DNA of 64,000 nt from Clostridiales bacterium (lineage in GTDB: Bacteria > Bacillota > Clostridia > Christensenellales > CAG-138). The notes below the pieces were generated by a model. It ran no database searches, was not told where the DNA came from, and saw nothing but the letters and a program-made list of their open reading frames with translations. Below, piece by piece: positions 1-64,000 of the stretch. A program made the translations under genes and the position numbers. The stretch spans positions 22,286 through 86,285 of the forward strand of contig CAKJYC010000049.1 of assembly GCA_918244965.1 (NCBI GenBank), in the 5' to 3' direction. How positions within the stretch are numbered: position 1 is the stretch's first letter; each line of letters begins with the position of its first letter.

Positions 1-377
1 TGGAGAGGGAGACGAGAGATGCGATCTTGTCGCCGACCTTGAGATCAAAGTCCGGCTTCTTCAGAAGGTCCTCGCCGATGTAGGCGACCTTGCCGATGAA
101 CATGCCGCCGGAGCCGGTGACCGGGTTCTGCTGCTTGCCGCGCTCGGCCACGATGCCGAGGATCATTTCGCCGATCTTCTGCTCGTCGCCGCCGCAGGCC
201 TCTTCGATCTGCGTGAACGACGCGGAGTCGATGTTCAGAGAGATGACGTCGCAGATGATCTCATTGCTGTAACGCTTGGTCATGTCGTTGTCGATCTTCC
301 ATGCCGCCTGGGTCAGAACGCCCTTCGGCTCGATGACGCGGTGGGTGCCGTACTTGTTGCCCTTCAACTGTTCCATT
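1..377 (-). CDS. kdd: L-erythro-3,5-diaminohexanoate dehydrogenase, N-terminal ~125 codons (gene runs off the window start)
   Basis: Not in the ORF track because there is no stop in the window. Own translation from ATG 377-375, with AGGAGG 7 nt upstream: MEQLKGNKYGTHRVIEPKGVLTQAAWKIDNDMTKRYSNEIICDVISLNIDSASFTQIEEACGG...NPVTGSGGMFIGKV. Resembles Kdd N-termini as I remember them. Lies 47 nt downstream of kce. Confidence 0.7.
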
Positions 378-424
378 GTGATTCCTCCTGAAATTGTATT
401 TGATAGGTTGTTTGTATCCGGTTG

Positions 425-1252
425 TTACTGACGCGGCTTCATGCCGAGGATCGCGCGCGCCTCGTCGGGCGTTGCGATCTCGCGGCCGAGCTCCTTTGCA
501 AGACGCACGACCTTTGCGACGAGCTCGCCGTTGGAAGCCGCCTTGTGGCCCTTGCCGAGGTAGACGTTGTCCTCGAAGCCGACGCGCACGTTGCCGCCCA
601 TGATGATGCCGGCGGCCGCCATCGTCCATGCGGAGCGGCCGACGCCGGTGACGGTCCAGGTCGAGCCCGCGGGGAGCTTATTGACCATGAACGCAAGGTT
701 GTCGACGGTCGCGGGCGCGCAGCCGGGAACGCCGAGCACGAAGTTGAACTGCATCGGCGCGCCGGGGACCTCGCCCTTTCTCGCCATGTTCAGCACGGTG
801 TCGAGGTGGCCCAGCTCGAAGCACTCGTATTCGGGCTTGATGTCGTTTTCGAGCATGCGCTTGCCGAACGCGCGCATCGTGGGCATCGTGTTTTCAAACA
901 CGTCGTCACCGAAATTGCAGGTGCCGCAGTCAAGCGTCGCCATTTCGGGCATGAGCTCGGTCGGCTGCAGACGCTCTTCGGGCGTCATGCCGGTCGCGCC
1001 GCCGGTCGACGGGATCATGATGACGTCTGGAAGCTCTTTGCGGATCGCGTCCATGACGACGCGGAAGCGCTCGCGGTCCTGCGTCGGCGTGCCGTCGTCC
1101 CAGCGGACGTGCACATGGATGATCGCCGCGCCCGCTTCATATGCGAGCTTCGCTTCACGCACCATCTCCTCGACGGTGTAGGGGACGGCGGGGTTGTTGG
1201 CTTTGGTGACTTCGGCGCCGCAGATCGCGGCGGTGATGATGAGCTTTTCCAT
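425..1252 (-). CDS. kce: 3-keto-5-aminohexanoate cleavage enzyme (BKACE/DUF849 family)
   Basis: 275-aa ORF MEKLIITAAICGAEVTKANNPAVPYTVEEMVREAKLAYEAGAAIIHVHVR...GFEDNVYL, typical of the BKACE family. The kal-kce-kdd order is typical of lysine-fermentation clusters. Confidence 0.88.
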   Translation of the reverse strand: MEKLIITAAICGAEVTKANNPAVPYTVEEMVREAKLAYEAGAAIIHVHVRWDDGTPTQDRERFRVVMDAIRKELPDVIMIPSTGGATGMTPEERLQPTELMPEMATLDCGTCNFGDDVFENTMPTMRAFGKRMLENDIKPEYECFELGHLDTVLNMARKGEVPGAPMQFNFVLGVPGCAPATVDNLAFMVNKLPAGSTWTVTGVGRSAWTMAAAGIIMGGNVRVGFEDNVYLGKGHKAASNGELVAKVVRLAKELGREIATPDEARAILGMKPRQ

Positions 1253-1262
1253 GGCGGCCTCC

Positions 1263-1664
1263 TTACTTGCTGTGTTCGATGCGCTGGCAGTTCTTCGGCG
1301 TCACGCAGGTGCCGTGCGCGCGGCAGACCACGATCGGTTCCGGCAGAACGTCCGCCGCGGACGGGGAGATGTCCGGCCGCGCCGCGATGATCTTGCGTGC
1401 CTCGAACGTCATCCCGCGGGAGGTGTTGCCGATGCGGTCGATCTCGCCGTACGCCTCGATGTAGTCGCCCGCGTAGACGGGGGCAAGGAATTCGATTTTG
1501 TCGTAGGCGCAGAACAGGCCTTCGTCGCCGTCGCAGCGGATCAGAAGCTCGGTCGCGACGTCGCCGAACAGATGCACCATATGCGCGCCGTCGACCAGAT
1601 TTCCGCCGTAGTGCGCGTCCTTGGCGCTCATGCGGAGCCGGATCAGGGATGTGATTTTTTCCAT
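1263..1664 (-). CDS. kal: 3-aminobutyryl-CoA ammonia-lyase (small hotdog-fold protein)
   Basis: 133-aa ORF with a hotdog-like core (...[38 protein letters not shown]...). First gene after the lysine riboswitch and 10 nt upstream of kce. Confidence 0.72.
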
Positions 1665-1698
1665 GTGTGATTCTCCTTTGCAAAGCGTTTTCGGGAAT

Positions 1699-1736
1699 AA
1701 AAAAGCGCCGTCGGTCGATCCTCGACCAATAGCGCT
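1699..1736 (-). terminator. Intrinsic terminator / expression platform of the lysine riboswitch
   Basis: Minus strand reads AGCGC-TATT-GGTCGA-GGA-TCGACC-GACG-GCGCT followed by TTTTTT. The outer stem overlaps the 3' end of the aptamer. Confidence 0.7.
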
Positions 1737-1892
1737 CCATGCTCACTGAACATGACAGCATCCATGCTTGCACAGGGACGCCAGAAGCCGGATCGGGCGG
1801 TTCGGCCTCTTCGGCGAAAGACCCCTTCCCTGTCCGATTTTGCCGGCTGCCCATCCGATCGGAACGGTACCCTGTCCTTCGCGCCTCTATTG
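1727..1892 (-). promoter_or_regulatory. Lysine riboswitch (L-box) aptamer
   Basis: Minus strand: CAATAGAGGCGCGAAGG...GGGTACC...GAAGGGGTCTTTCGCCGAAGAGG...CTGGCG...GCTGTCATG...CATGGAGCGCTATTG. It contains the conserved L-box blocks AGAGGCGC, CGCCGAAG, CUGUCA and UGGAGCGCUA. The P1 arms CAATAG/CTATTG are complementary. Confidence 0.85.
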
Positions 1893-1922
1893 TAATGAAT
1901 AGATATGAACCTTATTGCAATA

Positions 1923-1952
1923 AGTATACCAAAACCAAAGCGGGATTGTCAA
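1923..1952 (-). promoter_or_regulatory. Sigma-A-type promoter for the riboswitch-kal-kce-kdd unit
   Basis: On the minus strand: TTGACA (1952-1947), 18-nt spacer, TATACT (1928-1923). Lies about 30 nt upstream of the aptamer. Confidence 0.6.
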
Positions 1953-1964
1953 GGAAAAATCCTG

Positions 1965-3422
1965 TCAATACGCCTGCTCGATGCGCGCGAGGATCGCGGG
2001 ATCCAGCGACAGCATCCGGCAGATGTTCAGCGCGTCCTTCGGGCAGTCCGCCTTGCCCTCGACGCGGTACAGGCCGTAGTTCATGTGCCGCGCAATGACC
2101 GCTACGCCGTCTGCGCCGGGCGCGGACAGCTCGGTACGGATCGCGTCGGGATCGACGTTTTTGAGGCCGAGGATCTGGTAGTGCGCGCGGGCGAATTCCG
2201 CAACACCGTCGTAGTGCGTGGCAAGGATCGAGATCGCGTTCAGCCCGTTCAGATGCTGCGTGACCGCCTGCACGATCGCCGCGCCCTCGTCCGGGTTCGT
2301 GCCGCGCGCAAGCTCGTCCAAAAGGAACAGCGAATAGCCCTGTTCGACCTCCGAAAGCGCCCGGTTGAACCGCACGATCTCCGAGCCGAAGCCGGATAGA
2401 CCCGACTGCATGGACTGCGCGTCGTCGAACAGCATCTGCACGCAATGGAGCATCGGCAGCCGAGCCGCCTTTGCCGGGACCAGAAAGCCCGCGTGGAACA
2501 GCAGGACATGGAGCGCGACCGTCTTCATGGCGACGCTTTTGCCGCCCATGTTCGCCCCGGTGATGACGACCGCGCCGCGATCCGCCGCGATCGACACCGG
2601 CACAAACGCGCGTCCCTTCGCCTGCAGCAGATCGGCAAGCTCCGGGTTGATCATGCCGGTGAGCTCCAGCGTCGTTTCGGTGATCTCCGGCCGCACGCCG
2701 CCGTACCGGACCGCAAGCTGCGCTTTCCGGATCAGAAGGTCGAGCCGTCCCGCCGCGTCGGCGTCGGACAGCATTGGGGGGACGAACGGCACGAGCGCGG
2801 CGCACATCACGGCGCGAAGCCTGCGCTCCTCGTCCTCCTCCAGCGCGCAGACACGCGTGCGCGCGGCCCGGATCGCGTCCTTTTCGGCGTCTGCGGCGGC
2901 ATACAGCGTCTGTTCGAGCCGGCGCTTTTCGGCGCGGATCGCTCTCAGCGTTTCGCTTGCGCTGTCCGGAAGATAGAACCCGCGCGAGCGCGTTCCCTCC
3001 GGATCGAGCACGTTCAGCGCGCCGGTCGGATCGGAGAAGGCGATCCCCTCCGCGTGCACCGTGCCGTTCATGCAGTCGAACAGCGGACCGAGTTCCGCAA
3101 TGCGCAGCAGGAAGCCCTTGAGCTCGAACAGCTCGACGGAATCGAGGCATGCGCCTTCGGTCAGCCGTTTGAGCGACCCGCGGATGTCCTTGAGCTGACA
3201 CAGCACCGTCGTGATCCGCTCGAACAGGTCCCGCAGCGCCGACGCGTGCGCCGCCGTGCGCTCGGTGTTCAATAACTCCGTTTCGAGCTCTTTGCGCTCG
3301 TCCGGCGCGTAAAAGCGGAGCTTTCGCACCCGCTCCTGCCCGAACGGACAGGACAGATGCAGGCTGTCGAGCACGTACTGCAGGCCGATCTTCACCCTGT
3401 CGTCGAACCCGATCGAGATCAT
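1965..3422 (-). CDS. kamB: MutS-family ATPase (MutS domain V only); probable lysine 5,6-aminomutase reactivase subunit
   Basis: Walker A ITGANMGGKSVAMKT and the MutS signature LFLLDELARGTNPDEG...ATHY. Start chosen at MISIGFDD (ATG 3422), overlapping the upstream stop (ATGA). MutS-like genes are a recurrent member of lysine-fermentation loci (from memory). Confidence 0.6.
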   Translation of the reverse strand: MISIGFDDRVKIGLQYVLDSLHLSCPFGQERVRKLRFYAPDERKELETELLNTERTAAHASALRDLFERITTVLCQLKDIRGSLKRLTEGACLDSVELFELKGFLLRIAELGPLFDCMNGTVHAEGIAFSDPTGALNVLDPEGTRSRGFYLPDSASETLRAIRAEKRRLEQTLYAAADAEKDAIRAARTRVCALEEDEERRLRAVMCAALVPFVPPMLSDADAAGRLDLLIRKAQLAVRYGGVRPEITETTLELTGMINPELADLLQAKGRAFVPVSIAADRGAVVITGANMGGKSVAMKTVALHVLLFHAGFLVPAKAARLPMLHCVQMLFDDAQSMQSGLSGFGSEIVRFNRALSEVEQGYSLFLLDELARGTNPDEGAAIVQAVTQHLNGLNAISILATHYDGVAEFARAHYQILGLKNVDPDAIRTELSAPGADGVAVIARHMNYGLYRVEGKADCPKDALNICRMLSLDPAILARIEQAY

Positions 3423-4348
3423 GCGATCGCCTCCTTTACATTGATGACCGGCACGTGTACGGCGCACTGTACGGCGGCCTTGAACGTGTCCGGATCGAAC
3501 GTCCACCCGTAGGCGGACACGGGGTTGACCGTCACGCAGACGAGCCTTGCGGCGTCGACCGTTTCAAGCGTCACGCCGCGAAGCGCGAGCTTATCGAACG
3601 TGTCGGCCGAAAGCAGCACCCTGCTCGGATCCTGCACCACGAGCCGCGCGTTTTTGAGAGCGCCGCTCTTCAGGAGCGGGAGCAGCATGGAATCGGTCAG
3701 CGCGCCGGAGATCTGCGCCTCGTGCGCCGTTTTCAGCGCGTCGGCAAGCGGCAGGTCCGTTTCCTTCGGCAGCGTTTCCGCCTTTTTGAGATTCAGGATG
3801 CGGCAGATGTTCGCGGTGTCCGCGACAACCTTCTCCATGCGCATGTCGTAGCTTGCGCCGGTGCAGAGGATCACGCCGTCCGCGACGCTGCGCGCGCCGA
3901 GCGACTTGCGGCCCAAAGCGCCGTCGATCAGCACCTGCTGGGCGCCGAGCGAGAAAAAGAGCGCCGAAAGGGTTTTGAGCTGCGAGGTGATCGAAGGTCC
4001 CGCAAGCTGGACGAAGCCCGCGCTTCTTGCCCGCACGACGATGACCTCGCCCAACGGCGTCGGCACGCCGGTGGCACAGACGATCTCCTGCGTGACGTCG
4101 CAAAGGGGCAGCATGTCCTTTGCGGTGGCGAACAGCGTCCCCTCCGGCACGAAGATGCCGGGCTTTTCGGTGCCGGTCACGACATCGGTGGATTCGCCGT
4201 CGCGCCCGATCGAGGTCAGGCCAAGAACGCGGCCGTCGAGCCATTCGATCAGCCGGTTCAGCACGGTCGTTTTGCCTGCGTTCTTGCACATGCCGACGAT
4301 GGACAGCGTGCGGATGGCTTTGAGTTCGTCAAGAAGCGGCGGCAGCAT
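3419..4348 (-). CDS. kamC: P-loop NTPase; probable lysine 5,6-aminomutase reactivase ATPase
   Basis: Walker A GMCKNAGKTT near the N-terminus. Start set at MLPPLLDELK (ATG 4348), with GAAAGGA 9 nt upstream; the track start at 4381 lacks an RBS. Translationally coupled to the MutS-like gene. Confidence 0.55.
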   Translation of the reverse strand: MLPPLLDELKAIRTLSIVGMCKNAGKTTVLNRLIEWLDGRVLGLTSIGRDGESTDVVTGTEKPGIFVPEGTLFATAKDMLPLCDVTQEIVCATGVPTPLGEVIVVRARSAGFVQLAGPSITSQLKTLSALFFSLGAQQVLIDGALGRKSLGARSVADGVILCTGASYDMRMEKVVADTANICRILNLKKAETLPKETDLPLADALKTAHEAQISGALTDSMLLPLLKSGALKNARLVVQDPSRVLLSADTFDKLALRGVTLETVDAARLVCVTVNPVSAYGWTFDPDTFKAAVQCAVHVPVINVKEAIA

Positions 4349-4445
4349 GGGGGATCGTCCTTTCGTTGGATTTCGTACCATGTATCATATCATATCTTCC
4401 GCCAAAAGAAAAGAGCGAAAGCGCCGATCATGCCGTTCGGTCAGA

Positions 4446-4474
4446 TTGACAAACCGCGCGGTTTGCTATACAAT
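4446..4474 (+). promoter_or_regulatory. Sigma-A-type promoter with an embedded 16-bp palindrome
   Basis: TTGACA (4446-4451), 17-nt spacer, TACAAT (4469-4474). The spacer contains the perfect palindrome CAAACCGCGCGGTTTG (4450-4465). Confidence 0.6.
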
Positions 4475-4511
4475 TATACTACTATTCAAATCGGGATCGG
4501 GGCAGGAAACC

Positions 4512-6371
4512 ATGAAAAAGAGGACGCAGCGGATCATCATCATCGTCGCCATGCTTGCGGCGCTCGGACTGTTCTTCCTGTTCCTGTACGACATTCTGGT
4601 TCCGTTCATTTCGATGGAGATCCGTCACGACGTCGACGGCGCAAGGGCGCTTCTGACCGAGCGCGGCGTACTGGGCTTCCTTTCGGTCATGCTGATCGAA
4701 GCGCTGCAGATGGTCGTCGTGTTCATTCCGGCCGAATTTATTCAGATATCCTCCGGTCTCAGCTACCCGTTTTACATCGCGCTGCTGCTGTGCGATCTCG
4801 GCGTCTGCCTCGGCGCGACGATCATCTATGTGCTGGTCAACACCTTCCGCTTCTCCAACGACGCCTACGAAAAAAACGAAAAGGTCATCGCCCGGCTTGC
4901 CAAGGGCGTAAAGCAGCGCGACCGCGGCACGCAGCTTCTTCTGTACCTGCTGTTCATCATGCCGTTCATTCCGTTCGGCGCGATCTGCTATTACGGCAGC
5001 CACCGCAAGATGAAGTATTCGCGCTACATCTTCACGGTCGCAACCGGCGTCATCCCGTCGATCGTCACGTCGAATCTGATGGGCGCGGCGATCCGCTGGT
5101 TCATCGGCAATCAGCTGCCGCTGTGGGTGCTGATCCTGATCCTGTTCGCGCTTGCGGGCGTGCTGTTCACGGTGCTGTTTCTGTTCCTCAACAAGATCTA
5201 TTTCCGTCAGAACGAGGGCACGCCGGATTCCGTGTTCTGCGGCGGCTTTTTCGGGCTTCTGAACACCCTGCGCAAGCGCAGACAGCGGCTGCACGTCGAC
5301 GCGGAAAAGATCAAGGACATGACCGGACCGTACGTCGCGCTGTGCAACCACGGCTCGTTCTACGACCTGTACTATGTGAAGCGGCTGTTCGAGCAGACGG
5401 CCGCCGCGAGTCCGTCCTTTGTCATCAACAAGCACCTGATATCGCATCCGCTGATCCGAAAGCCTGCGTCCAAGGCCGGCATGATCACGAAGAAGCTGTT
5501 CTATCCGGACGTCAAGGTGCCGGTGCAGATCATGCGCATGCTGAAAAAGGGCTATCCGGTCGTGATTTTCCCGGAGGCGCGGCTCTCCGCGGACGGACGC
5601 AATTACCCGATCGTCGACCGCAGCGCGGCGTTCTACCGAAGGCTCAAGACCGACGTTGTGATCCTGAAGATCCGCGGCGCGTACTTCGCCAATCCGAAGT
5701 GGCGCAAGCGCTTCTTCCGCTCGGACATCTATGTTTCGGCGGATCGCGTGATCACAAAGGACGAGATCGCAGCAATGACCGACGACGAGCTGAACGCATT
5801 GATCGACGACGCGATCGCGTTCGACGAATCGGCCGAGCCCGTCAACACCTACAAGCGTAAAAACATGGCGAAGGGGCTCGAAAACGTCCTCTATCGCTGC
5901 ATCGACTGCGGCGCGCTGTACACCGTGCAGGGCGTCGGGAACGAGTTCGTCTGCTCCGCGTGCGGCAGGCGCCGCCGGTTCAACGAGCGGTATCTGTTCG
6001 ACGACGCGCCGTACTCGATCGGCGGCTACTACGGGCGCATCAAGGAGCTGGAGCGGAAGGAGCTTCCGGGCTTCCGCCTCGAAACGAACGTCACGGTCAA
6101 GGTGTTTCACGATACGGGCAGGTACATGACGCGCGAAACGGGCCGGTGCGTGCTCGACGAAACGGGCTTTTCCTACACGTCGGACAAGACGTCGTTCACG
6201 GTCGGGTACGACATGCTGCCCGCGCTGCCGTTCTCGGTCAACGCCGAGTTCGAGACGTATCACGACGGAGATCTCTACTACTTCTATCCCACCGAAAACC
6301 GTCGGCAGGTCGTGCGCTGGGCGCTGCTTGTCGACCTCATTAAGGAGCTGCGTGATGAAAAAGAACGGTAA
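4512..6371 (+). CDS. Fusion protein: DedA/VTT (SNARE-associated) membrane domain + PlsC-type lysophospholipid acyltransferase + C-terminal zinc ribbon
   Basis: The N-terminal ~200 aa are polytopic (VFIPAEFIQISSG..., FIPFGAICYYGS). The acyltransferase HX4D motif is CNHGSFYD, and FPEARLS is also present. The Zn ribbon is CIDCG...CSACG. ATG at 4512; the long track ORF upstream of it is not supported. Confidence 0.8.
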   Translation: MKKRTQRIIIIVAMLAALGLFFLFLYDILVPFISMEIRHDVDGARALLTERGVLGFLSVMLIEALQMVVVFIPAEFIQISSGLSYPFYIALLLCDLGVCLGATIIYVLVNTFRFSNDAYEKNEKVIARLAKGVKQRDRGTQLLLYLLFIMPFIPFGAICYYGSHRKMKYSRYIFTVATGVIPSIVTSNLMGAAIRWFIGNQLPLWVLILILFALAGVLFTVLFLFLNKIYFRQNEGTPDSVFCGGFFGLLNTLRKRRQRLHVDAEKIKDMTGPYVALCNHGSFYDLYYVKRLFEQTAAASPSFVINKHLISHPLIRKPASKAGMITKKLFYPDVKVPVQIMRMLKKGYPVVIFPEARLSADGRNYPIVDRSAAFYRRLKTDVVILKIRGAYFANPKWRKRFFRSDIYVSADRVITKDEIAAMTDDELNALIDDAIAFDESAEPVNTYKRKNMAKGLENVLYRCIDCGALYTVQGVGNEFVCSACGRRRRFNERYLFDDAPYSIGGYYGRIKELERKELPGFRLETNVTVKVFHDTGRYMTRETGRCVLDETGFSYTSDKTSFTVGYDMLPALPFSVNAEFETYHDGDLYYFYPTENRRQVVRWALLVDLIKELRDEKER

Positions 6372-7782
6372 AACGCTGTTGAACCTGTCGACCAAGACCT
6401 TTCTCCAGGTCGTCATACTGCTGTTCGTGCTGATGCTTGCGGCGATCGTGCTGACCTATGTGATCCCGAAGGGCGCATTCGGCACGACCGCCGACGGAGA
6501 GCCGGACTTCCTCGCGTATACGCGCATCGAGGATGCGTCGGGCATTCCGGTCTGGAAGGGCCTGCTTGCGCCGTTCCTCGTGTTCGGCTCGGCGAACGGG
6601 CTGGAGCTTCTGATGCTGTCGCTGTTCCTGGTCACGGTGTTCGCCGCGTTTCAGGTCATGAGCGACGTCGGCGGCATCCGCGCGCTGGTCGGGCGGGTCG
6701 CGAGCCGGTTTGAAAAGCGAAAGGGCCTGCTGCTTGCGGCGATCGCGCTGGTGTTCATGGCGTTCGGCGCGTTCCTCGGCCTGTTTGAGGAGATGCTGTC
6801 CATGCTGCCGATCGTCACCGCACTGTGCGTGCTGATCGGCTACGACTCGTTCACGGGCTTCCTCGTCAGCATCATCGCGTGCGGCTTCGGCTTTGCGAGT
6901 GCGATCACCAATCCGTTCACGGTGCTGACGGCGGCGCGCATCATCGACGCGAACCCGATGGAGCATATCTGGTACCGCATCGTCATCTTCGCCGTGATGT
7001 ATCTGCTGCTGCTCGGCTTCGTGTTCCTGTATGTCAGAAAGCTCAAAAAGGATCCGAACAGAAGCCTGACGCTTGCGCACGACGAGGCGCTGCGCGCGGC
7101 GGGGACCGCACAGGACGGCGCACTGTCGCCGGAGAACGAGAAGCGCATCTCGCGGATCTACATCGTGTTCCTGCTTTTGAGCCTTGCGCTGATCATCACC
7201 TGCTCGCTGATCGAATCGCTGCGCGGCGTGACCGTCGTGGTTCTGATCGCATACTTTTTGATCTTCGGCCTGCTCGCGGGCTTTTTGAGCGCAAAGGCCG
7301 TCAAGCCGGTGCTGAAGAGCTTTCTCAAAGGCGTCGTCGGCGCGCTGCCCACGATCGTGTTCATCGCGCTTGCGTCGTCGATCAAGTACATCTTCGACGA
7401 GGGCTCCATCATGCCGACGATCGTGCATTCGATCAACACGCTCGTGTCCGGGCACAGCCCGTTCATCGTCGCGCTTGTGCTGTACGCGATCATTCTTGTG
7501 CTCGAATTCTTCATCTCGTCCTCGACGGCGAAGGCGGTCCTTGTCATGGGCATGCTTGCGGTCGTGAGCGTGCCGCTTTCCAAGCAGATGCTCGTGCTGA
7601 TCTACACCTTCGGCGACGGCTACACGAACGTGCTGTTCCCGACCTCGCCGGTGCTTCTGATCTCGCTGTCGATGATCGGCGTCGACTACTTCAAATGGAT
7701 CAAAAAGAGCGCGCCGCTGTTCCTTATCAACCTTGCGCTGGTCGTGGGCTTCATCGCGCTGGGCATTGCGATCGGATATTGA
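6355..7782 (+). CDS. YfcC/DcuC-family anaerobic carrier (putative basic amino acid or C4 carrier)
   Basis: ~475-aa polytopic protein with the family-typical N-terminus MKKNGKTLLNLSTKTFLQVV. AAGGAG lies 7 nt before ATG 6355. Overlaps the upstream stop. Confidence 0.7.
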   Translation: MKKNGKTLLNLSTKTFLQVVILLFVLMLAAIVLTYVIPKGAFGTTADGEPDFLAYTRIEDASGIPVWKGLLAPFLVFGSANGLELLMLSLFLVTVFAAFQVMSDVGGIRALVGRVASRFEKRKGLLLAAIALVFMAFGAFLGLFEEMLSMLPIVTALCVLIGYDSFTGFLVSIIACGFGFASAITNPFTVLTAARIIDANPMEHIWYRIVIFAVMYLLLLGFVFLYVRKLKKDPNRSLTLAHDEALRAAGTAQDGALSPENEKRISRIYIVFLLLSLALIITCSLIESLRGVTVVVLIAYFLIFGLLAGFLSAKAVKPVLKSFLKGVVGALPTIVFIALASSIKYIFDEGSIMPTIVHSINTLVSGHSPFIVALVLYAIILVLEFFISSSTAKAVLVMGMLAVVSVPLSKQMLVLIYTFGDGYTNVLFPTSPVLLISLSMIGVDYFKWIKKSAPLFLINLALVVGFIALGIAIGY

Positions 7783-7800
7783 TTGCGTACACAGGAATAC

Positions 7801-7846
7801 AAAAAAGCAGGGACCGCTTCGACGGAAGCGGTCCCCGATGTTTTTT
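7801..7846. terminator. Bidirectional intrinsic terminator between convergent genes
   Basis: AAAAAAGCA-GGGACCGCTTC-GACG-GAAGCGGTCCC-CGATG-TTTTTT. Confidence 0.8.
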
Positions 7847-7849
7847 GGC

Positions 7850-8575
7850 TTATTTGCCGAGCTCGCAGCTGATCGCCCGGACGTTTTCGACGGAGTTCAT
7901 AAACGCGGTCAGGTCGGCGATCGTCGTGTCCACGTTGACGCGCATCATCAGATCGCAGTGCGCCGTGCCGTCCTCCAGGAACGTGACCTTGGTCGTGATG
8001 ATCTGCATCTTGTGTTCCTTGACGTACGCCTCAAGCGCTTTGTCAAAGGCGGGCTGATCCTGCACCGCGCAGGAGAGCTTGGCGATGATCATCGTGTCCG
8101 CGCCGAGGATGAACCGGTGCATCAAAAACTGGATCACGGCGACGATCAGCGTGGCGAACGCGCCGATCACATACATGCCCGCGCCGACCGCAAGGCCGAT
8201 GCCAGCCGTCGCCCAGATGCCCGCTGCCGTCGTGAGACCGCGGACCGAGTTGCCGTTGCGGAAGATCATGCCCGCGCCGAGGAACGAAATGCCGCTGATG
8301 ATCTGCGCCGCAAGACGCGCCGGATCGGTGCCGTGCGTGCCGAACAGGAAGCCGTTCGGCGTCGCGAGATCCGCAAACGCGTATTTTGAGACGATCATGG
8401 TCAGCGCCGCCGCACAGCAGACGATGATGTGCGTGCGGATGCCCGCCTCCTTCAGACGCTTCGTGCGCTCAAAGCCGATGCACGCGCCGCAGAAGCACGC
8501 GGCAAGGATGCGCAGAAACAATTCCACATACTCTAAAAGGGAAAACTGATGAAGCATGCTGCCTGCAAGCGACAT
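7850..8575 (-). CDS. mgtC: MgtC/SapB family membrane protein with a C-terminal soluble domain
   Basis: FERTKRLKEAGIRTHIIV...ISGISFLGAGMIF...TAAGIWATAGIGLAVGAG is typical MgtC. Start set at MSLAGSM (8575), downstream of GAAAGG. Confidence 0.8.
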   Translation of the reverse strand: MSLAGSMLHQFSLLEYVELFLRILAACFCGACIGFERTKRLKEAGIRTHIIVCCAAALTMIVSKYAFADLATPNGFLFGTHGTDPARLAAQIISGISFLGAGMIFRNGNSVRGLTTAAGIWATAGIGLAVGAGMYVIGAFATLIVAVIQFLMHRFILGADTMIIAKLSCAVQDQPAFDKALEAYVKEHKMQIITTKVTFLEDGTAHCDLMMRVNVDTTIADLTAFMNSVENVRAISCELGK

Positions 8576-8611
8576 GAAAGCACCGCCTTTCAAATGGGAT
8601 CCGGATCAACA

Positions 8612-8668
8612 GCGTAAACGTTTACGCCCCTGTACATACATCATATCACCGAATACCGGCGTTGTCAA
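8612..8668 (-). promoter_or_regulatory. Promoter plus palindromic operator upstream of mgtC
   Basis: Minus strand: TTGACA (8668-8663), 17 nt, TATGAT (8645-8640), then 12 nt downstream the perfect palindrome GCGTAAACGTTTACGC (8627-8612). Confidence 0.65.
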
Positions 8669-8700
8669 CCGGATTCTGTAAAATGATACGTTCCGGGCGG

Positions 8701-10953
8701 TCAGCGCAGAACGAGCATATAGAGGAAGATCAGTGAGATCGCGCCGACCAGCATCAGAAGCGCGAACGACAGGTTGTCGGTCAGGCGGCGGCCGGTGTCG
8801 CGCAGCGTGCGCCGCGCGCGGTAGGCGGTGATCGCGTAGCGGCGGCCGCCCTGCTCCTCGTGCCCGCGGCGGATCGCGATGCGGTCGATGCGCTTGCCGA
8901 AGCGATAGGGGAGGGACGCGCGCGCCTCGTCCTTTTCGGGCGGCGGGCTGTCACGGTAGACGGTCTTTCTGAGCAGCAGGACCAGCGCATCGACGGCGTC
9001 GGACAGCGCGTGGGATACGACGGTAAAGATGCGGAGCGACCGCTTTGCGGCGGGGGCGAATACGCGGTTTTCGCCGAACTGCGCGGATGCGCCGGATGCG
9101 ATCCGGAACACGCGCTTTGCAGCGGGCGCCGTGACCCGGTTTTCGCCGAACAGCGCGGCAAGCCTGCCGCCGAGCGTCATCACGCCGCGCGCAAGCGGCG
9201 CGCTGACGCGGTTCTCGCCGAACAGCGCGGCAAGCGGACCGAAGATCCCCGGCAGCCATTTTAAGAGTAGCGGGCGGTAAACAAGCTCCTCCAGATCGAG
9301 CCGGGCGGGCCAGCGGTTCACATAGACGCGGACGCCGTTTTCACGCCGCATCAGCAGCGTGCGCACGACGCCGAAGTACAGCGCAAGGCCGATCGCGATC
9401 GAGATAAGCCCGCCCTTGAGATTCTCCCATGAAAGATAGTGCACGGCGTGTTCGAGCGGTCCCGCGTGCAGAAAGTCCGTGCCGAGGTCGGCGATCGCGT
9501 TCATGGAGGCGTTTGCCGTCATGCCCAGCGCGGGCAGAAGGAGCGCGGACAGCAGCAGCGCGATCGCGGTCAACGGCCGCATGTACCGGCGCTTTGCGTC
9601 GAATTCCGCCTGCCGCGTCGGGTGCCGTTCGACAAACAGCGCGACGAACAGCTTGGTCATATACGCGACGGTGATCCCGCCGGACAGCAGAAACAGCCAC
9701 TCGACCGCGCGCATGCCGAACGTGCCCTGACCGAGATGTGCAAGGTGGCCGATGTACTCGACGATGCTCTCATGCAGCAGCGTCTTGCTGATGTAGCCAG
9801 AAAACAGCGGGAACCCGCCGATGCCGAGCGCGCCGCAAAGGAATGCGGTCATCAGCAGCGGCTTTCTGCGGCCGAAGCCGCGGATATCGTTCAGGTTCAG
9901 CGCGTGCAGGTTCATATAAACGACCGCCGCGCACGAGAACAGCACGAGCTTGAACAGCGAATGGTTCATCATGTGCAGCAGCGTGCCGCGCGCGGCAAGC
10001 GCGTTTTCCTCGCCGAGCAGCGTCGTCATGGCGATCCCGACCAGAATGAAGCCGATCTGCGAGATCGACGAGCAGGCGAGCGTGCGCTTCAGATCGACCG
10101 AGAACAGCGCAAGCAGCGCGCCGAGCAGCATGGTGATCGCGCCGAGGATCAGGATGAGCGTTCCCCACGCAGGGTCGTGCCGGAACAGACGGCACGAGAT
10201 CGCGATCACGCCGAAGACGCCGGACTTGGTGAGAAGCCCCGACAGCAGAGCGCTCGCCGGGGCGGGCGCGACCGGATGCGCCTTCGGCAGCCAGATGTGC
10301 AGCGGGAACATGCCTGCCTTTGCGCCGAAGCCGAACAGCACGCAGCCGCCTGCGACGTACAGGATCCGCCTGTTGTCACAGCGCACAGCCGCGTCGTACA
10401 GTCTGTCGATCTCGGCCGTGCCGAGCGTGTGCTGCAGAAGAAACAGCCCGAACAGCGCCGCAAGTCCGCCGATGACCGCGACCGCAAGATAGGTGTTCGC
10501 GGCGCGTTTCGCCGCCTCCGTTTCTTCCTGCACGACCCACGGGTACGAGGTGAACGACATGATCTCAAAGAACACGAGCGCGGTAAACAGATCGCGCGCA
10601 AGGAACACGCCGACCGCCGCGCCGAGCGTCAGCAGGTTGAAGAAATAATAGCGGTTCGCGGTCGTGTAGTGCGAGAAGTATTCGCCGCCGATTAGGGTCG
10701 TCACGGCCCACAGGAACGCGATCACGACGAGATAGACCCGGCGGAAGCCGTCGACAGTCAGGTGCAGACCGAGCCCCGCGACGCCGTCGACGTCCGCGGA
10801 GAGGTCCGGCAGAAACAGCAGGGCCGTGCACAGGCCGAGCTCGATCAGCGTCGTGAGCGCAGCGAGCAGATTGCGCGCGCGAACGGATCGGCGTCCGGCA
10901 AGCCACGTGAGCAGCGCCATGCACATCGGGAAGAGGACCGGCACAAACAGCAT
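8701..10953 (-). CDS. Antiporter-like subunit (MrpA N-domain / NuoL / HycC-like) with a long C-terminal extension and terminal TM anchor
   Basis: GAKAGMFPLHIWLPKAHPVAPAPASALLSG...K motif of proton-conducting membrane transporters. Start at MLFVPVL (ATG 10953), with GGGAGGTG upstream. The C-terminal ~230 aa comprise a 3 x 24-aa repeat, a very basic segment and a final TM helix. Confidence 0.85.
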   Translation of the reverse strand: MLFVPVLFPMCMALLTWLAGRRSVRARNLLAALTTLIELGLCTALLFLPDLSADVDGVAGLGLHLTVDGFRRVYLVVIAFLWAVTTLIGGEYFSHYTTANRYYFFNLLTLGAAVGVFLARDLFTALVFFEIMSFTSYPWVVQEETEAAKRAANTYLAVAVIGGLAALFGLFLLQHTLGTAEIDRLYDAAVRCDNRRILYVAGGCVLFGFGAKAGMFPLHIWLPKAHPVAPAPASALLSGLLTKSGVFGVIAISCRLFRHDPAWGTLILILGAITMLLGALLALFSVDLKRTLACSSISQIGFILVGIAMTTLLGEENALAARGTLLHMMNHSLFKLVLFSCAAVVYMNLHALNLNDIRGFGRRKPLLMTAFLCGALGIGGFPLFSGYISKTLLHESIVEYIGHLAHLGQGTFGMRAVEWLFLLSGGITVAYMTKLFVALFVERHPTRQAEFDAKRRYMRPLTAIALLLSALLLPALGMTANASMNAIADLGTDFLHAGPLEHAVHYLSWENLKGGLISIAIGLALYFGVVRTLLMRRENGVRVYVNRWPARLDLEELVYRPLLLKWLPGIFGPLAALFGENRVSAPLARGVMTLGGRLAALFGENRVTAPAAKRVFRIASGASAQFGENRVFAPAAKRSLRIFTVVSHALSDAVDALVLLLRKTVYRDSPPPEKDEARASLPYRFGKRIDRIAIRRGHEEQGGRRYAITAYRARRTLRDTGRRLTDNLSFALLMLVGAISLIFLYMLVLR
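9040..9245 (-). repeat. Three in-frame 72-bp tandem repeats inside the CDS
   Basis: GG(T/C)T(T/C)TCGCCGAAC starts at 9066, 9138 and 9210 (exact 72-bp period). Encodes (A)LFGENRV(S/T/F)AP.A(R/K)... three times. Confidence 0.9.
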
Positions 10954-10966
10954 CGCATCCACCTCC

Positions 10967-12430
10967 CTAAATGAGCCCGCGCGCGATCGCGTCGGTGACC
11001 TGAAGGATCGGCTGTGCGAACACGCCGCACGCGAGCGTGCCGAGCGCAAGGATGACCATCGGGACGAGCATCTCCCAATCGGCCTCATGCACATCCGACA
11101 GGCCGGACAGGTCCGCCTGCCGGTCGGGGAACCACGCGCGCCGCGCCGGGATCAGCATGTAGATCGCGGTCAGAAGCGCGGAGAAGAGCAGCGCGCCCGC
11201 GCCGACGTAGGCGAGCCCGGAAACGTTCGCGGCGGCGGTGAGCAGATGCCACTTGCTGATAAAGCCGGAAAACGGCGGCAGACCGGTCAGCGCGACGGCC
11301 GAAACGGTGAAGCACGCAAAGGTGACGGGCATCCTCCGGCCGAGCCCGTCAAGCTCGTATACGCCGGTGCGGCCGGTTTTTTTCAGCACCGCGCCCGCGC
11401 AGAAGAACGCGAGGATCTTGATGCACGCATGCGCCGCCATGTGCAGAAGAGACGCGGACAGTCCGTCCGGCGTCAGCAGCACCGCGCCGAACAGCATATA
11501 GGAAAGATTCGCCACGGTCGAGTGCGCGAGACGGCGCTTGAAATGCGGCTCCTTGAGCGCCATCGACGAGCCGTAAACGATCGTGAACGCGGCAAGCAGC
11601 AGCGCGACGGTCTGCGCCCATGTGCCGGAAAGCAGCTCCGTGCCGAAGCAGTAATACGTCAGCCGGATCGCGGCGAACGCGCCCGCCGTAACGACCGCCG
11701 CCGCGTGCAGAAGCGCGGTCACCGGGGTCGGCGCGACCGAGGCGCGGATGAGCCATCCGTGCAGCGGGAAGATCGCGGCCTTGACGCCGAAGCCAAGGAA
11801 CCCGAACAGCCAGAAGAGACAGATCACGTCCCGTCCGAACGGGCGCGTCTCCAGGATGCCGCCCATCGTGAACAGCCCCGTCGCGCCGTTGGTGAGCAGA
11901 AAGACCATCGACGCGAACGCGAACGCCGCGCCGCCGAGCGAGAACAGCAGATACATGCGCGCGGCGCGCACGGCCTCCTTCGTCATCGGGTGCAGCACCA
12001 GCGGCACAGTCGACAGCGTCAGAAGCTCATAGAAGCAGTACATCGTGAACAGGTTGCCAGCCGTCGCCACGCCGAGCGTCGCGCCGTACGCCGCGGTGAA
12101 GAACCCGAAGAACATCGAAAGATGCGCTTCGTCCTTCATGTAGGAGCGCGCGTACAGCACGGTCAGCGGCCACAGCGTCGCCACGATGCCGACAAAGAAC
12201 CGGCCGAGCCCGTCGAGCCGCAGCGTAAACGACAGCTCCGGCGCAAAGCGGATCAGCTCGACCGGACCGGTCACGCCGGACAGCAGCACAGTCCAGCACA
12301 GCGCCGACGTCAGCACCGTGATCCCCAGCGTCGCATCCGCAAGCACGCGGAACGACCGGAGCTTCAGCACATACAGCAGAAGCCCCGATACGAACGGGAT
12401 CAGGATGGAGATCGGCAGCAGGATCTGCAT
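10967..12430 (-). CDS. mrpD: Antiporter-like subunit, MrpD/NuoN/NuoM family
   Basis: GVKAAIFPLHGWLIRASVAPTPVTALLHAAAVV motif, ~14 TM helices. Start at MQILLPI, with AAGGAGG upstream. Confidence 0.85.
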   Translation of the reverse strand: MQILLPISILIPFVSGLLLYVLKLRSFRVLADATLGITVLTSALCWTVLLSGVTGPVELIRFAPELSFTLRLDGLGRFFVGIVATLWPLTVLYARSYMKDEAHLSMFFGFFTAAYGATLGVATAGNLFTMYCFYELLTLSTVPLVLHPMTKEAVRAARMYLLFSLGGAAFAFASMVFLLTNGATGLFTMGGILETRPFGRDVICLFWLFGFLGFGVKAAIFPLHGWLIRASVAPTPVTALLHAAAVVTAGAFAAIRLTYYCFGTELLSGTWAQTVALLLAAFTIVYGSSMALKEPHFKRRLAHSTVANLSYMLFGAVLLTPDGLSASLLHMAAHACIKILAFFCAGAVLKKTGRTGVYELDGLGRRMPVTFACFTVSAVALTGLPPFSGFISKWHLLTAAANVSGLAYVGAGALLFSALLTAIYMLIPARRAWFPDRQADLSGLSDVHEADWEMLVPMVILALGTLACGVFAQPILQVTDAIARGLI

Positions 12431-12440
12431 GGACCCTCCT

Positions 12441-13907
12441 TTACACAAGCGATGCGGACAGCGACATCGTCCAGTCGGTCAACGGCCCCGCAAACAGGCC
12501 GAGCAGCAGCGACACGGCGGCGAGCACGGCGATCGGCAGCCACATCACGGCGGTGCCTTCGTTCGTGCGGTCAAGCGGCGTGAAGTCCTTTCCGGGGAAG
12601 AAGCCACGGACCGTGACCGGCAGCAGATACCCCGCCGTCAGCAGCGCGGACACGAGCAGCACGACCGGTGCAAGCCAGTTCAGCACGGAAAGGCCCGTAT
12701 CGAGCGCGCCGAGCGCAAGATACCATTTGCTGACAAAGCCCGACGCGGGCGGAATGCCGATCAGGCCCAGCGACGCGATCGTGAACGACCACAGCGTGAC
12801 CGGCATGGCTTTTCCGATCCCGCGCAGCTCCGATACGCGCGTCTTTTCGAGGTTGACGATGAACGAGCCTGCGACGAGGAACAGGCAGATCTTGATGCAA
12901 GCGTGGAAGACCACGTGCAGCAGCCCGCCCGCGACGCTCTGCTGCGTCATGCAGAACAGGCCGACGAGGATGTAGGAGATCTGGCTGACCGAGGAGTACG
13001 CGAGCCGCTTTTTGAACACGTCCTCGCGGTACGCCATCATTGAGCCGACGAATACGGTGAGCAGCGCAAGCGAGATCCATGCGATCTGCACCCACGTCCC
13101 GCGCAGAAACGCCGGGCCGACGGTGAAGTACAGAAGCCGCAGGATCGCCAGCACGCCCGCTTTGGTGATGACCGCGGAGAGCACCGCGCTCGCGGGGGCG
13201 GGGGCGACCGGATGCGCCGTCGGCAGCCAGCCGTGCAGCGGGTACATGCCCGCCTTTGCGCCGAATCCGATCACGCCTAAAAACACGGTGATCTCGATCA
13301 GCGTGCGGCTTTCTTCGACGGCGGCGTTCAGCGTGCCGCCCGCCTTGAAATCAAAGGTCGTGGTGAACCGCGAAAGCGTGAAGATCGCCAGAAGCGCCAG
13401 GAATGCGCCCGCGATCGAGTAAAACAGGTATTTCATCGCCGCGCGGATGGACTCCTGCGTGCGGTCGTGCAGCACAAGCGGCATGGACAGCAGCGTCGCC
13501 GCCTCGAAGAAGAGGTACATCGTGATCAGGTTCTCGGACAGGTCCATGCCGACGAGCGCGCCGAGCGAGAACAGCATGAAGGCGTAGAAGCTGTGCTGCC
13601 GCTCGCCGTGCGCCATGTAGCGGGTCGCGTACACGCCCGCAAACAGGAACCCGAACGCACCGATCGACAGAAAGATGCGCGAGACCGCGTCGGTGGCGAG
13701 GCTGACCGTCAGCGCGTCGGTCATCGAGAAGAGGAACACCCTTGCGTCCGGCAAAAACAGGTACCAGAGGCAGAGCGCCGCTTCGACGCCGAGCGCGGCG
13801 ACAAAGACCGCGTTCTGTGCGCGGCGGCCTGCGCGCTTCATCAGCGAAAGGCACACGCCCGCCGCAAGCGGTAAAAGCAAGAGGATGATCAACAGGATTC
13901 GGTTCAT
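12441..13907 (-). CDS. Antiporter-like subunit, MrpD/HyfB-like
   Basis: GAKAGMYPLHGWLPTAHPVAPAPASAVLSAVITKAG. 488 aa. 4-nt overlap with the upstream gene. Confidence 0.85.
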   Translation of the reverse strand: MNRILLIILLLLPLAAGVCLSLMKRAGRRAQNAVFVAALGVEAALCLWYLFLPDARVFLFSMTDALTVSLATDAVSRIFLSIGAFGFLFAGVYATRYMAHGERQHSFYAFMLFSLGALVGMDLSENLITMYLFFEAATLLSMPLVLHDRTQESIRAAMKYLFYSIAGAFLALLAIFTLSRFTTTFDFKAGGTLNAAVEESRTLIEITVFLGVIGFGAKAGMYPLHGWLPTAHPVAPAPASAVLSAVITKAGVLAILRLLYFTVGPAFLRGTWVQIAWISLALLTVFVGSMMAYREDVFKKRLAYSSVSQISYILVGLFCMTQQSVAGGLLHVVFHACIKICLFLVAGSFIVNLEKTRVSELRGIGKAMPVTLWSFTIASLGLIGIPPASGFVSKWYLALGALDTGLSVLNWLAPVVLLVSALLTAGYLLPVTVRGFFPGKDFTPLDRTNEGTAVMWLPIAVLAAVSLLLGLFAGPLTDWTMSLSASLV

Positions 13908-15403
13908 AGCGCCTCCTTCAACAGGATCAGCCCGTGTTCGATCAGGGTCACGACCGGCTTGGCCGCAACGCCGAAGCCGATGTTCATACAGAGAAACGCG
14001 ATCGCCGCGACGGCGAACGGGCGCTGCTCACGCATGCGCACGCGCGGTCCGTCCGGACCGGACGCCGGCGTGTACAGCCGGATCACCACGCGCATGAAGT
14101 ACCAGGTGTTCAGGATCGTGCTGACTGCCAGCACGATCAGCGTCGGGACGATCAGCTTCGGGTTGTCGAACGCGGCAAGCCCGAAGCGGTATTTACTGAC
14201 AAACCCCATCGTCAGGGGAATGCCGATCATGCTGAGCGCGCACGCCGTAAACGTCAGCCCCGCGAGGCGGTTTTTATGCCCCGCGCCGAGCCAGAGCTTG
14301 CGGTCGCGCCCGCCTGCGATCCGGGCGATCTGCGCCGCGGACAGAAACAGCGGCGGCTTGGTGATCGCGTGGGTCAGGATGTGGAACACCGAGGCCAGTA
14401 CGCCGAGCTGCGGCGACAGGCCGAAGCCCATGAAGATGTAGCCGATCTGCGACGCGGACGAGTACGCGATCATGCGGGCGACGTCCGTTTCCCGCGCGGC
14501 GCTGACGCTGCCGACGATCACGCCGATCGCGCCGAGCACGAACAGCACGTTCGATACGCCGCTTTTGTAAAAGACCTCGGTTCCGAACACGCGGAAAATG
14601 ACCCGCAGCAGGAAAAAGATGTATCCCTTCGACACGAGCCCGGACAGGATACCGCCGGACGCGGGCGTTGCGTAGCCGTAGGTATCCGGCATCCAGAAGT
14701 GGAAGGGGAACAGACCGCCCTTGACCGCAAGCCCGACCGTGACAAGACAGATCGAGGTCAGAAGCACCGAGCGGTACTGTCCGCTTTCCCACAGCGTGCC
14801 GATCGCGCGCGAAAGGTCCGGCATCAGAAGATGTCCCGTCACCGCGTACAGCAGGATCAGTCCGAGCAGAAACAGCCCGGAGCCGATCAGCGAGAAAATC
14901 AGGTACCGGATCGACGCAAGCGTCGTGCGGCCGAGCTGCCGGATCATCAAAAGCCCGCACGAGGCGACGGTGCTGATCTCGATAAAGACGTAGCCCGTGA
15001 ACACGTCGTTCGTGCAGCACAGCGCGATCAGCGACGACAGCACCAGTTCGCACATCACGTAGTAGTAGCGGCGCTTACCCTGCTCAAGGTCGTTTTCAAG
15101 ATGCGATCCGCCGCCGAGCAGGCATAAAAGCATGACGGTCGCGAACACGCACAGCAGCAGCGGTTCAAGCGTGCCGAAGAACAGCTCGTTGCCCCACGGA
15201 TGCGGATAGTGTCCCATCCGATAGGTCGTCGCCGCGTCGGAGGAGAGTCCGTATGCGAGCAGCAGGCCGAAGGCGATCGCGACGAGCCCGCACAGCGCAA
15301 GGCACAGCCGCCTTGCGGCCTTTTCCGGCAGGACTGCGCTCACGGCCGAACAGATCAGGCACAGCGCCGCGGCGAACAGGGGAAGGTTGACCGTAAACTC
15401 CAT
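13904..15403 (-). CDS. Antiporter-like subunit, MrpD/NuoN-like
   Basis: AVKGGLFPFHFWMPDTYGYATPASGGILSGLVSKG. 499 aa polytopic. Confidence 0.82.
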   Translation of the reverse strand: MEFTVNLPLFAAALCLICSAVSAVLPEKAARRLCLALCGLVAIAFGLLLAYGLSSDAATTYRMGHYPHPWGNELFFGTLEPLLLCVFATVMLLCLLGGGSHLENDLEQGKRRYYYVMCELVLSSLIALCCTNDVFTGYVFIEISTVASCGLLMIRQLGRTTLASIRYLIFSLIGSGLFLLGLILLYAVTGHLLMPDLSRAIGTLWESGQYRSVLLTSICLVTVGLAVKGGLFPFHFWMPDTYGYATPASGGILSGLVSKGYIFFLLRVIFRVFGTEVFYKSGVSNVLFVLGAIGVIVGSVSAARETDVARMIAYSSASQIGYIFMGFGLSPQLGVLASVFHILTHAITKPPLFLSAAQIARIAGGRDRKLWLGAGHKNRLAGLTFTACALSMIGIPLTMGFVSKYRFGLAAFDNPKLIVPTLIVLAVSTILNTWYFMRVVIRLYTPASGPDGPRVRMREQRPFAVAAIAFLCMNIGFGVAAKPVVTLIEHGLILLKEAL

Positions 15404-15406
15404 AGG

Positions 15407-15793
15407 CTACACCCCGTGTTCCTTCTGTGCCATCTTGTAGATTTCGTCCACGTTCAGGCTGTGATAGCGCCGGTACAGACGGATCGTCAGCGCCAGCAGC
15501 ACCGCCGTGACCGACACCGAAACGACGATGCCGGTGAGCACCAGTCCCGCGGGCAGCGGGTTGACGTAATGCGCCGGATCCGTGTCGTCGCCGCGGAGGA
15601 TCGGAGACAGGCGGTTTTCAATGTAGCCCAAAGACGTCAGCAGCAGATACGCCGCCGTGTCCATGATGTTGAGGCCGATAATCTTTTTGATCAGGTTGCG
15701 GTGCAAAAGCAGCGTGACGAACCCTACCGCGAACAGGATCACCGCCGCGACTGCGAACCGGGAATCCCAGAGCTTCATAAGGAAGTCGTTCAT
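15407..15793 (-). CDS. mrpC: MrpC/MnhC (NuoK-like) subunit
   Basis: 128 aa, 3 TM helices, LNIMDTAAYLLL...PLPAGLVLTGIVVSVS. 4-nt overlap with the upstream gene. Confidence 0.8.
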   Translation of the reverse strand: MNDFLMKLWDSRFAVAAVILFAVGFVTLLLHRNLIKKIIGLNIMDTAAYLLLTSLGYIENRLSPILRGDDTDPAHYVNPLPAGLVLTGIVVSVSVTAVLLALTIRLYRRYHSLNVDEIYKMAQKEHGV

Positions 15794-16695
15794 CCGATCC
15801 GCCCCCTTTCAAACAGGGAATAGAGCCCGTACATCGTGAACGATACGACGACGCCGACCGCAATGTTCAGCGGCAGGATCAGCCCCGCCGACAGGATGCG
15901 GCTCGGCGTGCCGGGCGAAAAGATCGTGTGCAGCCCGTTCGCGCCGCAAAAGAACGAGTACAGCTTCGACACGCTGTAAAAGCACAGCGCCGAGATGCTT
16001 GCGATCCGGAACGTGCGGAAGGTGACGATCCGCTTCATGCGGTGCGGTCCGAACGCGAACGACAGCAGGATCAGTCCCGCGCCGACGATCGCGCCGCCGG
16101 AAAAGCCGCCGCCGGGTCCGAGGTGTCCGGTCAGCATATTGTAGACGCCGAACAGGATCACGATCGGCGCGATCACGCTCGCCGTGACCGTCAGGATCGG
16201 ATCGCGCTCCATCAGGCGCGCGCCGGGATCGTCCGCTTCGGGCGCGTCCGATTGCACAAGCAGCAGGATCAGCACCGCGGTGATCGCCGCGTACAGCACG
16301 TGCGATTCGCCGAGTGTGTCAAACGCGCGATAGTCTAAAATAACGCCCGCGACCGCGTTGACCGCGCCGGTCTCCGCCGTGCCGCTGCCGAGATAGCGGG
16401 CGGTCACCTCGTTGTGCGCCGGATTGTCCGCCGCGCCGTACGGGGGCAGGTCCAGCACCGTCAGAAACAGAAAAACGATCATCACCGTGCCGAGCACGAG
16501 CGCCAGCACGGGGTAGAGACGGTCGAATGCGCGCTCGCCGCGCGTCGCCAGCCGCTCCAGCGGCGCGTCGGGGATCTCCTGCTTCAAGGGCTTCGGAGAA
16601 AGGTCCGGATGCATGTCGCCTGCGGTTTTTTCGGTCAGATCGAACCGGTCTGCGTCCCAGTCGCGGAGACGTTCAAGAAAGCCTGTCTTTTTCAT
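15790..16695 (-). CDS. mrpB: MrpB/MnhB-domain subunit with an N-terminal extension
   Basis: GAVNAVAGVILDYRAFDTLGE is the MnhB signature. 301 aa. Confidence 0.8.
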   Translation of the reverse strand: MKKTGFLERLRDWDADRFDLTEKTAGDMHPDLSPKPLKQEIPDAPLERLATRGERAFDRLYPVLALVLGTVMIVFLFLTVLDLPPYGAADNPAHNEVTARYLGSGTAETGAVNAVAGVILDYRAFDTLGESHVLYAAITAVLILLLVQSDAPEADDPGARLMERDPILTVTASVIAPIVILFGVYNMLTGHLGPGGGFSGGAIVGAGLILLSFAFGPHRMKRIVTFRTFRIASISALCFYSVSKLYSFFCGANGLHTIFSPGTPSRILSAGLILPLNIAVGVVVSFTMYGLYSLFERGRIG

Positions 16696-16942
16696 CGTCC
16701 GCCTTTCTGCGAATGTCGCGCAGCTTTTTCAGGGTGATAAAGAGCAGAATGCCGGATATGCCCGCGCCGACGGCGGCTTCCGTCACGGCGAGGTCCGGCG
16801 CTTTCATCAGCGCCCACAGGATCGACATCAGCACGCTGTACGCCAGAAAGATGACCAGCGACGCAAGCAGGTTTTTCGTGACACAGGTGGAGATCCCGCA
16901 TACGACCAGAAGTCCGAGGAGCAGCACTTCAAAGTATTCCAT
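16673..16942 (-). CDS. DUF4040 / MbhD-like small membrane subunit (equivalent to the MrpA C-terminal piece)
   Basis: 89 aa, 3 TM helices, ...PDLAVTEAAVGAGISGILL.... Position between mrpG and mrpB as in Mbh/archaeal Mrp loci. Confidence 0.65.
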   Translation of the reverse strand: MEYFEVLLLGLLVVCGISTCVTKNLLASLVIFLAYSVLMSILWALMKAPDLAVTEAAVGAGISGILLFITLKKLRDIRRKADDEKDRLS

Positions 16943-17279
16943 CCGCGTTTTCCTCCGTTTCGTCGGGATGCTCCATGTGCGAAAGCGCCGTCTCGTCGGT
17001 GCGCAATTCGAGCCGCGCGACCAGATGCGCCGCGATCGGCGTACCGATCCACAGGAACAGGATCAGAAAGAACAGCTTCCACACAAAAGCCGGTGCCTTT
17101 GCCGCCAGCATCAGCGCCGCCAGCAGAAACAGCGCGCCGAGCGTGTCGATGATCGCCGCGCAATGCATGCGGTTCAGTACGAATTTGAACCGGAACACGC
17201 CGAGGATCGACGTAAAGATCACGAATACGCCCGCCGCCGCCAGCACCGCGCAGAGTGTGAACCGTACCCAGTCAAGCAT
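16929..17279 (-). CDS. mrpG: MrpG/MnhG subunit
   Basis: 116 aa, LGVFRFKFVLNRMHCAAIIDTLG is typical of MnhG. Confidence 0.8.
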   Translation of the reverse strand: MLDWVRFTLCAVLAAAGVFVIFTSILGVFRFKFVLNRMHCAAIIDTLGALFLLAALMLAAKAPAFVWKLFFLILFLWIGTPIAAHLVARLELRTDETALSHMEHPDETEENADGIL

Positions 17280-17571
17280 CGCCGTCCTCCTCCTTTTCCT
17301 TTTTGTGTCCGGCCATATGCGTCTTGACGAGCGCGATCACTGCAAGGAAGCTGATCAGACCGTAGATCAGGCTGACGTCAAGGAGCCAGCTCTCCGAAAA
17401 CAGCAGCGCGATCACGGCGATCGACAGCAGCGACAGCGTGCCGATCATGTTGACGCCCATGATGCGGTCCGCCGTGCGCGGACCCCTGATCGCACGGATC
17501 AGCGCGAACAGGATTCCGGCGCCGAGACAGAACAGGATCACGATAAACAGAATGCGATAGGCTTCATCCAT
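17272..17571 (-). CDS. mrpF: MrpF/MnhF subunit
   Basis: 99 aa, IRAIRGPRTADRIMGVNMIGT is typical of MnhF. Confidence 0.8.
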   Translation of the reverse strand: MDEAYRILFIVILFCLGAGILFALIRAIRGPRTADRIMGVNMIGTLSLLSIAVIALLFSESWLLDVSLIYGLISFLAVIALVKTHMAGHKKEKEEDGDA

Positions 17572-18034
17572 GCCGTTCTCCCTCCATCCGTTTGATCAGC
17601 TTCATCAGCACGCCCGTGTGTATGCCATCGATCATGCTGCGGTCGAGACAGTGCACCGTGAACCGGTCGCCCTCGACGCGAACCGTAATGGTCCCCGGCG
17701 TCAGCGTGATCGAATTCGCCAGCAGAAACCGTCCGAAGCGGGTTTTGAGGTCCGTGCGGAAGATCACAAGGCTCTGGCGCAGCTTCTGTTTTCGCCGGAG
17801 GATGATCCGGATGACGCGCAGGTTCGCGCGGATCATTTCAAAGATCAGCACCCCCGCAAACGCGAGCAGCAGCGGAACGCGCAAAAGGTACTGAAGGTCC
17901 TGCTTCGGCGTGTAGCCCAAAAGCGCGTACATCAGAAGTCCCGCCGCGACGATGATCGCCGCGCCGAACAGCAGGATCTCCCATGTGACGGCGCCGTTCA
18001 GGGCCAGCCAGAGGCAAAAGAGCAGCAGGTACAT
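17564..18034 (-). CDS. mrpE: MrpE/MnhE subunit
   Basis: 156 aa, ...LANSITLTPGTITV... is typical of MnhE. First gene of the E-F-G-B'-B-C-D series. Confidence 0.8.
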   Translation of the reverse strand: MYLLLFCLWLALNGAVTWEILLFGAAIIVAAGLLMYALLGYTPKQDLQYLLRVPLLLAFAGVLIFEMIRANLRVIRIILRRKQKLRQSLVIFRTDLKTRFGRFLLANSITLTPGTITVRVEGDRFTVHCLDRSMIDGIHTGVLMKLIKRMEGERHG

Positions 18035-18056
18035 AAGCGCGTCCTTTTATGATTCG

Positions 18057-19088
18057 TTATTCCGTCCGGATATCCGCCCAGACGGCGTTGTGGTCCGAAA
18101 GCTCGCAGAGGTCCGAACGCCGCAGCGGGGAGTCGGGGGACGCCCAGCCGCAGTCCGAAAGCAGCGTGGACGTGAGGCCGTGTCCGGTGCACACGGCGCC
18201 GCGGCCGAGGATCCAGTCAAGCTGCAGATGCAGCACGCCGTCGCCGGTCGGCCGTCTGCGCGTGGAGACGCCCGCGCCGTTGAAGGAGCGGAAGTCATAG
18301 CCGTAGTCCCTCGCGCAGGCAAACAGCGGTTCAAGCGGGACCGGATCGACCACGATCCCGTCCGCCTGCTGCCGTTCATACGCAGCAAGCGCCGCCGCCT
18401 CGCCGTAATCGAAGCCGTTCGGGTTCAGATCGCCGCCGATCAGTACCGGCAGATCGCCGAACATCGCATCAGCGTGTTCGAGGATCGCCCGCATCTGCGC
18501 TGCGCGCGCAGCGGGGGAGGTGCGGTTTTCTAGATGCACGCAGACTGCGCCGAGCCTGCGTCCCGCGACGTCGAGCTCGCAGAACACCGCAACGCGGCCG
18601 CCGATCCGTTTTTGTTCGTCGAAGTACCAGTTATACCCCTCCGGCACGTACAGCGCTTCCGCACGCACGATCGGCCAGCGCGAAAGGATCGCGTTGCCCT
18701 CGTATCCCTTTTCGTCGCGCGGGTCGACGAGCTCGATGAATTCGAGCGCATAGGCATAGTTGAAGCCGAGCCGTTCGGCCAGCATGCGCGACACATCGGT
18801 GTTGCCGCTTCGGAGCGTGCCGTCGTCCAGCTCGTTGCCGAACAGCAGATCGGCGCTTCGGAGCGCGGGGCATTCGGACAGAAACGAAACGATCTCCCTT
18901 GCGCGGTACCCGTGCTCCACGTTGAACACCGCCGCGCGGATCGTCTCCGGCGTCCCTGCCGGCGCAGGGAACAGGTTCTGCAGTTCGGGCGCGGCAAACG
19001 CGGCAATGCGCCGCATGACGGCGGTCTGCCCGTCTTTCGGTACGTCTGCGCCGAGCTGTATTCGCTCTGTGTAGGGGATCGCGTTCAT
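18057..19088 (-). CDS. Endonuclease/exonuclease/phosphatase (EEP) family protein
   Basis: ...AAVFNVEHG..., GNELD, ...LIGGDLN..., terminal SDHNAVWADI are EEP catalytic motifs. Start set at MNAIPYT (19088), downstream of GGGAG. Only 22 nt upstream of mrpE. Confidence 0.75.
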   Translation of the reverse strand: MNAIPYTERIQLGADVPKDGQTAVMRRIAAFAAPELQNLFPAPAGTPETIRAAVFNVEHGYRAREIVSFLSECPALRSADLLFGNELDDGTLRSGNTDVSRMLAERLGFNYAYALEFIELVDPRDEKGYEGNAILSRWPIVRAEALYVPEGYNWYFDEQKRIGGRVAVFCELDVAGRRLGAVCVHLENRTSPAARAAQMRAILEHADAMFGDLPVLIGGDLNPNGFDYGEAAALAAYERQQADGIVVDPVPLEPLFACARDYGYDFRSFNGAGVSTRRRPTGDGVLHLQLDWILGRGAVCTGHGLTSTLLSDCGWASPDSPLRRSDLCELSDHNAVWADIRTE

Positions 19089-19223
19089 CTTTCTTTGCTC
19101 CCGACTTTTATCCATAATAGTATAGCACGGCGGAGACCGTTTGAAAAGAGGCAAAACGGCAGGCGCACAGCGCGGCACGGCTTGAAATTATACCGAAACG
19201 CGTATATTTTTTCATAAATGCGA

Positions 19224-19282
19224 TTGACAACCGGCGCGTCAAGTGGTAAGATTAGACCGATAGGAGCGCAAACGTTTGCGCT
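19224..19282 (+). promoter_or_regulatory. Promoter plus palindromic operator upstream of the HAD-ABC operon
   Basis: TTGACA (19224-19229), 17 nt, TAAGAT (19247-19252), then the perfect 18-bp palindrome AGCGCAAACGTTTGCGCT (19265-19282). Confidence 0.7.
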
Positions 19283-19318
19283 TGCAGAAACAGACCACTT
19301 TTGACGGGGGACGGAGAA

Positions 19319-20077
19319 ATGATCAAAGCAGTCATGTTTGATATGGGCGGCACGCTCGAAGACCTGTATTCCGATGAAAAAAACGACAGGGCGACTGCGT
19401 ACGCGCTGTATGAGATCCTGAAAAAGCACGGGATCGAGGTCCCGTACGAGGCCGAGCCGCTGTGGAAGATCGTCGGCGCGGGCATTCAGGCGTATAAGAA
19501 GGATTCCGAGCGGACGCTGCGCGAGCTGAAGCCGGAGGAGATCTGGCCGGACTGGGGCTTTAAGGATATTCCGGTCGACCGCGAAAAGCTGATCGCCTGC
19601 AGCGAGGAGATCGCCCACATGTGGGAGACGACCTTCTATGACCGCAAGCTCCGCGAGCACGGCGCCGAGATGCTGAAGGGCCTCAAGGAGGACCTCGGCA
19701 TGTATGTTTCGGTCGTCAGCAACACGGGCAGCCTCTTCCAGGTGTTCGATACGCTGAAGAAATACGGCGTGCGGCAGTATTTCGACAACATTACGCTTTC
19801 CTCCGTCACCGGCTACCGCAAGCCGCATCCGAACGTCTTCCGCGTCGCGCTGAACCAGGCGAACCTCGATCCGTCCGAATGCGCGTTCGTCGGCGACACG
19901 CTTTCGCGCGATGTGGTCGGTCCGCGTAAAATGGGCTTTGGCCGCGTGTTCAAGATCAATTCATTTCTGACCAAGCAAAAGGATATCGGCAAATACGACG
20001 TCGCGCCGGATTATGAGATCACGGACATCTACGACGTCTACACGCTCCTCAAAAAGGAGCGCGAGGAGCAGCGGTAA
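19319..20077 (+). CDS. HAD-IA-like hydrolase, same subfamily as the four tandem copies at 52-55 kb
   Basis: Motif I FDMGGTL, motif II VVSN, YRKPHPNVF, motif IV VGDTLSRDV. Start at MIKAVMFD, with GGAG upstream. Confidence 0.8.
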   Translation: MIKAVMFDMGGTLEDLYSDEKNDRATAYALYEILKKHGIEVPYEAEPLWKIVGAGIQAYKKDSERTLRELKPEEIWPDWGFKDIPVDREKLIACSEEIAHMWETTFYDRKLREHGAEMLKGLKEDLGMYVSVVSNTGSLFQVFDTLKKYGVRQYFDNITLSSVTGYRKPHPNVFRVALNQANLDPSECAFVGDTLSRDVVGPRKMGFGRVFKINSFLTKQKDIGKYDVAPDYEITDIYDVYTLLKKEREEQR

Positions 20078-20109
20078 CCGCTTGAGAGCATTTCCGAGGG
20101 AGGTATACA

Positions 20110-22002
20110 ATGGCAAAGAAAGGATGGAAACGTCCGCCGATGACGTGGAAACGGTTCAAGAACCTGTTTCTGAACGTGGTCGGCAATCCCTTTAACGTGA
20201 TCGTCGCCATCACGCTGATCATTCTGTTCATCTTCATCATCATTCCGCTGTTGACGATGATCCAGAATACGTTCGTGACGACGCGCGGCGCGCTGCGGGA
20301 GGTTCGGAAGGTGTATCCCGACGCACAGGTCGGCAGCTATACGCTGTATTCCTGGCGCTATCTGTTCGGCGCGGAGAACTTCGTCTCGTCGGGCGACATG
20401 GGACTCAAGGGCACGCTGATCTACGTCAACCTTCTGGAGCCGCTGTTCCACTCGCTGACGATCGGCTTCTTCGTCACGATCATCTCGGTCCCGCTCGGCG
20501 CGCTGATGGCGTGGCTGATGGTGCGTACCGACATTCCGTGCAAGGGCCTTCTGTCCTCGCTGATCCTGATCCCGTACATGATCCCGTCGTGGTGCAAGGC
20601 GCTGTCGTGGCTGACGGTCTTCCGAACGCCGGAGTACGGCGGGTTCAACGGCCTTTTGACCGGCATGGGGATCGGGGTGCCGGACTGGCTTGCTTACGGC
20701 CCGATCGCGATCATCGTCGTCATGACGATGCACTATTACGCGTTTTCCTATATCATGGTTTCCGGCGCGCTGCGGTCCATCAACTCCGAGCTTGAGGAGA
20801 TGGGCGAGATCCAGGGCGCGAACAAGGCGCAGATCCTCAAAAACATCACGCTGCCGCTGGTGCTGCCGTCGATTCTGTCGGCAACGATCATGACGATCAG
20901 TAAGTCGATCGGCACCTACGGCGTTGCGGCGCGTCTCGGCGAGCCTGCGGGCTATCACGTGCTGGCGACCAAGATGAAATGGTTCCTCGGCCGTTCCTCC
21001 ACCGAGGCGGTCGGCTACATCCTTTCGATCGTCATGATCGCGCTTGCCGCCGGTACGATCTTCATCAACCAGCGGCTGATCGGTAAGCGCAAATCCTACG
21101 CGACGATCGGCGGCAAGGGCACGCGGTCGAATCCGATCCCGCTCGGCGGCGCAAAGTGGCCGATGCTGACGCTTCTGGTCATCTTTCTGGTCGTGGCCAT
21201 GTTCATGCCGCTGTTCTTCCTTGTCATGGAGTCGTTCCAGATCATACCGGGCAACGGTTACGGCGCGGACAACCTGACGCTGTACGCATGGATCGGGCAG
21301 CTGGAGAACGCGCCGAATACGGCGTTCGACCGCGACGGTCTGTTCTCTCCGCATAACGAGCTGTTCTGGCGCTCGTTGTGGAATACCGTCAAGCTCTCCC
21401 TGATCGCATCGGTCATCACGGCGGTGTTCGGACAGTTCTTCGGCTACATCACGACGCGCGGCCGCGGCAAGTGGTACGGCAACGCGGTGGAGCAGCTGAT
21501 CTTCATACCGTACCTGATGAGCGGCGTCGCGTTCTCGGCGATCTACTACGCGATGTTCAGTCAGCCGCATCTGTGGGGACTGATCCCGTCGCTGACGGGC
21601 ACGTTCATGCTGATATTGCTGGTGTCGATCGTCAAGCACTTCCCGTTCGCCAGCCGGTCCGGCTCGTCGAACATGATGCAGATCTCGACGGAGCTTGAGG
21701 AGGCGGCGACGATCAACGGCGCGGGCTTCTGGCGGCGCATCGGCAGCATCATCATTCCACTGGCGCGGCACGGCTTCCTCTCGGGCTTCCTGCTTTCCTT
21801 TATCAGTATTGCAAAGGAATTGGACCTGATCGCCATCCTGATCACGAGCGAGGAGAATTACACGCTGTCGTTCCTCTCGTTCACGTATTCGGAAACGATG
21901 CCGCAGGCGGGCGACGCGATCTGCATCATCATCATCGCGTTCATCCTGATCACGAACAAGATCGCGGATAAGTTCGGCGGCAACGTCAGCAAGAGCATGT
22001 AA
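20110..22002 (+). CDS. ABC importer permease, fused two-domain (FbpB/ThiP-like topology)
   Basis: 630 aa, about 12 TM helices, two tandem permease halves each with an EAA-like loop. GGGAGG RBS. Confidence 0.8.
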   Translation: MAKKGWKRPPMTWKRFKNLFLNVVGNPFNVIVAITLIILFIFIIIPLLTMIQNTFVTTRGALREVRKVYPDAQVGSYTLYSWRYLFGAENFVSSGDMGLKGTLIYVNLLEPLFHSLTIGFFVTIISVPLGALMAWLMVRTDIPCKGLLSSLILIPYMIPSWCKALSWLTVFRTPEYGGFNGLLTGMGIGVPDWLAYGPIAIIVVMTMHYYAFSYIMVSGALRSINSELEEMGEIQGANKAQILKNITLPLVLPSILSATIMTISKSIGTYGVAARLGEPAGYHVLATKMKWFLGRSSTEAVGYILSIVMIALAAGTIFINQRLIGKRKSYATIGGKGTRSNPIPLGGAKWPMLTLLVIFLVVAMFMPLFFLVMESFQIIPGNGYGADNLTLYAWIGQLENAPNTAFDRDGLFSPHNELFWRSLWNTVKLSLIASVITAVFGQFFGYITTRGRGKWYGNAVEQLIFIPYLMSGVAFSAIYYAMFSQPHLWGLIPSLTGTFMLILLVSIVKHFPFASRSGSSNMMQISTELEEAATINGAGFWRRIGSIIIPLARHGFLSGFLLSFISIAKELDLIAILITSEENYTLSFLSFTYSETMPQAGDAICIIIIAFILITNKIADKFGGNVSKSM

Positions 22003-22035
22003 CCCCCAACGACCGATAACAGAAAGGATTTCAAA

Positions 22036-23193
22036 ATGAGCAAGATCGTTTTAAGTCACATTGATAAATTCTACGGCGACAACCATGTTCTGCGCGACAT
22101 CAACCTCACGATCGAGGACGGCGACTTCATGACGCTTTTAGGGCCTTCCGGCTGCGGCAAAACCACCACGCTGCGCGTCGTCTCCGGCCTTGAAAAGCCG
22201 CAGCACGGCACGATGACGATCGACGACCGCCCGGTCATCGACGCGGACGCCGCGTTCTATGAGGCGCCTTCGAAGCGCGGACTGAACCTTGTGTTCCAGA
22301 GCTACGCGCTGTGGCCGCACATGACGGTGTTCCAGAACGTCGCCTTCGGTCTCAAGATCAAAAAGATGAAGAAGGCGGAGATCGAGGAGACCGTCATGGG
22401 CGCGCTCAGAACCATGCGCATCGAGGAGTACCGCGACCGCTACCCGAACGAGCTTTCCGGCGGTCAGCAGCAGCGCGTTGCGATCGCCCGCGCGATCGCG
22501 TCGAGCCCGAAGCTGCTGCTTCTGGACGAGCCGCTTTCGAACCTTGACGCGCGGCTTCGCATCGACATGCGCGCCGAGCTCAAGCGTCTGCACAAGGAAA
22601 CCGGCACGACGATCATCTACGTCACGCACGATCAGGTCGAGGCGCTGACGATGTCCACGAAGATCGCGCTGTTCAAGGAGGGCGAGATCTCCCAGATCGA
22701 CACGCCGCTGGGCCTTTATACGAACCCGATCGACCTGCAGGCCGCCGACTTCATCGGCAATCCGCGCATCAACTTCATCGACGCGAAGGGCGTATATAAC
22801 GGCGACACGCTGACGGTCACGAGCGAGTTCGGCACCTATGTGTTCCCGCATGAGACGCTGAAGCTCGACGAGGAGATCCCGGAGGGCGAGGAATTCGAAT
22901 GCGTGCTGGGCCTCCGCCCCGAAATGGTCGATATCTATACGCAGGATCCGAACCACAAGAACACGGTCGCGGCCAAGATCTACGCGAACCAGCCCGCAGG
23001 CAGCGAGACGCTGGTGACGCTGACGGTCGGCAACACCGAGTTCCTTGCGATCCAGGTCGGACTGGTGGAATACGATATGAATCAGGATGTATTTGTCGTC
23101 TTGCATCCGGGCCGCATGAACGTGTATAATAAGAGCACGGGCAGACTGATCAAGTATGCAAAGACCAAGCACAAGGCGGGCATCGACGACTGA
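22036..23193 (+). CDS. ABC importer ATP-binding protein (MalK/PotA-like with a C-terminal regulatory domain)
   Basis: GPSGCGKTT, LSGGQQQRVAIARA, LLLLDEPLSNLDA, THDQ. Confidence 0.9.
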   Translation: MSKIVLSHIDKFYGDNHVLRDINLTIEDGDFMTLLGPSGCGKTTTLRVVSGLEKPQHGTMTIDDRPVIDADAAFYEAPSKRGLNLVFQSYALWPHMTVFQNVAFGLKIKKMKKAEIEETVMGALRTMRIEEYRDRYPNELSGGQQQRVAIARAIASSPKLLLLDEPLSNLDARLRIDMRAELKRLHKETGTTIIYVTHDQVEALTMSTKIALFKEGEISQIDTPLGLYTNPIDLQAADFIGNPRINFIDAKGVYNGDTLTVTSEFGTYVFPHETLKLDEEIPEGEEFECVLGLRPEMVDIYTQDPNHKNTVAAKIYANQPAGSETLVTLTVGNTEFLAIQVGLVEYDMNQDVFVVLHPGRMNVYNKSTGRLIKYAKTKHKAGIDD

Positions 23194-23230
23194 TTTCAAA
23201 CAACAATCCAACGGAAAGGAAACGCGCGAT

Positions 23231-24538
23231 ATGAAAAAGACATTTGCTTTGATTCTCTCCCTGCTGCTGATCCTCACGGCAACGGCGTGCGGCGGCGCGG
23301 GCGGCTCCGGCGGAAACGCCTCCGGCAGCGCATCGGGCGATAAGCCCAAGACCGGCGTTGCGGCGATCGACGTGATCGGCGAGGACGGCATCGACTGGAA
23401 CCACATGACAATGGAAGAGCTCTATGAAATGGCGAAGAAGGAGGGCGGCGTCGTCAAGATCTACGCCACCACGACCGACGCCAACACCGCGAAGAAGAAG
23501 ATCGCGCGCGACTATCCCGATGTGCAGTGGGAGTTCGTGCAGTGCGACACCGACGAGGTCAAGGGCATGATCGAGCGCGACTACGACGCGGGCAAGGTCT
23601 ACGCGGACGTGCTGCTCGTCAAGGACTCCTCCGGCGAGATCTACAACGACCTCGTGATGTACGACATCGTCAAGGTCTACTATCCGGCGGTGATCTGCGA
23701 GCACATCTCCGACGACCTGCTGCAGTACGGCATGCCGCTGTATTCCACGTTCAACCCGTGGTTCTACAACACCCGCGACTTCCCGGACGGCGTGCCGATC
23801 GAGAGCTGGTGGGATATTGTCGAGGGCTACAACGTCGACACCAAGTCCTATAAGGACGCGAACGGCAACGACACGCAGTACTGGCACGTCTACACGAAGG
23901 ACGTCAAGGCGCCGTCCTACGCCGCACTGTGGGCGCAGCTCATTGTGGACGGCGACGCGCTGAGGGAGCAGTACAAGAAGCAGCACAACGGCGAGGACCT
24001 CGTCATCACCTATACCGACAAGCTGCAGAACAGCAGCTTCAAGCACTTCCCGGAGGACAACGCCGGCGTCGAGCTGTTCTGGCGTTTCTCGCAGATGAAG
24101 ACGTATGAGCTGTCCGACGGCGACGCAGTCGTAACGGCGGTCAACGAATCGGTCAACGGACCGACGCTCGGCCTCTGCTCGGCGTCGAAGCTCGACAACC
24201 GCGACATGGGCATGGACATCGCGTGGGTCACCGGCCTGTCCCCGTACACCGCGCAGGATGCGGCGGCGTATGTGTACGTCGTGTCCGGCTGCGACAACCC
24301 GGCGGGCGCGCGCCTGTACATCAACTACCTGCTCGGCGGCGAAGACGGAAAGAGCGGCTGCTATCAGACGTTCGACAAGCTCGGCCACTGGTCCGTGCGC
24401 GACGACGTCGTGTATGAGAAATCCGGCATCGAATACGAAGAGGTCGGCCTCAAGGCCCCGGATTTCGAAAAGATCTTCGAGTACTATTCCAGCGTCGGCG
24501 ACTACTGGGATCTCTGGTCCAGCTGGCGCAGCAAATAA
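23231..24538 (+). CDS. ABC importer substrate-binding protein (secreted, probable lipoprotein)
   Basis: Signal peptide MKKTFALILSLLLILTATAC followed by a Gly/Ser linker. ~435 aa. Last gene of the HAD-permease-ATPase-SBP unit. Confidence 0.75.
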   Translation: MKKTFALILSLLLILTATACGGAGGSGGNASGSASGDKPKTGVAAIDVIGEDGIDWNHMTMEELYEMAKKEGGVVKIYATTTDANTAKKKIARDYPDVQWEFVQCDTDEVKGMIERDYDAGKVYADVLLVKDSSGEIYNDLVMYDIVKVYYPAVICEHISDDLLQYGMPLYSTFNPWFYNTRDFPDGVPIESWWDIVEGYNVDTKSYKDANGNDTQYWHVYTKDVKAPSYAALWAQLIVDGDALREQYKKQHNGEDLVITYTDKLQNSSFKHFPEDNAGVELFWRFSQMKTYELSDGDAVVTAVNESVNGPTLGLCSASKLDNRDMGMDIAWVTGLSPYTAQDAAAYVYVVSGCDNPAGARLYINYLLGGEDGKSGCYQTFDKLGHWSVRDDVVYEKSGIEYEEVGLKAPDFEKIFEYYSSVGDYWDLWSSWRSK

Positions 24539-24553
24539 CCGATATGAAAACAG

Positions 24554-24581
24554 CCCCTGCGCGGGAGATCCCGCGCAGGGG
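24554..24581 (+). other. GC-rich hairpin after the SBP gene (no U-tract)
   Basis: CCCCTGCGCGGGA-GA-TCCCGCGCAGGGG. Could be a weak terminator or an mRNA-stabilising element. Confidence 0.4.
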
Positions 24582-24595
24582 CGTACCCGTAAGCT

Positions 24596-25144
24596 ATGGC
24601 AAGAAAGCAATCGCAGTTTGAGAAAAAAGCAAACGAGTTCGCCCGCGTCACCTTTCTGGATAAGGACGGAAAGCCGAAGAGCGCCGCATACCTCTACGGC
24701 TTTATGCTGTCCATTCTGTTCGGGGTGATCTATCTGGGCGTCTATCTCGGTGCGGGCTTTCTGCTCGGCCTTGCGTGGCCGGACGGCTCCGTGTGGGCGA
24801 TCCTTCTCCAGTATCTTGCGACTGCCGTGCTCGGCACCGCGATCTGTCTCCTGAGCCTTCTGATCTTCAAGGGCCCGCGGCGCTGCTTCCCGTATTATGC
24901 CTACGTCTGGCTGTTCATTCTGTTTGTGATGTCGGTGATCACCTCGCTGTTCATGTGCGACTGGGCAAGCGGCGACGGCTGGATCATCTTCTGGCAGTAC
25001 TGCACGGTAGTGTTCTTCCCGACGATCCTTGCGATCCTTGCGGGCGGGATCCCGACGCGCATCCTCTGGCACCGGGAGCTGCAAAGGCAGTATGAAGCCG
25101 AGGAGGAAACGAAAAAGACGCGTCCCTCCTACTACAACACCTGA
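24596..25144 (+). CDS. Hypothetical membrane protein (about 4 TM helices)
   Basis: 182-aa ORF with hydrophobic segments. No recognisable motif, and the RBS is weak. Confidence 0.5.
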   Translation: MARKQSQFEKKANEFARVTFLDKDGKPKSAAYLYGFMLSILFGVIYLGVYLGAGFLLGLAWPDGSVWAILLQYLATAVLGTAICLLSLLIFKGPRRCFPYYAYVWLFILFVMSVITSLFMCDWASGDGWIIFWQYCTVVFFPTILAILAGGIPTRILWHRELQRQYEAEEETKKTRPSYYNT

Positions 25145-25147
25145 GCT

Positions 25148-26101
25148 ATGCTGGAGATCTTCTTTTGCAACGTCGGCGACGGCGACGCGATCCTGCTTCG
25201 CGAAAAGCGGCAGGGAGAGCCGGATTACACGATGCTTGCGGACTGCGGCAGGCCGTTCGTGGAACCGGCGGATGGATCGTTCCGCAAGGAAGCGATCTAC
25301 TATTTACGGCAGCGGGGCGTCGGGCATCTGGACCGGATGATCCTCACGCACCTGCACATCGACCACATCGGCGGCGCGCAGCGGATCCTGTCCGCGATCC
25401 CGACCGATACGCTTTCGGCGCTGTATCTGCCCCCGGACGGCGCGGGCTTTGTCTCGCCGTCGTTCACGTCCGCCGACAAGACGGAAAACGGACTTCGCAT
25501 CCTGCTCGACGCGTTCAGGGACGTCACGGACTGTGCAAGGGCGCGCGGCTGCGCGTTGGAAACGGCGCAGGCGGAGACGGTGCGGCTCACCGACCGGCTG
25601 TCGATGACGGCGGTCCTGCCGAAGCGGGCAATCATCGAGCGCCAGAAGCGCGTGTTCGACGCGCTGTACCGGAACGAGCCGGTCAACGCGGTCGAGACGT
25701 TCCTTGCGGCGAAGCAGCGGAACCTGTCGAGCCTGATGCTGCGGTTCGACTATGCGGGGCGCAGCGTGCTGATCACCGGCGACCGCTACGCCGCCGACTG
25801 GGAGGACGAGCCGATCGGAACGGTCGATGTGCTGAAGCTGCCGCACCACGGCGATCCGAAGTCCATGACGCCGGCGCTTTTGAAACGGCTTTCGCCCTCG
25901 GTCGCGGTGATCTCGTGCCAGAGCGATCCGCGAAACGGAAAGGACCGGCCGAACAGCGAGATCGTGCAGCTTCTGCAGGCGAATGTGCCGCAGCTGTACT
26001 GCACGGAGAACCGGACGCTTCCGACGCTGTCGGCGTCCACGCACAACGGCGTGCGCATCGACATCGGAGACGACGGCGCGATCGCATGCGAGACCGAATG
26101 A
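25148..26101 (+). CDS. MBL-fold metallo-hydrolase (ComEC C-terminal-domain-like)
   Basis: NVGDGDAILL...THLHIDHIGG (HxHxDH motif)...LKLPHHGD. Starts 4 nt after the upstream stop. Confidence 0.75.
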   Translation: MLEIFFCNVGDGDAILLREKRQGEPDYTMLADCGRPFVEPADGSFRKEAIYYLRQRGVGHLDRMILTHLHIDHIGGAQRILSAIPTDTLSALYLPPDGAGFVSPSFTSADKTENGLRILLDAFRDVTDCARARGCALETAQAETVRLTDRLSMTAVLPKRAIIERQKRVFDALYRNEPVNAVETFLAAKQRNLSSLMLRFDYAGRSVLITGDRYAADWEDEPIGTVDVLKLPHHGDPKSMTPALLKRLSPSVAVISCQSDPRNGKDRPNSEIVQLLQANVPQLYCTENRTLPTLSASTHNGVRIDIGDDGAIACETE

Positions 26102-26172
26102 ACGGTATATCTTCCGTTTTGCGACGGAATGTGATACAATACACAACGGAATCAAAACCAAGGAGGAACACC

Positions 26173-27762
26173 ATGAAAAAGCTACTTTCCATCATGCTCG
26201 TGCTGCTGATGATCGTTCCGCTCGCTGCCTGCAACGGCAAGAAGGCGGAGGAACCGCAGACCGAAGCAACAAAAGCGCCGGTCGATCAGCCGACCGAAGC
26301 GCCTGTCGATCCGACCGAAGCGCCTGTCGATCCGACCGAAGCGCCGGATGCACCCGCAGGCACCTATCAGGGCATTGCGCTGAACATCAAGAACAAGACC
26401 GGCAACACGATCGATGCGCTCTTTATCTATCCGGCAGGCTCCGAGGATATGGGCAACAGCGTGGTTGCGGAAGACTGGAAGGACAAGGAAGTCGACGGCG
26501 AGAACTACGAAAAGAACATCTACATCGTCCGTGAAGCGGGCGTTCCGATGGAGATTTACATCGAGTTTGCCGATCACACCTTCCTGAGAATTCCTGCGGA
26601 GCAGGTCGGCACGCTTGCGATGTACGACAAGCTCTCCTTCAAGGGCCCGAATGCAGAAGATCTCAAGCATGAGCCGAACGACGACGAAGCCGATCGGACG
26701 GCTATGGACCTTCTCGTTGCGCGCGGCAAGACGGACGACAACTTCTATCCCGGCTACGAGCTGATCCCCGTGGAGCTCAAGAACAAGACCGGCAAGAACA
26801 TTACCGGCATGTGGTTCTATGAAGAGGGCGGCAAGGCGGAGGATTACAACAACCTCATCGATTACCTGTACACCGACGACGGCGTTAAGATGGATTCTCT
26901 GATGCCGGGCAAGGCGAAGGAAGGCGGCAAGTACCTGTTCAAGTGCTTCATCCGTCCGCATGCCGACAACTACTGTCTGTATGTCACCTTTGACGACGGC
27001 ACGGATATCACCTATCCGATCGAGGACTGGTTCAAGCCGGACGGAAACGGCAACCTGCCGAACGAGATCTCCCTGAAGAATGCGGAGGATCCGGACGATA
27101 TCAAGGTCCAGTATGACGACGGCGTACCGGAGCCGATCGATTATCTTGCGGAATCGGTCAAGAAGGGCCACATCGTCGACCAGTGGTATCCGACCTATGC
27201 GGAAACGACCATGGATGCAGATACGATCAAGGCGCTGAGAGCGGCGCTTGCGCTGGAAGTTGTGCCCGCGCCCGCAGAGCCCGCTGAGCCCGCAGAGCCC
27301 GCAGAACCCGCAGAACCCGCAGAGCCCGCAGGCGAGGTTCCCGCAGGCTACACCGGCCTCCACCTGATGCTCAAGAACAAGTCCGGCAAGGAGATCGAGA
27401 AGGTCTATCTGTTCCCGAACGGCGAGGACAAGGGCAAGAACATCTTCAAGCTGGTCGTGGATGGCATGATCCCGACCGAGGACGAGAGCGCCGAGGGCAA
27501 GCCGCACGAGGTGTTTGCGTACGTGCTCCGCGAGACGGAAAAGCTCGGCGCAATGACGCTTCGCGTGAAGTTCGCAGACGGCACCGAGCAGGATTTCGTG
27601 CTTGAAAAGCCGGTCGAGGACTACACCGTATTCACCGTCAAGGCGGACGAATTCAAGCAGAAGGTCAGCGACGACGCAGAGGACATCGCGCAGATGGACG
27701 CTGTTGAAGTGCAGTTCAACGGCGCTTCCACCGACGGCGTGGAGTTTGCACCGCTCGCATAA
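26173..27762 (+). CDS. Lipoprotein with Pro-rich linkers and three copies of an uncharacterised ~100-aa domain
   Basis: AGGAGG RBS. Signal peptide plus lipobox LAAC. PTEAPVD x3 and (PAE)n linkers. Repeated L.(I/L)KNK(T/S)GK.I...(F/Y) domain starts. Confidence 0.8.
   Translation: MKKLLSIMLVLLMIVPLAACNGKKAEEPQTEATKAPVDQPTEAPVDPTEAPVDPTEAPDAPAGTYQGIALNIKNKTGNTIDALFIYPAGSEDMGNSVVAEDWKDKEVDGENYEKNIYIVREAGVPMEIYIEFADHTFLRIPAEQVGTLAMYDKLSFKGPNAEDLKHEPNDDEADRTAMDLLVARGKTDDNFYPGYELIPVELKNKTGKNITGMWFYEEGGKAEDYNNLIDYLYTDDGVKMDSLMPGKAKEGGKYLFKCFIRPHADNYCLYVTFDDGTDITYPIEDWFKPDGNGNLPNEISLKNAEDPDDIKVQYDDGVPEPIDYLAESVKKGHIVDQWYPTYAETTMDADTIKALRAALALEVVPAPAEPAEPAEPAEPAEPAEPAGEVPAGYTGLHLMLKNKSGKEIEKVYLFPNGEDKGKNIFKLVVDGMIPTEDESAEGKPHEVFAYVLRETEKLGAMTLRVKFADGTEQDFVLEKPVEDYTVFTVKADEFKQKVSDDAEDIAQMDAVEVQFNGASTDGVEFAPLA
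26290..26346 (+). repeat. 21-bp in-frame tandem repeat, about 2.7 copies
   Basis: CCGACCGAAGCGCCTGTCGAT at 26290 and 26311, with a partial third copy. Encodes PTEAPVD. Confidence 0.9.
27271..27330 (+). repeat. 9-bp in-frame tandem repeat, about 6.7 copies
   Basis: CCCGC(A/T)GA(G/A) repeated. Encodes (PAE)n. Confidence 0.9.
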
Positions 27763-27837
27763 CCCCGAAGACTGACAGCGCGGAAGGCGGTCGCACGACG
27801 GCCGCCTCCGCAGTTTGCACAGCACGCAGAAAGGAAC

Positions 27838-30825
27838 ATGGCTATGAAACGGTTTTGGACAATTCTTCTGGCAGCTTTTCTGATCTGCGGGCTGTTTTCT
27901 TTTCCCGCGCAGGCAGAGGAGACAAACTGGTGGGAGCAGGACTGGTGGGAGTCGGACGTTCTCACATCGCTCGGCGCGGTCCCGCCGACCTATCGCGCGG
28001 ACGGCGACCGGTATGAGATCGCATCGCCCGAACAGCTTCTCTACCTGACCGGCGTATGGAAGCCGGACGCGCCCTGCAACGCGACCTATGTGCTGACGCA
28101 GGACATCGACATGGCGCCGCTGAACGAGAAGATCGGCGCGATCCTTACGGAAAAGACCGGCGTCGAGACGAAGGGCTACATCCCGCCGATCGCCGCATTG
28201 GTCGACGGCGACGAGAGCGAGGGCGTGCACTGCGCGTTCTTCGGCACGTTTGACGGGCAGGGCCATGCGATCAAAAACCTTCGCGTACAGCGGATGGGCG
28301 CAAAATACTGCGGCCTGTTCGGCAACGTCGGGCACGACTTCGGCGAGGGTTCTGTGAAGGACCTTGCGATCCTTGACGCCGAGATCGTCGGACGTTCGTC
28401 CTGCGGCATCCTTGCGGGCAGCCTCTACGGCGATGCGGACAGCATCGTTTGCACCGGCACGATCGACTGCCTCGAAAAGAACGCTGGCGGCCTTGCGGGC
28501 AAGATCAAGAAGAACGACAACGGCTATCCCGGCATCGCGCGCAACTGCTTCGTGTACTGCGACATTCTCGTGCGCGGCAAGGGCGTCGAAAACGGCGCGG
28601 CGGGCGGGATCACGGCATCCTGCTCCGGCGGCGGACAGGTGATGAACTGCTTTGCCGCGGGATCGATCACGGTGCTGGGCGAGGAAGCCGACAGCGTCGG
28701 CGGCATCGTCGGAAACCTCAAGGGCGGCATGGCGATCGACAACAACGTGATGCTGCTCCGAAAGATCGATGGCGGCGAGGACAGCCAGAACATCGGGTAT
28801 CTGTGCGGCAACTACGGCGGCGACTCCGGCTCGCACATCCACAACAATTACGTTTTTGACGGCACGAGGCTTCTCGGCGGCGTGGCAAGCAGCCACCCGG
28901 AGGAAGCGGCCTATACGCTGATCGGCGCGGACGCGATCCAAGACAAGGCGTTCTATGTGAACAACCTCGGCTGGGATTTCAACGACGTCTGGACCTGGGT
29001 CGGCGACGAGCTCGACGGCTATCCGATGATCAAAGCGTTTGCCGACACGATCGATTTGAGCGAGCGCATCTGTGCGGACCTTGCGATCGACACGCCGGTG
29101 CTGCGGCTCGACGAGCCGATGATAAACGGCGCATACGCGGGCGAGGCCGTGCGCATCGAGGCGCTTCTGAAGCTGCCGGAGGGCGCGGAGGCGACCGACG
29201 CGACGCTGTACGTCGGCACGTCCAAGAAGCGTTCCGCCTGCACCGAAGCGATCCCGATGACGATCGGGGACGGTACTGTGTCCGCAGACTTCACCGCGGA
29301 CGCGGTCGGCGCGTACTATTATTACTGCGCGGTCAACGTCGACGGCAGAAAGCTGACCTTCCCGACCGAGGGTACGGTGCGGCTGGACGCCGTTTCGCCG
29401 ACGATGCGCTATATGCCCGAACAGATCACGCTGACGCCGGGCAGGACCGTCACCGAAATGGGCCTCAACTGGACGACCGAGGCCGACGGCCTCACCGCCG
29501 AGCTGAAGTACCGGCTTGCGGGCGAGAGCAAATGGAACACGCTGCCGGTCACCGAGATCGAGCGCGTCAACGTGCGCGGCGATCACGGCACGTTCACAAG
29601 CTATTCGGTCGATCTAACGGACCTTGCGCCCGCGACCGCATACGAGTACGTGGCGGTCACAAGCGACGGCACGGACAGCTTTATGAGCCCGGTATACACG
29701 TTCACGACGCTTCCGGAGGGCAAATCGTTCTCGTTCGTCGTGGTCTCCGACCTGCAGGCGACCAACGAGGAGGGCTACCTCCCGTATCTGTACACGCAGC
29801 AGCAGTTCTGGACCGATACGATCCATCCCGATTTCGTCGTCAACCTCGGCGATCTGACCGAGGACGACACGATGGCCGAATGGTCGTACCTGTTCGACGT
29901 GATCGGCGGTCTGCTTGCCGAAACGCCGACGGTCTACGTTGCGGGCAACCACGAATCGAAGGGCGACGTCGTGTACTCGCACTTCAAGGGCCGCACGAAT
30001 CTGCCGGACGGCATCGACGATGAGATGCTCAAGGAAACGACGTCCGCGTTCACGGTCGGCGACGTGTGCTTTGTCACGCTGAACACCGAGCCGTATACGG
30101 GCGTCGACGGCACGGACGCCGCGGCCGACAAGATGAACTATTACGCGGCGCAGAAGGCGTGGGCGAAGGAGGTCTTTGAGGCCTCCGGCTGCACGTACCG
30201 CATCGTCTGCGCGCACGCGGGGCTCGTGCAGAAGGACCCGGTCGCAACGGCGTTCCTCGAACAGATGTGCGACGAGCTCGGCGTGGATCTGTTCTTCAAC
30301 GGTCACATCCACGACTATTTCCGCGCCACGGTCGACGGCGCGGGGCAGAAGGCGGAGGTCAACGAGGGCACGACGTTCGTTACCACAAGCCCGATGGGCA
30401 CGAAGTTTGACGATTACGGCCATGAACTCGACGACGTGCTGACCTTCCAGACCGGCGGTCACGACGACGAGCGGCAGTACTTCACCTACGTCGAGGTCAC
30501 GGAGGCGGGGATCGCCGTCACCGCGTACCGGCGCAGCGAGGCGGGCGACGCCAACAAGAAGAACTGCTCCGAATACACCGTGATCGACAGCTTCACCATC
30601 GCAAAGCAGGGGGCGGAGGAGGACGCGCCGCTGGGCCTCTTCGAGCCCGAACCGGCCGAGCCCGCAGAGCCGGTCGACCCGGCAGAGCCGCAAAAGCCCG
30701 ATTCCAAGCTCGAAAAGAAGGGCGTCTCGCCGATCGTATGGGTGCTGATCGGCGTCGGCGCGGCGGCGATCGTCACGACGGTCGTCCTGATCCTTCGCAA
30801 AAAGAAGCGCGGCAAGGCCGCGTAA
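27838..30825 (+). CDS. Cell-surface protein: GLUG-repeat domain + purple-acid-phosphatase-like N-domain + calcineurin-type metallophosphoesterase + C-terminal TM anchor
   Basis: Signal peptide ...FSFPAQA. GLUG-like repeats (CGLFG, AGGLAG, VGGIVG). Metallophosphoesterase motifs VVSDLQ, GDLTED, GNHE, GHIHDY. PAEPAEP linker, then TM VWVLIGVGAAAIVTTVVLIL-RKKKR. An alternative start at 27844 has better RBS spacing. Confidence 0.8.
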   Translation: MAMKRFWTILLAAFLICGLFSFPAQAEETNWWEQDWWESDVLTSLGAVPPTYRADGDRYEIASPEQLLYLTGVWKPDAPCNATYVLTQDIDMAPLNEKIGAILTEKTGVETKGYIPPIAALVDGDESEGVHCAFFGTFDGQGHAIKNLRVQRMGAKYCGLFGNVGHDFGEGSVKDLAILDAEIVGRSSCGILAGSLYGDADSIVCTGTIDCLEKNAGGLAGKIKKNDNGYPGIARNCFVYCDILVRGKGVENGAAGGITASCSGGGQVMNCFAAGSITVLGEEADSVGGIVGNLKGGMAIDNNVMLLRKIDGGEDSQNIGYLCGNYGGDSGSHIHNNYVFDGTRLLGGVASSHPEEAAYTLIGADAIQDKAFYVNNLGWDFNDVWTWVGDELDGYPMIKAFADTIDLSERICADLAIDTPVLRLDEPMINGAYAGEAVRIEALLKLPEGAEATDATLYVGTSKKRSACTEAIPMTIGDGTVSADFTADAVGAYYYYCAVNVDGRKLTFPTEGTVRLDAVSPTMRYMPEQITLTPGRTVTEMGLNWTTEADGLTAELKYRLAGESKWNTLPVTEIERVNVRGDHGTFTSYSVDLTDLAPATAYEYVAVTSDGTDSFMSPVYTFTTLPEGKSFSFVVVSDLQATNEEGYLPYLYTQQQFWTDTIHPDFVVNLGDLTEDDTMAEWSYLFDVIGGLLAETPTVYVAGNHESKGDVVYSHFKGRTNLPDGIDDEMLKETTSAFTVGDVCFVTLNTEPYTGVDGTDAAADKMNYYAAQKAWAKEVFEASGCTYRIVCAHAGLVQKDPVATAFLEQMCDELGVDLFFNGHIHDYFRATVDGAGQKAEVNEGTTFVTTSPMGTKFDDYGHELDDVLTFQTGGHDDERQYFTYVEVTEAGIAVTAYRRSEAGDANKKNCSEYTVIDSFTIAKQGAEEDAPLGLFEPEPAEPAEPVDPAEPQKPDSKLEKKGVSPIVWVLIGVGAAAIVTTVVLILRKKKRGKAA

Positions 30826-30843
30826 CGCACGCAAAGCTCCGGC

Positions 30844-30895
30844 GTCTGTTCGTCCGATCCCGATCGGACGGGCGGACAGACACCGCACTTTTTTT
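30844..30895 (+). terminator. Intrinsic terminator
   Basis: GTCTGT-T-CGTCCGATC-CC-GATCGGACG-GGCGG-ACAGAC, then ACCGCAC-TTTTTTT. Confidence 0.6.
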
Positions 30896-30900
30896 ACCCA

Positions 30901-30922
30901 GTTTCGTAAACGTTTACGAAAC
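30901..30922 (+). promoter_or_regulatory. 22-bp perfect palindromic operator upstream of hppA
   Basis: GTTTCGTAAACGTTTACGAAAC. The 14-bp core CGTAAACGTTTACG is identical to the mgtC site. A possible -10 TATTAT lies about 20 nt downstream. Confidence 0.65.
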
Positions 30923-30971
30923 CAAAACCCCGGTATTATCGGGATATTTCACACAGGAAAGAGAGGTCGTT

Positions 30972-33131
30972 ATGGAACACTTATTCTGGATCGGATTCAT
31001 CGGCGCGGCGCTTGCTGGCGTGTACGCGCTGCTGCAGACGAAGAAGGTCATGTCCTTCTCCGAGGGGACAAGCCGCATGAAGCAGATCGCCGGCGCGATC
31101 CGCGAAGGCGCGAACGCGTACCTGCACCGCCAGTACAAGACGGTACTGCCGGTGTTCGGGATCATCTTCGTGATCCTTTGCGTGATGGCGTTTGTGTTCA
31201 AAAGCAGTGATCTGCTTTCACCCTTTACACCGTTCGCGTTCCTGACCGGCGGCGTCTGGTCGCTTCTGGCGGGCTTCATCGGCATGAAGATCGCGACGCA
31301 TTCCAACGCGCGCACGGCGCAGGCGGCAAGCGAGGGACTGAACCGCGGCCTGCGCGTCGCGTTCTCGGCGGGTTCGGTCATGGGCTTCACGGTCGTCGCG
31401 CTCGGCATCTTTGACGTAACGCTGTGGTTCGTGCTGCTGCGCTATGTGTTCGGCGTCACGGACGATACGATGATCGGCAACATCATGGTCATGAACGGCA
31501 TGGGCGCTTCGTTCATGGCGCTGTTCGCACGCGTGGGCGGCGGCATCTACACGAAAGCCGCGGACGTCGGCGCGGACCTTGTCGGCAAGGTCGAAAAGAA
31601 GATCCCGGAGGACGATCCGAGAAATCCGGCCACGATCGCGGACAACGTCGGCGATAACGTCGGCGACGTCGCGGGCATGGGCGCGGACCTGTATGAGTCG
31701 TACGTCGGCTCGATCCTCGCGACGTTCGCGCTGTCGGCGATCGGCGGCTACGGCTTTGCGGGCATGTTCCTGCCGATGATGCTGGCGGTGACCGGCATCC
31801 TGTGCTCGATCATCGGCGCACAGCTCGTGCGCGTCAAGGAAGGCGCGTCGCAAAAGACGCTCTTACGCACACTTCGCACCGGCACCTATACGGCCGCGGC
31901 GCTGTCCGCGGTGCTGGCGCTGCCGCTGACGTATCTTGTATTCCACGGCGTTGAAGGGTCAACGGTGTTCGCGGGCATCGAGGGTGTGAACTGGGTCGGT
32001 ATCTACGGCGCGATCCTCGCAGGCCTCGTCGCGGGCTGCCTGATCGGCTTCTTCACCGAATACTTCACCTCCGAATCGTACAAGCCGACGCGCAACCTCG
32101 CCGCGACCTCGCAGACCGGCTATGCGACCATCGTCATCGGCGGTATTTCGCTCGGCATGGAATCGGCGCTGACGTCGATCCTGATCGTCTGCGCGGCGGT
32201 GCTCGTCAGCTACTTTGCGGCGGGCGGCACGACGGCGATCGTCGATGAGAACGGCCTGTTCCTGCAGTCGTTCAACCGCGGTCTGTACGGCATCGGCATT
32301 GCGGGCGTCGGCATGCTGTCCACGCTCGGCATCACGCTGGCGACCGACGCATACGGTCCCGTCGCGGATAACGCGGGCGGCATCGCACAGATGGCCGGCA
32401 TGGATCCCTCGGTGCGTGAGCGTACCGACGCGCTGGATTCTCTGGGCAACACGACTGCCGCGACCGGCAAGGGCTTTGCGATCGGTTCGGCGTCGCTGAC
32501 CAGCCTGGCGCTTCTCGTTTCCTACGTCAACATCATTCAGCAAAAGACGCACACGGTGCTGAACTTCTCCATCATCAACCCGACAGTCCTGATCGGTATG
32601 TTTATCGGAGCCATGCTCGTGTTCGTGTTCTCGGCGGTCACGATGAACGGCGTCGAGCGCGCGGCGCAGAAGGTCGTCATCGAGGTGCGGCGGCAGTTCC
32701 GCGAGATCCCCGGTATTTTAGAGGGCACGGCGACGCCGGAATACGCCAAGTGCGTTTCGATCTGCACCAAGGGCGCGCTGCGTGAGATGGTCGTTCCCGC
32801 GGTCATGGCGGTGGTCGTTCCGATCGTCGCGGGCCTGATCCTCGGACCGACCGGCGTGGTCGGCCTGCTCGCCGGCGTTTCCGTCGCGGGCTTTGCGGTT
32901 TCGGTCTTTATGTCGAACGCGGGCGGCGCGTGGGACAACGCGAAAAAGTACATCGAAGAGGGCCACTTCGGCGGCAAGGGGTCGAAGCCGCACAAGGCGT
33001 CCGTCGTCGGCGACACGATCGGCGACCCGTTCAAGGATACCTCCGGCCCGTCGCTGAACATCCTGATCAAGCTCTGCGCGACCGTCTCGATCGTCTTTTC
33101 GGGCCTGATCGCACTGGTCCACTTGCTGTAA
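30972..33131 (+). CDS. hppA: Membrane-bound pyrophosphate-energised cation pump (K+-dependent type)
   Basis: 719 aa. GDNVGDVAGMGADL, DNAGGIAQM, GNTTAATGKGFAIGSA (Ala and Gly at the positions that are Lys and Thr in K+-independent enzymes, from memory), DTIGDPFKDTSGPSLNILIKL. Confidence 0.93.
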   Translation: MEHLFWIGFIGAALAGVYALLQTKKVMSFSEGTSRMKQIAGAIREGANAYLHRQYKTVLPVFGIIFVILCVMAFVFKSSDLLSPFTPFAFLTGGVWSLLAGFIGMKIATHSNARTAQAASEGLNRGLRVAFSAGSVMGFTVVALGIFDVTLWFVLLRYVFGVTDDTMIGNIMVMNGMGASFMALFARVGGGIYTKAADVGADLVGKVEKKIPEDDPRNPATIADNVGDNVGDVAGMGADLYESYVGSILATFALSAIGGYGFAGMFLPMMLAVTGILCSIIGAQLVRVKEGASQKTLLRTLRTGTYTAAALSAVLALPLTYLVFHGVEGSTVFAGIEGVNWVGIYGAILAGLVAGCLIGFFTEYFTSESYKPTRNLAATSQTGYATIVIGGISLGMESALTSILIVCAAVLVSYFAAGGTTAIVDENGLFLQSFNRGLYGIGIAGVGMLSTLGITLATDAYGPVADNAGGIAQMAGMDPSVRERTDALDSLGNTTAATGKGFAIGSASLTSLALLVSYVNIIQQKTHTVLNFSIINPTVLIGMFIGAMLVFVFSAVTMNGVERAAQKVVIEVRRQFREIPGILEGTATPEYAKCVSICTKGALREMVVPAVMAVVVPIVAGLILGPTGVVGLLAGVSVAGFAVSVFMSNAGGAWDNAKKYIEEGHFGGKGSKPHKASVVGDTIGDPFKDTSGPSLNILIKLCATVSIVFSGLIALVHLL

Positions 33132-33152
33132 TGTCCTCCTAATTCCATAGCG

Positions 33153-33183
33153 AAAGCCGCCTCAATATGCGAGGCGGCTTTTG
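33153..33183. terminator. Bidirectional intrinsic terminator
   Basis: AAAGCCGCCTC-AATATGC-GAGGCGGCTTTT between convergent genes. Confidence 0.8.
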
Positions 33184-33197
33184 CAATGCATGTGCGT

Positions 33198-34025
33198 TTA
33201 CAGTGCCGGGATCCGGTCGATCAGCGCGGCGATCGCATGCTCGTTGTTGGACGGGAGAAGGAGATCGGAGATCGCGCGCACGGCGTCGTTCGCATTTTTC
33301 GGACAGGCGGCGATATCCGCCTCGCCGAGAAGCTCCAGATCGTTGTTGTAGTCGCCGACGGCGATCAATGTCCGACCCAGGTAGCAGGGGAGCGAACGGC
33401 AGACGTGCAGCGCCGTGCCCTTGTTGACGCCGCGCGGCAAAAGCTCCAGGTATTCGACGCCCGGCACAATGTCGGTCGTGGCAAAGACGCGGTCGAACCG
33501 GTCGGAAAGTCCGCTGCGCTCGATGAACGCGACGACGTCTGCAAGCGCGTCCGGACGGCCGAACAGCAGCGACTTGAACCACGGCGTGCGCTCCGCCTCC
33601 TCGACGGACACGAAGCAGCTGGTTTTGTGCAGCTCCCAGAACGGGCGGTTTACGGTTTCCTCCGGCGAAACATAGAGGATGTGCTCCTCCGTGTACACCT
33701 GCAGATCGAGCGAGGGATGGACCTCCCTGCAGTAGCGAAGCACCGCAGACAGCGCGTCGCGGTCGGCAAACTGCGTATACAGGAACCGGTTTTCGGCGCG
33801 GTCGTAGACGCCTGCGCCGTTCAGCACGATGCTCGGCGCGTTGAAGGCGACGCCGTCCAGAAACATCATCATGTTTTCCGGGCACCGTCCCGTGGCGATG
33901 GCGAACAGACCGCCCGCTTCGGTGTAGCGGCGGATGGCCGCCCGGTTCTCCTCTGAGACGGCGCCGGTGCTGTCAAACAGTGTGCCGTCCAGATCGCAGA
34001 AGACGGCGGTTTCGTTCGGTTTCAT
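33198..34025 (-). CDS. Cof-type HAD-IIB family hydrolase
   Basis: FCDLDGTLF, ATGR, VGDYNNDLELL. GGAGG RBS. Confidence 0.85.
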   Translation of the reverse strand: MKPNETAVFCDLDGTLFDSTGAVSEENRAAIRRYTEAGGLFAIATGRCPENMMMFLDGVAFNAPSIVLNGAGVYDRAENRFLYTQFADRDALSAVLRYCREVHPSLDLQVYTEEHILYVSPEETVNRPFWELHKTSCFVSVEEAERTPWFKSLLFGRPDALADVVAFIERSGLSDRFDRVFATTDIVPGVEYLELLPRGVNKGTALHVCRSLPCYLGRTLIAVGDYNNDLELLGEADIAACPKNANDAVRAISDLLLPSNNEHAIAALIDRIPAL

Positions 34026-34151
34026 AGGCTTTCCTCCGTATGGACTTCGGATTGTGTCGATAGGTCAGTATACCATGCCGCAGAGGAAATGGCAATTGAA
34101 AATAACCTGAAAAACAGAGCAAAAAAAATAGAGAATCTTCGTTGATTTTTG

Positions 34152-34180
34152 TTGATTCCGATACAGTATTCTGTTATAAT
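34152..34180 (+). promoter_or_regulatory. Sigma-A-type promoter of the second ABC operon
   Basis: TTGATT (34152-34157), 17 nt, TATAAT (34175-34180). Confidence 0.65.
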
Positions 34181-34228
34181 ATTGCATGCGGAAATGATTC
34201 CGTGAAGTATCATTTCAGGAGGGAAATC

Positions 34229-35569
34229 ATGAAAAAAATCGTTGCTATGATGCTGGCGCTCGTGATGGTCCTGGCACTTGTCGCGTGCGGCGGCTCCAAG
34301 CCGGCGAACACCGACACCAAGGACTCTGCTGTGAAGCAGGTCATCAAAGAGGCGCAGGGCATGACGCTCGAAGAGCTCTGCAAGAAAGCAATCGAAGAAT
34401 CCAACGGCGCGACCTTCTACGGCGTGGGCAACTCCAGCCGCGGCAAGTCTGCTCTCCCGCTGTTCATCGAGTATCTGCAGACCCTCGATCCGAACTACAC
34501 GCTCAACTTCGAATGGCAGCAGCCGAAGAACAACAAGATCTTCGATCAGCTGACAGCCGACTCCATGAAGGAAAAGGGCACCTTTGCGGTCACCCTGATC
34601 CAGGACGGCAACCAGATCGAGAGCAAGATGGTCAAGACCGGCATCCTCGACACGTTCATTCCGCTCGACTGGGCGAACGCGAACGGCATCAAGGCTGAGG
34701 ACTACAAGGGCTATCTGCCGCTGCAGACCCTGAACAAGGTCTTCGAGTACAACTGCACCGGCACCAAGACCTTCACCAACTGCTGGGACTTCGTCGCAGA
34801 GGGTGAACACGGCCTGTTCATGGACATCGACTCCGAGATCGTCGGCAAGAACTTCCTCTACATGCTCACGAATGAGAAGTATGCCGGTTATCTGAAGGAT
34901 GCGTTCGACAAGCTCGACGCGGCGAAGCAGGCACAGTTCAAGCCCGTCATCGACGAGCTCCAGGCGGATGCGAAGGACCTCGGCCTCGGCGCAAACGGCG
35001 CATACGCGCTTGCGTGGATCAAGCTCTGGGTCGAGAGCTATGCCGCACAACCGGATGACGGCCCGATCTGCAACACGCTGGTCGACAAGTCCGCAACCGA
35101 TCAGTTCGGTCTGCTCGTCTACTCCAAGCTCCGTTCCGTTGAGGAATCCGACACCGTTTCCAAGAACAACATCAAGGTTGCGGCGTATCAGGACGGCTAC
35201 AACGGCATCGGCGGCTACGGCTATTGCCACTACATGTTCGTTCCGGACAACAGCCCGCTTCCCTGGACCGCCTGCGCGTTCATCGCATACATCACCTGCA
35301 CCGTTGACGGCTTCTCCGCATGGGGCAAGGACATGGGCGGTTACTCCTCCAACCCGAACGTTGCGAAGGGCACCGAAGAGAAGTACGGCCACAGCAAGGG
35401 CGGTATGAACGAAGCCGGCGAGGTTGAGTTCGAGTGCAAGAACGACCGTGGCTATGACTGGTGGGTTAACCAGGGCATGCTCGTCATCGAGGATCCGGAG
35501 TACTGCGCATCTGTTGCGTTCACTGTCGGTTCCTGGATCGAAATGCTCACGAAGTATAAGATCAGCTGA
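34229..35569 (+). CDS. ABC importer substrate-binding lipoprotein
   Basis: AGGAGGG RBS. MKKIVAMMLALVMVLALVAC lipobox. 446 aa. Confidence 0.8.
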   Translation: MKKIVAMMLALVMVLALVACGGSKPANTDTKDSAVKQVIKEAQGMTLEELCKKAIEESNGATFYGVGNSSRGKSALPLFIEYLQTLDPNYTLNFEWQQPKNNKIFDQLTADSMKEKGTFAVTLIQDGNQIESKMVKTGILDTFIPLDWANANGIKAEDYKGYLPLQTLNKVFEYNCTGTKTFTNCWDFVAEGEHGLFMDIDSEIVGKNFLYMLTNEKYAGYLKDAFDKLDAAKQAQFKPVIDELQADAKDLGLGANGAYALAWIKLWVESYAAQPDDGPICNTLVDKSATDQFGLLVYSKLRSVEESDTVSKNNIKVAAYQDGYNGIGGYGYCHYMFVPDNSPLPWTACAFIAYITCTVDGFSAWGKDMGGYSSNPNVAKGTEEKYGHSKGGMNEAGEVEFECKNDRGYDWWVNQGMLVIEDPEYCASVAFTVGSWIEMLTKYKIS

Positions 35570-35595
35570 TTGATCTCAAACGACTAAAATGATCG

Positions 35596-35624
35596 GAGGC
35601 GCCTTAATCTCTTTAGGGCGCCTC
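35596..35624 (+). other. Intercistronic hairpin between the SBP and permease genes
   Basis: GAGGCGCC-13 nt-GGCGCCTC, with no U-tract. Typical attenuator/stabiliser position in ABC operons. Confidence 0.5.
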
Positions 35625-35647
35625 TGATGGAATAGAGGGAGGAATAC

Positions 35648-37477
35648 GTGCAAAAGGCCGCATCTACAGGCGCTATGAAACGGCGCATTCGGCTCAATAA
35701 GCTGAAAACGTTTTTCTCAAAACCGCAAAACATCATACTCCTGCTGCTGGGGATCGTTCTGACCGTCACCACCGTCGCGCCGATCATCGCGATCGTCCGG
35801 GACACGATCATGATCCATCCGGGCACGATCGACCAGAATCTGACGGGGAAAGATTCCGGCTATTCGCTGATCAACTATGTGGACCTGTTCACCTCGCGGC
35901 TTGCCCAGTCGAATCTGTGGACGCCGCTGCTGAACACGGTGCTGCTGTCCACGATCTCCTGCGTGGTGTCGATCCTCTACGGCGGGTTCTTTGCGTTTTT
36001 GGTTACCAGAACCAATCTGAAGTTCCGTAAGTATTTAAGCTCCATCTTTATCTTCCCATACATCATGCCGCAGTGGACGCTGGCGATCGTCTGGAAGAAC
36101 CTGTTCTATTCGAACGCCGTCACGCACACGGCGGACGGTCTTCTGGCCTCGGTATTCCATATCACGATGCCGGGCTGGTGGTGCCAGGGACTGTTCCCGT
36201 CCGCGATGGTGCTCGGTCTGCATTACGCGCCGTTCGCGTACATCCTGATCGGCGGTATCTTCCGCAACATGGACGCGAACCTCGAAGAGGCGGCGACGAT
36301 CCTCGATACGCCGCGCTGGAAGACGATGTTCCGCATCACGCTTCCGATGATCAAGCCGGCGCTGCTTTCGACGGTGCTGCTGGTGTTCGGCAGCGCGATG
36401 GGCAGCTACCCGGTCCCGCATTACCTGAATTTTGAAACGCTGTCCACGAAGTACATTTCGCTGAACAGCAAGTATACCGGCGAAGCAAGTATCCTTGCGA
36501 TCATCATGATGATCTTCGGTATCGCGATCCTGCTTGTGAACCAGTTCACGCTGAAGAGCCGCAAGAGCTATACGACCGTTACGGGCAAATCGGGACAGAT
36601 CTCCCGATTCAACCTCGGCAAGGGCGGCAAGTACGTGATCGGCGCGATCTTCATCGTCCTCACGTTCTTCACGAGCATTTACCCGATCATCTCCTTCGCA
36701 TTCGAGACGTTTTTGCCGAATCCGGGCGACTACAGCTTCCTGTACACCGGCAATCTCCAGAACCTGACGACCAAGTGGTGGACCATTTCCGAGAACATCA
36801 CAGAGAACGGTTTGTACGGACAGCAGGGCATGCTGCACAACAGCATGATCTGGCAGGCCTACGGCGGCACGTTGCTCGTCTCTGTCGCCTGCGCGCTGAC
36901 CGCCGGCACGATCGGTACGCTGATCGGCTACGCCGTCAGCAAGAACCGCAGATCGAAGTGGGCGAACTACGTCAACAACATGGCGTTCCTGCCGTACCTG
37001 ATGCCGTCCATCGCCGTCGGCGTCGCGTTCTTCATTCTGTTCTCGAACAAGTACGTGAACCTGTACAACACCTACTGGCTGCTGATCATAGTCGGTACCG
37101 TCAAGTACATCCCGTTTGCCAGCCGCGCGTCGCTGAACTCGATGCTGCAGCTGTCGGGCGAAATCGAGGAAGCGGCGATCATTCAGGACATCCCGTGGTT
37201 CAAACGCATGTTCCGCATCATCGTGCCGATACAGAAATCCTCGATCATCAGCGGATTCATGCTGCCGTTTATGACGTGTCTTCGTGAGCTGTCCCTGTTC
37301 ATGCTTCTGTGTACGCAGGGCTACATCCTGTCCACGACGCTGGACTATTTCGATGAAATGGGCCTGTACGCGTTCTCAAGCGGTATCAACCTGATCCTGA
37401 TCGTCACGATCCTGATCTGCAACACAGTCGTCAACAAACTTACCGGCGCAAGCCTGGATGAAGGCATCGGAGGTTAA
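35648..37477 (+). CDS. ABC importer permease, fused two-domain
   Basis: 609 aa, paralogous in architecture to 20110-22002. GTG start with GGGAGG upstream; an ATG alternative exists at 35675. Confidence 0.78.
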   Translation: MQKAASTGAMKRRIRLNKLKTFFSKPQNIILLLLGIVLTVTTVAPIIAIVRDTIMIHPGTIDQNLTGKDSGYSLINYVDLFTSRLAQSNLWTPLLNTVLLSTISCVVSILYGGFFAFLVTRTNLKFRKYLSSIFIFPYIMPQWTLAIVWKNLFYSNAVTHTADGLLASVFHITMPGWWCQGLFPSAMVLGLHYAPFAYILIGGIFRNMDANLEEAATILDTPRWKTMFRITLPMIKPALLSTVLLVFGSAMGSYPVPHYLNFETLSTKYISLNSKYTGEASILAIIMMIFGIAILLVNQFTLKSRKSYTTVTGKSGQISRFNLGKGGKYVIGAIFIVLTFFTSIYPIISFAFETFLPNPGDYSFLYTGNLQNLTTKWWTISENITENGLYGQQGMLHNSMIWQAYGGTLLVSVACALTAGTIGTLIGYAVSKNRRSKWANYVNNMAFLPYLMPSIAVGVAFFILFSNKYVNLYNTYWLLIIVGTVKYIPFASRASLNSMLQLSGEIEEAAIIQDIPWFKRMFRIIVPIQKSSIISGFMLPFMTCLRELSLFMLLCTQGYILSTTLDYFDEMGLYAFSSGINLILIVTILICNTVVNKLTGASLDEGIGG

Positions 37478-37479
37478 TT

Positions 37480-39102
37480 ATGCCGAAAATCGTATTGGAA
37501 AACATCACGAAGCGTTGGAAGAAATTCTACGCTGTCGAAAATCTGAACCTCGTCATTGAGGACAACGCGTTCGTCACGCTGCTCGGCCCGTCCGGCTGCG
37601 GCAAAACGACGACGCTCCGTATGATCGCGGGTCTGGAGACCCCGACCGAAGGCCGCATCACGATCGGCGACCGCGTCGTGTTCGACAGCGCGGCGGGCAT
37701 CAACATCCCCGCCAACAAGCGCAAGGTCGGCTTCCTGTTCCAGAACTATGCACTGTGGCCGAACATGACCGTATACGACAACATCGCGTTCGGTCTCAAG
37801 AACATCAACGAGCCGAAGGAGGTCTTCGATTACGACGCGAAGAACGCCGCGCATATGATCGAGATCCTCAAGAACCCGAAGGACGTCACGGACATCGTCA
37901 GCGACTGCGTGGACAAGAAGGGGACGCTCGATAAGAACAAGGCGTGCATCAAGCTGATCGACACGTTCACGATCTCGATGATGACCGCGAAAAAGCTGCT
38001 CGGCGTGAATGCCGGCAACGCGGAGAAGATGCGCGCCGAGCTCAAGCAGAAGCTGGACGCCATGATCGCAAAGCACAGGGAGAATGGCGAGACGCTCGAC
38101 GAGAACTACCGTGTGCTGCGGAACGGCAAGCCGGTCATCGTAAAGCGCAAACTGACGAAGGAAGAGGTCGACCTCGCCGTGCGCAGAGTGTCTCGCATCG
38201 TCAAGATCGGCATGTTCATGGACCGCTACCCTGCGGAGCTGTCCGGCGGCCAGCAGCAGCGTGTCGCGATCGCAAGAACGCTTGCGCCGGAGCCCAGCGT
38301 CCTGTTCATGGACGAGCCGCTCTCAAACCTCGACGCCAAGCTGCGTCTTGAGATGCGCTACGAGCTGCAGCGTCTGCACGTTGAGACCGGCAGCACCTTC
38401 GTCTACGTCACGCACGACCAGATGGAGGCCATGACGCTGGCGACCTCGATCTGCCTGATCAACAACGGCGTGCTGCAGCAGTACGACGCGCCGCTGACCG
38501 TCTACAACCGCCCGAACAACCTGTTCGTCGCGGACTTCGTCGGCAATCCGTCGATCAACTTCATCGACGCGCACGGCGATCAAAACCCGGACGGCAGCAT
38601 CACGCTGAAGCTGCTCGGCGACAATCACGTGACCTTCCGTCCCAACGAGCCGATTTCGATGGACGAATGGAACCGCGAGCGTGACGCCTCGATCGAGGCG
38701 GAGAACGAGCGCCGCGCCGAGCTTGCCAAGCAGAAGGGCTATGTGGAAAAGGGCAATAAGGACGAGGTATTCCGCTACAACATCGCGCGCGTCGAGGAGG
38801 AGGATACCTCCATCATGGATGAACCGGTCATCGTGAACGGCGATTACGTCGTCGGCGTGCGTCCGGAGTTCATCCGCCTTGCCGAAGAAGGCCTGTCCGG
38901 CGAGATCTACGGCGCCATGCCCACCGGTATGGAATCCACGCTGAAGATCCGCGTCGGCGAGTTCCTGCTCACCTCCGTCGTGTTCGGCGGCACGCTTTAC
39001 ACGATCGGCAGCGAGACGTACATCCGCTTCACCGGCGATTCCATCATGCTGTTCGACCGCAAGTCCGGCCGCTACATCACGTCCGGCTCCGTGGAGATCT
39101 GA
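37480..39102 (+). CDS. ABC importer ATP-binding protein with a ~114-aa insertion in the helical subdomain
   Basis: GPSGCGKTT, Q-loop FQNYALWP, then 172 aa from the Q-loop to LSGGQQQRVAIAR (58 aa in the paralog at 22036). LFMDEPLSNLDA, THDQ. C-terminal MalK-like domain. Confidence 0.88.
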   Translation: MPKIVLENITKRWKKFYAVENLNLVIEDNAFVTLLGPSGCGKTTTLRMIAGLETPTEGRITIGDRVVFDSAAGINIPANKRKVGFLFQNYALWPNMTVYDNIAFGLKNINEPKEVFDYDAKNAAHMIEILKNPKDVTDIVSDCVDKKGTLDKNKACIKLIDTFTISMMTAKKLLGVNAGNAEKMRAELKQKLDAMIAKHRENGETLDENYRVLRNGKPVIVKRKLTKEEVDLAVRRVSRIVKIGMFMDRYPAELSGGQQQRVAIARTLAPEPSVLFMDEPLSNLDAKLRLEMRYELQRLHVETGSTFVYVTHDQMEAMTLATSICLINNGVLQQYDAPLTVYNRPNNLFVADFVGNPSINFIDAHGDQNPDGSITLKLLGDNHVTFRPNEPISMDEWNRERDASIEAENERRAELAKQKGYVEKGNKDEVFRYNIARVEEEDTSIMDEPVIVNGDYVVGVRPEFIRLAEEGLSGEIYGAMPTGMESTLKIRVGEFLLTSVVFGGTLYTIGSETYIRFTGDSIMLFDRKSGRYITSGSVEI

Positions 39103-39119
39103 ATACTCGCGTAACAAAA

Positions 39120-39158
39120 GGACCGGCTGCAAATTGCAGTCGGTCCGATTCGTTTTTT
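39120..39158. terminator. Terminator hairpin between the convergent ABC and iol operons
   Basis: GACCGGCTGCA-AAT-TGCAGTCGGTC (one G-U pair), then CGATTCG-TTTTTT. Confidence 0.65.
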
Positions 39159-39161
39159 GGA

Positions 39162-41084
39162 TCAATACTTTCTTGCGTCCTTAACGTGGGCGAGGTGATC
39201 GCGGTAGGCGTCGAGATTCTTCGGATTTTCGGAAACCTCCGTGTCGCCGACGCGCCACCAGGAGCCGTAGCCCTCGGTCATGGATTTCGGCAGCACGCGG
39301 ATGTCAAACACGACCGGAACGCCCTCGATCTTCTTGGCTTCTTTAATCGCGGCCTTCATTTCGTCGACGGTACGGATCGTGAACGCCCTGCACCCGTAAC
39401 CCTCGGCGATCTTTGCAAAGTCGACCGACATAAAGTCGCCGGAATGCGCGCCGTCCGCGCCGCGGAAGCGCAGCTCGGTGCACAGCGTGTCGTTGCCGTG
39501 GCCGACCTGCAGGTTGTTGATGCAGCCGAACGAGGCGTTGTTGAACACGCAGACGTTGATCTTCTTGTGCTCCTGCACGGCGGTCAAAAGCTCGCTGTGC
39601 AGCATGACAAAGCTGCCGTCGCCGACCATCGCATACACGTCGCGATCGCCGATCGCGTACTTGACGCCCAAAGCGCCGGAGACCTCATAGCCCATGCACG
39701 AATAGCCGTATTCCATGTTGTAGGTGTCGACGCCGCGCGCGCACCACATGCGCTGCATGTCGCCCGGCAGCGAGCCGGAGGAGCCGATCGCAACGTCGTC
39801 TTTGTCGATCGTGAAGTTGATCGCGCCGAGTACGGCGGTCTGGGTGAGGTCCGCATGCAGATCCTTTGCGAAGCGGTCCGCGCTCTTTGCGTTCGCGTCG
39901 TTGACCTCGGGCACGTAGCCGGGGCCGTAGGCGGTGTGCATGAGCCGGTCAAGCTCTTTAAACCAGCGGTCGCGCGCGTCCGTTATCTCGGTCGTATACG
40001 GGGCCTTGTAGCCGCCGAGCGCCGCAAGCAGCACCGGCAGCGCGCGCTTTGCGTCCGCGATCACCGGGACGGCGTCCATCTTGTACGCCTGGAATTCGCT
40101 GACGTTGATGTTGACAAACCTTGCGTCTTCACGGAACAGCCACTTGGACGCGGTCGTGAAGTCCGTATAGCGCGTGCCGACGCCGATGACGACGTCCGCC
40201 TCCTTCGCGATCTCGTTTGCCGCCGAGCAGCCGGTCACGCCGATGCCGCCGAGGTTCAGCGGATGGTCGTAGGGGATCGCGCTCTTGCCGGCCTGCGTCT
40301 CGCCGAACGGGATGCCGGTCGCTTCCGCAAATGCCTTGAATTCGGCGTGCGCTTCGCTGTAGCGGACGCCGCCGCCGCAGATCAGAAGCGGGCGCTTCGC
40401 GGCCTTGATGACGGCCGCGGCCTCCTCGATCGCCTCCGCGTCGGGCTGCCGCCGCGCAAGACGGTGGACGCGCTTTTCAAAGAACGATTCGGGATAGTCA
40501 TACGCCTCGCCCTCGACGTCCTGCGGGATCGCAATGCAGACTGCGCCGGTGTTCGCCGGATCGGTCAGCACGCGGAAGGCGGAGATCATCGCGCTCATCA
40601 GCTGTTCGGGACGAACGATGCGGTCCCAGTAGCGGCAGACGGCGCGGAACGCGTCGTTGGTCGAGATCGACAGGTCGTGCGTTTGCTCGATCTGCTGCAG
40701 CACCGGGTCGGGCTGACGGCAGGCGTAGACGTCGCCGGGCAGGATCAGCACGGGGATGTTGTTCGCAGTCGCGGTCGCGGCGGCGGTCACCATGTTGGCG
40801 GCGCCGGGGCCGACCGACGAGGTCACGGCAAAGATCTTTTTGCGCTTCATCTGCTTTGCGAACGCGACGGCGGTGTGCGCCATGCCCTGCTCGTTCTTGC
40901 CCATAAAGACCTTGAGCCGGCGCGTTTCCTGACGGAGCGCCTGGCCGAGACCGACCACGTTGCCGTGGCCCGGCAGCATGATCACGCCCTCGACGAACGG
41001 ATGCTCCTGCCCGTCGTAGGAAATGTACTGGTTTTCGAGAAAGCGCACCAATGCCTGCGCCATCGTCAAACGGATCGTTTTCAT
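39162..41084 (-). CDS. iolD: 3D-(3,5/4)-trihydroxycyclohexane-1,2-dione acylhydrolase (TPP-dependent)
   Basis: 640 aa. [20 protein letters not shown]...[11 protein letters not shown]..., TPP-enzyme architecture. Size and N-terminus are typical of IolD. Adjacent to iolB and iolE. Confidence 0.88.
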
Positions 41085-41096
41085 CTTGTCCTCCTG

Positions 41097-41888
41097 TCAA
41101 CCCTTGAAGATATGCTCGTTTGCGTCGGGCTTCCACAGCCACGCGTGCTCCGGATCGTCGATGCGCGTCTTTTTCCACGGATCGCCGTCCAGGTGCCGGA
41201 TGCCCCACGCGTAGCACATGGCGTAGCCGGGCGCGGCGACCTGCGAATGGAAGCCGTGATTGATGACCGCAAGCCCGTTGTGTCCGGTTTTGAAGATCTC
41301 ACCGTTGCTGAACCCCGCGCCGAAGCCGTTCGGATAGTCGAACCGGTAGAAATAGACCTCCGGCTGCGGATGGTGGTGCGGCGGATAGCTCGACCAGCGG
41401 CCGGGGAAGTTCAGCACCTCGCCCAGCACCATGTTCGAGAACGGCGCGTTGTCATAGTCGAAGAACGTCTTGATCTCGCGGCGCATGCAGCCCATCAGCT
41501 CGCCGTTCGCGCCCGCGTGCTGCACCTGCACCGTGTCCGGCGTGTACAGCACCGGTTCGTAGTCGCGCTCGTTTGCCGTCTGCTGGATGAACAGCTCGGC
41601 GTGCCCGTGCGCTTCGACCGTGATGCGGACCCTGCGCGGACAGAGCAGGCAGTACGCCTCGTGATAAAAGCAGTCGGGACGGCTCGCTTCGACGGCCTTG
41701 TCCGCAAAGCGCAGCGTGACCGCGCCCTCGAACAGCAGCACGGCCGTTTCCTTGTCCGGCTCCTCGATCGTATAGACGTCGCCTTCCTCCATGACGAGCA
41801 GGCCCACGTCCATCTGCGTGCCGAGATCGTCGACCTTCGCGTCGATATACGCGTTGTAGCCGCGATGCAGCTCCTTTTCAAAATACAT
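41097..41888 (-). CDS. iolB: 5-deoxy-glucuronate isomerase
   Basis: 263 aa cupin. GRWSSYPPHHH..., ...HLDGDPW...DPEHAWL, as in IolB/KduI-like proteins. Confidence 0.85.
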   Translation of the reverse strand: MYFEKELHRGYNAYIDAKVDDLGTQMDVGLLVMEEGDVYTIEEPDKETAVLLFEGAVTLRFADKAVEASRPDCFYHEAYCLLCPRRVRITVEAHGHAELFIQQTANERDYEPVLYTPDTVQVQHAGANGELMGCMRREIKTFFDYDNAPFSNMVLGEVLNFPGRWSSYPPHHHPQPEVYFYRFDYPNGFGAGFSNGEIFKTGHNGLAVINHGFHSQVAAPGYAMCYAWGIRHLDGDPWKKTRIDDPEHAWLWKPDANEHIFKG

Positions 41889-41897
41889 AGCCGCGCC

Positions 41898-42806
41898 TCA
41901 CAGTCCCGTATGCTCCGCAATGTAGCGGCGGCCCTTGATCGCGTATTCGAGCGGATTCGCCTTGGCGGGGTCCTGCTCGGCCTCGACCAGCAGCCAGCCC
42001 TCGTAATGCGCGTCGGAAAGGACCTTGAACACCGGATCGAAATCCACGTCGCCGTCGCCCGGCACGGTGAACGCGCCGTTGCGCACAGCGGTCAGAAAGC
42101 TCCAGTTGTTTTGACGCGCCTGCTCGACGACCGGCAGCCGCATATCCTTCAGATGCACATGGCCGACGCGGTCGACGTATTTTTTGAGCATGGCCAGCGG
42201 ATCCTCGCCCGCAAAGGTGAAGTGGCCGGTGTCGTAGCACAGAAAGACGTAGCGCGGATCGGTGTTCGCCATCATGCGGTCGGTTTCCTCGGCGGTCTGC
42301 ACGACGGTGCCCATGTGGTGATGGAAGCACAGCTTGAAGCCGCGCTCATAAGCGACCTTGCCGAGCGCGTCGAGCCCCTTGCACAGGCGGTCCCAGCCGT
42401 CGTCGTTCAGCACGGGCTTTTTGCCGCCGGTCAGGATCGGCGTCTCGGTCTGGCCCTGGATCGACCAGCTCTGCTCGGAGACGTTGATGCGGTTTGCGCC
42501 GACGGCTTCGAGAAAGTCCAGCTCACGGGTAAAGTCCGCGATGTTCTCTTCGAGGGGCTTTGTGAGCAGGAAGGAGGAGAACCAGCGGCTTGCAATGCGC
42601 ATGCCGCGAAGATCCAGCTCCCACTTGAGTTCCTTCGGGTCCTTCGGGTACTTGTTGCCGATCTCGCAGCCGGTGAAGCCCGCAAGCGCCATCTCGCTGA
42701 CGGTCTGGCGGAACGTGTTCTCTGCGCCGAGCTCCGGCATATCGTCGTTGCACCAGCCGATCGGCGCGATGCCGAGGTGCACCTTTTCTTTGTCAAACAG
42801 CGCCAT
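41898..42806 (-). CDS. iolE: myo-inosose-2 dehydratase
   Basis: IAPIGWCNDDMPELG, HHHMGTVVQTAEETDRMMANTDP, FTVPGDGDVDF, VEAEQDPAKANPLEYA match B. subtilis IolE motifs from memory. Confidence 0.9.
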   Translation of the reverse strand: MALFDKEKVHLGIAPIGWCNDDMPELGAENTFRQTVSEMALAGFTGCEIGNKYPKDPKELKWELDLRGMRIASRWFSSFLLTKPLEENIADFTRELDFLEAVGANRINVSEQSWSIQGQTETPILTGGKKPVLNDDGWDRLCKGLDALGKVAYERGFKLCFHHHMGTVVQTAEETDRMMANTDPRYVFLCYDTGHFTFAGEDPLAMLKKYVDRVGHVHLKDMRLPVVEQARQNNWSFLTAVRNGAFTVPGDGDVDFDPVFKVLSDAHYEGWLLVEAEQDPAKANPLEYAIKGRRYIAEHTGL

Positions 42807-42818
42807 GGGATACTCCTT

Positions 42819-43991
42819 TCAGATGCGGGCGACGCCGCTCTTTCTTGCCGCTTCGGCAACTGCCGCCGCGACCGCCGGGCCGACGCGCTTATCAAACGCC
42901 TTCGGAATGATGTAGTCTGCGGAAAGCTCGTCGTCGGAGATCAGGTCGGCCAGCGCCTTTGCCGCCGCCATCTTCATTTCCTCGTTGATGTCGCTTGCGC
43001 GCACGTCAAACGTGCCGCGGAAGATGCCGGGGAACGCAAGGACGTTGTTGATCTGGTTCGGGTAATCGCTGCGGCCCGTCGCAATGACCTTTGCGCCGCC
43101 GGCTCTTGCGTCGTCCGGGAAGATCTCGGGCGTCGGGTTCGCGCAGGCAAAGATGATCGCGTCGCGGTTCATGGTCTTTACCATCTCGGTCGTGACCGTG
43201 CCGGGCGCCGAAACGCCGATGAACACGTCCGCGCCGACCAGCTGATCGGCAAGGGAACCGGGCTTGCGTTCGAGGTTCGTGACCTCGGCCATCTCCTCCT
43301 TGATCCAGTTCAGACCGTCGCGGCCCTTGTAGATCGCACCCTTGCGGTCGCACATCGTGATGTGACGGAAGCCTGCGGAAAGCAGCAGCTTCACGATCGA
43401 CACCGCCGCCGCGCCTGCGCCGGAGGTGACAACACGGACGTCCTCCTTTTTCTTGCCGACGACCTTCAAAGCGTTCGTGAGCCCCGCCAGCGTGATGACC
43501 GCGGTGCCGTGCTGATCGTCGTGGAAGATCGGGATGTCGCACTTTTCCTTCAGCTTGCGCTCGATCTCAAAGCAGCGCGGCGCGGAGATGTCCTCCAGAT
43601 TGATGCCGCCGAACGAGCCGGACAGCAGATACACCGCGTTGACGAACTCATCGACGTCGTGCGTCTTGATGCACAGCGGGAACGCGTCGACGTTGCCGAA
43701 CGACTTGAACAGCACGCACTTGCCCTCCATGACCGGCATGCCCGCTTCGGGGCCGATGTCGCCGAGGCCGAGCACCGCGCTGCCGTCGGTGATGACCGCG
43801 CAGAGGTTGTGACGGCGGGTCAGCTCGTAGCTCTTGTTGATGTCCTTCTGGATCTCAAGGCACGGCTGCGCGACGCCGGGAGTGTACGCAAGGCTCAGAT
43901 CGTCCTTGGTCGCGACGGGAACCGTTGCGATGACTTCGATTTTGCCCTTCCATTCTCCGTGAAGACGGAGCGATTCTTCCGCATAATTCAT
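42819..43991 (-). CDS. NAD(P)-dependent malic enzyme (short form, no PTA domain)
   Basis: 390 aa. LSLAYTPGVA, TDGSAVLGLGDIGPEAGMPVMEGK, FGGINLEDI, HDDQHGTA, GAGAAA. Confidence 0.9.
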   Translation of the reverse strand: MNYAEESLRLHGEWKGKIEVIATVPVATKDDLSLAYTPGVAQPCLEIQKDINKSYELTRRHNLCAVITDGSAVLGLGDIGPEAGMPVMEGKCVLFKSFGNVDAFPLCIKTHDVDEFVNAVYLLSGSFGGINLEDISAPRCFEIERKLKEKCDIPIFHDDQHGTAVITLAGLTNALKVVGKKKEDVRVVTSGAGAAAVSIVKLLLSAGFRHITMCDRKGAIYKGRDGLNWIKEEMAEVTNLERKPGSLADQLVGADVFIGVSAPGTVTTEMVKTMNRDAIIFACANPTPEIFPDDARAGGAKVIATGRSDYPNQINNVLAFPGIFRGTFDVRASDINEEMKMAAAKALADLISDDELSADYIIPKAFDKRVGPAVAAAVAEAARKSGVARI

Positions 43992-44021
43992 GATCGATTC
44001 TCCTTCAATGGTTTGATTTCT

Positions 44022-45272
44022 TTATGAAACGACGGTCGGCAGCGTCGAGCCGCCGTACGGCATCGCCAGCACCGTCGCGTTCGGTCCCAGTTTCAAAAAT
44101 GCGTGATCCAGCGCTTCCTGCGCGGTCTTATACGGTACAAGAAAGATCGACCGCACAAAGTCGTCGTCCAGCTCGGACACAAGATCGACCTCGGCCCGTT
44201 CCAGCACCATCGCGATCGCCGCGGCCTTGTGCCCGCCGAGACGGAATTCACGGCCGATGCGCTCGATCAGGCTGTGCGCCGAGGGCGCTTCGGTCATCCA
44301 TTGCTCGAACGTTTTTTCGCCGAGACCCTCACGGCACGAGCCGATCAGGATGATGACGCCGCCGTCGCGCACCGCGTGCTTTGCGTTGTCCAGCGCCTTC
44401 TGCGTTTGATAGAGGTTCAGGTCCTTCGGCGCGCCGCCCTGCGAAACCAGCACGATATCGGCGGGCGCAGAGAGTTCCTTGCGGTACAGCGTGTCGAGGA
44501 AGCTGCAGCCCTCGCGGTGCGCCAGTACGGCGTCGCCCGCGACGGCTTTCAGGATCTCCTTATGCTCGGAAAGCACGACGTTTACGATGAAGTCGATCCC
44601 GACCATCGCGCCGGCCTCCTCGATATCCATGCGCAGCGGGTTCGTATCGAGCGCGCCGGCCTTCGCCTCGGGCAGTACCATGCGGCTGTGGTTGGCCTGG
44701 ATCGCCGCGCGCGTGGACACGCCGGGCATGATCGCCTTTGCGCCGCCGGAATAGCCCGCAAAGTAGTGGTACTCGATGTTGCCGAGACAGATCCTGCGAT
44801 CGGCCTCCGCCACGACGCGCGTGATGTCCACGGGCGTCCCGCGCGAGGTCACGCCGTAGGAAACGCAGTCAAGGGGATCGCTGTCGACGCAGCGGATCTC
44901 GGCCCACGCGCGTTCGCCCGCAAGCCGACGCTTTTCCTCGTCGGTCTGACGCCTGTGGCTGCCGAGCGCGAACACCAGCGTGATATCCTTCGGATCCACG
45001 CCGCCCGCGTACAGCTCGTCCAGAAGGGCGGGCATGACCTTTGCGGTCGGCATCGGACGAGTGACGTCGCTCGTGACGATCGCCACCGTTTCGCCCGGAT
45101 GCACGATGTCGCGAAGCAGCGGGGTGCCGATGGGCGCCGAAAGCGCGCGTCTGACCTCCGCCTCGCCCGTAAGGCCCACCGGGACCTCGTTCGCGTGCAG
45201 CTCGCCGATCAGGTTCTGTTCCGGCACCTCGACCTCCTGAACGCCTGTGCCGAATCCGAAACGCAGCTTCAT
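44022..45272 (-). CDS. LarA-family nickel-pincer-dependent 2-hydroxyacid racemase/epimerase homolog
   Basis: 416 aa, DUF2088/LarA-like. ...IVTSDVTRP..., ALGSHR, HYFAGYSGGAKAIMPG (Lys at the position that tethers the NPN cofactor in LarA, from memory), LYQ..KAL. Confidence 0.8.
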   Translation of the reverse strand: MKLRFGFGTGVQEVEVPEQNLIGELHANEVPVGLTGEAEVRRALSAPIGTPLLRDIVHPGETVAIVTSDVTRPMPTAKVMPALLDELYAGGVDPKDITLVFALGSHRRQTDEEKRRLAGERAWAEIRCVDSDPLDCVSYGVTSRGTPVDITRVVAEADRRICLGNIEYHYFAGYSGGAKAIMPGVSTRAAIQANHSRMVLPEAKAGALDTNPLRMDIEEAGAMVGIDFIVNVVLSEHKEILKAVAGDAVLAHREGCSFLDTLYRKELSAPADIVLVSQGGAPKDLNLYQTQKALDNAKHAVRDGGVIILIGSCREGLGEKTFEQWMTEAPSAHSLIERIGREFRLGGHKAAAIAMVLERAEVDLVSELDDDFVRSIFLVPYKTAQEALDHAFLKLGPNATVLAMPYGGSTLPTVVS

Positions 45273-45275
45273 GGC

Positions 45276-46238
45276 TTACTTTCTCTTGAGCACGGCCTTC
45301 GCCTGCTGCTCGATGTGCGCGGCGGTCAGACCGAAGCGCTCCATCAGATAGCTCTGCGTGCCGACCTCGCCGAACTCGTCCTCGACCGCGACGCACGCGG
45401 CGGGGACGGGGCAGCGCTCCGCAAGCACTTCGAGAATGTTGTTGTACAGGCCGCCGTGACGGTTCGCGTTCTCGGCGACGACGACCGCGCCGCATTTTTT
45501 CGCAAACGCTTCAACGGCGTCCGCGTCGATCGGCTTGATCGTGAAGCAGTCCACGACCGCGGCGGAGATCCCCTGCGCTTCGAGGGACGCGGCCGCCTTC
45601 ATGGCCTCGTGCAGCATCAGACCTGCGGCGAAGATCACGACGTCGCTGCCGTCGCGGAGCGTGATCGCCTTGCCGATCGGAAGCTCGCTGCCGTCCGCAT
45701 AGACGCGGGCGAGCTGCTTTCTGCCGACGCGGATATACTTGACGCCGGGGCGGTTCTGACACTGGCGCAAAACGCTTGCAAGGCACGCCGGGTCGGACGC
45801 GTCGATGACGGTCGCGCCGGGCAGCGCGTTGTAGAGCGCCACATCCTCAAACGGCATGTGCGTGCCGCCGTTCATCGTGGCGGTAACGCCGGGGTCGGTG
45901 CCGATCACGGTCATGTCGTTCTTTGCATAGCCGCCGGACAGAAAGACCTGATCGTAGCAGCGGCGGGAGGCAAACGTGCCGAAGCTGTGGATGATCGGCT
46001 TGAAGCCTGCGACCGCGAGACCGGCCGCCACGCCCGCCATGTTCGACTCGGCGATGCCGCAGTCGATCGCGCGTTCGGGATTCGCCTTCGCCCACTTCAG
46101 CGTGCCGGAGCAGCTCATCAGGTCGGCGTCGAGGAAGATCGCGTTCGGGTCGTGATCCACGATGTCGGCGACCGTCGCGCCGATGACGTCCTTGCACAGA
46201 CGGGGATCCAGTTCCCCGTTATAAACGATGTTCAACAT
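45276..46238 (-). CDS. Transketolase, C-terminal (pyrimidine-binding) subunit
   Basis: 320 aa. ...AIDCGIAESNMAGVAAGLA..., ...THMPFEDVAL.... 3-nt gap from the N-terminal subunit gene. Confidence 0.9.
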   Translation of the reverse strand: MLNIVYNGELDPRLCKDVIGATVADIVDHDPNAIFLDADLMSCSGTLKWAKANPERAIDCGIAESNMAGVAAGLAVAGFKPIIHSFGTFASRRCYDQVFLSGGYAKNDMTVIGTDPGVTATMNGGTHMPFEDVALYNALPGATVIDASDPACLASVLRQCQNRPGVKYIRVGRKQLARVYADGSELPIGKAITLRDGSDVVIFAAGLMLHEAMKAAASLEAQGISAAVVDCFTIKPIDADAVEAFAKKCGAVVVAENANRHGGLYNNILEVLAERCPVPAACVAVEDEFGEVGTQSYLMERFGLTAAHIEQQAKAVLKRK

Positions 46239-46241
46239 TGC

Positions 46242-47084
46242 TCAGCCCTCCAATGCATCCAATTCCGCTTTCAGCTGCGCGGTCCAGCGCTCGAAGCGCT
46301 CGTCGTTTACCGGCATGCTGTGGTTCATCGCGGTGTTTTCGACCTCCGCGATGCCGTGGCCCTTCACGGTGTCCAGCACGATCGCGTAGGGCTTGTCGCC
46401 GCCTGCACGCGTGCGTTCGAGGGCGGCCGCGATCGCTTCAACGTCGCCGCCGTCGACCTTGACCGTGTCGAAACCGAACGCTTCCATCTTCGCGACGAAA
46501 TCGCCCATCGGCAGGACCTCGTCGAGATACCCGTCGAGCTGGCGCTTGTTCCAGTCGATCAGAACGACCAGATTTCCGAGCTTCTTCGCGCTTGCGAACA
46601 TGAAGGACTCCCAGCACTGGCCCTCGTTCGATTCGCCGTCGCCGACGATCAGAAAGACGCGGTTTTTGCGGCCCTTGATGCGATTGCCGAGCGCAAGCCC
46701 CGCCGCCTGCGAGGTGCCCTGTCCCAGCGAGCCGGTCGTCACGTCGACGCCGGGCGTCTTGGTGCGGTCGCAGTGGCTCGGAAGCCGCGTGCCGCCGCGG
46801 TTCAGGGTCTTGAGTTCCTCATACGGGAAGAACCCCTTGAGCGCGAGCGTGGCGTACACCGCCGGGCCCGCATGCCCCTTCGAGACCACGAGACAGTCGC
46901 GATCCGGCCATTTCGGGTCCTCCGGGCGGACGTTCATTTCGCGGCCGTACAGGACCGCCATCGTGTCGGCAATGCTCATCACGCCGCCGACGTGGCCCGA
47001 ACCGATCGAGTGGATCGCTTCAAGCGCGGCCATGCGGATGCGCGTCGCAAACGCCTGCAGTTGTTTTTTTTCCTGGATATCCAT
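46242..47084 (-). CDS. Transketolase, N-terminal (TPP-binding) subunit
   Basis: 280 aa. GSGHVGGVMS, SKGHAGPA, GSLGQG, GDGESNEGQ. Confidence 0.9.
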   Translation of the reverse strand: MDIQEKKQLQAFATRIRMAALEAIHSIGSGHVGGVMSIADTMAVLYGREMNVRPEDPKWPDRDCLVVSKGHAGPAVYATLALKGFFPYEELKTLNRGGTRLPSHCDRTKTPGVDVTTGSLGQGTSQAAGLALGNRIKGRKNRVFLIVGDGESNEGQCWESFMFASAKKLGNLVVLIDWNKRQLDGYLDEVLPMGDFVAKMEAFGFDTVKVDGGDVEAIAAALERTRAGGDKPYAIVLDTVKGHGIAEVENTAMNHSMPVNDERFERWTAQLKAELDALEG

Positions 47085-47093
47085 AGCTCCTCC

Positions 47094-48347
47094 TTATTGT
47101 TGCGGCAGGGTCGAACCGTGCCGCAGGGCCTTGACGACGGGCAGCTCTTCGCCGCTCAGGAAGCGGATCAGCGCGCCGCCGCCGGTGCAGATATAACCGA
47201 TCTTGTCGGTCAGCTTGTATTTTTCGGTCGCCGTGATGCTGTCGCCGCCGCCGAGGACCGTAAAGCCCTCGGTGTCCGCAAGCGCCTGCCACAGCGACTT
47301 GGTTCCGTATTCGCTCGCTTCCTGCTCGAACACGCCCATCGGGCCGTTGACGAACACCGTTTTGGCCGAAAGGATGCAGGCGCGATACTTTGCCGCAGTC
47401 GCGTGTCCGATGTCGACCGCGCCGACGTCGCTCGGCATCATGTAGATCGACGCCTCGCGCCGTTCGCCGTTTTCGACCCACGCAAGGTCGTCAGGCAGCA
47501 GGATCCTGTCGCCGAACCGCTCGTAGAGCGCCTTCGCACGGTCGAAGAACTCGGCGTAGTTCGACTTGCAGATAAACGCGCGGCTATAGCTTCCGATCTC
47601 CTGTCCGAGCGCGATCAGGAAGATGTTTGCGACCAGGCCCCCGGTCAGGATCGTATCGGCGACCCCGCGCTCCAGGACCGTCTGCATCATCAGAAACGCG
47701 TCGGAGATCTTTGCGCCGCCGAGCGCGAACACGCACGGACGGGCGGGGTCCTCCATGACGGAGGAGACGGTGCAGTATTCCTTCTCGAACAGCCTGCCCA
47801 TCGCGGACGGCAGGATCTGCTCGAACCCGCACAGGCTCGGCTGATCGCGGTGCGCGGCGGCAAACGCGTCGCACACGTACGCGTCCGCAAGCGGGGCGAG
47901 CTTCTGCACCAGCAGCGTTTTTGCCTGCTGCTCGTGCGAAAGATGCAGCTTCATTTCAAAGAGCGTCTGCTCCTCCGCGACGAAGCGCACGTTGTCCAAA
48001 AGCAAAACATCGCCATCGCAGAGATCACGGATGGCTTGTCTTGCCGCGGGGCCGCAGACGTCGTCGATCCATTTGACCTCCCGGCCGAGAAGGCGGGAGA
48101 GGACCGCGGCGTGCGGTTTGGTCGTATAAAAATTCTTGTACTCGATGTCGCTGCCCTGATGCGCCAGCAGCACGACCTTTGCGCCCTTTTCGGACAGCTC
48201 GCGGATCGTCGGCACGCAGGCCGTGATGCGGTTGATGCTTTTCAGCGTCCCCGCATCACGATCCACGGGCTGATTGATATCCACGCGGCAAAGGACCGTT
48301 TTTCCGCGCACCGAGAGTTCGTCCAGCGTTCTGATGCCGAATCGCAT
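47094..48347 (-). CDS. pgk: Phosphoglycerate kinase family protein, archaeal-type sequence
   Basis: 417 aa. RVDINQPV, LLAHQGS (canonical H(Q/L)GRP), LLLDNVRF, FVNGPMGVFE, GGGDSI. Confidence 0.8.
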   Translation of the reverse strand: MRFGIRTLDELSVRGKTVLCRVDINQPVDRDAGTLKSINRITACVPTIRELSEKGAKVVLLAHQGSDIEYKNFYTTKPHAAVLSRLLGREVKWIDDVCGPAARQAIRDLCDGDVLLLDNVRFVAEEQTLFEMKLHLSHEQQAKTLLVQKLAPLADAYVCDAFAAAHRDQPSLCGFEQILPSAMGRLFEKEYCTVSSVMEDPARPCVFALGGAKISDAFLMMQTVLERGVADTILTGGLVANIFLIALGQEIGSYSRAFICKSNYAEFFDRAKALYERFGDRILLPDDLAWVENGERREASIYMMPSDVGAVDIGHATAAKYRACILSAKTVFVNGPMGVFEQEASEYGTKSLWQALADTEGFTVLGGGDSITATEKYKLTDKIGYICTGGGALIRFLSGEELPVVKALRHGSTLPQQ

Positions 48348-48359
48348 GTGGAACCTCGC

Positions 48360-49418
48360 TTATTTCTTCTTGAATCTGCCGATCTTCAGGTATTCGTTCG
48401 TCTTTGCCGTGCCCTCTTCGCGGGTCAGCTGCATCTGCATCGCGGCGCGGATCGCGTCGATCGTTTCGGGGATCGTGACGCTCTCCTGCGGGATGTTGAT
48501 CGCGTACATGATGTCGTTGCCGCTCTCAACGATGCTGTCCTCCCACAGCCCGATCTCGTACATGTCGCCTCTGCGGTTGCCGAGATCGCGCGCGTACTTG
48601 AACAGGCTCGCGTTGCCCTTGAAGCCCTCGTCGATCGTGACGGTACGGATGCGCGGATGCGCGCGGAACGCTTCGAGCGCCATCTCGCGGGTGATCTTTT
48701 TGCCGTCTTTGGCGGTCGCCAGCACGGTGATGATGTGGCCGTGCGTGACCGGCGTGTGCACGAGGATGCCCGTCGCTTCGACGTGCGGCATGATCGTCAT
48801 CAGGTCGACCGCCTGATGCGACGGCGCCTTGTCGATCTGCAGCGCGTTGGTGAGGCCGCGGTGATAGTCGCCCGGATCCGCGACGCGGCGGATGATCGTG
48901 ATCGCGACCTTCTCGATGCCGATCGCGCGGTCAAGGCAGTCGACCGTGCGGATCAGGCCCGTCGTGTTGCAGCTGGTCAGCTTGAGGTAATCCTGACCGA
49001 CGCCCTTTTCATAGTTCGCATAGCCGTGGAAGAACACGTCCGCGACGGAGTTCTTTTCGCCGCCCTGGAAGATCGCCTTGACGCCGACCTTCTGATACAG
49101 CTCCTTGTTCTTTGCGCCGACGCCGCCCGGCGAAGAGTCGAGCATGATATCGACGCTTCTGCAAAGCTCCTCGAACGTGCCCGCAACCGGGATGTCATAG
49201 CGGTCGAACGCTTCACGGTCCGCGCCGTCGACGAGGTAGAGATTGTATTTGACGCCGTTTGCGCCGATCATGTCGTTCTCGCGCAGCGCGCGGATCGACA
49301 GTGTGGGCGCGAGGTCCGCAATGCCCACCAGCTCCATGTCGCCCTGCATGGCGACGCCGTCGGCCAGACGCTGACCGATCGTGCCGTAACCGGCGACTCC
49401 GACTCTGACTTTAGCCAT
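48360..49418 (-). CDS. gap: Type II (archaeal-type) glyceraldehyde-3-phosphate dehydrogenase family protein
   Basis: 352 aa from ATG 49418, with AAAGGAG 6 nt upstream. MAKVRVGVAGYGTIGQRLADGV...MELVG and the active-site SCNTTGL (Cys150) are hallmarks of archaeal GAPDH, not bacterial GapA (SCTTN). Confidence 0.8.
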   Translation of the reverse strand: MAKVRVGVAGYGTIGQRLADGVAMQGDMELVGIADLAPTLSIRALRENDMIGANGVKYNLYLVDGADREAFDRYDIPVAGTFEELCRSVDIMLDSSPGGVGAKNKELYQKVGVKAIFQGGEKNSVADVFFHGYANYEKGVGQDYLKLTSCNTTGLIRTVDCLDRAIGIEKVAITIIRRVADPGDYHRGLTNALQIDKAPSHQAVDLMTIMPHVEATGILVHTPVTHGHIITVLATAKDGKKITREMALEAFRAHPRIRTVTIDEGFKGNASLFKYARDLGNRRGDMYEIGLWEDSIVESGNDIMYAINIPQESVTIPETIDAIRAAMQMQLTREEGTAKTNEYLKIGRFKKK

Positions 49419-49432
49419 ATGCTGCTCCTTTC

Positions 49433-50446
49433 TCAGATCTCGTCGATGCGGACGGGACGGTTTTCCTTGAGGGACTTGCTGCACGCAAGCGCCAGCTTGA
49501 TGGACAGAAGGCCGTCCTCGATGCCGACCCACGGTTCCTTGCCGTTCTCGACGCAGTCGATGAACTCGCGGACCTCCGCCTGATACGAGCCCATGTAGCG
49601 CTCAAGGAAGAACCACAGCGGCTTTTCGCCCGTCACGCCGTCCACCGTGGACAGCACGATGTTGGACGCGGAATCGTTCGCGTTCTGCACACAGCCCTTC
49701 GAGCCGAAGACCTCGCCGCGCTGATCGTAGCCGTAGACCGCCTTTCTGGAGCCGTCGATGGTGGCAAGCGCGCCGTTAGAGAGCTTCAGCGTGATCGTCG
49801 CGGTGTCCACGTCGCCCGCTTCGCCGATCGCCGGATCGATGAGGCACGCGCCCTGCGCGTACAGCTCGACGATCTCCTGACCGGAGAGGTAGCGCACCAT
49901 GTCGAGGTCGTGGATCATCATGTCCATGAAGATGCCGCCGGAAACAGCGACGTACTTGGCGGGCGGGGGCTCCGGATCGCGCGAAGAGATGCGGACGAAC
50001 TGCACCTCGCCGATCTTGCCGTCCTCGATCGCCTTGCGCATCGCGCGGTAGTTGTGATCGTAGCGGCGGTTGAAGCCGACCTGATAGACGAGCTTCTTCG
50101 GGCTCGCCGCGAGCGCCGCCTTGACCTCTTCGATCTTTGCGATGCTCTGGTCGATCGGCTTTTCGCAGAAGATGTGCTTGCCCGCGGCGATCGCTTCAAG
50201 CGAAAGCGGGGCGTGCTGATCGGTCGACGCGCAGATCAGGACCGCGTCGATGCGGTCGTCCTCAAGGATCTTGCGATAGTCCGAATATACGTTCTCGATG
50301 CCTGCGGACTTTGCCCACGCGGCGACCTCCGGCTTGATGAACGGGTCCGCGATCGCGAGGATCCGCGCGCCGGGAACGCCGGTGAGAATGCTCTTTGCGT
50401 GGACCTGACCGATGCGGCCCGCGCCGATAATACCTACATTGACCAT
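49433..50446 (-). CDS. iolG: myo-inositol 2-dehydrogenase (Gfo/Idh/MocA family)
   Basis: GIIGAGRIGQVHAK, IFCEKPI, VGFNRRYD, SRDPEPPPAKY...GGIFMDMMIHDLDM closely resembles rhizobial IdhA/IolG from memory. Confidence 0.85.
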   Translation of the reverse strand: MVNVGIIGAGRIGQVHAKSILTGVPGARILAIADPFIKPEVAAWAKSAGIENVYSDYRKILEDDRIDAVLICASTDQHAPLSLEAIAAGKHIFCEKPIDQSIAKIEEVKAALAASPKKLVYQVGFNRRYDHNYRAMRKAIEDGKIGEVQFVRISSRDPEPPPAKYVAVSGGIFMDMMIHDLDMVRYLSGQEIVELYAQGACLIDPAIGEAGDVDTATITLKLSNGALATIDGSRKAVYGYDQRGEVFGSKGCVQNANDSASNIVLSTVDGVTGEKPLWFFLERYMGSYQAEVREFIDCVENGKEPWVGIEDGLLSIKLALACSKSLKENRPVRIDEI

Positions 50447-50497
50447 TGTATTCCTCCGTTTGTTTTCAATTTGTATGGATGCGGGATCGCTCCCGGT

Positions 50498-52063
50498 TCA
50501 TTCGCCGTACGGCTCGCCCTTGCCTTCGACGAGCGAGGCATAGGTGCGTTGGATCTTTGCCCAGTTCTGGTCGCGGTCGAGCGCGACGCCTCTGCCGACG
50601 CCGGACACGATGAGACCCGCGCCCTTCTGCTCAAGCATTTCGCCGAACTCGCGCAAAAGCGCGGGCGCGCTGCCGGGCTCGGTGGAGCGGCCGTCGAAGA
50701 TGACATGCACGAACACGTTTTCGACGCCCGCCTTCTTCGCCATATCGCACAGCGCGAGCGGATAGTCGATCGACCCGTGCGAGGACTTTTTCGTGAGCAG
50801 CGCAAAGAGATGCAGCGCCGTGCCGCGCTCTTTGACGCCGTTCAGCGTGTGCAGAAACACCGGGTTCTCCGCAAACGAGCCGTCCTTCATCGCGTTGTCA
50901 AGGCGCACGTCGTCCTGCAGGACCACGCGGCCGGAGCCGAGATTGATGTGGCCCGCCTCGGAATTGCCCGTCTTGCCCGCCGCAAGACCGACCGCCGGGC
51001 CGGACGCTTCGAGCTTCGCGTAGGGATACTCCCGAAGCAGCGCGTCCCACGCGGGCGTGTCCGCCGTAAAGATCGGGTTGTTGTCGGTCGGAAGGTCGAG
51101 ACCCCAGCCGTCGCAGATGAGCAGTAAAACCTTGTTCGGCTTTGCAAAGCGGAACAGCGGCGTGCCGGTCATTTCCGCGGGCGCGGGAAGGCCCATTGCG
51201 GACAGCACCGTGGGCGCGACGTCGCAGAGTCGGCCGCTCGTTTCGAGCTGTTCCGTGCCGTCGCCGATCGCGATGCAGGCGACGAGATTCGTCGTGTGCG
51301 AAACGTGCGGCTTGCCCTCCGGCGTGTGCAGAATCTCGATGTTGCCGTGGTCCGCGGTCACAAGTACAGTATAGCCCTTTTCGCGCGCGTACGCAACGGT
51401 TTTCCCGACATATTTGCTGATCGCTTCGGCTGCGACCGGCTTTGCCGCGTCCGAGGACGTATGGCCGATGACGTCGCCGTTTGCGAAGTTCGTCACGATG
51501 AAATCGTAGCCCTTGTCCAGCCCGCCGCACAGCGTTTCATACACCTCCGGCAGCTTCAGCTCCGGCACCGTTTCAAACGGCACGCCCTTGGGCGAGGGGA
51601 TGCGGATGTCCGTCTCGCCCTCGAACGGCTTCTGATTGCCGCCGTTGAAGAAGAACGTGACGTGCGCAAACTTTTCGCTCTCGGCAAGGTGCATCTGCGT
51701 CCTGCCGTTTTCACTCAGCACCTCGGCGAGCGTCTTCTGCACCTTGCTCGGCGCAAAGGCGATCGGCAGATAGGTGTATTTTTCGCTGTACATTGTCAGG
51801 ATCACGAAGTCCAGCGGATCGAGCTGCGTTCTCTCGAAGCCCTTGAACGCCGGATCGGTGAACGCATCGGTCAGCTCGGTCTCGCGCTCGCCTCTGCGGC
51901 AGCAGAAGATCACGCCGTCGCCGGGACGAACGAGACCGACCGGGCTGCCGTTTCGGTCGACAAGGTTCAACGGCTCGAAATGATACTCCGAGGCGACGGA
52001 GGCAAAGCGCTTTTGGGCAGCGCGGGCCAGCGCGTCGCCGCCGGCAAACTTGTATTCGCTCAT
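50498..52063 (-). CDS. Circularly permuted 2,3-bisphosphoglycerate-independent phosphoglycerate mutase (iPGM)-like phosphotransferase
   Basis: 521 aa from ATG 52063, with AAAGGAG 8 nt upstream. Residues 1-304 carry canonical C-terminal iPGM motifs (ESEKFAHVTFFFNGG, ANGDVIGH, TADHGN, SHTTN, EMTG). Residues 308-521 carry canonical N-terminal motifs (LLLICDGWG, GNSEAGH, LHLFALL, DGR, LDRDQNW). Confidence 0.8.
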   Translation of the reverse strand: MSEYKFAGGDALARAAQKRFASVASEYHFEPLNLVDRNGSPVGLVRPGDGVIFCCRRGERETELTDAFTDPAFKGFERTQLDPLDFVILTMYSEKYTYLPIAFAPSKVQKTLAEVLSENGRTQMHLAESEKFAHVTFFFNGGNQKPFEGETDIRIPSPKGVPFETVPELKLPEVYETLCGGLDKGYDFIVTNFANGDVIGHTSSDAAKPVAAEAISKYVGKTVAYAREKGYTVLVTADHGNIEILHTPEGKPHVSHTTNLVACIAIGDGTEQLETSGRLCDVAPTVLSAMGLPAPAEMTGTPLFRFAKPNKVLLLICDGWGLDLPTDNNPIFTADTPAWDALLREYPYAKLEASGPAVGLAAGKTGNSEAGHINLGSGRVVLQDDVRLDNAMKDGSFAENPVFLHTLNGVKERGTALHLFALLTKKSSHGSIDYPLALCDMAKKAGVENVFVHVIFDGRSTEPGSAPALLREFGEMLEQKGAGLIVSGVGRGVALDRDQNWAKIQRTYASLVEGKGEPYGE

Positions 52064-52077
52064 GATCGGTTCTCCTT

Positions 52078-52854
52078 TCAATGGATGCGCGGCGTCGGGT
52101 CCTCAGCGGTTTCGGGACAGAAGCGCCCGTCGCCGGGGAAGACGCGCAGCAGCTCGTCAAAGTGATGGATGATGCAGTCGGGCCGGTTCTCCTCGGTCAG
52201 CTTGAATTCGAGCCCGCCGGGGTATTCCGCGCCGACCGTGCCGGCGAAGCAGGACTGCTTCGCGCCGATGATGTCGCGCTTCAGGTTGTCGCCGACGAAG
52301 CAGCTCTCCTCCGGCCGCACGCCGGCTTCCGACAGCGCGAGGAAATAGATCGCGGGATGCGGCTTTCGGAGCATCGTCACCGAGCTTTGCTGCACCGTGC
52401 AGAACAGGTCGCGGATGCCGTCGCGATCGAGCCACTCGTCAATCTCGACCGTGCCGATCAGGTCGCTGATGATGCCGACGAGGTAGCCGCGCGTGCGCAG
52501 CTCCTTCACGGTTTCAATGCCCTTTTCGACGACCACGCGCTCGCCCTTCGCCCTGCGGAAGCAGTAGGTCAGCTCGACGGCGGCCTTCTCGATTTTCTCA
52601 CGGTCCCATTCCGGCACGAGCCAGCGGGTCCAGAGCATCGTTTCCGGCGCTTCGCACATGTACTTCAGCGCCCATTCACGGTAGCCGTCGTAGCGCTTGT
52701 TCAGGAAATCGTAGAACGCGTCGGCGTCCATGTCGGTGCCGCACAGTTCCTTGATGCGCTCGCGCGCCTGCTTGATAAACGGACGGTTGTCCTCGTCGAC
52801 CACGCGGAATGTGCCGCCGAGATCGAGAAAGATCGCCTTGATGTTTTCTTTCAT
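52078..52854 (-). CDS. HAD-IA-like hydrolase, tandem paralog 4
   Basis: FLDLGGTF, IISD, LRKPHPAIY, VGDNLKRDI. Start at MKENIKA, with GGAGGG upstream, 2 nt after the upstream stop. Confidence 0.8.
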   Translation of the reverse strand: MKENIKAIFLDLGGTFRVVDEDNRPFIKQARERIKELCGTDMDADAFYDFLNKRYDGYREWALKYMCEAPETMLWTRWLVPEWDREKIEKAAVELTYCFRRAKGERVVVEKGIETVKELRTRGYLVGIISDLIGTVEIDEWLDRDGIRDLFCTVQQSSVTMLRKPHPAIYFLALSEAGVRPEESCFVGDNLKRDIIGAKQSCFAGTVGAEYPGGLEFKLTEENRPDCIIHHFDELLRVFPGDGRFCPETAEDPTPRIH

Positions 52855-52856
52855 AT

Positions 52857-53624
52857 TCAGACCCTCCGGACCTTGTCCCATGCGACGTGCGGCGCCTTCG
52901 GGAAGATCTCCTTGAGTTCGTTGAAGTCGAAGATGACCGCGTCGGGACGGTTCTCATCCGTGATCTTCTCCTTCGCGAGCTTCTCCGGCGTCGTGTACAG
53001 GATGAACATGCCGTAGCCCGCAAGGCGCGTGCCCTCGACGTCGCGGTTCAGGTTGTCGCCGATGTAGACGCAGCGCTCCGGGCGAACGCCCAGGAGGTCG
53101 CACGCCTTGTTGGAGATCGCGGGATCGGGCTTTCTTATGCCCTCGACGCACGAGAGCAGCACCGCGCCGAAATACTGTTCAAGCCCGTCGGCCTTGAGCC
53201 AGCGCGGGATCTCCTGCGAGGTCACGAGGTTTGAGATGATGCCGAGCTTGTAGCCGTTCGCGTACAGGTCTTTGATCGACTGCGCGCCGTTCGGGGCGAC
53301 CACGCGGCGGCCGTCCTTGTTGCGGTACTCGATCGTCAGCTCGATCGCATTCTTTTTGATCAGCTCACGGTCGTATTCGGGCGTCAGCCACTTGGTCCAA
53401 AGCTCCTCCTCCGGCGCTTCGCGCATCGTCTCGAAGCACCACTTGCGGTAGCCCGCGTAGCGGTAGTCGAGGAATTTGCAGAATTCGTCCGGGTCGCCTG
53501 TTTCGCCGCACATTTCGGCGATCTTGCGGCGCGCCTCCGCTTCAAACGCGGCGTCGCGCTCCACCAGACGCAGCGTGCCGCCGAGATCGTAGAAGATCGC
53601 GTCAAATTCTCGTTCGTTTGCCAT
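52857..53624 (-). CDS. HAD-IA-like hydrolase, tandem paralog 3
   Basis: FYDLGGTL, IISN, IRKPDPAI, IGDNLNRDV. Confidence 0.8.
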   Translation of the reverse strand: MANEREFDAIFYDLGGTLRLVERDAAFEAEARRKIAEMCGETGDPDEFCKFLDYRYAGYRKWCFETMREAPEEELWTKWLTPEYDRELIKKNAIELTIEYRNKDGRRVVAPNGAQSIKDLYANGYKLGIISNLVTSQEIPRWLKADGLEQYFGAVLLSCVEGIRKPDPAISNKACDLLGVRPERCVYIGDNLNRDVEGTRLAGYGMFILYTTPEKLAKEKITDENRPDAVIFDFNELKEIFPKAPHVAWDKVRRV

Positions 53625-53636
53625 ACTTCGTTCTCC

Positions 53637-54371
53637 TTATTTGTTTTCGTCCGAAAGGGGCGGGAAGATGTCCAGAAGCTGACCGATCCGGGTGATCGTG
53701 TAATCGGGCTGCAGAATGATTTCCTGCGGCTCGTTTTTGATCGTGTCCGGCTCGTCGATGCGGATCATCAGCGCATAGCCGGCCTTGCGCGTGCCCTCGA
53801 CGTCGCGGATCGGATTGTCGCCGACGTACGCGCACTGTTCGGGCGTCTTGCCGATCGCGCGGCAGGCGAGGTGATAGATCGCGGGGTCGGGCTTACGAAG
53901 CCGTACCTTGGAGGACAGGATGACCGTCTTGAAGTAGTGCGCCACGCCGTCGGCGATCATCCAGTCGGGGATCTCGGTCTCGGTGATCGTGTTCGCGATG
54001 ATGCCGAGCGTGTAGCCGCGGCGGTCCAGCTCGATGATCGTGGACTTCACGTCGTCGCGCGGGACGCGCCGTCCATCATGGTCGCGCCACAGACGCGTCA
54101 GTCTGCCTGCGTGCGCGCACACGCGCTCCGGATCGTAATCCGGCAGCAGGTGCTGGCTCCAGAGCTCCATCTCGCCCGCGTCAAGAAGCGTCTTTTTCAC
54201 CATGCTGCGGTACTTCTTCCAGCGCGCTTCGAGCTTCTCGAAGAACACGTCGTGCGGCTCGGTCGCGCCGACCAGCTCCATCAGTTCCCGCTCCGCCGCA
54301 TCGGAGAATTCCTTGTCCTTGATGACGATGCGCAGCGTGTTGCCGACGTCAAAGAAAATGGTGTCCGTCAT
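53637..54371 (-). CDS. HAD-IA-like hydrolase, tandem paralog 2
   Basis: FFDVGNTL, IIAN, LRKPDPAIY, VGDNPIRDV. Start at MTDTIFF, with GGAGAGAGG upstream. Confidence 0.8.
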   Translation of the reverse strand: MTDTIFFDVGNTLRIVIKDKEFSDAAERELMELVGATEPHDVFFEKLEARWKKYRSMVKKTLLDAGEMELWSQHLLPDYDPERVCAHAGRLTRLWRDHDGRRVPRDDVKSTIIELDRRGYTLGIIANTITETEIPDWMIADGVAHYFKTVILSSKVRLRKPDPAIYHLACRAIGKTPEQCAYVGDNPIRDVEGTRKAGYALMIRIDEPDTIKNEPQEIILQPDYTITRIGQLLDIFPPLSDENK

Positions 54372-54402
54372 TGTCCTCTCTCCTTTTCTGTATTGCAAAC
54401 TG

Positions 54403-55161
54403 TTATTGGTGATTCCGCTCCCGGAGGATCCCCGGCAGCTCGTTCAGTTCCCGGATCACATAATCGGCCTTCGGCGCGTCCGGCCCCTGAAAGGCGACGT
54501 CGCGGTGGGCGATCGAGGGGTTGTTGATGCGCACGATCAGGCCGAGGCCCGCATTGCGCGCGCCGAGCACATCGCGGGAGATCGTGTCGCCGACATAGCC
54601 GGTCTCCGCCGCCGTCACGCCCATGCGGGAAAACGCGATCTCAAAGATCCTCGGATCGGGCTTGCGGATCCCGGTCTCGCTCGACATCACGATGCATTCC
54701 ATGTACTGCGCGATCCCGTATTCGTTCATCATGTGCGGGACGAGCGAGGTGGAGATGATGTTGGAGATGATGCCCTGCCGGACGCCCATCGCGTGGATCT
54801 CTTTGATCGTTTCGACCAGATACGGCTTTCGCATGTTGATCATCCGCTCGTAGTCATAGAGGAAGCTCAGCTCCTCGGCGATCGGGGCAAGCCGCTCCTC
54901 GCCGATGTGAAACTCCTTGAGGTAGTATTCGTTCCAGATGACGGGGGCGGGCAACTCGGTCTTCTCGCGCTCGCCGCGGTGCTTGTACGCTTCGCCGTTC
55001 TCGCGCAGCAGCAGCTTCAGCTGTTCCGGCGTCGTGTCGAGCACGATGCCGTAATCGTTGAGCCTGCGGATCAGCCGGTCGGCAAAGCGAAGCTCCGAAT
55101 CCGCGGTGCGCGTGGCGGACTGCAGTGTTCCGCCGAGATCGTAAAGCAGCGTCGTGATCAT
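54403..55161 (-). CDS. HAD-IA-like hydrolase, tandem paralog 1 (first gene of the operon)
   Basis: LYDLGGTL, IISN, IRKPDPRIF, VGDTISRDV. Start at MITTLLYD, with GGAGG upstream. Confidence 0.8.
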   Translation of the reverse strand: MITTLLYDLGGTLQSATRTADSELRFADRLIRRLNDYGIVLDTTPEQLKLLLRENGEAYKHRGEREKTELPAPVIWNEYYLKEFHIGEERLAPIAEELSFLYDYERMINMRKPYLVETIKEIHAMGVRQGIISNIISTSLVPHMMNEYGIAQYMECIVMSSETGIRKPDPRIFEIAFSRMGVTAAETGYVGDTISRDVLGARNAGLGLIVRINNPSIAHRDVAFQGPDAPKADYVIRELNELPGILRERNHQ

Positions 55162-55190
55162 GGTTTCGCCTCCGAATTTCCCCATATTTA

Positions 55191-55241
55191 CGAAAACGTT
55201 TGCGCTATCATAATTGTAAACCGCTTACCGGTTTTTGTCAA
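55191..55241 (-). promoter_or_regulatory. Promoter plus operator of the 15-gene HAD-iol operon
   Basis: Minus strand: TTGACA (55241-55236), 17 nt, TACAAT (55218-55213), 7 nt, then GCGCAAACGTTTTCG (55205-55191). Confidence 0.7.
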
Positions 55242-55428
55242 TACATAAAAACGGAAGAACACGCAGGGATTTCGGAAAAAGATGCAAACGGGTCAGGATG
55301 CCCGGAACCGGCGGAAAGCAAAGGGAAATATACGGTTTTTGCGGGAGGGAAGGGCGGAGGGGAGGCGCTTTTGCGCATGAATAAGCATACGGTTTCGGAC
55401 GGCGGAGCGGAATCGTCTTTTTTTCGCG

Positions 55429-55479
55429 TTGACAAATGGCGGGAACGGTTGTAAAATGAATTGTCTGAAAACGTTTGCA
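55429..55479 (+). promoter_or_regulatory. Promoter plus operator (cre-like) of the LacI-family regulator operon
   Basis: TTGACA (55429-55434), 17 nt, TAAAAT (55452-55457), 8 nt, then TGAAAACGTTTGCA (55466-55479). Confidence 0.7.
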
Positions 55480-55512
55480 CTGCATTTACGGAATCTGATT
55501 TGGGAGGATACT

Positions 55513-56523
55513 ATGGGCTTTGTAACGCTCAAGGACGTCGCAAAGGTCGCCGGCGTTTCCTATGCGACCGTGTCGCGCGCGCTGTCCGGCAGTCCGGAGA
55601 TCGGCGAGAACACGCGCAAACGCGTCATCCGCATCTGCGAGGAGATGGGCTATACGCCCAACGCCGTCGCGCGGTCCATGGTGATGAAGCGCACGAACAT
55701 TCTGGGGCTCATCGTCACCAGTCTCAACAACCCGTTTATGAGCGAGATGACGGCGCACATCGAGATCTATGCGCGTCAGTGCGGCTACAATCTGATGGTC
55801 TGCAACTCTTCCTACGACCGCGAGCTCGAAAAGGAGGTCTTTTCGCTGCTGGTCAGCCGCAAGGTGGACGGCGTCATCATGATCCCGGTCGGCAACGAGT
55901 CCTACGACGCGCTGAAGACGCTGACAGCGCAGGTACCGACCGTGTTCATCGGCGAAAACATGCAGGACCTTCCCGAAAACTACGTCTCGGTCGACAACGC
56001 CGCGGGCATGCAGCACGCGACCGAATACCTGTACGGGCTCGGCCACCGGAAGATCCTGTACCTCGGCGCGCGCGAAAACAGCATGACGCATAAGCTCCGC
56101 GTGGGCGGATACCTGACCGCATGCGAACGGCTCGGCATTGCGCCGCATGTACTGAACAATACGAGCCCGCGAAGCTCGTTTGAGGTCGGCTATGCGCTGG
56201 CCGACGCGTATTTTGCCGGTACGCACGACGAGACGGCGGTGCTGTGCGCGGCGGACACGCTGGCGATCGGCGTCATCAAGGCGGCGTATGAGCGCGGCGT
56301 CCGCATCCCGGAGGATATTTCGCTGATGGGCTTCGACAACCTTTCCTTCTCGGCGCTGCCGCCGATCGACCTGACGACGGTGAACCAACCGAAGCAGGCG
56401 CTTGCGGCCGCCGCGGTGGACATGCTGCTGAACCGCATCAAGAACCCCGATGCGCCGTATACCAAGACCATTCTTTCGCCGTCCGTCGTGGAGCGCAGCT
56501 CCTGCCGCCGCACGGACGCATGA
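55513..56523 (+). CDS. LacI/GalR-family transcriptional regulator
   Basis: HTH VTLKDVAKVAGVSYATVSRAL plus a periplasmic-binding-protein-like sugar-binding core. GGGAGG RBS before ATG 55513. Confidence 0.9.
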   Translation: MGFVTLKDVAKVAGVSYATVSRALSGSPEIGENTRKRVIRICEEMGYTPNAVARSMVMKRTNILGLIVTSLNNPFMSEMTAHIEIYARQCGYNLMVCNSSYDRELEKEVFSLLVSRKVDGVIMIPVGNESYDALKTLTAQVPTVFIGENMQDLPENYVSVDNAAGMQHATEYLYGLGHRKILYLGARENSMTHKLRVGGYLTACERLGIAPHVLNNTSPRSSFEVGYALADAYFAGTHDETAVLCAADTLAIGVIKAAYERGVRIPEDISLMGFDNLSFSALPPIDLTTVNQPKQALAAAAVDMLLNRIKNPDAPYTKTILSPSVVERSSCRRTDA

Positions 56524-56540
56524 ATACAGAGGAGGGGACT

Positions 56541-57260
56541 ATGTACCGTTACGAACTGCATCTGCATACCGACGAATCCAGCAACTGCGGCCACGTGCCC
56601 GCCGCCGATCAGGTCAAAACCTATCGGGCGCTCGGCTACACGGGGATCTGCGTGACCGACCATCTGCACACCGCGCAGATCGCGCACTACAACGTGCCGG
56701 ACGACTGGACCGCGATCGTCGACCGCTATCTTGCGGGCTATCGCGCCGCGAAGGCGGCGGGGGACGCCTCAGGGCTTGACGTCATCTTCGGTGTCGAGCT
56801 GCGTTTCCCGGAAAACGACAGCGATTATCTGATCTACGGGATCGACGAGCAGTGGCTGTACGACCATCCGTGGATCACGAAAATGGACCATCGATCCTTC
56901 TTTGACCGGTTCCGCGACGAGGTGCTGATCATCCACGCGCACCCGTACCGCAACGGCAACGACGTGGTTTTCTGGGACTGCGTGCACGGCGTCGAGATCG
57001 TCAATATGAACCCGCGTCACGACAACCGCAACGCGCTTGCGTTCGGGCTTGTCAAGGCGCATCCGTACCTGCTGCGCATGGTCGGCTCCGACGCGCATCA
57101 GATCGGCGACGAGGGCCGCGCGGCGATCCTGACCGAACGGCGCGTGCGCGATTCGTATGAAATGAAGGACCTGCTTGTGTCGAAACAGTACAAGAACTGG
57201 AGCGCAGAGGCAGACGGGGAACGGATCATCCGGGAAAGCGAGGAAACACCGTATGTTTGA
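56541..57260 (+). CDS. PHP-domain metal-dependent phosphoesterase
   Basis: MYRYELHLHTDESSNCG, ...CVTDH..., ...IHAHPYR..., ...GSDAH.... GGAGGGG RBS. Confidence 0.75.
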   Translation: MYRYELHLHTDESSNCGHVPAADQVKTYRALGYTGICVTDHLHTAQIAHYNVPDDWTAIVDRYLAGYRAAKAAGDASGLDVIFGVELRFPENDSDYLIYGIDEQWLYDHPWITKMDHRSFFDRFRDEVLIIHAHPYRNGNDVVFWDCVHGVEIVNMNPRHDNRNALAFGLVKAHPYLLRMVGSDAHQIGDEGRAAILTERRVRDSYEMKDLLVSKQYKNWSAEADGERIIRESEETPYV

Positions 57261-58131
57261 TACCATGATCATCGGGCAGATCACGCTCGACCACAACATC
57301 GACTTTGACGGCCGTGAGGAGTTCATCAACGGCGGCGCGGTCACGTTTTCGGGCTATGCCGCGGCGGCGACCGGACGCTCGGTCGCGGTCGTGCCGAAGG
57401 GCGATACCAAGGTCATCGACCCGTTCAAAGTCTTTGCCGAAAGCCGGGTCGAGAAGGTCTTTGCGGTCGAGTCCGATACGTATACCGAGATGGAGAATAC
57501 CTACTTCACGGCGGACCGCGAACGCCGCCGCAGCCTGAACACAAGGGGCATCGAGCCGTACAAGCCGTCCGATCTGCCCGACGAGCAGGCGAAGATCTAT
57601 CATCTCGGCGGACTGGTCGCGGGCGATTTTCCGCTTGCGTTCGTCGAGGCGTGCGCCGCGCGCGGCGACGTCGGACTGGACGTGCAGGGCATGATGCGCT
57701 TCCGCAACGACGACGGCACGCTGGAGCTGCGCGACTGGCCGGAGAAGCAGCAGTGCCTGCCGCTGATCCGCTACCTCAAGACCGACGCGGCCGAGGCCGA
57801 GATGCTGACCGGAACCGCCGACCGCGAAAAAGCGGCGTTTCAGCTTTGCGCATGGGGCGCGAAGGAGGTCCTGATCACGCACAACACCGAAGCGATCGTC
57901 TGCGACGGCGAACGGATCTACCGCGCGCCGCTGCGCCCGCGCAATCTGTCCGGCCGCACCGGCCGGGGCGACACGACGTTTGCGGGCTATCTTTGCGAAC
58001 GTCTGAGCCACGATATCCCGACCGCGCTCGAATTTGCGGCGGCGCTGGTGTCGCTGAAGATGGAGACGCCAGGTCCGTTCAAGGGCACGCGCGACGACGT
58101 GCTGGCCTACATCGAGCGGTTCTACCGCTGA
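57253..58131 (+). CDS. Divergent PfkB/ribokinase-family carbohydrate kinase (short; not IolC-like)
   Basis: 292 aa. ...NGGAVTFSG..., ...LKTDAAEAEMLTG..., GRTGRGDTTFAGY (anion-hole/catalytic Asp motif). Overlaps the upstream stop by 8 nt. Confidence 0.7.
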   Translation: MFDTMIIGQITLDHNIDFDGREEFINGGAVTFSGYAAAATGRSVAVVPKGDTKVIDPFKVFAESRVEKVFAVESDTYTEMENTYFTADRERRRSLNTRGIEPYKPSDLPDEQAKIYHLGGLVAGDFPLAFVEACAARGDVGLDVQGMMRFRNDDGTLELRDWPEKQQCLPLIRYLKTDAAEAEMLTGTADREKAAFQLCAWGAKEVLITHNTEAIVCDGERIYRAPLRPRNLSGRTGRGDTTFAGYLCERLSHDIPTALEFAAALVSLKMETPGPFKGTRDDVLAYIERFYR

Positions 58132-58152
58132 ACCGGACGGGGAGGGACCCCT

Positions 58153-59358
58153 TTGGACAAACAGAATCGCCGCATCAGCGGCGCGATGGCGTTCATCCTG
58201 CTGATGGGCGTCGTCAGCCTGTTCTCGGACATGACGCATGAGGGCGCGCGGAGCGTCCTCGGCGAATACCTGCACCTTGCCGGCGCGTCCGGCGCGGCGA
58301 TCGGGTTCGTTTCGGGGATCGGCGAGCTTCTCGGCTATTCGCTGCGCCTTCTGTCCGGATTCCTTGCCGACAAAACCAAAAAATACTGGACGCTCGTGAT
58401 CGTGGGCTACGGCCTGCAGATGGCGGCGATCCCCGCGCTTGCCCTGATCCCGCAGAACGGCTGGATCTGGGCTTGTTTGCTTGTGACGCTGGAGCGCGTC
58501 GGCAAGGCGGTCAAAAAGCCCGCGAAGAACACGCTCGTCAGCTTTGCCGCGGGGGAGATCGGCACCGGCAAGGGCTTTGCGTATCAGGAATTCGTCGACC
58601 AACTCGGCGCGTTCTTGGGGCCGGTCCTTCTGTGGCTCGTCGCCGCGATCCACGGGACGGAGGACCTGTTTTCGACCTATCGCATCGGATTTGCCGTGCT
58701 CGGCGTTCCCGCGCTGATCACGGTCGCGCTGGTGCTGTTCTCCAAGGTCCGCTATCCGCATCCGGAGCAGTTTGAAACGGAGCGGGAGGCGCGCGGGCCG
58801 TTCCGCATCCGCCTGTCGTTTGTGTTCTTCATGTTCGCGATCGCGGCGTTCGCGTTCGGGTTTGCGGACTTCACGCTGATCACGCTGCACGCCGCGAACA
58901 CGCAGGCGGTCCCGGAGTCCGCGCTGCCGCTGCTCTACGCGGGCGCGATGGTCACGGACGCGTTTTCCGCGCTGTTCTTCGGCTGGCTGTTCGACCGCGT
59001 CGGCATGAAGGCGCTGGCCGTATCGACCGCCGTGTGCGCCGGGTTTTCGTGCTGCATCTTCCTGTCCGGCGATCCGGCCCTGATCGTGATCGGCGTCGTG
59101 CTGTGGGGCGTCGGCATGGGCGCGCAGGAGAGCATCCTGAACGCCGCCGTCAGCAAGCTCGTGCCGAAATCGGTCCGCAGCACCGGCTTCGGCGTGTTCG
59201 AGACGGTCTTCGGCGTCGCATGGTTTCTGGGAAGCTGGCTTTTAGGCGCGCTGTACGACCGAAGCCTTCCCGCGCTTGTCGCGGTGTCGACCTGCGCCGA
59301 AGCTCTTTCGATCCTGTTCTTCGTTCTCTGCGTGCAAAGACAAAAGAAGGAAGTATAA
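58153..59358 (+). CDS. MFS transporter
   Basis: ~400 aa, 12 TM helices. TTG start with GGAGGG upstream (an ATG alternative exists at 58186). ...FSDMTHEGARS... Confidence 0.75.
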   Translation: MDKQNRRISGAMAFILLMGVVSLFSDMTHEGARSVLGEYLHLAGASGAAIGFVSGIGELLGYSLRLLSGFLADKTKKYWTLVIVGYGLQMAAIPALALIPQNGWIWACLLVTLERVGKAVKKPAKNTLVSFAAGEIGTGKGFAYQEFVDQLGAFLGPVLLWLVAAIHGTEDLFSTYRIGFAVLGVPALITVALVLFSKVRYPHPEQFETEREARGPFRIRLSFVFFMFAIAAFAFGFADFTLITLHAANTQAVPESALPLLYAGAMVTDAFSALFFGWLFDRVGMKALAVSTAVCAGFSCCIFLSGDPALIVIGVVLWGVGMGAQESILNAAVSKLVPKSVRSTGFGVFETVFGVAWFLGSWLLGALYDRSLPALVAVSTCAEALSILFFVLCVQRQKKEV

Positions 59359-59371
59359 GCCAAAACAACAA

Positions 59372-59406
59372 AATCCCTGCCCGGATCGGACAGGGATTCT
59401 TTTTTC
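59372..59406. terminator. Bidirectional intrinsic terminator
   Basis: AAAACAACAAA-ATCCCTG-CCCGGATCGGA-CAGGGAT-TCTTTTTT. Confidence 0.8.
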
Positions 59407-59409
59407 GGT

Positions 59410-60666
59410 TCAGTGCAGAAGCAGGATGACCGGTTCGGCCGATGCGCAAACGGCGCCATTTTGAACCGGGACGTCGCGGCCGTCGAGGATGTTCTTGTAC
59501 ACGTCGTCCGGCACGGGGACGGGCGCGGGGGCGGCGCCTTTCATGCGGAACACGCCGACCGCCTTCTTCGGGCCGAGCGTCCACGTCGACACGATCACGT
59601 CGTGCTCGCACGCTTCGAGCGTATAGACGCCGTCACTGAACAGAGGATCCTTTTTCATTGCGATCAGCGTTTTGAGAAGCGCTTCGTGCATCGGTTCGCC
59701 GACGCGCGGGACCGGATCGGGATCGAACAGCGTCGGTACATGATCGACGCCCCATTCCTGTCCGCAGTACAAAAGCGGCGTGCCCTTCTGGAAGAACGTC
59801 CACGCGATCCAGTTTTCGCGCACCGTGCGGTCCGGGAACAGCGCCGCCGTGCGCGGCCGGTCGTGGTTTTCAGTGTTGCGCAGCTTGACGTAGTCTGCCG
59901 GATAGGTGCTTTCCTGCCGGACGAGCGCGTGGATGTACTGCCGCAGCGGGATCTTTCCCTCGGCATAGGCGGCGAAATCGGCGTAGATATCGTAGTCGTA
60001 GCAGATATCGAACGCCTCGTAGAGCTCGGAATCGGACAGCGCTTCGAGCCCGTTCATGCGGTGATAACGGATGAACTCGTGCTCGACGGACTCGGCAAGC
60101 CAGATGCAGCCGGGCCGGATCGGCTCGACGCGCCTGCGCGCCTCGATCCAGAACGCCTTGGGCACAAGCGCGGCGACGTCGCAGCGGAAGCCGTCGACCC
60201 ACCTTGCCCAGAAGCACAGCGTGTCAATGAGTTCGTCCCACAGCGGCCGCACGGAGAAGTCGAAATCGACGATGTCGGTCCAGTCGCCGACGTGGTTGCC
60301 GAACGAACCGTCCGGCTTTTTATAGAAGTATTCGGGATGCGTCCCGACGAGCACCGAATCCGGCGAGGTGTGATGGTACACCACGTCGATCAGCACCTTC
60401 AGCCCGAGCGCGTGCGCCGTATCGCACAGATGAACGAAGTCGTCCATTGTGCCGAATTCCGGGTTGATCGCGCGATAGTCGGAGATCGCGTACGGCGAGC
60501 CGAGCGTGCCCTTGCGCTTTTCGGTCCCGATCGGATGGATGGGCAGAAGCCAGATCGCGTCGACGCCGAGCGCGCGGATGCGGGGGAGGTCCGCCTCGAC
60601 GGCCGCGAACGTGCCGCCGAAGTTGCGGACGAAGATCGAATACAGGGTCATATTGCGCAGCTGCAT
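59410..60666 (-). CDS. GH13 alpha-amylase-family glycoside hydrolase (small, cytoplasmic)
   Basis: GVDAIWLLPIHP, LIDVVYHHTS, GFRCDVA, WLAES, NHD are GH13 regions I-IV. Start at MQLRN (60666), 7 nt after AAGGAG. Confidence 0.85.
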   Translation of the reverse strand: MQLRNMTLYSIFVRNFGGTFAAVEADLPRIRALGVDAIWLLPIHPIGTEKRKGTLGSPYAISDYRAINPEFGTMDDFVHLCDTAHALGLKVLIDVVYHHTSPDSVLVGTHPEYFYKKPDGSFGNHVGDWTDIVDFDFSVRPLWDELIDTLCFWARWVDGFRCDVAALVPKAFWIEARRRVEPIRPGCIWLAESVEHEFIRYHRMNGLEALSDSELYEAFDICYDYDIYADFAAYAEGKIPLRQYIHALVRQESTYPADYVKLRNTENHDRPRTAALFPDRTVRENWIAWTFFQKGTPLLYCGQEWGVDHVPTLFDPDPVPRVGEPMHEALLKTLIAMKKDPLFSDGVYTLEACEHDVIVSTWTLGPKKAVGVFRMKGAAPAPVPVPDDVYKNILDGRDVPVQNGAVCASAEPVILLLH

Positions 60667-60684
60667 CGTCATTCTCCTTTCGGT

Positions 60685-61410
60685 TCAGGATTCTTCCGGC
60701 GCGAACGTGAAGCACAGCCGGAACAGCTTCTGTCCTTCGGCCTCGCCGGAAAGCAGAAACGTGTCGGGCTGCACCTCGCTTTTTAAGAGGACGTCCGCGT
60801 CCATGCGCGCTTCACGCGCATACTCGGTCTGAATGCCGCAGAGTCTTCGCGTGCGGAACGCTTCGGGCATGCGGTCCTCGGCCAGATCGAAATAGCGCGT
60901 GTTGCCCATGTGTCCGTTCAGGTCCACATAGCTGAACGGTACGGTGAACGTCTCGGCTTCGTCGGTCTGCGGCATCTTCGGCGCGCGCGGCAGCGGGATC
61001 TCTTTGCCGGTTTTCATGCCCTTGATCGCGACGCCGTATTCCTCCGGAAAGATGACCTTGCGCGTGGCCTGATCCATCAGCGCCCACAGCGCGCTCGCCT
61101 CGATCAGCACGCTGCCCGCCGCGTCCGTGACGCGGTAGTAGCGCGGGAACAGGATGTGCATCGTGTTGCCCGGCCACGTTGAAAGATGCACGACCTCGTC
61201 GTACACCGGCATGCGCGTGATCTTCGCCTGCTGCAGCGTCACGATCCATAAAAGGCCGCGGTCCATCGTCATGTCGCGGCCCATCTTGAGCGCGGTCGTG
61301 TGGTCGATCGACATCTCCTGCAGGATCGTGAACATGCGCGAAACGCGCAGCCGCAAAAACGCGTCCGCGTCGGAGCTTCGGATGCGATAATCGAGTTCAA
61401 ACACGCTCAT
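60685..61410 (-). CDS. Acyl-ACP thioesterase family protein
   Basis: Double hotdog. YRIRSSDADAF..., ...VDLNGHMGNTRY.... Start at MSVFELDY, overlapping the ACP stop. Confidence 0.75.
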   Translation of the reverse strand: MSVFELDYRIRSSDADAFLRLRVSRMFTILQEMSIDHTTALKMGRDMTMDRGLLWIVTLQQAKITRMPVYDEVVHLSTWPGNTMHILFPRYYRVTDAAGSVLIEASALWALMDQATRKVIFPEEYGVAIKGMKTGKEIPLPRAPKMPQTDEAETFTVPFSYVDLNGHMGNTRYFDLAEDRMPEAFRTRRLCGIQTEYAREARMDADVLLKSEVQPDTFLLSGEAEGQKLFRLCFTFAPEES

Positions 61411-61661
61411 GCCTTTGAGACGCGCTTTTCGATCGCGTCGACCACGTCGCCGAGCGTGGACAGCTTTTGCCACTGGCGGTTCGGGATGCGCACGTCGAAC
61501 GCCGCTTCAAGGCGGCAGATGATCAGCGTAAAGCCCATCGAGTCGATGCCGGTGTCGGTGTTGATGACGGTGGATTCGTCGAATTCCCTGCCCTCAAGCT
61601 CCGGCAGCGAATCGACGATGATCTCTTTCGTTTTGTTCAGGATCTCTTCTCTGAGGCTCAT
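61407..61661 (-). CDS. Acyl carrier protein
   Basis: 84 aa. DTGIDSMGF phosphopantetheine-attachment Ser. ATGA overlap with the ligase stop. GGGAGGG RBS. Confidence 0.8.
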   Translation of the reverse strand: MSLREEILNKTKEIIVDSLPELEGREFDESTVINTDTGIDSMGFTLIICRLEAAFDVRIPNRQWQKLSTLGDVVDAIEKRVSKA

Positions 61662-63016
61662 AGGCCCTCCCTTTCCCGCTGGATCACCCAACGCATGATT
61701 TTTCCGCTTGCCGTGCGCGGCAGCGGTTTTTCGTAAAATTCGATCGCGCGGATCTGCTGGTTGCGCGGCCGCTGGTCCAGCACCGGGCGGAGCTTCGCCC
61801 AGATCGCCGCCGGATCGCGCATTTCGCCCTCCAGCACCAGGATCGGCTGATCCGCAACGAGCAGCACGCACACCGGCTCGCCGCCGAGCGCGTTCGACAG
61901 CGCCTGCTCGTATTCGGGCAGATAGAGCTTCGTTCCGTCGCTCAGCACCAGCATTTCCTTTTTGCGGCCGGTGAGTTTCAACCGTCCCGCCTCGTCGAGT
62001 GTGCCGAGATCGCCGGTATGCAGCACGCCGCCCTGCAGCACCTCCGCGGTGTCGTCGGGCTTTTTCCAGTAGCCCTGCATCACGCAGGTCGGCGCTTCGA
62101 TCAGCACCTCGCCGTCGGGCGCGATCGTGACGACGTCGTCGGGACAGACGGTCATCGCGTACGGATCGCCCTCGCCCAGAGACAGCGCGACGCCGGAGCT
62201 CGTTTCGGTCAGTCCGTAGCCGAAGCAGACGCGCGCGTCGGTCGTCTTTGCGGCGCGCAGGATCTCCGGCGGACAGCCGCCCGCGCCGATCAGGATCGTG
62301 CGAAGATCCGGATTCAGCGCGCGGTATTTGAGCAGAAAGCCTAAAAGCGCCGGAACGGCGGAAAGCGCCGTCGGGCGGAAGAAGATGCAGTCCTCGTGAT
62401 AGTGCCGCGCGCCGCGGCCCAAAGCCACGCACGCCCCGCACGAAAGGCCCCAGAGCAGCCCGCAGACGAAGCCGAACACATGGTCGAGCGGCAAAAGGCA
62501 GAGCAGCGTATCGGACGGATCGAGCGGCAACAGCGCGCCGCCGTTATAAGCGCTTGACATCAGGGACGCGTCGGTTAAAACGACCGCCTTTGCGCGGCTC
62601 GTCGTGCCGGAGGTGAAGAATAAAAGCAGCCCTTCGCCGCCCTCGGCAGACGGGAGCAGCGCGGGCGCGAGATCGCGCCGAAGCTGCGAATCGCCCCACA
62701 GCGCGTCCAGCTCGGCCTCTTTGACCTGTTCGAGCAGTACCTCGTCCGCCGCGTTTTCACTGAGCAGCACGGTGCGCCGCCCCGCAAGCACGGACGCGAA
62801 GATCTCGGTCACGCAGTCGAACGAGCCGTCGGCAAGGATGCCGAGCGTATGCTTTTGCTCGGCCTGCAGCACGGCCGCACGCTTTTTGACGCGGTCAAGA
62901 AGCGTCGAAAAGGTACAGGTCCGGATCGCGCCTTTGCTTTCGCAGCGCAGCGCGGGCGCGTCGGGCGCGTGTTCCGCCCAGTGGGAAAGAAGCGCGGAAA
63001 AACCCTCAAATCGCAT
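61658..63016 (-). CDS. AMP-binding enzyme (acyl-CoA/acyl-ACP ligase family)
   Basis: FFTSGTTSRAKAV, GYGLTETS, TGDLG...GRKKEM, ...SGKI.... Start at MRFEGF (63016), 8 nt after GGAGG. Confidence 0.85.
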   Translation of the reverse strand: MRFEGFSALLSHWAEHAPDAPALRCESKGAIRTCTFSTLLDRVKKRAAVLQAEQKHTLGILADGSFDCVTEIFASVLAGRRTVLLSENAADEVLLEQVKEAELDALWGDSQLRRDLAPALLPSAEGGEGLLLFFTSGTTSRAKAVVLTDASLMSSAYNGGALLPLDPSDTLLCLLPLDHVFGFVCGLLWGLSCGACVALGRGARHYHEDCIFFRPTALSAVPALLGFLLKYRALNPDLRTILIGAGGCPPEILRAAKTTDARVCFGYGLTETSSGVALSLGEGDPYAMTVCPDDVVTIAPDGEVLIEAPTCVMQGYWKKPDDTAEVLQGGVLHTGDLGTLDEAGRLKLTGRKKEMLVLSDGTKLYLPEYEQALSNALGGEPVCVLLVADQPILVLEGEMRDPAAIWAKLRPVLDQRPRNQQIRAIEFYEKPLPRTASGKIMRWVIQREREGL

Positions 63017-63174
63017 CGCGATCACCTCCGATCCCTATTCTACCATGAGAATCGGAAGAAGAAAAGAATTTTTCACGTTTTTTGCAAAAATATGCAAAAT
63101 AGTGCGTGCATTTCAAGCGCGACCGCGTTATAATAAAAGGTGCCGAAAGCAATTCATTTCTTGGAGGACAGAGC

Positions 63175-64000
63175 ATGGATAAGAATGTTCGCATCTGCAT
63201 CGTCGGCGGCGGCCCCGCGGGTCTTTCCGCCGGTATGTATCTGGAAAAGAAGGGGTATGAAAACTATACGATCCTTGAGCGGCTTGACCGCGTCGGCGGC
63301 AAGTGCTGGTCTCCGACCTACAACGGACGCCGCTATGAGATGGGCGCGATCATGGGCGTGCCGAGCTACTATGCCGTGCACGACGTCGAGGAGTTCTGCG
63401 GCATCACGCACGACGGTCCGCAGCTGAACCGCAACTACAAGAGCAAAAACGGCAAGGTCATCGAGCCGTTCAATCCGAAGAAGCTTTGCAACCTTCCGAA
63501 ACTTCCGCGTCTTGCCAAAATGAAGAAGCAGGTCAAGAAGCTCGGCGAGCTCCTTGAGACCAAGTACAAGGGCTACGACCTGAACGGCCACCGCGGCGTT
63601 GCCGAGGGCCGCTACGAGGGCTTCTCCCAGGCGAACGCCAAGCGCGAACCGGTCAAGGGCGAGAACCCGAACCTGAAGGATCTTTGCCTTCCGTTCAACG
63701 AGTTCTGCAAGCTGAACGGCGTCGAGCTCATCCAGGACATCTGGATCGGGCCGTTCACCTCCTTCGGCTACGGCTACTTTGACGAGATCCCGGCGGCGTA
63801 CGTTCTGAAGTATCTGGATTTCCAGACCTGCATGAACTTCGTCAAGATCAACCTCTGGACGTGGAAGAACGGCACGCAGTACATCTGGGAGCAGCTGAAC
63901 GACCACCTGAAGCACCCGGCAAGACTGAACAGCAAGATCGAAAAGGTCGAGCGCAGGGACGGCAAGGTGTTCGTCACGGTCAACGGCAAGGTCGAGGAGT
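63175..64000 (+). CDS. FAD-dependent enzyme resembling the polyunsaturated fatty acid (linoleate) isomerase of Cutibacterium acnes; N-terminal 275 codons (runs off the window end)
   Basis: Not in the ORF track because there is no stop. Own translation: MDKNVRICIVGGGPAGLSAGMYLEKKGYENYTILERLDRVGGKCWSPTYNGRRYEMGAIMGVPSYY...IPAAYVLKYLDF.... GGAGG RBS. Strong resemblance to the PAI sequence as I remember it. Confidence 0.6.
   Translation, partial: MDKNVRICIVGGGPAGLSAGMYLEKKGYENYTILERLDRVGGKCWSPTYNGRRYEMGAIMGVPSYYAVHDVEEFCGITHDGPQLNRNYKSKNGKVIEPFNPKKLCNLPKLPRLAKMKKQVKKLGELLETKYKGYDLNGHRGVAEGRYEGFSQANAKREPVKGENPNLKDLCLPFNEFCKLNGVELIQDIWIGPFTSFGYGYFDEIPAAYVLKYLDFQTCMNFVKINLWTWKNGTQYIWEQLNDHLKHPARLNSKIEKVERRDGKVFVTVNGKVEE

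Follow-up and report, generated by a model that had tools for sequence, protein, structure and literature searches.

The DNA motifs of LacI-family transcription factors are palindromes of even length centred on CG (1173 of 1303 TFs, PMC4052901), and seven non-orthologous groups of LacI-type 'IolR' regulators for inositol were described by Ravcheev et al. 2014 (PMC4052901). Most members of the family are released from DNA by a ligand, while PurR binds DNA with a corepressor (PMC4052901). PurR sites in Escherichia coli include ACGAAAACGTTTGCGC (purHD) and TCGCAAACGTTTGCTT (purMN) (PMC3159470). In Bacillus subtilis, IolQ (DegA) is a LacI-family repressor of the inositol dehydrogenase gene iolX, and its operators, which are cre-like, are found downstream of the transcription start at +4 to +30 (PMC5504672).

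The 64-kb stretch of DNA analysed here (the window) encodes a regulator of this family and carries five palindromes, all of them at the positions given in the first-pass annotation. Judged from their sequence and context, they are very likely the operators of this locally encoded LacI-family repressor (55513-56523). Scores are from a PWM trained on orthologous loci only, with the window left out.
Operator 1, 8612-8627: GCGTAAACGTTTACGC, 16-bp perfect palindrome, 14-mer core at 8613-8626, PWM 20.6 bits, 37 nt 5' of the mgtC ATG (8575)
Operator 2, 19265-19282: AGCGCAAACGTTTGCGCT, 18-bp perfect palindrome, core at 19267-19280, PWM 25.2 bits, 38 nt 5' of the HAD_A ATG (19319)
Operator 3, 30901-30922: GTTTCGTAAACGTTTACGAAAC, 22-bp perfect palindrome, core at 30905-30918, PWM 28.6 bits, 56 nt 5' of the hppA ATG (30975), site kept in three related loci (L006, L016, L036)
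Operator 4, 55191-55205: CGAAAACGTTTGCGC, core at 55191-55204, PWM 28.4 bits, 29 nt 5' of the HAD1 ATG (55161)
Operator 5, 55466-55479: TGAAAACGTTTGCA, a weaker TG...CA variant that also fits cre, PWM 20.0 bits, 33 nt 5' of the ATG of the LacI-family regulator (55513)

The sites are CG-centred palindromes of 14-22 bp, perfect or nearly so, with the even length typical of LacI-family operators, and in all five the 14-mer lies 29-56 nt 5' of the most plausible start codon. The 14-mer YGNAAACGTTTNCR is present five times in the window against 0.03 expected, a count that none of 100 shuffles reached, and CGNAAACGTTTNCG is exact at four sites. The shorter core AAACGTTT was found six times (0.78 expected). 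The sixth copy (35706-35713) is the kind of intragenic occurrence that the first-pass annotation, scanned by eye, had warned it might have missed; it falls within the ABC2 permease gene, has non-palindromic flanks and scores 7.6 bits. Two near-matches with one mismatch each, at 11218 and 50710, are also intragenic and reach about 10 bits or below. When the whole window was scanned with the PWM the five sites scored 20.0-28.6 bits, all intergenic, and the next-best match, in coding DNA, 10.1 bits. Neither the paralogous ABC2 system nor the divergent region at 34026-34141 has an operator. All five sites are thus non-coding as first annotated; the non-coding share of the window, however, is about 3.6% by our gene map instead of ~7%, making the intergenic placement even less likely by chance.

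The transcription units concerned are the following:
7850..8593, minus strand: mgtC (MgtC/SapB family; PF02308, E 8e-37), probable start ATG at 8575
8701..19178, minus strand: operon of an EEP phosphoesterase and an Mrp/Mnh antiporter, divergent from operator 2
19301..30825, plus strand: HAD-ABC-phosphoesterase operon, assigned by Pfam, with homologous operator-bearing operons in related loci
30975..33131, plus strand: hppA, membrane H+/Na+-translocating pyrophosphatase (PF03030, E 8.5e-261)
39162..55185, minus strand: 15-gene operon of HAD, iol and glycolytic-type genes behind operator 4
55513..56523, plus strand: LacI-family transcription factor of 336 aa (PF00356 + PF13377/PF00532)
56520..59358, plus strand: genes co-transcribed with the regulator, coding for a PHP-domain phosphoesterase, a divergent PfkB-family kinase and an MFS transporter

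The HAD-ABC operon contains HAD_A, a fused ABC permease, an ATPase, a lipoprotein substrate-binding protein (SBP), a 182-aa unknown protein and an MBL hydrolase, and the remaining genes code for a 526-aa unknown and a 995-aa purple-acid-phosphatase-like protein. The SBP (23231-24535) is FbpA/AfuA-like by fold search and had no match in the PDB by sequence search. The 15-gene operon had been labelled HAD-iol. Both components are indeed there, but the label is too narrow: besides four HAD paralogues, IolG, IolE, an IolB-like protein and IolD, it includes a permuted iPGM, type II GAPDH, PGK, the N and C halves of a transketolase, a LarAH6 malate racemase and malic enzyme. The NCBIfam equivalog cut-offs were passed by IolG (448>355 bits), IolE (406>290) and IolD (906>715). 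None of the five HAD paralogues has the general-acid Asp+2, their motif I being D-x-G-x-T, and HAD paralogues adjoin the circularly permuted cofactor-independent phosphoglycerate mutase, PGK and type II GAPDH.

The regulator has an N-terminal LacI-type helix-turn-helix (HTH) and a periplasmic-binding-protein-like effector domain, the architecture that defines the LacI/GalR family. It matches structures of CcpA, RbsR, PurR and LacI over its full length (E 1e-33 to 1e-45) and is about equally similar to those of CcpA, RbsR and PurR, while it falls below the equivalog cut-offs of these three (191.6 bits against 442.35 for the CcpA model TIGR01481, 199.4 against 501 for the PurR model NF007979). 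The HTH and hinge residues are invariant among regulator orthologues of 56-81% identity and the operator motif is likewise invariant across the orthologous loci.

Four of the operators directly follow a TTGACA-17-TAnnAT promoter, each with 10-11 of 12 consensus matches. The first-pass annotation had placed them 7-13 nt downstream, and we find 12, 12, 7 and 8 nt after the -10:
8640..8668, minus strand: mgtC promoter, TTGACA-17-TATGAT, 11/12, TG-extended, operator beginning 12 nt past the -10
19224..19252, plus strand: HAD-ABC operon promoter, TTGACA-17-TAAGAT, operator beginning 12 nt past the -10
55213..55241, minus strand: 15-gene operon promoter, TTGACA-17-TACAAT, 11/12, reported site beginning 7 nt and its 14-mer core 8 nt past the -10
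55429..55457, plus strand: regulator operon promoter, TTGACA-17-TAAAAT, 11/12, operator beginning 8 nt past the -10

No recognisable sigma-70 promoter adjoining operator 3 was found in a promoter scan of hppA. An alignment of this leader with those of three relatives showed nothing conserved beyond the operator, the RBS and, further upstream, a terminator-like hairpin. An Rfam scan for an RNA basis of the conserved leaders gave as sole match an unrelated lysine riboswitch. On the other side of the divergent region that holds operator 2, 52 nt or more separate the site from the EEP -35 downstream of it, and candidate EEP promoters lie between it and the EEP gene. The EEP-mrp operon is put forward as a possible target of operator 2 and a possible member of the regulon in the source genome.

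We have compared the window with 80 loci that come from uncultured Clostridia of the rumen, gut and digesters and, in a few cases, from spirochaete MAGs, and that contain regulator orthologues 51-82% identical. The loci were picked via the regulator, and the view of the regulon they give is that of +/-10 kb around it. Their 1.22 Mb contain 192 copies of the core against about 10 expected, 168 of them upstream of regulon homologues and 8 inside them. The exact 14-mer was present upstream of the LacI gene in 70/81 orthologous cases and upstream of HAD1, in the divergent HAD operon, in 49/56. It was found upstream of the ABC permease in 7/12, of hppA in 4/9 and of HAD_A in only 10 of 28 loci. Upstream of EEP the 14-mer was exact in two of six cases and had one mismatch in three more, and EEP leads operator-bearing operons in five loci (L044, L052, L058, L059, L073). 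Genes of PiT phosphate transporters are also found behind operators (L038, L061, L071). In distant genomes the operator precedes the alternative IolM/IolN inositol pathway, and in L060 it heads a UxaE-IolM-IolN-IolO-like operon (IolM 500>450, IolN 303>245). The co-regulation of inositol and phosphoester genes with hppA first proposed from one genome is thus supported by the recurrence of the motif upstream of hppA, HAD-ABC, EEP, PiT and inositol genes. The inclusion of mgtC is also supported: an operator of its own was seen in 0/13 cases in other genomes, yet of 18 related loci 13 had an annotatable neighbour upstream of mgtC, in each case a regulon gene of the same strand, so that mgtC is there a tail gene of regulon operons. 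The gene order LacI-PHP-PfkB is kept in most related loci, and once (L035) mrp follows LacI-PHP-PfkB-MgtC.

In the orthologous leaders the flanks have diverged and the -35, the -10 and the operator are retained. All of the orthologous HAD-operon operators (49/49) are located 8-21 nt after a sigma-70 TTGACA-17-TAnnAT promoter. Furthermore, an unbiased count of 8-mers upstream of orthologues of <=60% identity ranked AAACGTTT first (45/53), the next palindrome being present in 7/53. Across 131 orthologous sites the consensus remains symmetrical. Comparative genomics therefore supports the version of the first-pass annotation in which the binder is the local LacI-family protein.

We propose that this repressor, as a dimer, uses its helix-turn-helix and hinge helices to bind the 14-bp consensus CGnAAACGTTTnCG. 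The operator would span roughly +1 to +25 at four promoters, directly past the -10 hexamer, so that the bound repressor would block RNA polymerase; at hppA it lies 56 nt before the ATG, in a stretch with no recognisable consensus promoter. The weaker TG...CA variant at the regulator's own promoter suggests negative autoregulation. A metabolite of the pathway would release the repressor, the most plausible candidates being inositol phosphates and phosphorylated products of inositol breakdown.

Another LacI-family paralogue, encoded outside the window, might bind the operators in place of the local regulator, which would then have a different target or specificity. We consider this unlikely, though operators of the CGnAAACGTTTnCG class are common to remote members of the LacI family, E. 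coli PurR for instance, so that either a paralogue elsewhere in the genome or CcpA could share the sites. Some related genomes do carry on one contig two regulator paralogues (L056/L067, L053/L072), 52-55% identical to the query, and one paralogue subgroup is tied to TGAAAACGTTTGCA-type sites beside an IolG-like gene (L067, L072, L077). The window itself has no second regulator gene, however, and the divergent layout of regulator and operon, with one site per promoter, persists throughout the loci, which span 51-82% identity. Autoregulation together with adjacency is, moreover, the standard mark of a local LacI-family regulator (PMC4052901).

CcpA, which the first-pass annotation had left as the other candidate, would bind the sites as cre with HPr-Ser-P, and the five promoters would then be linked by general carbon catabolite repression. 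The fit of the last site to cre noticed at that time is real, as operator 5 (TGAAAACGTTTGCA) matches the consensus TGNAANCGNTTNCA exactly, but it is the only one of the five to match TGNAANCGNTTNCA / WTGNAANCGNWNNCW; operators 1-4 carry C/G in place of the outer T/A of cre, which makes two mismatches each. These outer C and G are kept in 49-52 of 53 orthologous HAD-operon sites, and the window shows no excess of cre-like words (18, with 22 expected). Inositol-related LacI operators can overlap cre, as discussed for B. subtilis IolQ (PMC5504672), and CcpA is one of the nearest relatives with a solved structure that the local regulator has, implying similar recognition modes. Nevertheless the regulator is far under the CcpA cut-off (192 vs 442 bits), and the motif co-occurs with its gene and is found upstream of it in those 70/81 cases. 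With C/G at the strong sites and a regulator that is no CcpA equivalog, CcpA is very improbable as the main binder. That the palindromes are due to chance or are non-regulatory, for example restriction-modification targets or hairpins, might be suggested by AAACGTTT being a short AT-rich palindrome in a 62% GC genome whose intergenic DNA is AT-richer than the coding one, but this is effectively refuted by the counts in the window and the loci, the shuffles, the fixed position relative to promoters, the conservation of sites amid diverged flanks and the 8-mer ranking upstream of distant orthologues.

Under control of the local repressor, the predicted regulon would join an FbpA/AfuA-type ABC importer with phosphate-ester enzymes (the five atypical HADs, the permuted iPGM, the PHP, MBL and purple-acid-phosphatase-like esterases and the PfkB kinase), inositol catabolism (IolG/E/D/B) and ion and phosphate housekeeping (the H+/Na+-PPase and MgtC, with Mrp and PiT in other genomes). 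It is probably an uncharacterised system of inositol-phosphate utilisation. A more specific and doubtful idea is that it encodes a cytoplasmic pathway of an undescribed type, acting on phytate or other inositol polyphosphates by phosphoryl transfer instead of simple hydrolysis. The HADs lacking Asp+2, their iPGM, PGK and GAPDH neighbours, the co-regulated PPase and, elsewhere, Mrp and PiT would allow for it, and if phosphate were passed to Pi (giving PPi) or to glycerate, the energy of the phosphoester bonds could be saved in the form of ion-motive force or ATP. Literature searches on this cluster of genes and on ABC importers of phytate gave nothing relevant. In any case, the operator can serve as a computational label for genes predicted to be switched on together in uncultured rumen and gut Clostridia, joining inositol catabolism, for which different genomes have one or the other of two routes, to an importer, phosphoesterases and ion/phosphate transport. 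The labelled set is a testable candidate for the use of feed phytate-derived inositol phosphates by abundant uncultured bacteria, and the predicted repressor/operator pair might be used in experiments or inducible expression tools.

Among known systems, CcpA/cre shares with this one the protein family and a 14-bp CG-centred pseudo-palindrome, and the site at 55466-55479 fits cre; it differs in the outer bases of the strong sites and in the score of the regulator, and the motif here is tied to one gene neighbourhood instead of being spread over many catabolic operons. PurR has nearly the same operator word, and the window 16-mer at 55189-55204 is ACGAAAACGTTTGCGC, identical to the E. coli purHD box. 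The local regulator, however, is no PurR equivalog and its predicted targets are HAD, iol, ABC, hppA and mgtC genes, not purine genes. As enterobacteria have the 14-mer as their PUR box, hits from a motif-first search of metagenomes would be mostly unrelated regulons. IolQ is comparable in operator and target, being LacI-type, with an inositol dehydrogenase target and a cre-resembling operator past the transcription start, but its consensus is AGAAARCGCTTKCK (PMC5504672) against CGnAAACGTTTnCG here, and it has a single known target while a multi-operon regulon is predicted here. As in other inositol regulators, operators precede inositol catabolic genes, both in the operon behind operator 4 and in L060.

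In organisation the system resembles the reconstructed local LacI/GalR repressors (PMC4052901), with an even CG palindrome, apparent autoregulation, a regulator divergent from the main target operon and inositol catabolic targets. Promoter sites in that family are typically 30-140 bp upstream of starts and the regulator is usually autoregulated; here the sites are 29-56 nt before starts and one of them precedes the regulator gene. In comparison with a typical local LacI regulon, this one appears larger, with five transcription units in the window, and would not be confined to sugar catabolism, as it would also take in a membrane pyrophosphatase, MgtC, transporters of phosphate and many phosphoesterases. 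The operator is an ordinary CG-centred palindrome of the LacI family, and the novelty is in the gene set predicted to be under its control.

The five palindromes that the first-pass annotation read as one shared operator are all present where it placed them, ahead of mgtC (8612-8627), the HAD-ABC operon (19265-19282), hppA (30901-30922), the 15-gene operon (55191-55205) and the LacI-family regulator gene (55466-55479), and all five fall in non-coding DNA, estimated at ~3.6% of the window. The window has a GC content of 61.6% and Firmicutes-style promoters. The core AAACGTTT occurs six times in it against 0.78 expected, the 14-mer YGNAAACGTTTNCR five times against 0.03 (0 of 100 shuffles reached five), and the exact CGNAAACGTTTNCG is found at 8613, 19267, 30905 and 55191. 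A weight matrix built from sites of other genomes alone gives the five sites 20.0-28.6 bits and the runner-up in the window, which is coding, 10.1 bits. As for intragenic copies possibly overlooked earlier, there is one, the sixth AAACGTTT at 35706, within a permease gene (35648-37477) and with non-palindromic flanks. Mapping with Pfam and NCBIfam gave the following genes.

7850-8593 (-), mgtC
8701-18034 (-), Mrp/Mnh-type antiporter operon, ten genes
18057-19178 (-), EEP-family phosphoesterase, head of the Mrp/Mnh-type operon
19301-30825 (+), HAD_A, fused-permease ABC importer, ATPase, lipoprotein SBP, 182-aa unknown, MBL hydrolase, 526-aa unknown, 995-aa purple-acid-phosphatase-like protein
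30975-33131 (+), hppA
33198-34025 (-), Cof-type HAD
34142-39102 (+), paralogous ABC system, without operator
55161 down to 39162 (-), 15-gene operon
55513-59358 (+), LacI regulator, PHP, PfkB, MFS

The 15-gene operon encodes four HAD paralogues, a circularly permuted iPGM, IolG, type II GAPDH, PGK, both halves (N and C) of a transketolase, a LarAH6-type malate racemase, malic enzyme, IolE, an IolB-like protein and IolD. On this map no transcription factor besides the LacI regulator is encoded within the 64-kb window. The second ABC system (lipoprotein without Pfam match, fused permease, double ATPase) has its own sigma-70 promoter at 34152-34180 and is divergent from the Cof-type HAD gene. Elsewhere in the window, a lysine riboswitch (1722-1897, -; Rfam RF00168, 84.6 bits) has downstream a 4HBT thioesterase-like gene (1263-1664) and a BKACE beta-keto-acid cleavage enzyme gene (425-1252), which suggests putative lysine fermentation under lysine control.

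A near-consensus TTGACA-17-TAnnAT promoter precedes four of the five sites, and the 7-13 nt spacing claimed for them agrees with the measured distances from the -10 hexamer to the site (12 nt at mgtC and HAD_A, 7 nt at the 15-gene operon, 8 nt at LacI). Binding of a protein here stops transcription at initiation or in early elongation. At hppA the site precedes the ATG by 56 nt, just past a terminator-like hairpin and with no recognisable sigma-70 promoter; in an alignment with three relatives the operator is the main conserved block of this upstream region. Transcription of hppA may come from a weak promoter of its own or from read-through. The hairpin itself (30836-30895, +), long and followed by a T-run, separates the hppA operator from the purple-acid-phosphatase-like gene, and is kept with changed sequence in the related loci L006, L016 and L036.

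Homologues of the regulator are numerous in uncultured Clostridia, and contigs from one genome per species gave 80 loci with orthologues of 51-82% identity. The source MAGs, of rumen, gut and digester origin, carry the labels Christensenellales, Oscillospiraceae, Lachnospiraceae and Bianqueaceae, and a few bins are Sphaerochaeta or Treponema. In 1.22 Mb of these loci AAACGTTT occurs 192 times versus ~10 expected; homologues of window genes have 168 of these copies upstream and 8 inside. The regulon reconstruction found the operator again at the same genes, the exact 14-mer lying upstream of the regulator gene (70/81), the operon of HAD1, its first gene (49/56), HAD_A (10/28), the ABC permease (7/12) and hppA (4/9); among EEP sites 2/6 are exact and three others have one mismatch. 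Apart from the -35, the -10 and the operator itself, these surroundings are not conserved; the operator follows a sigma-70-like promoter at 8-21 nt in 49/49 HAD1-proximal sites and mostly at 2-13 nt at the regulator gene. With no prior motif, AAACGTTT ranked first among the 8-mers of the 350-nt regions ahead of 53 regulator orthologues of at most 60% identity (45/53 versus 7/53 for the next palindrome).

It is likely, judging from comparative genomics, that the local LacI-family protein binds the five sites as a repressor, one of the two binders first proposed. Local LacI-family regulators are typically recognised by adjacency, by a site at the promoter of their own gene and by co-conservation across deep divergence, and these features favour this protein, a standard member of the family. 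Recognition-helix and hinge residues are invariant in orthologues of 56-81% identity, in keeping with the invariant motif. In a survey of 1303 LacI-family regulators, 1173 had CG-centred even palindromes, autoregulation occurred in 72%, and >75% of the sites stood 30-140 bp ahead of the start (PMC4052901). Another possible binder is a paralogue of equal specificity, since the operator word also serves as PurR box in E. coli (window 55189-55204 matches the purHD site listed in PMC3159470 letter for letter) and two paralogues of this regulator share a contig in some related genomes; the local protein itself falls below the equivalog cut-offs for PurR (199/501), CcpA (192/442), RbsR, CytR and GalR. 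CcpA, the other binder proposed, may act at site 5, at the LacI gene, but is disfavoured as main binder of the five promoters by the outer C and G positions and the lack of cre enrichment in the window. These outer positions are kept in 49-52/53 operon sites and are mixed at the promoter of the regulator gene (C 44 / T 26; G 38 / A 34), so that site 5 (TG...CA) is a weaker form of this operator and no distinct conserved cre. A paralogous regulator subgroup (L067, L072, L077, L078; 52-53% identity) near an IolG-like gene (66-68% identity) has TG...CA sites (AAAATGAAAACGTTTGCAATTT) ~250 nt upstream, and in two cases shares a contig with the HAD-associated paralogue.

In the closer relatives (L006, L016, L036) hppA has an operator of its own, 51-55 nt ahead of the start; in L054, L063 and L065 it stands behind the iPGM-like gene, in the same orientation. 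For mgtC an own site was found in 0/13 cases elsewhere, but the gene lies behind a same-strand regulon gene in the 13 of 18 loci with an annotatable upstream neighbour (hppA, the 526-aa unknown of the ABC operon, PfkB or the iPGM-like gene), and L035 has LacI-PHP-PfkB-MgtC-MrpEFG...D on one strand. The window mgtC looks like a unit that split off with its own promoter and operator. EEP-mrp is no more than a candidate for control in this genome, because site 2, at the HAD-ABC operon, precedes the -35 of each of the two candidate EEP promoters by 52 nt or more.

IolG, IolE and IolD score above NCBIfam equivalog cut-offs. In L023, L029, L031, L046 and L060 the same operator, ~27 nt ahead of the ATG and past a consensus promoter, precedes a UxaE-IolM-IolN-IolO-like operon, with IolM and IolN above their cut-offs. 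These genes (389-5043, -, in L060) stand in place of the classical IolG/E/D/B module and represent the alternative inositol pathway, known first from Thermotoga (reference cited in PMC3750489). In these distant loci the inositol pathway under one regulator is thus replaced by non-orthologous genes. A PiT/PHO4 inorganic phosphate transporter lies directly behind an exact operator in L038 (1171-2199, +), L061 (11734-12795, -) and L071 (11715-12743, -). The lipoprotein SBP (23231-24535) has no Pfam match; for its confidently predicted model (pLDDT 89) the best superpositions are with MctA (Mg-citrate), FbpA/HitA, AfuA and VcA0625, which bind glucose-6-phosphate, and a binder of pyridoxal phosphate, an SBP class for anionic, phosphorylated or metal-chelated ligands. 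Together, the iol genes, PiT, the SBP class and at least nine predicted phosphoesterases point to inositol phosphates, plausibly derived from phytate, as the inferred substrate of the regulon. Ion and phosphate housekeeping genes would then be co-induced with inositol-phosphate utilisation.

The iPGM-like protein (50498-52081, -) scores above the equivalog cut-off for cofactor-independent phosphoglycerate mutase (450>331) but has circularly permuted domains, residues 47-310 matching profile positions 240-504 and the C-terminus (395-523) matching the iPGM_N portion; its gene is directly behind the four HAD genes in 52/80 related loci. All five HAD paralogues (52078-55161, -; 19319-20077, +) match TIGR02253 below cut-off only and have D-[LVM]-G-[GN]-T, not DxDxT, as motif I; the Asp+2 that serves classical HAD phosphatases as general acid/base is therefore missing. 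The third (52857-53624, -) is unusually conserved among L001-L023, with 94-100% amino-acid identity where the regulator reaches only 70-82% and HAD1 only 60-78%, and still 84% where the regulator is at 60%.

No published description of this gene cluster or regulon was found in the searchable literature. What makes it valuable is the content of the regulon, together with a ready hypothesis of how uncultured Clostridia of rumen and gut use inositol phosphates. The mechanism would be an ordinary LacI-type repressor with its operator. In theme and operator position the system is similar to B. subtilis IolQ, from which it differs in sequence (PMC5504672); with PurR the likeness is in operator sequence, and regulator orthology and targets differ.

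Follow-up and report, generated by a model that had tools for sequence, protein, structure and literature searches.

A ten-gene operon of a Clostridiales bacterium that probably encodes a stand-alone Mrp-type cation/proton antiporter with four antiporter-like subunits

Introduction

The usual Mrp antiporter has two proton-channel (antiporter-like) subunits, and debate continues on the way in which energy travels along the chain of such subunits, in MBH and complex I as well as in Mrp, and on the number of ions that each subunit contributes. The locus analysed here raises the question of what a complex endowed with four of these subunits may do. It lies in a window of 64,000 nucleotides from a Clostridiales bacterium (assembly GCA_918244965.1, contig CAKJYC010000049.1, positions 22,286 to 86,285 of the forward strand), to which all coordinates below refer. 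The original prediction offered two readings, an extended cation/proton antiporter or the membrane arm of a complex with its peripheral module encoded elsewhere. We propose, with a probability of about three in four, that the ten genes encode one stand-alone secondary-active cation/proton antiporter of the Mrp type (CPA3), with the archaeal 'group 3' design and a four-channel arm.

Results

Organization and distribution of the operon

The cluster (8701-18034) is an uninterrupted series of ten minus-strand genes, all with intact reading frames and all present as predicted, in the order E-F-G-MbhD-MbhE/B-C-D-D-D-D. The small subunits are encoded by mrpE (17564..18034; 156 aa; PF01899 MNHE, 3.5e-31), mrpF (17272..17571; 99 aa; PF04066 MrpF_PhaF, 1.8e-11), mrpG (16929..17279; 116 aa; PF03334 PhaG_MnhG, 3.1e-18), an MbhD/DUF4040 gene (16673..16942; 89 aa; PF13244 MbhD, 2.7e-19), an MbsE-like MbhE+MnhB fusion gene (15790..16695; 301 aa; PF20501 at residues 87-145 and PF04039 at residues 167-288) and the NuoK-like mrpC (15407..15793; 128 aa; PF00420 Oxidored_q2, 7.6e-22). 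The four antiporter-like subunits, the sizes of which agree with those first announced, are D1 (NuoN/MrpD-like; 13904..15403; 499 aa; PF00361 Proton_antipo_M, 8e-44), D2 (NuoM/MbhH-like; 12441..13907; 488 aa; PF00361, 2.9e-59), D3 (NuoL/MrpA-N-like; 10967..12430, with its ATG at 12430; 487 aa; PF00361 plus PF00662) and D4 (HyfB/MbhH-like; 8701..10953, with its ATG at 10953; 750 aa; best NCBIfam match HyfB, 2.9e-75). The PF00361 scores of these four range from 8e-44 to 2.9e-59, and the proposed classification by HMM thus returned Pfam and NCBIfam matches for every Mrp part.

All ten genes start with ATG, preceded by a ribosome-binding site of the GGAGG/AAGGA type. The overlap of junctions, originally described as general, holds for six of them (8, 8, 14, 23, 4 and 4 nt), while the other three are gaps of 3, 10 and 13 nt. 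The same strand carries, upstream of mrpE, a gene of the endonuclease/exonuclease/phosphatase (EEP) family; 22 nt separate its end from mrpE, and no promoter-like site was seen between the two, so that in this lineage the transcript may begin further upstream. No Rfam family was found between positions 7000 and 20500.

Among 44 species loci, the same ten-gene order occurs in every one with enough flanking sequence. The carriers are gut and rumen organisms of the Oscillospiraceae, Lachnospiraceae and Erysipelotrichaceae, cultured strains among them (Schaedlerella arabinosiphila and Lactonifactor longoviformis are culturable gut carriers), and Clostridia of these two habitats often have this layout. 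Each antiporter-like paralog forms its own orthologous group, one-to-one across loci, the orthologous sequences being 41-82% identical overall. Among the loci compared, none of the flanking genes is shared outside close kin, and no conserved accessory neighbour was found: the MgtC gene that follows the operon occurs in close kin only (5 loci) and has its own promoter-like site, and the upstream EEP-family gene is common to 3 loci.

The four antiporter-like subunits and their channel residues

In gene order the large subunits are NuoN-, NuoM-, NuoL- and HyfB-like. D1 scores 175 bits with the NuoN subfamily model versus 156 with NuoM; D2 scores 192 bits with the NuoM model and D3 185 bits with the NuoL model; and the best solved sequence match of D4 is MbhH (1.1e-41), a chain that is among the best-matching ones for two of the four subunits. 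The set of proton-channel residues was taken from PMC9568556. All four paralogs possess the complete TM5-Glu / TM7-Lys / TM8-Lys-or-His / TM11 His-Lys-Phe / TM12-Lys set, and these residues are invariant, or nearly so, over 28-40 species loci: E142, K228, K259, H345, K349, F353 and K404 of D1 (38/38); K218, K249, H335, K339, F343 and K394 of D2 (38/38, with E135 in 37/38); E135, K217, H242, H334, K338, F342 and K393 of D3 (41/41); and E130, K212, K243, H331, K335, F339 and K390 of D4 (29/29; 750-aa numbering). The conservation of the TM5 Glu and of the TM7 and TM12 Lys, on which the original prediction had made its reading depend, is thus verified in each paralog, and degenerate duplication is rejected, no key channel residue being lost in any of the four. 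The paralogs are only 25-37% identical to one another, so that the duplications must be old.

The motif AHP.AP.P.SA.LS....K.G, first attributed to three of the large subunits, is present in its strict form in D2 and D4 only. D1 has a loose form of it, with the TM8 Lys, whereas D3 has instead the TM8 His of the NuoL/MrpA type, and aligns to NuoL (8e9g_L) across the ...PTPVSALIHAATMVTAG... segment. Despite this invariant TM8 His, D3 stops after its core at 487 aa and bears no lateral helix; the lateral helix is borne by the Lys-type last subunit, D4. Hence the NuoL/MrpA-N type, which unites the TM8 His, helix HL and TM16 in one subunit, is split here between D3 and D4. We know of no solved Mrp or complex I in which an internal His-switch subunit is combined with a clamp on a different, Lys-type, terminal subunit.

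The AF2 model of D4 (pLDDT 84.4; pTM 0.77) has a confident core and a tail of pLDDT 40-80, in which about 134 residues in helical conformation separate the membrane core from the last transmembrane helix, and Foldseek gave full-length alignments of the model with MrpA, NuoL, NdhF and HycC, all of them chains that bear helix HL. In the secondary structure of this model the tail consists of six consecutive amphipathic helices (8776..9294, minus strand). It is followed by a TM16-like terminal transmembrane anchor (8707..8766, minus strand), assigned from hydropathy (peak of 2.72 at residues 732-750) and from the model (helix 731-750), the NLSFALLML motif of which is conserved in homologs. The tail also contains three 24-aa FGENR repeats (about 9040-9245, minus strand), starting at residues 579, 603 and 627 of a 751-aa query that begins one codon early (Ala47), so that its numbering is +1 relative to the 750-aa protein. 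The repeat occurs in 0-4 copies among D4 orthologs, all from four-subunit operons (1-4 in close homologs, 0 in most orthologs from Lachnospiraceae and Erysipelotrichaceae). Since the number of large subunits is always four, a strict ruler with one repeat unit per subunit spanned was rejected. The sequence family of the tail is narrow (147 clusters at 50% identity), and in full-length matches the tail is always C-terminal, in proteins of roughly 600-800 aa.

The small subunits and the cation path

The MbhD/DUF4040 subunit is the first part of the MrpA C-terminal domain. Its best solved matches are MbsD and MbhD, and its E55, invariant in 32/32 sequences, aligns with E69 of MbhD, the counterpart of MrpA E706. 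The rest of that domain is the MbhE-like part of the fusion protein, the other part of which is MnhB/MrpB; the best solved match of the fusion is MbsE (6u8y_E, 7.9e-20), and its D126 and E130 (DTLGE motif) and its GGGFSGG motif are invariant. MrpC, best matched among solved chains by MbsG and MbhG, is devoid of the two cation-binding His of Bacillus-type Mrp and has the MBH-type Asp instead: its D45 (38/38) aligns with D37 of MbhG, at the position of the Bacillus-type MrpC His40. Also invariant are H128 and the TLTPGT motif of MrpE (36 sequences), and R37, D45, K68, H85 and E91 of MrpG (36/36, with H39 in 34/36).

We accordingly assign MrpE, MrpF, MrpG and the MnhB half of the fusion protein to the cation module, the ion of which is most likely Na+, whereas the connecting module consists of MbhD, the MbhE half and the NuoK-like MrpC. 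The coupling carboxylates are E55 of the MbhD-like subunit, D45 of MrpC, D126/E130 of the fusion and E142 of D1.

When the set of cation-path carboxylates (E706, D792 and E796 of MrpA; D29 and D35 of MrpF; A. flavithermus numbering) was compared, the E706 equivalent E55, the D126/E130 pair and the D29f equivalent of MrpF, D35 (ADR motif), were found invariant, as was D65 of MrpF, a subunit whose best match among MBH/MBS chains is MbsB. By contrast, the D35f equivalent is Asn41, which falls opposite Asp35f/Asp38 when the subunit is aligned with MbsB, MbhB and the two Bacillus-type MrpF chains, and Asn occupies this position of the conserved cation-entry Asp in 35/35 sequences. It is worth noting that Asp35f has been described as "invariably conserved" and needed for activity in the Anoxybacillus Mrp, in which D35L is inactive (PMC7419157). 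As Asn stands there throughout, the cation entry path may differ.

Host energetics

The host has Rnf and a V-type ATPase, the K subunit of which is NtpK-like: L, T, Q, Q and E are conserved at the aligned Enterococcus hirae NtpK positions 61, 64, 65, 110 and 139, i.e. at all of its Na+-ligand positions. From the occurrence of these two enzymes we conclude that the host probably runs a sodium cycle.

Discussion

A four-channel antiporter and its possible mechanism

The extended antiporter of the original prediction is supported, all Mrp functions being present and the channel residues, the cation-module carboxylates (the entry Asp of MrpF excepted) and the ten-gene order being kept. We infer the transported cation, the direction and the stoichiometry of this antiporter, which would operate as follows. 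The physical order of the subunits would be that of the genes: C, then D1 (NuoN-like), D2 (NuoM-like), D3 (NuoL-like) and D4 (HyfB-like). The amphipathic tail of D4, long and segmented, would fold back across D3, D2 and D1 and be anchored near the small subunits by its terminal helix, in the manner of helix HL of NuoL or MrpA. Protons taken up through the four channels would follow the central axis of charged residues as far as the D1/MrpC/MbhD site and there drive the bound cation out. Such a machine would use more protons per cation than a two-channel Mrp, making the exchange strongly dependent on the membrane potential. Given the sodium cycle of the host, the complex would link that cycle to cytoplasmic pH and Na+ homeostasis. 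As a counterpoint to this proposal, it is not obvious what a cell in the gut, where the pH is near-neutral or acidic, would gain from strongly electrogenic proton import.

We also put forward, tentatively and at odds clearly below even, a 'low-gear' antiporter in which the four channels all conduct, three or four protons being used per cation, with the His-switch subunit D3 inside the chain and a variable-length clamp on the Lys-type D4.

Alternative explanations

The most serious competitor, which we regard as unlikely, is the same complex run backwards, Na+ entering down the gradient made by Rnf and the V-type ATPase and H+ leaving, against the acidification of a fermenting cell, a role that has been proposed for the stand-alone Mrp of P. 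furiosus. The Rnf and the NtpK-like Na+-type rotor subunit of the host are consistent with it, as is the closeness of the small subunits to MBH and MBS, which are Na+-coupled, and the group 3 Mrp of P. furiosus is reported to work in that direction (Na+ in, H+ out) at low pH (PMC8415708). However, that Mrp has one antiporter-like subunit, not four, and with four proton channels for each cation site, net positive charge should enter along with the protons, so that proton export would oppose the membrane potential; moreover, sequence alone cannot give direction.

With still lower odds, the complex might exchange protons for a substrate other than Na+ (e.g. K+, Ca2+ or NH4+), or serve in bile-salt tolerance, Asn41 of MrpF then reflecting the changed substrate. 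The universal Asn at the Asp35f position and the gut and rumen habitat of the carriers fit this idea, and Mrp systems with Ca2+/H+ activity, K+ activity or bile-salt resistance have been reported (PMC5703873). Against it, the Asp-to-Asn change at this MrpF position has mild effects in B. subtilis itself, and the cation-site residues found here match those proposed to bind Na+ in MBH, namely E69d, D37g and N34g (PMC7419157).

Duplicated subunits could in principle lose proton conduction and be kept as structural spacers; that two or more of the large subunits have done so is very improbable, in view of the seven channel positions invariant in D1, D3 and D4 (six in D2) despite the overall divergence of the orthologs, and of the separate orthologous group formed by each paralog.

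The least probable reading, and one that we consider largely refuted, sees in the ten genes the membrane arm of an enzyme of the MBH, Hyf or complex I kind, driven by a redox reaction and with its peripheral module elsewhere: the gene order is MBH-like, the large subunits give HyfB/D/F-like matches and the host genome is a 95-contig draft, but four observations speak against it. First, the initial remark that no NuoB/D/H-like gene is adjacent is true of the locus and extends to the genome, in which the suggested search for orphan Nuo-like genes returned no match to PF00346 (NuoD), PF01058 (NuoB) or PF00146 (NuoH) at 95.3% completeness, the controls being positive in 11 of 14 reference genomes; the only PF00361 genes in the host are these four. 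Second, of ten further carrier genomes nine are without PF00346/NuoD, a one-contig and a three-contig assembly among them, and the single NuoD found sits on another contig than the operon. Third, no neighbouring gene is kept beyond close kin. Fourth, the complex has no NuoH/MbhM-like subunit, and therefore no known docking site for a redox module.

Significance

A redox-free complex with four antiporter-like subunits in culturable gut bacteria offers a simple test of energy coupling and, if the 'low-gear' stoichiometry were true, a natural system to test how coupling scales with the number of such subunits. The four-channel antiporter that we propose may be widespread among those gut and rumen Clostridia that appear to run on a sodium cycle, and contribute there to ion and pH homeostasis.

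Comparison with known systems

We rate the complex as a variant of a known machine, Mrp. Homologues of all seven Mrp (CPA3) functions (A-N, A-C, B, C, D, E, F, G) occur together, with the channel residues in all four paralogs. Groups 1 and 2 are defined by the order A(B)CDEFG and by an mrpA whose single product unites the antiporter-like core, helix HL and the MrpB-like domain; here the order is reversed and these parts are divided among D4, the MbhD-like gene and the fusion gene. Group 3 is defined by no full-length mrpA, at least one mrpD-type gene and a non-ABCDEFG order (Swartz 2005; Ito 2017; Haja 2021), with mrpD sometimes in multiple copies (PMC8415708; PMC5703873), and no subunit here joins an antiporter-like core to an MrpB-like C-terminal domain. 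The layout thus fits within this loosely defined, catch-all group. The original prediction would have been refuted by a ten-gene architecture already characterised as a known Mrp subtype, which does not fully apply: the literature searched held no study of a four-subunit Mrp and no experimental work on this layout, only passing annotations such as that in a MAG paper ('MrpEFGBBBCD, MrpDD'; PMC6305446).

The closest studied relative is the stand-alone, Na+-coupled mrpEFGBB'CD of Pyrococcus furiosus (Haja et al. 2021, PMC8415708), which similarly has the order E-F-G-B-B'-C-D, an MrpA split into small MbhD/MbhE-type pieces, small subunits closest to MBH/MBS chains and no redox module. It differs by its single antiporter-like subunit and the lack of a lateral-helix subunit, whereas the last of the four subunits here carries a tail of roughly 200 residues plus an anchor; in addition, the present host is bacterial, MbhE and MnhB are fused, as in MbsE, and MrpF has Asn for Asp.

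The group 1 Mrp of Bacillus pseudofirmus and Anoxybacillus flavithermus (mrpABCDEFG; PDB 7QRU, 6Z16) shares all seven functional parts, the same channel residues and, MrpF Asp35 apart, the same carboxylates, and the structural alignment of D4 with MrpA of 7QRU covers the whole of D4. In contrast to it, the present system has another gene order, an MrpA split into three genes, two extra antiporter-like subunits, a TM8-His subunit (D3) apart from the helix-HL subunit (D4, TM8 Lys), the MBH-type Asp in place of the MrpC His37/His40 site, and MrpF Asp35 changed to Asn.

The membrane arms of MBH, MBS and E. coli Hyf/Hyc (PDB 6CFW, 6U8Y, 7Z0S) provide the best sequence matches for most subunits. Hyf, whose HyfB is the best family match of D4, has three antiporter-like subunits and one NuoK-like subunit, and is devoid of the Mrp subunits E, F and G present here. 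Conversely, the MbhM/NuoH-, MbhJ/NuoB- and MbhL/NuoD-like subunits that characterize MBH, MBS, Hyf and complex I have no counterpart in the host genome. Finally, complex I variants with a fourth antiporter-like subunit were reportedly described by Chadwick et al. in 2018, as cited in PMC7419157. These variants are redox-driven, whereas the complex encoded here has no redox module, and they resemble it by the gathering of four such subunits in one complex, in which the clamp of the terminal subunit should be longer.

Gene content and borders of the operon

The minus strand of the window at 8701-18034 carries ten genes, all intact, assigned with Pfam and NCBIfam models and lying in the predicted order: mrpE (17564-18034), mrpF (17272-17571), mrpG (16929-17279), the gene of an 89-aa MbhD-like DUF4040 protein (16673-16942), the gene of a 301-aa protein in which an MbhE-like part is fused to MnhB/MrpB (15790-16695), mrpC/nuoK (15407-15793), and the genes of four large antiporter-like (Proton_antipo_M) subunits, namely D1 (499 aa; 13904-15403), D2 (488 aa; 12441-13907), D3 (487 aa; 10967-12430) and D4 (750 aa; 8701-10953). 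Each of them starts with ATG and is preceded by a GGAGG/AAGGA-type ribosome-binding site. The overlaps of 4-23 nt expected at the junctions occur at six of them (8, 8, 14, 23, 4 and 4 nt), the other three being short gaps (3, 10 and 13 nt). No curated model covers these proteins, since none of the ten reaches an NCBIfam equivalog cut-off, and no Rfam family was found in the operon region (7000-20500).

Upstream of mrpE, 22 nt away on the same strand, lies an endonuclease/exonuclease/phosphatase-family ORF (18057-19178; weak PF03372 match, none in NCBIfam), which may be co-transcribed with the operon. No promoter-like site was found between it and mrpE, and promoter-like sites occur near 19119-19215, on the upstream side of the operon. 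This neighbor is common only to the two closest related loci (L005 and L007). Directly downstream of the operon, the gene of an MgtC/SapB-family membrane protein (7850-8593, minus strand) is preceded by a near-consensus promoter-like site (8668-8640) and followed by a strong terminator-like hairpin (7837-7808); an MgtC gene likewise stands beside the operon at L005, L006, L007 and L010, all four of them related loci, and is absent beside distant ones. Farther downstream, the opposite (plus) strand carries the genes of a DcuC-family C4-dicarboxylate carrier (6328-7782) and of a fusion of VTT/DedA and acyltransferase domains (3861-6371).

The four large subunits

The proposed classification of each large subunit by subfamily models ranked D1 as NuoN-like (175 bits versus 156 for NuoM), D2 as NuoM-like (192 bits), D3 as NuoL-like (185 bits, plus a Proton_antipo_N domain) and D4 as HyfB-like (2.9e-75). 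The alignment of D3 with mycobacterial NuoL runs through the ...PTPVSALIHAATMVTAG... segment and D3 keeps the TM8 histidine, while D1, D2 and D4 possess the MrpD/NuoM-type TM8 lysine. The strict AHP motif, attributed beforehand to three of these proteins, is present only in D2 and D4. This point and the junction gaps are minor corrections to an observation that is otherwise borne out.

The key residues given with the 2.2 Å structure from B. pseudofirmus (PMC9568556) served to map the TM5 Glu, TM7 Lys, TM8 Lys/His, TM11 His-Lys-Phe and TM12 Lys positions in each paralog, and these were then checked in the orthologs of 28-40 species loci. Every mapped channel residue is invariant in D1, D3 and D4, as in D2 apart from the TM5 Glu (37/38 sequences), so the loss of key charged residues envisaged for the extra paralogs has not occurred. 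The mutual identity of D1-D4 is only 25-37%; judged from their sequences, they are old subunits, each conserved separately, and not decaying copies.

The C-terminal tail of D4

The AlphaFold2 model of D4 (77 homologs; mean pLDDT 84.4, pTM 0.77) has a confident core, followed by helices at 555-580, 585-604, 609-626, 633-665, 682-696 and 706-727 (about 134 helical residues, pLDDT 40-80) and by a final transmembrane helix (731-750). Its full-length Foldseek alignments are with MrpA (7QRU_A), NdhF, NuoL and HycC, all of which bear the lateral helix HL. We interpret the tail as a clamp resembling HL, which would run over the other subunits and end in an anchor resembling TM16. The sequence family formed by the tail is narrow, with 147 clusters at 50% identity, and in full-length matches the tail is the C-terminus of proteins of about 600-800 aa.

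The tail contains three FGENR units of 24 aa, as compared to one to four in close homologs (676-765 aa long) and zero in most orthologs from Lachnospiraceae and Erysipelotrichaceae. This repeat is not a ruler with one unit per subunit, because its copy number varies (0-4) while the operons keep four large subunits, including all those of the orthologs lacking the repeat. Even the shortest tails span about 120 residues from core to anchor.

Small subunits and the cation path

Among solved structures, MrpF matches MbsB best, the DUF4040 protein MbsD/MbhD, MrpC MbsG/MbhG and the fusion MbsE, MbsE being likewise an MbhE+MbhF-type fusion (PMC8415708). By these sequence matches, the small subunits belong to the MBH/MBS type. 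Among carboxylates of the set proposed by Steiner and Sazanov for cation binding and release (PMC7419157), the following are conserved: E55 of the MbhD-like protein (MbhD E69, MrpA E706), D45 of MrpC (MbhG D37), the D126/E130 pair of the DTLGE motif of the fusion, and E142 of D1. The one exception is MrpF Asp35f, an aspartate which has been called invariably conserved (in characterised Mrp, MBH and MBS), and whose D35L mutant is inactive (PMC7419157). The corresponding codon 41 (17449-17451) encodes Asn, as in 35/35 sequences (34 orthologs and this protein). An Asp-to-Asn change had mild effects in B. subtilis (PMC7419157). We treat Asn41 as a family-specific change, presumably in the entry path, rather than as a loss of function.

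Absence of a redox partner

The original prediction offered, as one reading, that the operon encodes the orphan membrane arm of a redox complex whose peripheral module lies elsewhere. This reading is rejected on searches of this genome and of ten other carriers. First, the search for orphan genes found no match to NuoD (PF00346), NuoB (PF01058) or NuoH (PF00146) in the genome (2.33 Mb, 95 contigs, 95.3% complete), the controls being positive in 11/14 reference genomes. Second, PF00346 is absent from nine of ten other Clostridia genomes with a D4 ortholog, including a one-contig and a three-contig assembly; in the tenth, the NuoD-like gene lies on a separate contig. Furthermore, D1-D4 are the only PF00361 genes of the genome, and no conserved flanking gene of the operon was found beyond close relatives.

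Distribution

D4 homolog clusters number in the thousands, the best 120 showing 57-92% identity and lengths of 676-765 aa; the single source-named match among these 120 bears the label "complex I subunit 5 family protein". Scanning species-representative genomes with a sequence pattern yielded 44 loci from Oscillospiraceae (Faecousia), Lachnospiraceae, Erysipelotrichaceae (Solobacterium), Limiplasma and others, including the cultured strains Schaedlerella arabinosiphila DSM 106076, Lactonifactor longoviformis DSM 17459 and M18-1. All sufficiently flanked loci display the E-F-G-MbhD-fusion-C-D1-D2-D3-D4 order, and in all of them the best match of each paralog is its own counterpart; the short MbhD-like ORF missed the BLAST threshold in two loci. 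In an even sample of the class, 13/300 genomes possess a D4 ortholog (E ≤ 1e-100). The distribution is patchy, because such an ortholog is absent from all 11 genomes sampled within the order to which the window belongs. According to PMC7419157, antiporter-like subunits number one to three per complex, four being known from unusual complex I variants only. The present Mrp architecture is widespread rather than rare.

Sodium cycle of the host and proposed mechanism

The genome encodes RnfD, and its sole rotor-ring gene specifies a 156-aa double-hairpin V-type K subunit (positions 1471-1941 of another stretch of the genome, L049, on contig C50), which among solved structures matches NtpK of the Enterococcus hirae Na+-ATPase best (5.8e-37). 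In the alignment it is identical to NtpK at L61, T64, Q65, Q110 and E139, which we take to be the Na+ ligands of the NtpK ring structure. From RnfD and this NtpK-like subunit, the host probably runs a sodium cycle, with sodium-based energy coupling.

By its sequence, the complex encoded by the operon is of the Mrp type, complete, conserved and free of a redox module; its four proton-channel subunits are all intact, and its cation site is of the MBH type. The channel residues kept in all four large subunits and the retained cation carboxylates support the alternative originally put forward, an extended antiporter with more channels. We propose that the subunits follow the gene order and that the D4 tail clamps the arm. 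According to current Mrp models (PMC7419157, PMC9568556), protons passing through the four channels would cause the cation to be released at the D1/MrpC/MbhD site. The proton:cation ratio would then exceed the value of about 2 suggested for two-channel Mrp (PMC7419157), and exchange would therefore be strongly driven by the membrane potential. In vivo, the extended antiporter could serve Na+ expulsion, or it could provide protection against acid, as proposed for the P. furiosus Mrp (PMC8415708).

Comparison with known systems

Group 3 Mrp is defined by the absence of full-length mrpA, a sometimes multi-copy mrpD and an irregular gene order (PMC5703873, PMC8415708), and by this definition the operon is a group 3 Mrp. 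The literature searched contained no experiments on an Mrp with four such subunits, and a paper on metagenome-assembled genomes gives "MrpEFGBBBCD, MrpDD" without comment (PMC6305446). The operon is an uncharacterised variant of a known machine. Its moderate interest lies in offering a natural way to test how coupling scales as antiporter-like subunits increase in number. The nearest studied system, mrpEFGBB'CD of P. furiosus, has one antiporter-like subunit, whereas the present operon has four. Furthermore, Mrp and complex I combine the His-type and clamp features in one terminal subunit, whereas here they are split between D3, which is of the His type, and D4, which is of the Lys type and would bear the clamp.

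Follow-up and report, generated by a model that had tools for sequence, protein, structure and literature searches.

The window, a 64-kb stretch of DNA from a gut or rumen bacterium of Clostridia type, analysed at its full length, contains a block of 15 minus-strand open reading frames (ORFs) with coding-type GC3. The block starts at 55185, with 55161 as an alternative in-frame ATG, and ends at 39162. Gene identities were assigned by Pfam and NCBIfam profile matches, and bit scores are given against the curated cutoffs. The genes and signals are as follows.

57175..58131, plus strand, PfkB-family kinase, not IolC (best solved relative TM0415)
56520..57260, plus strand, PHP-domain phosphoesterase (Pfam; co-conserved with the LacI regulator and the PfkB kinase)
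55429..56523, plus strand, divergent LacI-family regulator (Pfam, NCBIfam)
55213..55241, minus strand, sigma-70-type promoter TTGACA-17-TACAAT (11 of 12 matches)
just after the promoter, LacI-type operator-like palindrome GCAAACGTTTTC (sequence pattern)
54403..55185, minus strand, HAD-family paralog 1 (Pfam, NCBIfam; motif I DLGGT, without Asp+2)
53637..54398, minus strand, HAD-family paralog 2 (Pfam, NCBIfam; motif I DVGNT)
52857..53624, minus strand, HAD-family paralog 3 (Pfam; motif I DLGGT)
52078..52881, minus strand, HAD-family paralog 4 (Pfam; motif I DLGGT)
50498..52081, minus strand, circularly permuted cofactor-independent phosphoglycerate mutase (iPGM) homolog (Pfam, NCBIfam, 1EJJ alignment)
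49433..50446, minus strand, iolG, inositol 2-dehydrogenase, step 1 (TIGR04380, 448 against a cutoff of 355)
48360..49418, minus strand, type II (archaeal-type) GAPDH homolog (NF003251, 395 against 185)
47094..48347, minus strand, archaeal-type PGK homolog (Pfam full length, 379 bits)
46242..47084, minus strand, split transketolase, N-terminal ThDP-binding subunit (Pfam, NCBIfam)
45276..46238, minus strand, split transketolase, C-terminal subunit (divergent substrate-channel motif TDPG...MNGGTHM)
44022..45272, minus strand, LarA-family nickel-pincer-dependent malate racemase, Mar2 type (NF052593, 558 against 500)
42819..43991, minus strand, malic enzyme, 390 aa, L-malate to pyruvate and CO2 (Pfam, NCBIfam)
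41898..42806, minus strand, iolE, inosose dehydratase, step 2 (TIGR04379, 406 against 290)
41097..41888, minus strand, iolB-like 5-deoxy-glucuronate isomerase, step 4 (Pfam KduI/IolB 3e-46; TIGR04378, 93 against 205)
39162..41084, minus strand, iolD, ThDP-dependent trihydroxycyclohexanedione hydrolase, step 3 (TIGR04377, 906 against 715)
39120..39146, bidirectional hairpin terminator between iolD and a convergent ABC ATPase gene

With 15 packed ORFs, one strong promoter plus operator and one terminator, the locus forms a single transcription unit, as a preliminary description had proposed. That description gave gaps of 2-51 nt; the tight packing holds, while the spacers computed from the coordinates are 3-51 nt, and the longest-ORF start codons produce two short overlaps (HAD3/HAD4 and HAD4/iPGM). 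The terminator hairpin has a GC-rich stem of 12 bp and, after it on the minus strand, the sequence TTTTGTT. The 12-mer GCAAACGTTTTC has a second copy at about 55465-55480, close to where the divergent LacI gene begins. The LacI-family regulator is the conserved divergent partner in related loci of the HAD type, and it is likely to be the repressor of the operon.

The genes for the first four steps of the Bacillus-type pathway are present, as described before. The products of iolG, iolE and iolD pass their TIGR models, and the IolB-like protein is a divergent member of the KduI/IolB family, recognized by Pfam and below the TIGR04378 cutoff. A Pfam scan of every sizeable ORF found neither an IolA-type aldehyde dehydrogenase nor an IolJ-type class II aldolase in the 64-kb window, and the window's single PfkB kinase does not match an NCBIfam model for IolC. 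The earlier claim that iolC, iolJ and iolA are absent is correct within the window, with the amendment that a PfkB kinase other than IolC lies in the divergent operon. Across the related loci, no IolC-, IolJ- or IolA-like gene recurs as a neighbour.

Enzymes encoded between iolG and iolE

ORF coordinates and family matches place a split transketolase, a type II GAPDH, a PGK, a LarA racemase and a malic enzyme between iolG and iolE, in agreement with the preliminary description. The GAPDH-II homologs form a tight clade well apart from the archaeal enzymes, with which they share no more than 44% identity. Where the NADP-dependent archaeal enzymes carry Lys, at the end of beta-2, these homologs have Asp (GIADL), which is compatible with a catabolic NAD+ enzyme. 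Cys140, His219 and the Arg167-Arg168 substrate-phosphate site are retained, and the sole change is His194 to Gln. In the PGK homolog Ser takes the place of Arg65, which belongs to the basic patch and is Lys in archaeal 2CUN, and Asp follows this Ser. The resulting HQGSD motif is conserved in 68-69 of 69 orthologs (two slightly different patterns were used), and the equivalents of Arg38, His62, Arg122 and Arg170 are retained. Since most of the residues that bind G3P and 3PG are still present, GAPDH-II and PGK could be ordinary G3P and 1,3-BPG enzymes.

By its sequence, the operon transketolase belongs to a subtype of its own, in which phosphate- and hydroxyl-binding positions carry conserved replacements. 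In canonical transketolase, His461 and Arg358 contact the substrate phosphate. Compared with the canonical split enzyme 6YAJ (E. coli numbering), the replacements are R358K, H461D, E468 to M/L/F/Y, D469N and Q474M, and they are kept in 44 of 45 orthologs. In the sulfo-TK pathway a known transketolase cleaves a ketose that is anionic but carries no phosphate. It is a precedent for the action proposed for the operon enzyme on unphosphorylated 2-deoxy-5-keto-D-gluconate (DKG). The H461D replacement puts an extra negative charge in the channel, with no obvious help for the binding of a carboxylate or of G3P as acceptor.

Assignment of the LarA homolog as a malate racemase, made in the preliminary description, gains support from three features of the protein. 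It exceeds the cutoff of NF052593, a curated equivalog for "nickel-dependent malate racemase, LarAH6 family". Among solved relatives it scores best against Mar2 (6D6Z), at 401 bits versus 208 for lactate racemase, and it has the published His-Lys signature of malate racemases, which reads LGGHKAA in all 60 orthologs compared. The larA gene directly precedes the malic enzyme gene, and this adjacency was the context clue behind the discovery of malate racemase (PMC7583248).

Linkage across related genomes

Linkage was analysed in 80 related species-level genomes or loci; PGK and LarA were counted in the 65 loci whose downstream sequence extends for 3 kb or more. GAPDH-II, PGK and LarA are a near-invariant trio and almost inseparable: PGK accompanies GAPDH-II in 62 of the 65 loci and LarA in 58. 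Inositol genes are present in 26 of 30 well-covered loci, and in a Dysosmobacter species the trio is a stand-alone three-gene unit. Co-occurrence of iolGEDB with transketolase, GAPDH-II, PGK, LarA and malic enzyme, a point raised in the preliminary description, was found in the form of a minimal ten-gene set, seen repeatedly and in three or more gene orders. Operons of exactly the ten needed genes, in differing orders, are found at L081 and L083-85, the latter from a very prevalent human-gut species. The operon gene set recurs in hundreds of gut bacterial species; the loci analysed here come from 80 genomes.

Some members of the set are less constant. Of 20 well-covered iol-linked operons, 7 cleanly lack the transketolase genes, the closest relatives (L001-L005) among them, so either another transketolase substitutes or the cleaving enzyme is not a transketolase. 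Malic enzyme is absent from about half of the well-covered iol-linked operons. Genes for E1alpha, E1beta, E2 and E3 are located beside or inside the GAPDH-II...PGK-LarA cluster at L039 and L063, both of which lack transketolase.

The GAPDH-II/PGK/transketolase module is also found 3' of genes for IolM-, IolN- and IolO-like proteins and UxaE. These Thermotoga-type inositol genes are unrelated to the Bacillus-type iol genes, and the module's attachment to them is a second, independent tie to inositol. By our own stereochemical reasoning, UxaE yields D-fructuronate, the epimer whose configuration is D-threo, as transketolase requires. GAPDH-II and PGK, with or without LarA, look like a portable module that would convert an aldehyde-acid to a dicarboxylate with formation of ATP.

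A candidate malate route and its alternatives

The operon appears to encode a variant of myo-inositol catabolism (probability roughly 0.6) in which transketolase, GAPDH-II, PGK, LarA and malic enzyme replace IolC, IolJ and IolA. Inositol, a plant sugar alcohol, would probably be broken down by an undescribed malate-forming, ATP-making route. By family membership IolG, IolE, IolD and the IolB-like isomerase would convert inositol to DKG as in Bacillus, and the two pathways would differ in the later steps, where the Bacillus kinase, aldolase and dehydrogenase are replaced. For those steps we infer the substrates of transketolase, GAPDH-II and PGK, the acceptor and the direction of flux. The specialised split transketolase would move the HOCH2-CO- unit off unphosphorylated DKG, with glyceraldehyde-3-P (G3P) as the simplest acceptor, leaving (R)-3-hydroxy-4-oxobutanoate (D-malate semialdehyde). 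GAPDH-II, a bacterial offshoot of the archaeal enzyme, would oxidise this aldehyde, probably with NAD+, and form D-malyl phosphate by phosphorolysis of the thioester. PGK would then pass the phosphate on to ADP, so that D-malate and ATP are formed. The Mar2-type nickel-pincer racemase would produce L-malate from it, and malic enzyme would yield pyruvate and CO2.

The stereochemistry, in our own derivation, agrees with the preliminary scheme. Read from C6, DKG is D-threo (3S,4R), as is fructose, and so is a valid transketolase donor. The residual (R)-aldehyde oxidises to D-malate, which explains a racemase ahead of an L-malic enzyme. The name 4-phospho-D-malate used earlier is a numbering slip, because the acyl phosphate is on the carboxyl adjoining the CHOH carbon, which is C1 of malate. 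Wherever the scheme could be examined computationally the outcome was in its favour, and the scheme is supported to that extent. No description of an inositol-transketolase-malate route was found in the searchable literature, consistent with the earlier remark that none was known. If the route is real, glycolytic-type enzymes have been re-purposed to convert a six-carbon acid to malate with a gain of ATP.

These genes might instead encode ordinary enzymes of glycolysis and the pentose phosphate pathway, with GAPDH-II, PGK, iPGM and transketolase co-expressed to raise lower-glycolysis capacity, DKG processed by an unlinked kinase and aldolase, as has been suggested for Dysosmobacter welbionis, and LarA and malic enzyme serving an unrelated malate function. 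GAPDH-II and PGK do pass generic family models and retain catalytic and most substrate-binding residues, and the iPGM gene, two genes upstream of them with iolG between, completes what resembles a lower-glycolysis trio. A 2026 paper reports that D. welbionis ferments inositol while lacking both iolJ and iolA, the corresponding steps being left open. The study reported detection of DKG-6-phosphate by LC-MS, which points to a kinase route in D. welbionis, and it put forward class II aldolases as substitutes for IolJ; two of the 80 loci, L023 and L058, contain a gene for such an aldolase. By our own carbon mapping, the published 13C labelling fits the malate route equally well. We consider co-expression of ordinary enzymes unlikely, since it does not account for malate racemase as the most constant neighbour of GAPDH-II/PGK, the stand-alone trio, the minimal ten-gene operons without kinase or aldolase, the conserved changes at the phosphate-binding residues of transketolase and at Arg65 of PGK, or the repeated tie to two unrelated upper inositol pathways. 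Triosephosphate isomerase and enolase, expected of a glycolytic booster, were never found in the loci, and iPGM is present in just 17 of 80, every time with the HAD block.

Another aldehyde-acid may be the substrate of GAPDH-II, PGK and LarA, with transketolase as an accessory. They could act on 5-deoxy-D-glucuronate, the IolD product, giving 5-deoxyglucarate and ATP, or on a tartrate semialdehyde that comes from fructuronate, in which case LarA would epimerise the 2-hydroxy-diacid so formed. 5-Deoxyglucuronate is already an aldehyde, a third of the iol-linked operons do without transketolase, malate racemases also epimerise tartrate, and the module is tied to IolM/N/O and UxaE, whose product bears an extra hydroxyl. 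However, IolB, which isomerises the aldehyde away to DKG, is kept in all Bacillus-type loci, malic enzyme follows LarA here and in 30 loci, the LarA score exceeds the malate-racemase cutoff, and no downstream genes that would process a C6 diacid are present; these substrates are quite unlikely. Very unlikely is a ThDP-dependent cleavage without a sugar-phosphate acceptor, in which an acetoin-dehydrogenase-like E1/E2/E3 complex, where the operon transketolase is missing and perhaps generally, would split DKG oxidatively to glycolyl-CoA and D-malate semialdehyde, with the later steps the same. An oxoacid/acetoin-type dehydrogenase complex is abundant in D. welbionis grown on inositol, and the two transketolase-free loci with E1/E2/E3 genes fit this cleavage, but they are just 2 of 80, and the window has a transketolase and no such complex.

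The five promoter-proximal genes, counted but left unnamed in the preliminary description, encode the four HAD-family paralogs and the iPGM homolog. In the latter, residues 317-525 align with 1EJJ 5-213 and residues 37-309 with 1EJJ 235-508; the protein is near-complete and its catalytic motifs are intact. TM0415, the best solved relative of the PfkB kinase, is a PPi-dependent myo-inositol kinase. The four HAD proteins, the permuted iPGM, the PHP protein and the TM0415-like kinase fall outside the malate scheme and may handle inositol phosphates. HAD paralog 3 is 85-99% identical among the related genomes that have it.

A candidate route through D-malate

The gene content of the 15-gene operon is best explained, among the readings available, by a scheme in which 2-deoxy-5-keto-D-gluconate (DKG) would be cleaved by transketolase (TK) to D-malate semialdehyde, which a type II GAPDH (GAPDH-II) and a PGK would convert to D-malate, followed by a LarA-family racemase and malic enzyme. 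The full scheme has a probability of roughly 0.6, and it is strengthened because several independent comparative lines agree. Confidence is higher that LarA and malic enzyme process D-malate from the GAPDH-II/PGK pair than it is for the TK step and its acceptor.

By our own derivation, DKG read from C6 is HOCH2-CO-CHOH-CHOH-CH2-COO-, with D-threo hydroxyls (3S,4R) as in fructose and xylulose, and a D-threo arrangement is what transketolase donors need. Removal of C6 and C5 would turn C4 into the aldehyde of (R)-3-hydroxy-4-oxobutanoate, which we derive to be spatially like D-glyceraldehyde-3-P with CH2-COO- replacing CH2-OPO3. Its oxidation would give (R)-malate, that is D-malate, so that a racemase would be needed ahead of an L-malic enzyme. 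The stereochemical argument of the preliminary description (D-threo donor, (R) aldehyde, D-malate product) is therefore correct by this derivation. Its intermediate, 4-phospho-D-malate, is misnumbered: the acyl phosphate would be expected at malate C1, the carboxyl next to the CHOH carbon.

The operon shares its upper half with the Bacillus subtilis-type pathway and differs from it in the lower half. IolG, IolE, IolD, and an IolB-like protein are present, and DKG is expected as the common intermediate. In contrast, IolC, IolJ, and IolA are absent from the window and, as recurrent neighbours, from 80 related loci, and TK, GAPDH-II, PGK, LarA, and malic enzyme are found instead. The Bacillus route yields DHAP, acetyl-CoA, and CO2, whereas the operon route is predicted to end in pyruvate, CO2, and a C2 unit.

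Operon structure and distribution of the gene set

The 15 genes form a compact run with one set of signals. They are consecutive minus-strand ORFs from 55185 (alternative ATG at 55161) down to 39162, with a GC3 of 0.82-0.87, a coding-type base composition. The spacers computed from coordinates are 3-51 nt, and longest-ORF starts give two short overlaps. The signals at the two ends are:

55241-55213, minus strand: near-consensus promoter, TTGACA-17-TACAAT
39120-39146: 12-bp GC-rich hairpin with a T-run after it on both strands

The palindromic 12-mer GCAAACGTTTTC follows the promoter, and a second copy lies near the start of the divergent LacI gene. Because the T-run is found on both strands, the hairpin serves as terminator for iolD and also for the convergent ABC ATPase gene. 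The tight same-strand run described earlier, with one promoter and operator and one terminator, is thus confirmed, and a single transcription unit is the natural reading of these signals.

Gene identities were taken from Pfam and NCBIfam profile scans, comparing bit scores with curated cutoffs. In order of transcription, the operon encodes four HADs, an iPGM homolog, IolG, GAPDH-II, PGK, the N and C subunits of TK, LarA, malic enzyme (390 aa), IolE, an IolB-like protein, and IolD. IolG passes TIGR04380 (448 bits, cutoff 355), IolE passes TIGR04379 (406 bits, cutoff 290), and IolD passes TIGR04377 (906 bits, cutoff 715). The IolB-like protein belongs to the Pfam KduI/IolB family (3e-46), while its TIGR04378 score of 93 bits is under the cutoff of 205; across the related loci, synteny of its gene with iolE and iolD is constant. 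The earlier assignment of the iol genes holds by curated cutoff for iolG, iolE, and iolD, and at the level of the Pfam family for the iolB-like gene. GAPDH-II scores 395 bits against its NCBIfam model (cutoff 185). GAPDH-II, PGK, and TK match only generic family models in NCBIfam release 20 (June 2026). The profiles agree with the earlier placement of a split TK, GAPDH-II, archaeal-type PGK, LarA, and malic enzyme between iolG and iolE.

No aldehyde dehydrogenase or class II aldolase domain was found with Pfam in any sizeable ORF of the 64-kb window. The window has a single PfkB kinase (57175-58131), which is not matched by any IolC model. Among solved structures it is most closely related to TM0415 (131 bits), the Thermotoga myo-inositol kinase that depends on PPi (PMC5931981). 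The ORF scan thus bears out the reported lack of IolC, IolJ, and IolA in the window, with the addition that a different, PfkB-family kinase adjoins the operon.

The operon GAPDH-II is widespread in gut and rumen bacteria. Among 8,000 candidates scored, more than 6,800 are homologs at E<=1e-20, and the top 120, all of them from gut and rumen assemblies, have identities of 88% or more. At least 556 relatives are found in GTDB species representatives. The best 80 loci (84-97% identical) belong to Clostridia (Oscillospiraceae, Lachnospiraceae-labelled MAGs, Christensenellales, and Anaerovoracaceae), Erysipelotrichaceae, and Sphaerochaetaceae/Spirochaetales, a spread that points to horizontal transfer. 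Sequence comparison indicates that the whole cassette has recently spread horizontally among gut and rumen bacteria. In four Spirochaetales/Sphaerochaetaceae loci (L017, L019, L030, and L049) the operon proteins are 76-91% identical to those of Clostridia loci; GAPDH-II and malic enzyme are the most conserved across phyla.

Linkage was counted by mapping the window proteins onto the best 80 loci, and ORFs of high-GC loci were called after masking genes identified by tblastn. Two subsets were used: 65 loci with at least 3 kb downstream, and 30 well-covered loci that extend for 6 kb or more upstream and 8 kb or more downstream.

Table. Genes linked to GAPDH-II in related loci (loci with at least 3 kb downstream; well-covered loci)
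PGK: 62/65; 28/30
LarA: 58/65; 26/30
Transketolase: 41/65; 21/30
Malic enzyme: 30/65; 17/30
iolE: 37/65; 23/30
iolE + iolB + iolD: 31/65; 20/30

PGK (28/30) and LarA (26/30) accompany GAPDH-II more constantly than TK and malic enzyme do. In 7 of the 20 well-covered operons linked to iol genes, among them those of the nearest relatives L001-L004, TK is cleanly missing and PGK abuts LarA. About half of the loci have no malic enzyme. L005 additionally lacks PGK, LarA, and malic enzyme. The module is tied to inositol genes in 26 of the 30 well-covered loci: 20 have iolE/B/D, three more are of the Bacillus type (two with divergent iolB/iolD, one with iolD cut at the locus end), and three are of the IolM/N/O type. 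No recurrent IolC-, IolJ-, or IolA-like neighbours were found among the clustered unknown ORFs of the 80 loci.

Minimal operons contain exactly the ten genes of the scheme in varying order. Two arrangements are:

L081: GAPDH-II-PGK-TK-TK-LarA-ME-iolE-iolB-iolD-iolG, behind a DeoR regulator (ME, malic enzyme)
L083-85: ABC transporter-Gfo-iolE-iolB-iolD-iolG-GAPDH-II-PGK-LarA-ME-TK-TK

For the PGK of the L083-85 species, the index of the assembly collection lists 1,532 blocks. A Dysosmobacter species has GAPDH-II-PGK-LarA as a stand-alone trio behind a DeoR regulator, with fatty-acid-synthesis genes, TrkAH, and an EF-G-like gene as neighbours. Constant content in shuffled order, together with a portable trio, argues that the product of PGK is the substrate of LarA.

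Two loci have genes for an acetoin-dehydrogenase-like complex in place of TK:

L039, 1480-6200: E1alpha/E1beta/E2/E3 genes beside GAPDH-II and PGK-LarA
L063, 11062-16150: E1alpha/E1beta/E2/E3 genes between GAPDH-II and PGK-LarA

The acetoin dehydrogenase type is another ThDP system that cleaves alpha-hydroxyketones. The complex of L039 and L063 parallels the oxoacid dehydrogenase complex that is reported to be abundant in inositol-grown D. welbionis.

Several loci without iolE/B/D link the module to a second type of inositol degradation. In these the GAPDH-II/PGK/TK module, with LarA and malic enzyme optional, lies beside a ribose-type ABC transporter. A creatininase-family protein passes the IolN (3-dehydro-scyllo-inosose hydrolase) model (276 bits, cutoff 245), IolO-like TIM-barrel epimerases score 228-273 bits, below the cutoff of 300, and an IolM-like Zn-dehydrogenase adjoins the module. 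These Thermotoga-type genes accompany the module at:

L056, 205-15603, where a UxaE tagaturonate/fructuronate epimerase directly follows transketolase
L025, 1349-16695
L070

The resemblance to the Thermotoga maritima-type pathway extends to the window, in which the PfkB kinase resembles TM0415 of the Thermotoga inositol cluster; however, the window uses the IolE/D/B branch. Among the genes recognised beside the module in the related loci, there were none for the hexuronate enzymes that complete the Thermotoga route. The IolM/N/O route gives D-fructuronate after UxaE. We reason that D-fructuronate is a carboxy-ketose with the D-threo configuration that TK needs, and its cleavage would leave a C4 aldehyde-acid. 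The gene neighbourhoods suggest D-fructuronate as a second TK donor, with a tartrate as the product.

Substrates of the enzymes and competing routes

LarA passes NF052593, 'nickel-dependent malate racemase, LarAH6' (558 bits, cutoff 500), and its best solved relative is the malate racemase Mar2 (6D6Z, 401 bits), while lactate racemases score 180-208. Malate racemases have His/Gln-Lys at the positions of W358/T359 of LarA1, and the Lys pairs with the second carboxylate of malate (PMC11770544). The corresponding LGGHKAA is present in the window LarA and in all 60 orthologs extracted, and the catalytic His motifs and the NPN-tethering Lys are conserved (GSHR, E[YF]HYFAGYSGGxK). The curated model, the closest structure, and the His-Lys signature thus agree with the preliminary description in predicting a malate racemase. 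A neighbouring malic enzyme, also found here, was the original clue to Mar2, whose discoverers left its role in vivo open (PMC7583248). The operon differs from the published case in that its context offers a candidate physiological source of D-malate.

GAPDH-II and PGK are related to archaeal enzymes over their full length. Their best PDB matches are both archaeal (2CZC, 242 bits, and 2CUN, 300 bits), and they share the catalytic and most of the substrate-binding residues. PGK has the full two-domain fold (PF00162 profile positions 1-379 of 379, 379 bits), and its best solved relatives are PGKs. Unlike the archaeal enzymes, the bacterial clade is 84-97% identical across Clostridia, Erysipelotrichaceae, and Spirochaetota and always lies in catabolic operons beside a malate racemase. 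The GAPDH-II clade is tight (76%, 60% representatives), and there is then a gap to archaeal-type sequences at no more than 44% (50%-identity cluster representatives). Outside the clade, the nearest homologs of full length are 38-44% identical. Three of these relatives, P0129, P0131, and P0153, are similar in length and have lost the catalytic Cys: in place of SCNTT they have PQPSL, SNYNI, or PIGMV. They resemble pseudo-enzymes or enzymes that have taken on another function.

The active-site residues of the pair leave the question of substrate undecided either way. In GAPDH-II the motifs LTSCNTT, THGHI, and I[IV]RRVADP are each found in 80/80 orthologs. Cys140 (SCNTT) and His219 are kept, as are Arg167/Arg168, which form the substrate-phosphate site of type II GAPDH (PMC12041015). 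At the second anion-site pair, His193/His194, SHH is changed to SHQ (His194 to Gln), and VHQES is replaced by IPQES. NADP-dependent archaeal enzymes have Lys at the position that determines NADP use; GAPDH-II has Asp there (GIADL), suggesting that it uses NAD+. In PGK, a basic patch of His62, Arg65, Arg122, and Arg170 binds the phosphate of 3-PG. This patch is incomplete in the operon enzyme: the equivalent of Arg65 (Lys in 2CUN) is Ser then Asp (HQGSD) in 68-69 of 69 orthologs, counted with two slightly different patterns, while the other three and the equivalent of Arg38 are retained. The changes in both enzymes are compatible with a smaller, singly charged anion, without proving one.

The operon TK belongs to a distinct substrate-channel subtype. 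It consists of a ThDP-binding N subunit and a subunit with the Pyr and C domains (Pfam Transketolase_N, Transket_pyr, and Transketolase_C), and its best solved relative is the split transketolase 6YAJ. In transketolases, R358 and H461 bind the substrate phosphate and D469 reads the C2 hydroxyl of the acceptor. The canonical 6YAJ segment THAGLTVGEDGASHQ is TDPGVTATMNGGTHM in the operon TK, which in E. coli numbering has H461D, E468M, D469N, Q474M, and Lys for R358. Of the channel residues R358, H461, D469, and H473 only the last is kept, and the assignment to a separate subtype follows from the replacement of the phosphate- and hydroxyl-reading positions. The pattern is found in 44 of 45 orthologs, the exception being a second, canonical-type copy. 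H461D is not obviously favourable for G3P as the acceptor. By analogy, the sulfo-TK pathway of anaerobic Firmicutes, with its 6-deoxy-6-sulfofructose transketolase, is a precedent for a dedicated TK that acts on an anionic, non-phosphorylated ketose, in that case transferring C2 to G3P (PMC9594981, PMC11659671). The likeness is in the reaction: both ketoses would carry a non-phosphate anion at the far end, a sulfonate there and a carboxylate here. The operon scheme also differs in the fate of the aldehyde that remains: GAPDH- and PGK-type enzymes are proposed to oxidise it, with substrate-level phosphorylation.

A different lower route has been suggested for Dysosmobacter welbionis, which ferments inositol to butyrate and acetate and lacks iolJ and malonate-semialdehyde dehydrogenase (PMC13311982, Gut 2026). 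For the missing steps the authors propose a class II aldolase of generic type together with an oxoacid dehydrogenase complex, and they ask for enzymology; transketolase, racemase, and malate are never mentioned (PMC13311982). DKG-6-phosphate was detected by LC-MS (PMC13311982), which favours a kinase step in that organism. [4-13C]inositol gave [2-13C]acetate and [4,5-13C2]inositol gave [1,2-13C2]acetate (PMC13311982), a result that maps inositol C3/4/5/6/1/2 to DKG C1-C6. By our own carbon mapping, the route through TK, malate, and malic enzyme would also yield acetyl units from inositol C4-C5. Both routes send the same inositol carbons into acetate, so the published 13C data do not discriminate between them, and end-product labelling was rejected as a discriminator. 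A PGK search from the Dysosmobacter-like locus gave no match named D. welbionis; the trio is seen in a congener, 'Dysosmobacter sp.'.

The TK/malate scheme, a variant of inositol breakdown that draws on known enzyme families, is apparently undescribed and very widespread in gut anaerobes. A full-text literature search, with most subscription journals outside its coverage, found no paper linking inositol with TK, malate racemase, or malate semialdehyde. It found malyl-phosphate chemistry only as an engineered route on the other carboxyl. Like the operon scheme, the synthetic 2,4-dihydroxybutyrate pathway passes through an acyl phosphate, by a malate kinase and a malate semialdehyde dehydrogenase. 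That pathway is engineered ('non-natural'), built on aspartate kinase and ASA-dehydrogenase scaffolds, and reductive at the beta-carboxyl of L-malate, whereas the operon chemistry would be natural, oxidative, built on GAPDH and PGK scaffolds, and directed to the D-malate carboxyl next to the hydroxyl.

A broader reading, which we rate at a little under even odds, joins the two inositol branches. The module would be a horizontally spread, unrecognised energy-conserving unit in which archaeal-type GAPDH and PGK have switched from phosphate- to carboxylate-bearing substrates. A specialised TK, or an acetoin-dehydrogenase-like complex, would cleave the inositol-derived carboxy-ketoses DKG (IolE/D/B branch) and D-fructuronate (IolM/N/O/UxaE branch). 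Conversion of the resulting aldehyde-acid to D-malate or a tartrate would yield one ATP through substrate-level phosphorylation.

For fermenters of the gut and rumen, inositol derived from dietary phytate and from plant and host lipids is a significant substrate, and its fermentation to short-chain fatty acids has been linked to host metabolic health. If true, the broader reading would fill in the lower part of inositol fermentation that is missing for Oscillospiraceae such as Dysosmobacter, and would give a physiological reason for the existence of malate racemases. The TK/malate route, if real, would offer these nickel-pincer enzymes the physiological D-malate source that their discoverers left open. 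It would account, in a concrete and testable way, for a gene set found at 556 or more places among GTDB species representatives and very abundant in human-gut metagenomes. It would also provide the first natural malate-semialdehyde/malyl-phosphate couple yielding ATP and a clear case of GAPDH and PGK recruited to the carboxylate isostere of their normal substrates, and it would correct the routine glycolytic labelling of these genes in metagenome-based metabolic models.

Genes outside the scheme and surroundings of the operon

The four HADs, the permuted iPGM homolog, and a divergent LacI-PHP-PfkB unit have no role in the scheme, and they are confined to a subset of 16-17 of the 80 loci. These genes, with a fifth HAD paralog and an MFS transporter, are located at:

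50498-52081, minus strand: iPGM homolog
52078-55185, minus strand: four paralogous HADs
19301-20077, plus strand: fifth HAD paralog
55429-59358, plus strand: divergent unit of LacI, PHP phosphoesterase, PfkB kinase, and MFS transporter

Compared with bacterial GpmI, the iPGM homolog is cleanly circularly permuted: its residues 317-525 correspond to 5-213 of 1EJJ and its residues 37-309 to 235-508, so that, unlike in GpmI, the phosphatase and transferase domains are not collinear. It keeps the catalytic Ser motif GNSEAGH, the metal motifs, and most of the 3-PG-binding arginines, and its gene always lies between the HAD block and iolG (17/80 loci). The five HADs are 25-45% identical to one another. 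Typical HAD phosphatases have an Asp+2 general acid; motif I is D-[LVM]-G-[GN]-T in all five paralogs, and they therefore lack it. Among the related genomes with HAD3, its identity is 85-99%, which could mean that the protein belongs to a conserved complex or has an unusual activity. Nearly all HAD-type operons share the divergent LacI, PHP, and PfkB genes.

The ABC transporter at 34142-39102 was left out of the system, since it has no counterpart in any related locus. The neighbouring region at 18057-34025 is rich in phosphoester enzymes and related genes:

Exo_endo_phos-family protein
metallo-beta-lactamase-fold protein
Cof-type HAD
995-aa purple-acid-phosphatase-like protein
membrane H+-pyrophosphatase
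second ABC system with a fused permease, paralogous to that at 35648-39102

Judging from its gene content, this region may be an organophosphate (inositol phosphate?) scavenging island. Near the start of the window there is a riboswitch:

1722-1897, minus strand: lysine riboswitch (Rfam RF00168, 84.6 bits)

Downstream of it come a thioesterase-fold gene and the gene of a BKACE, or beta-keto acid cleavage enzyme, at 425-1664.
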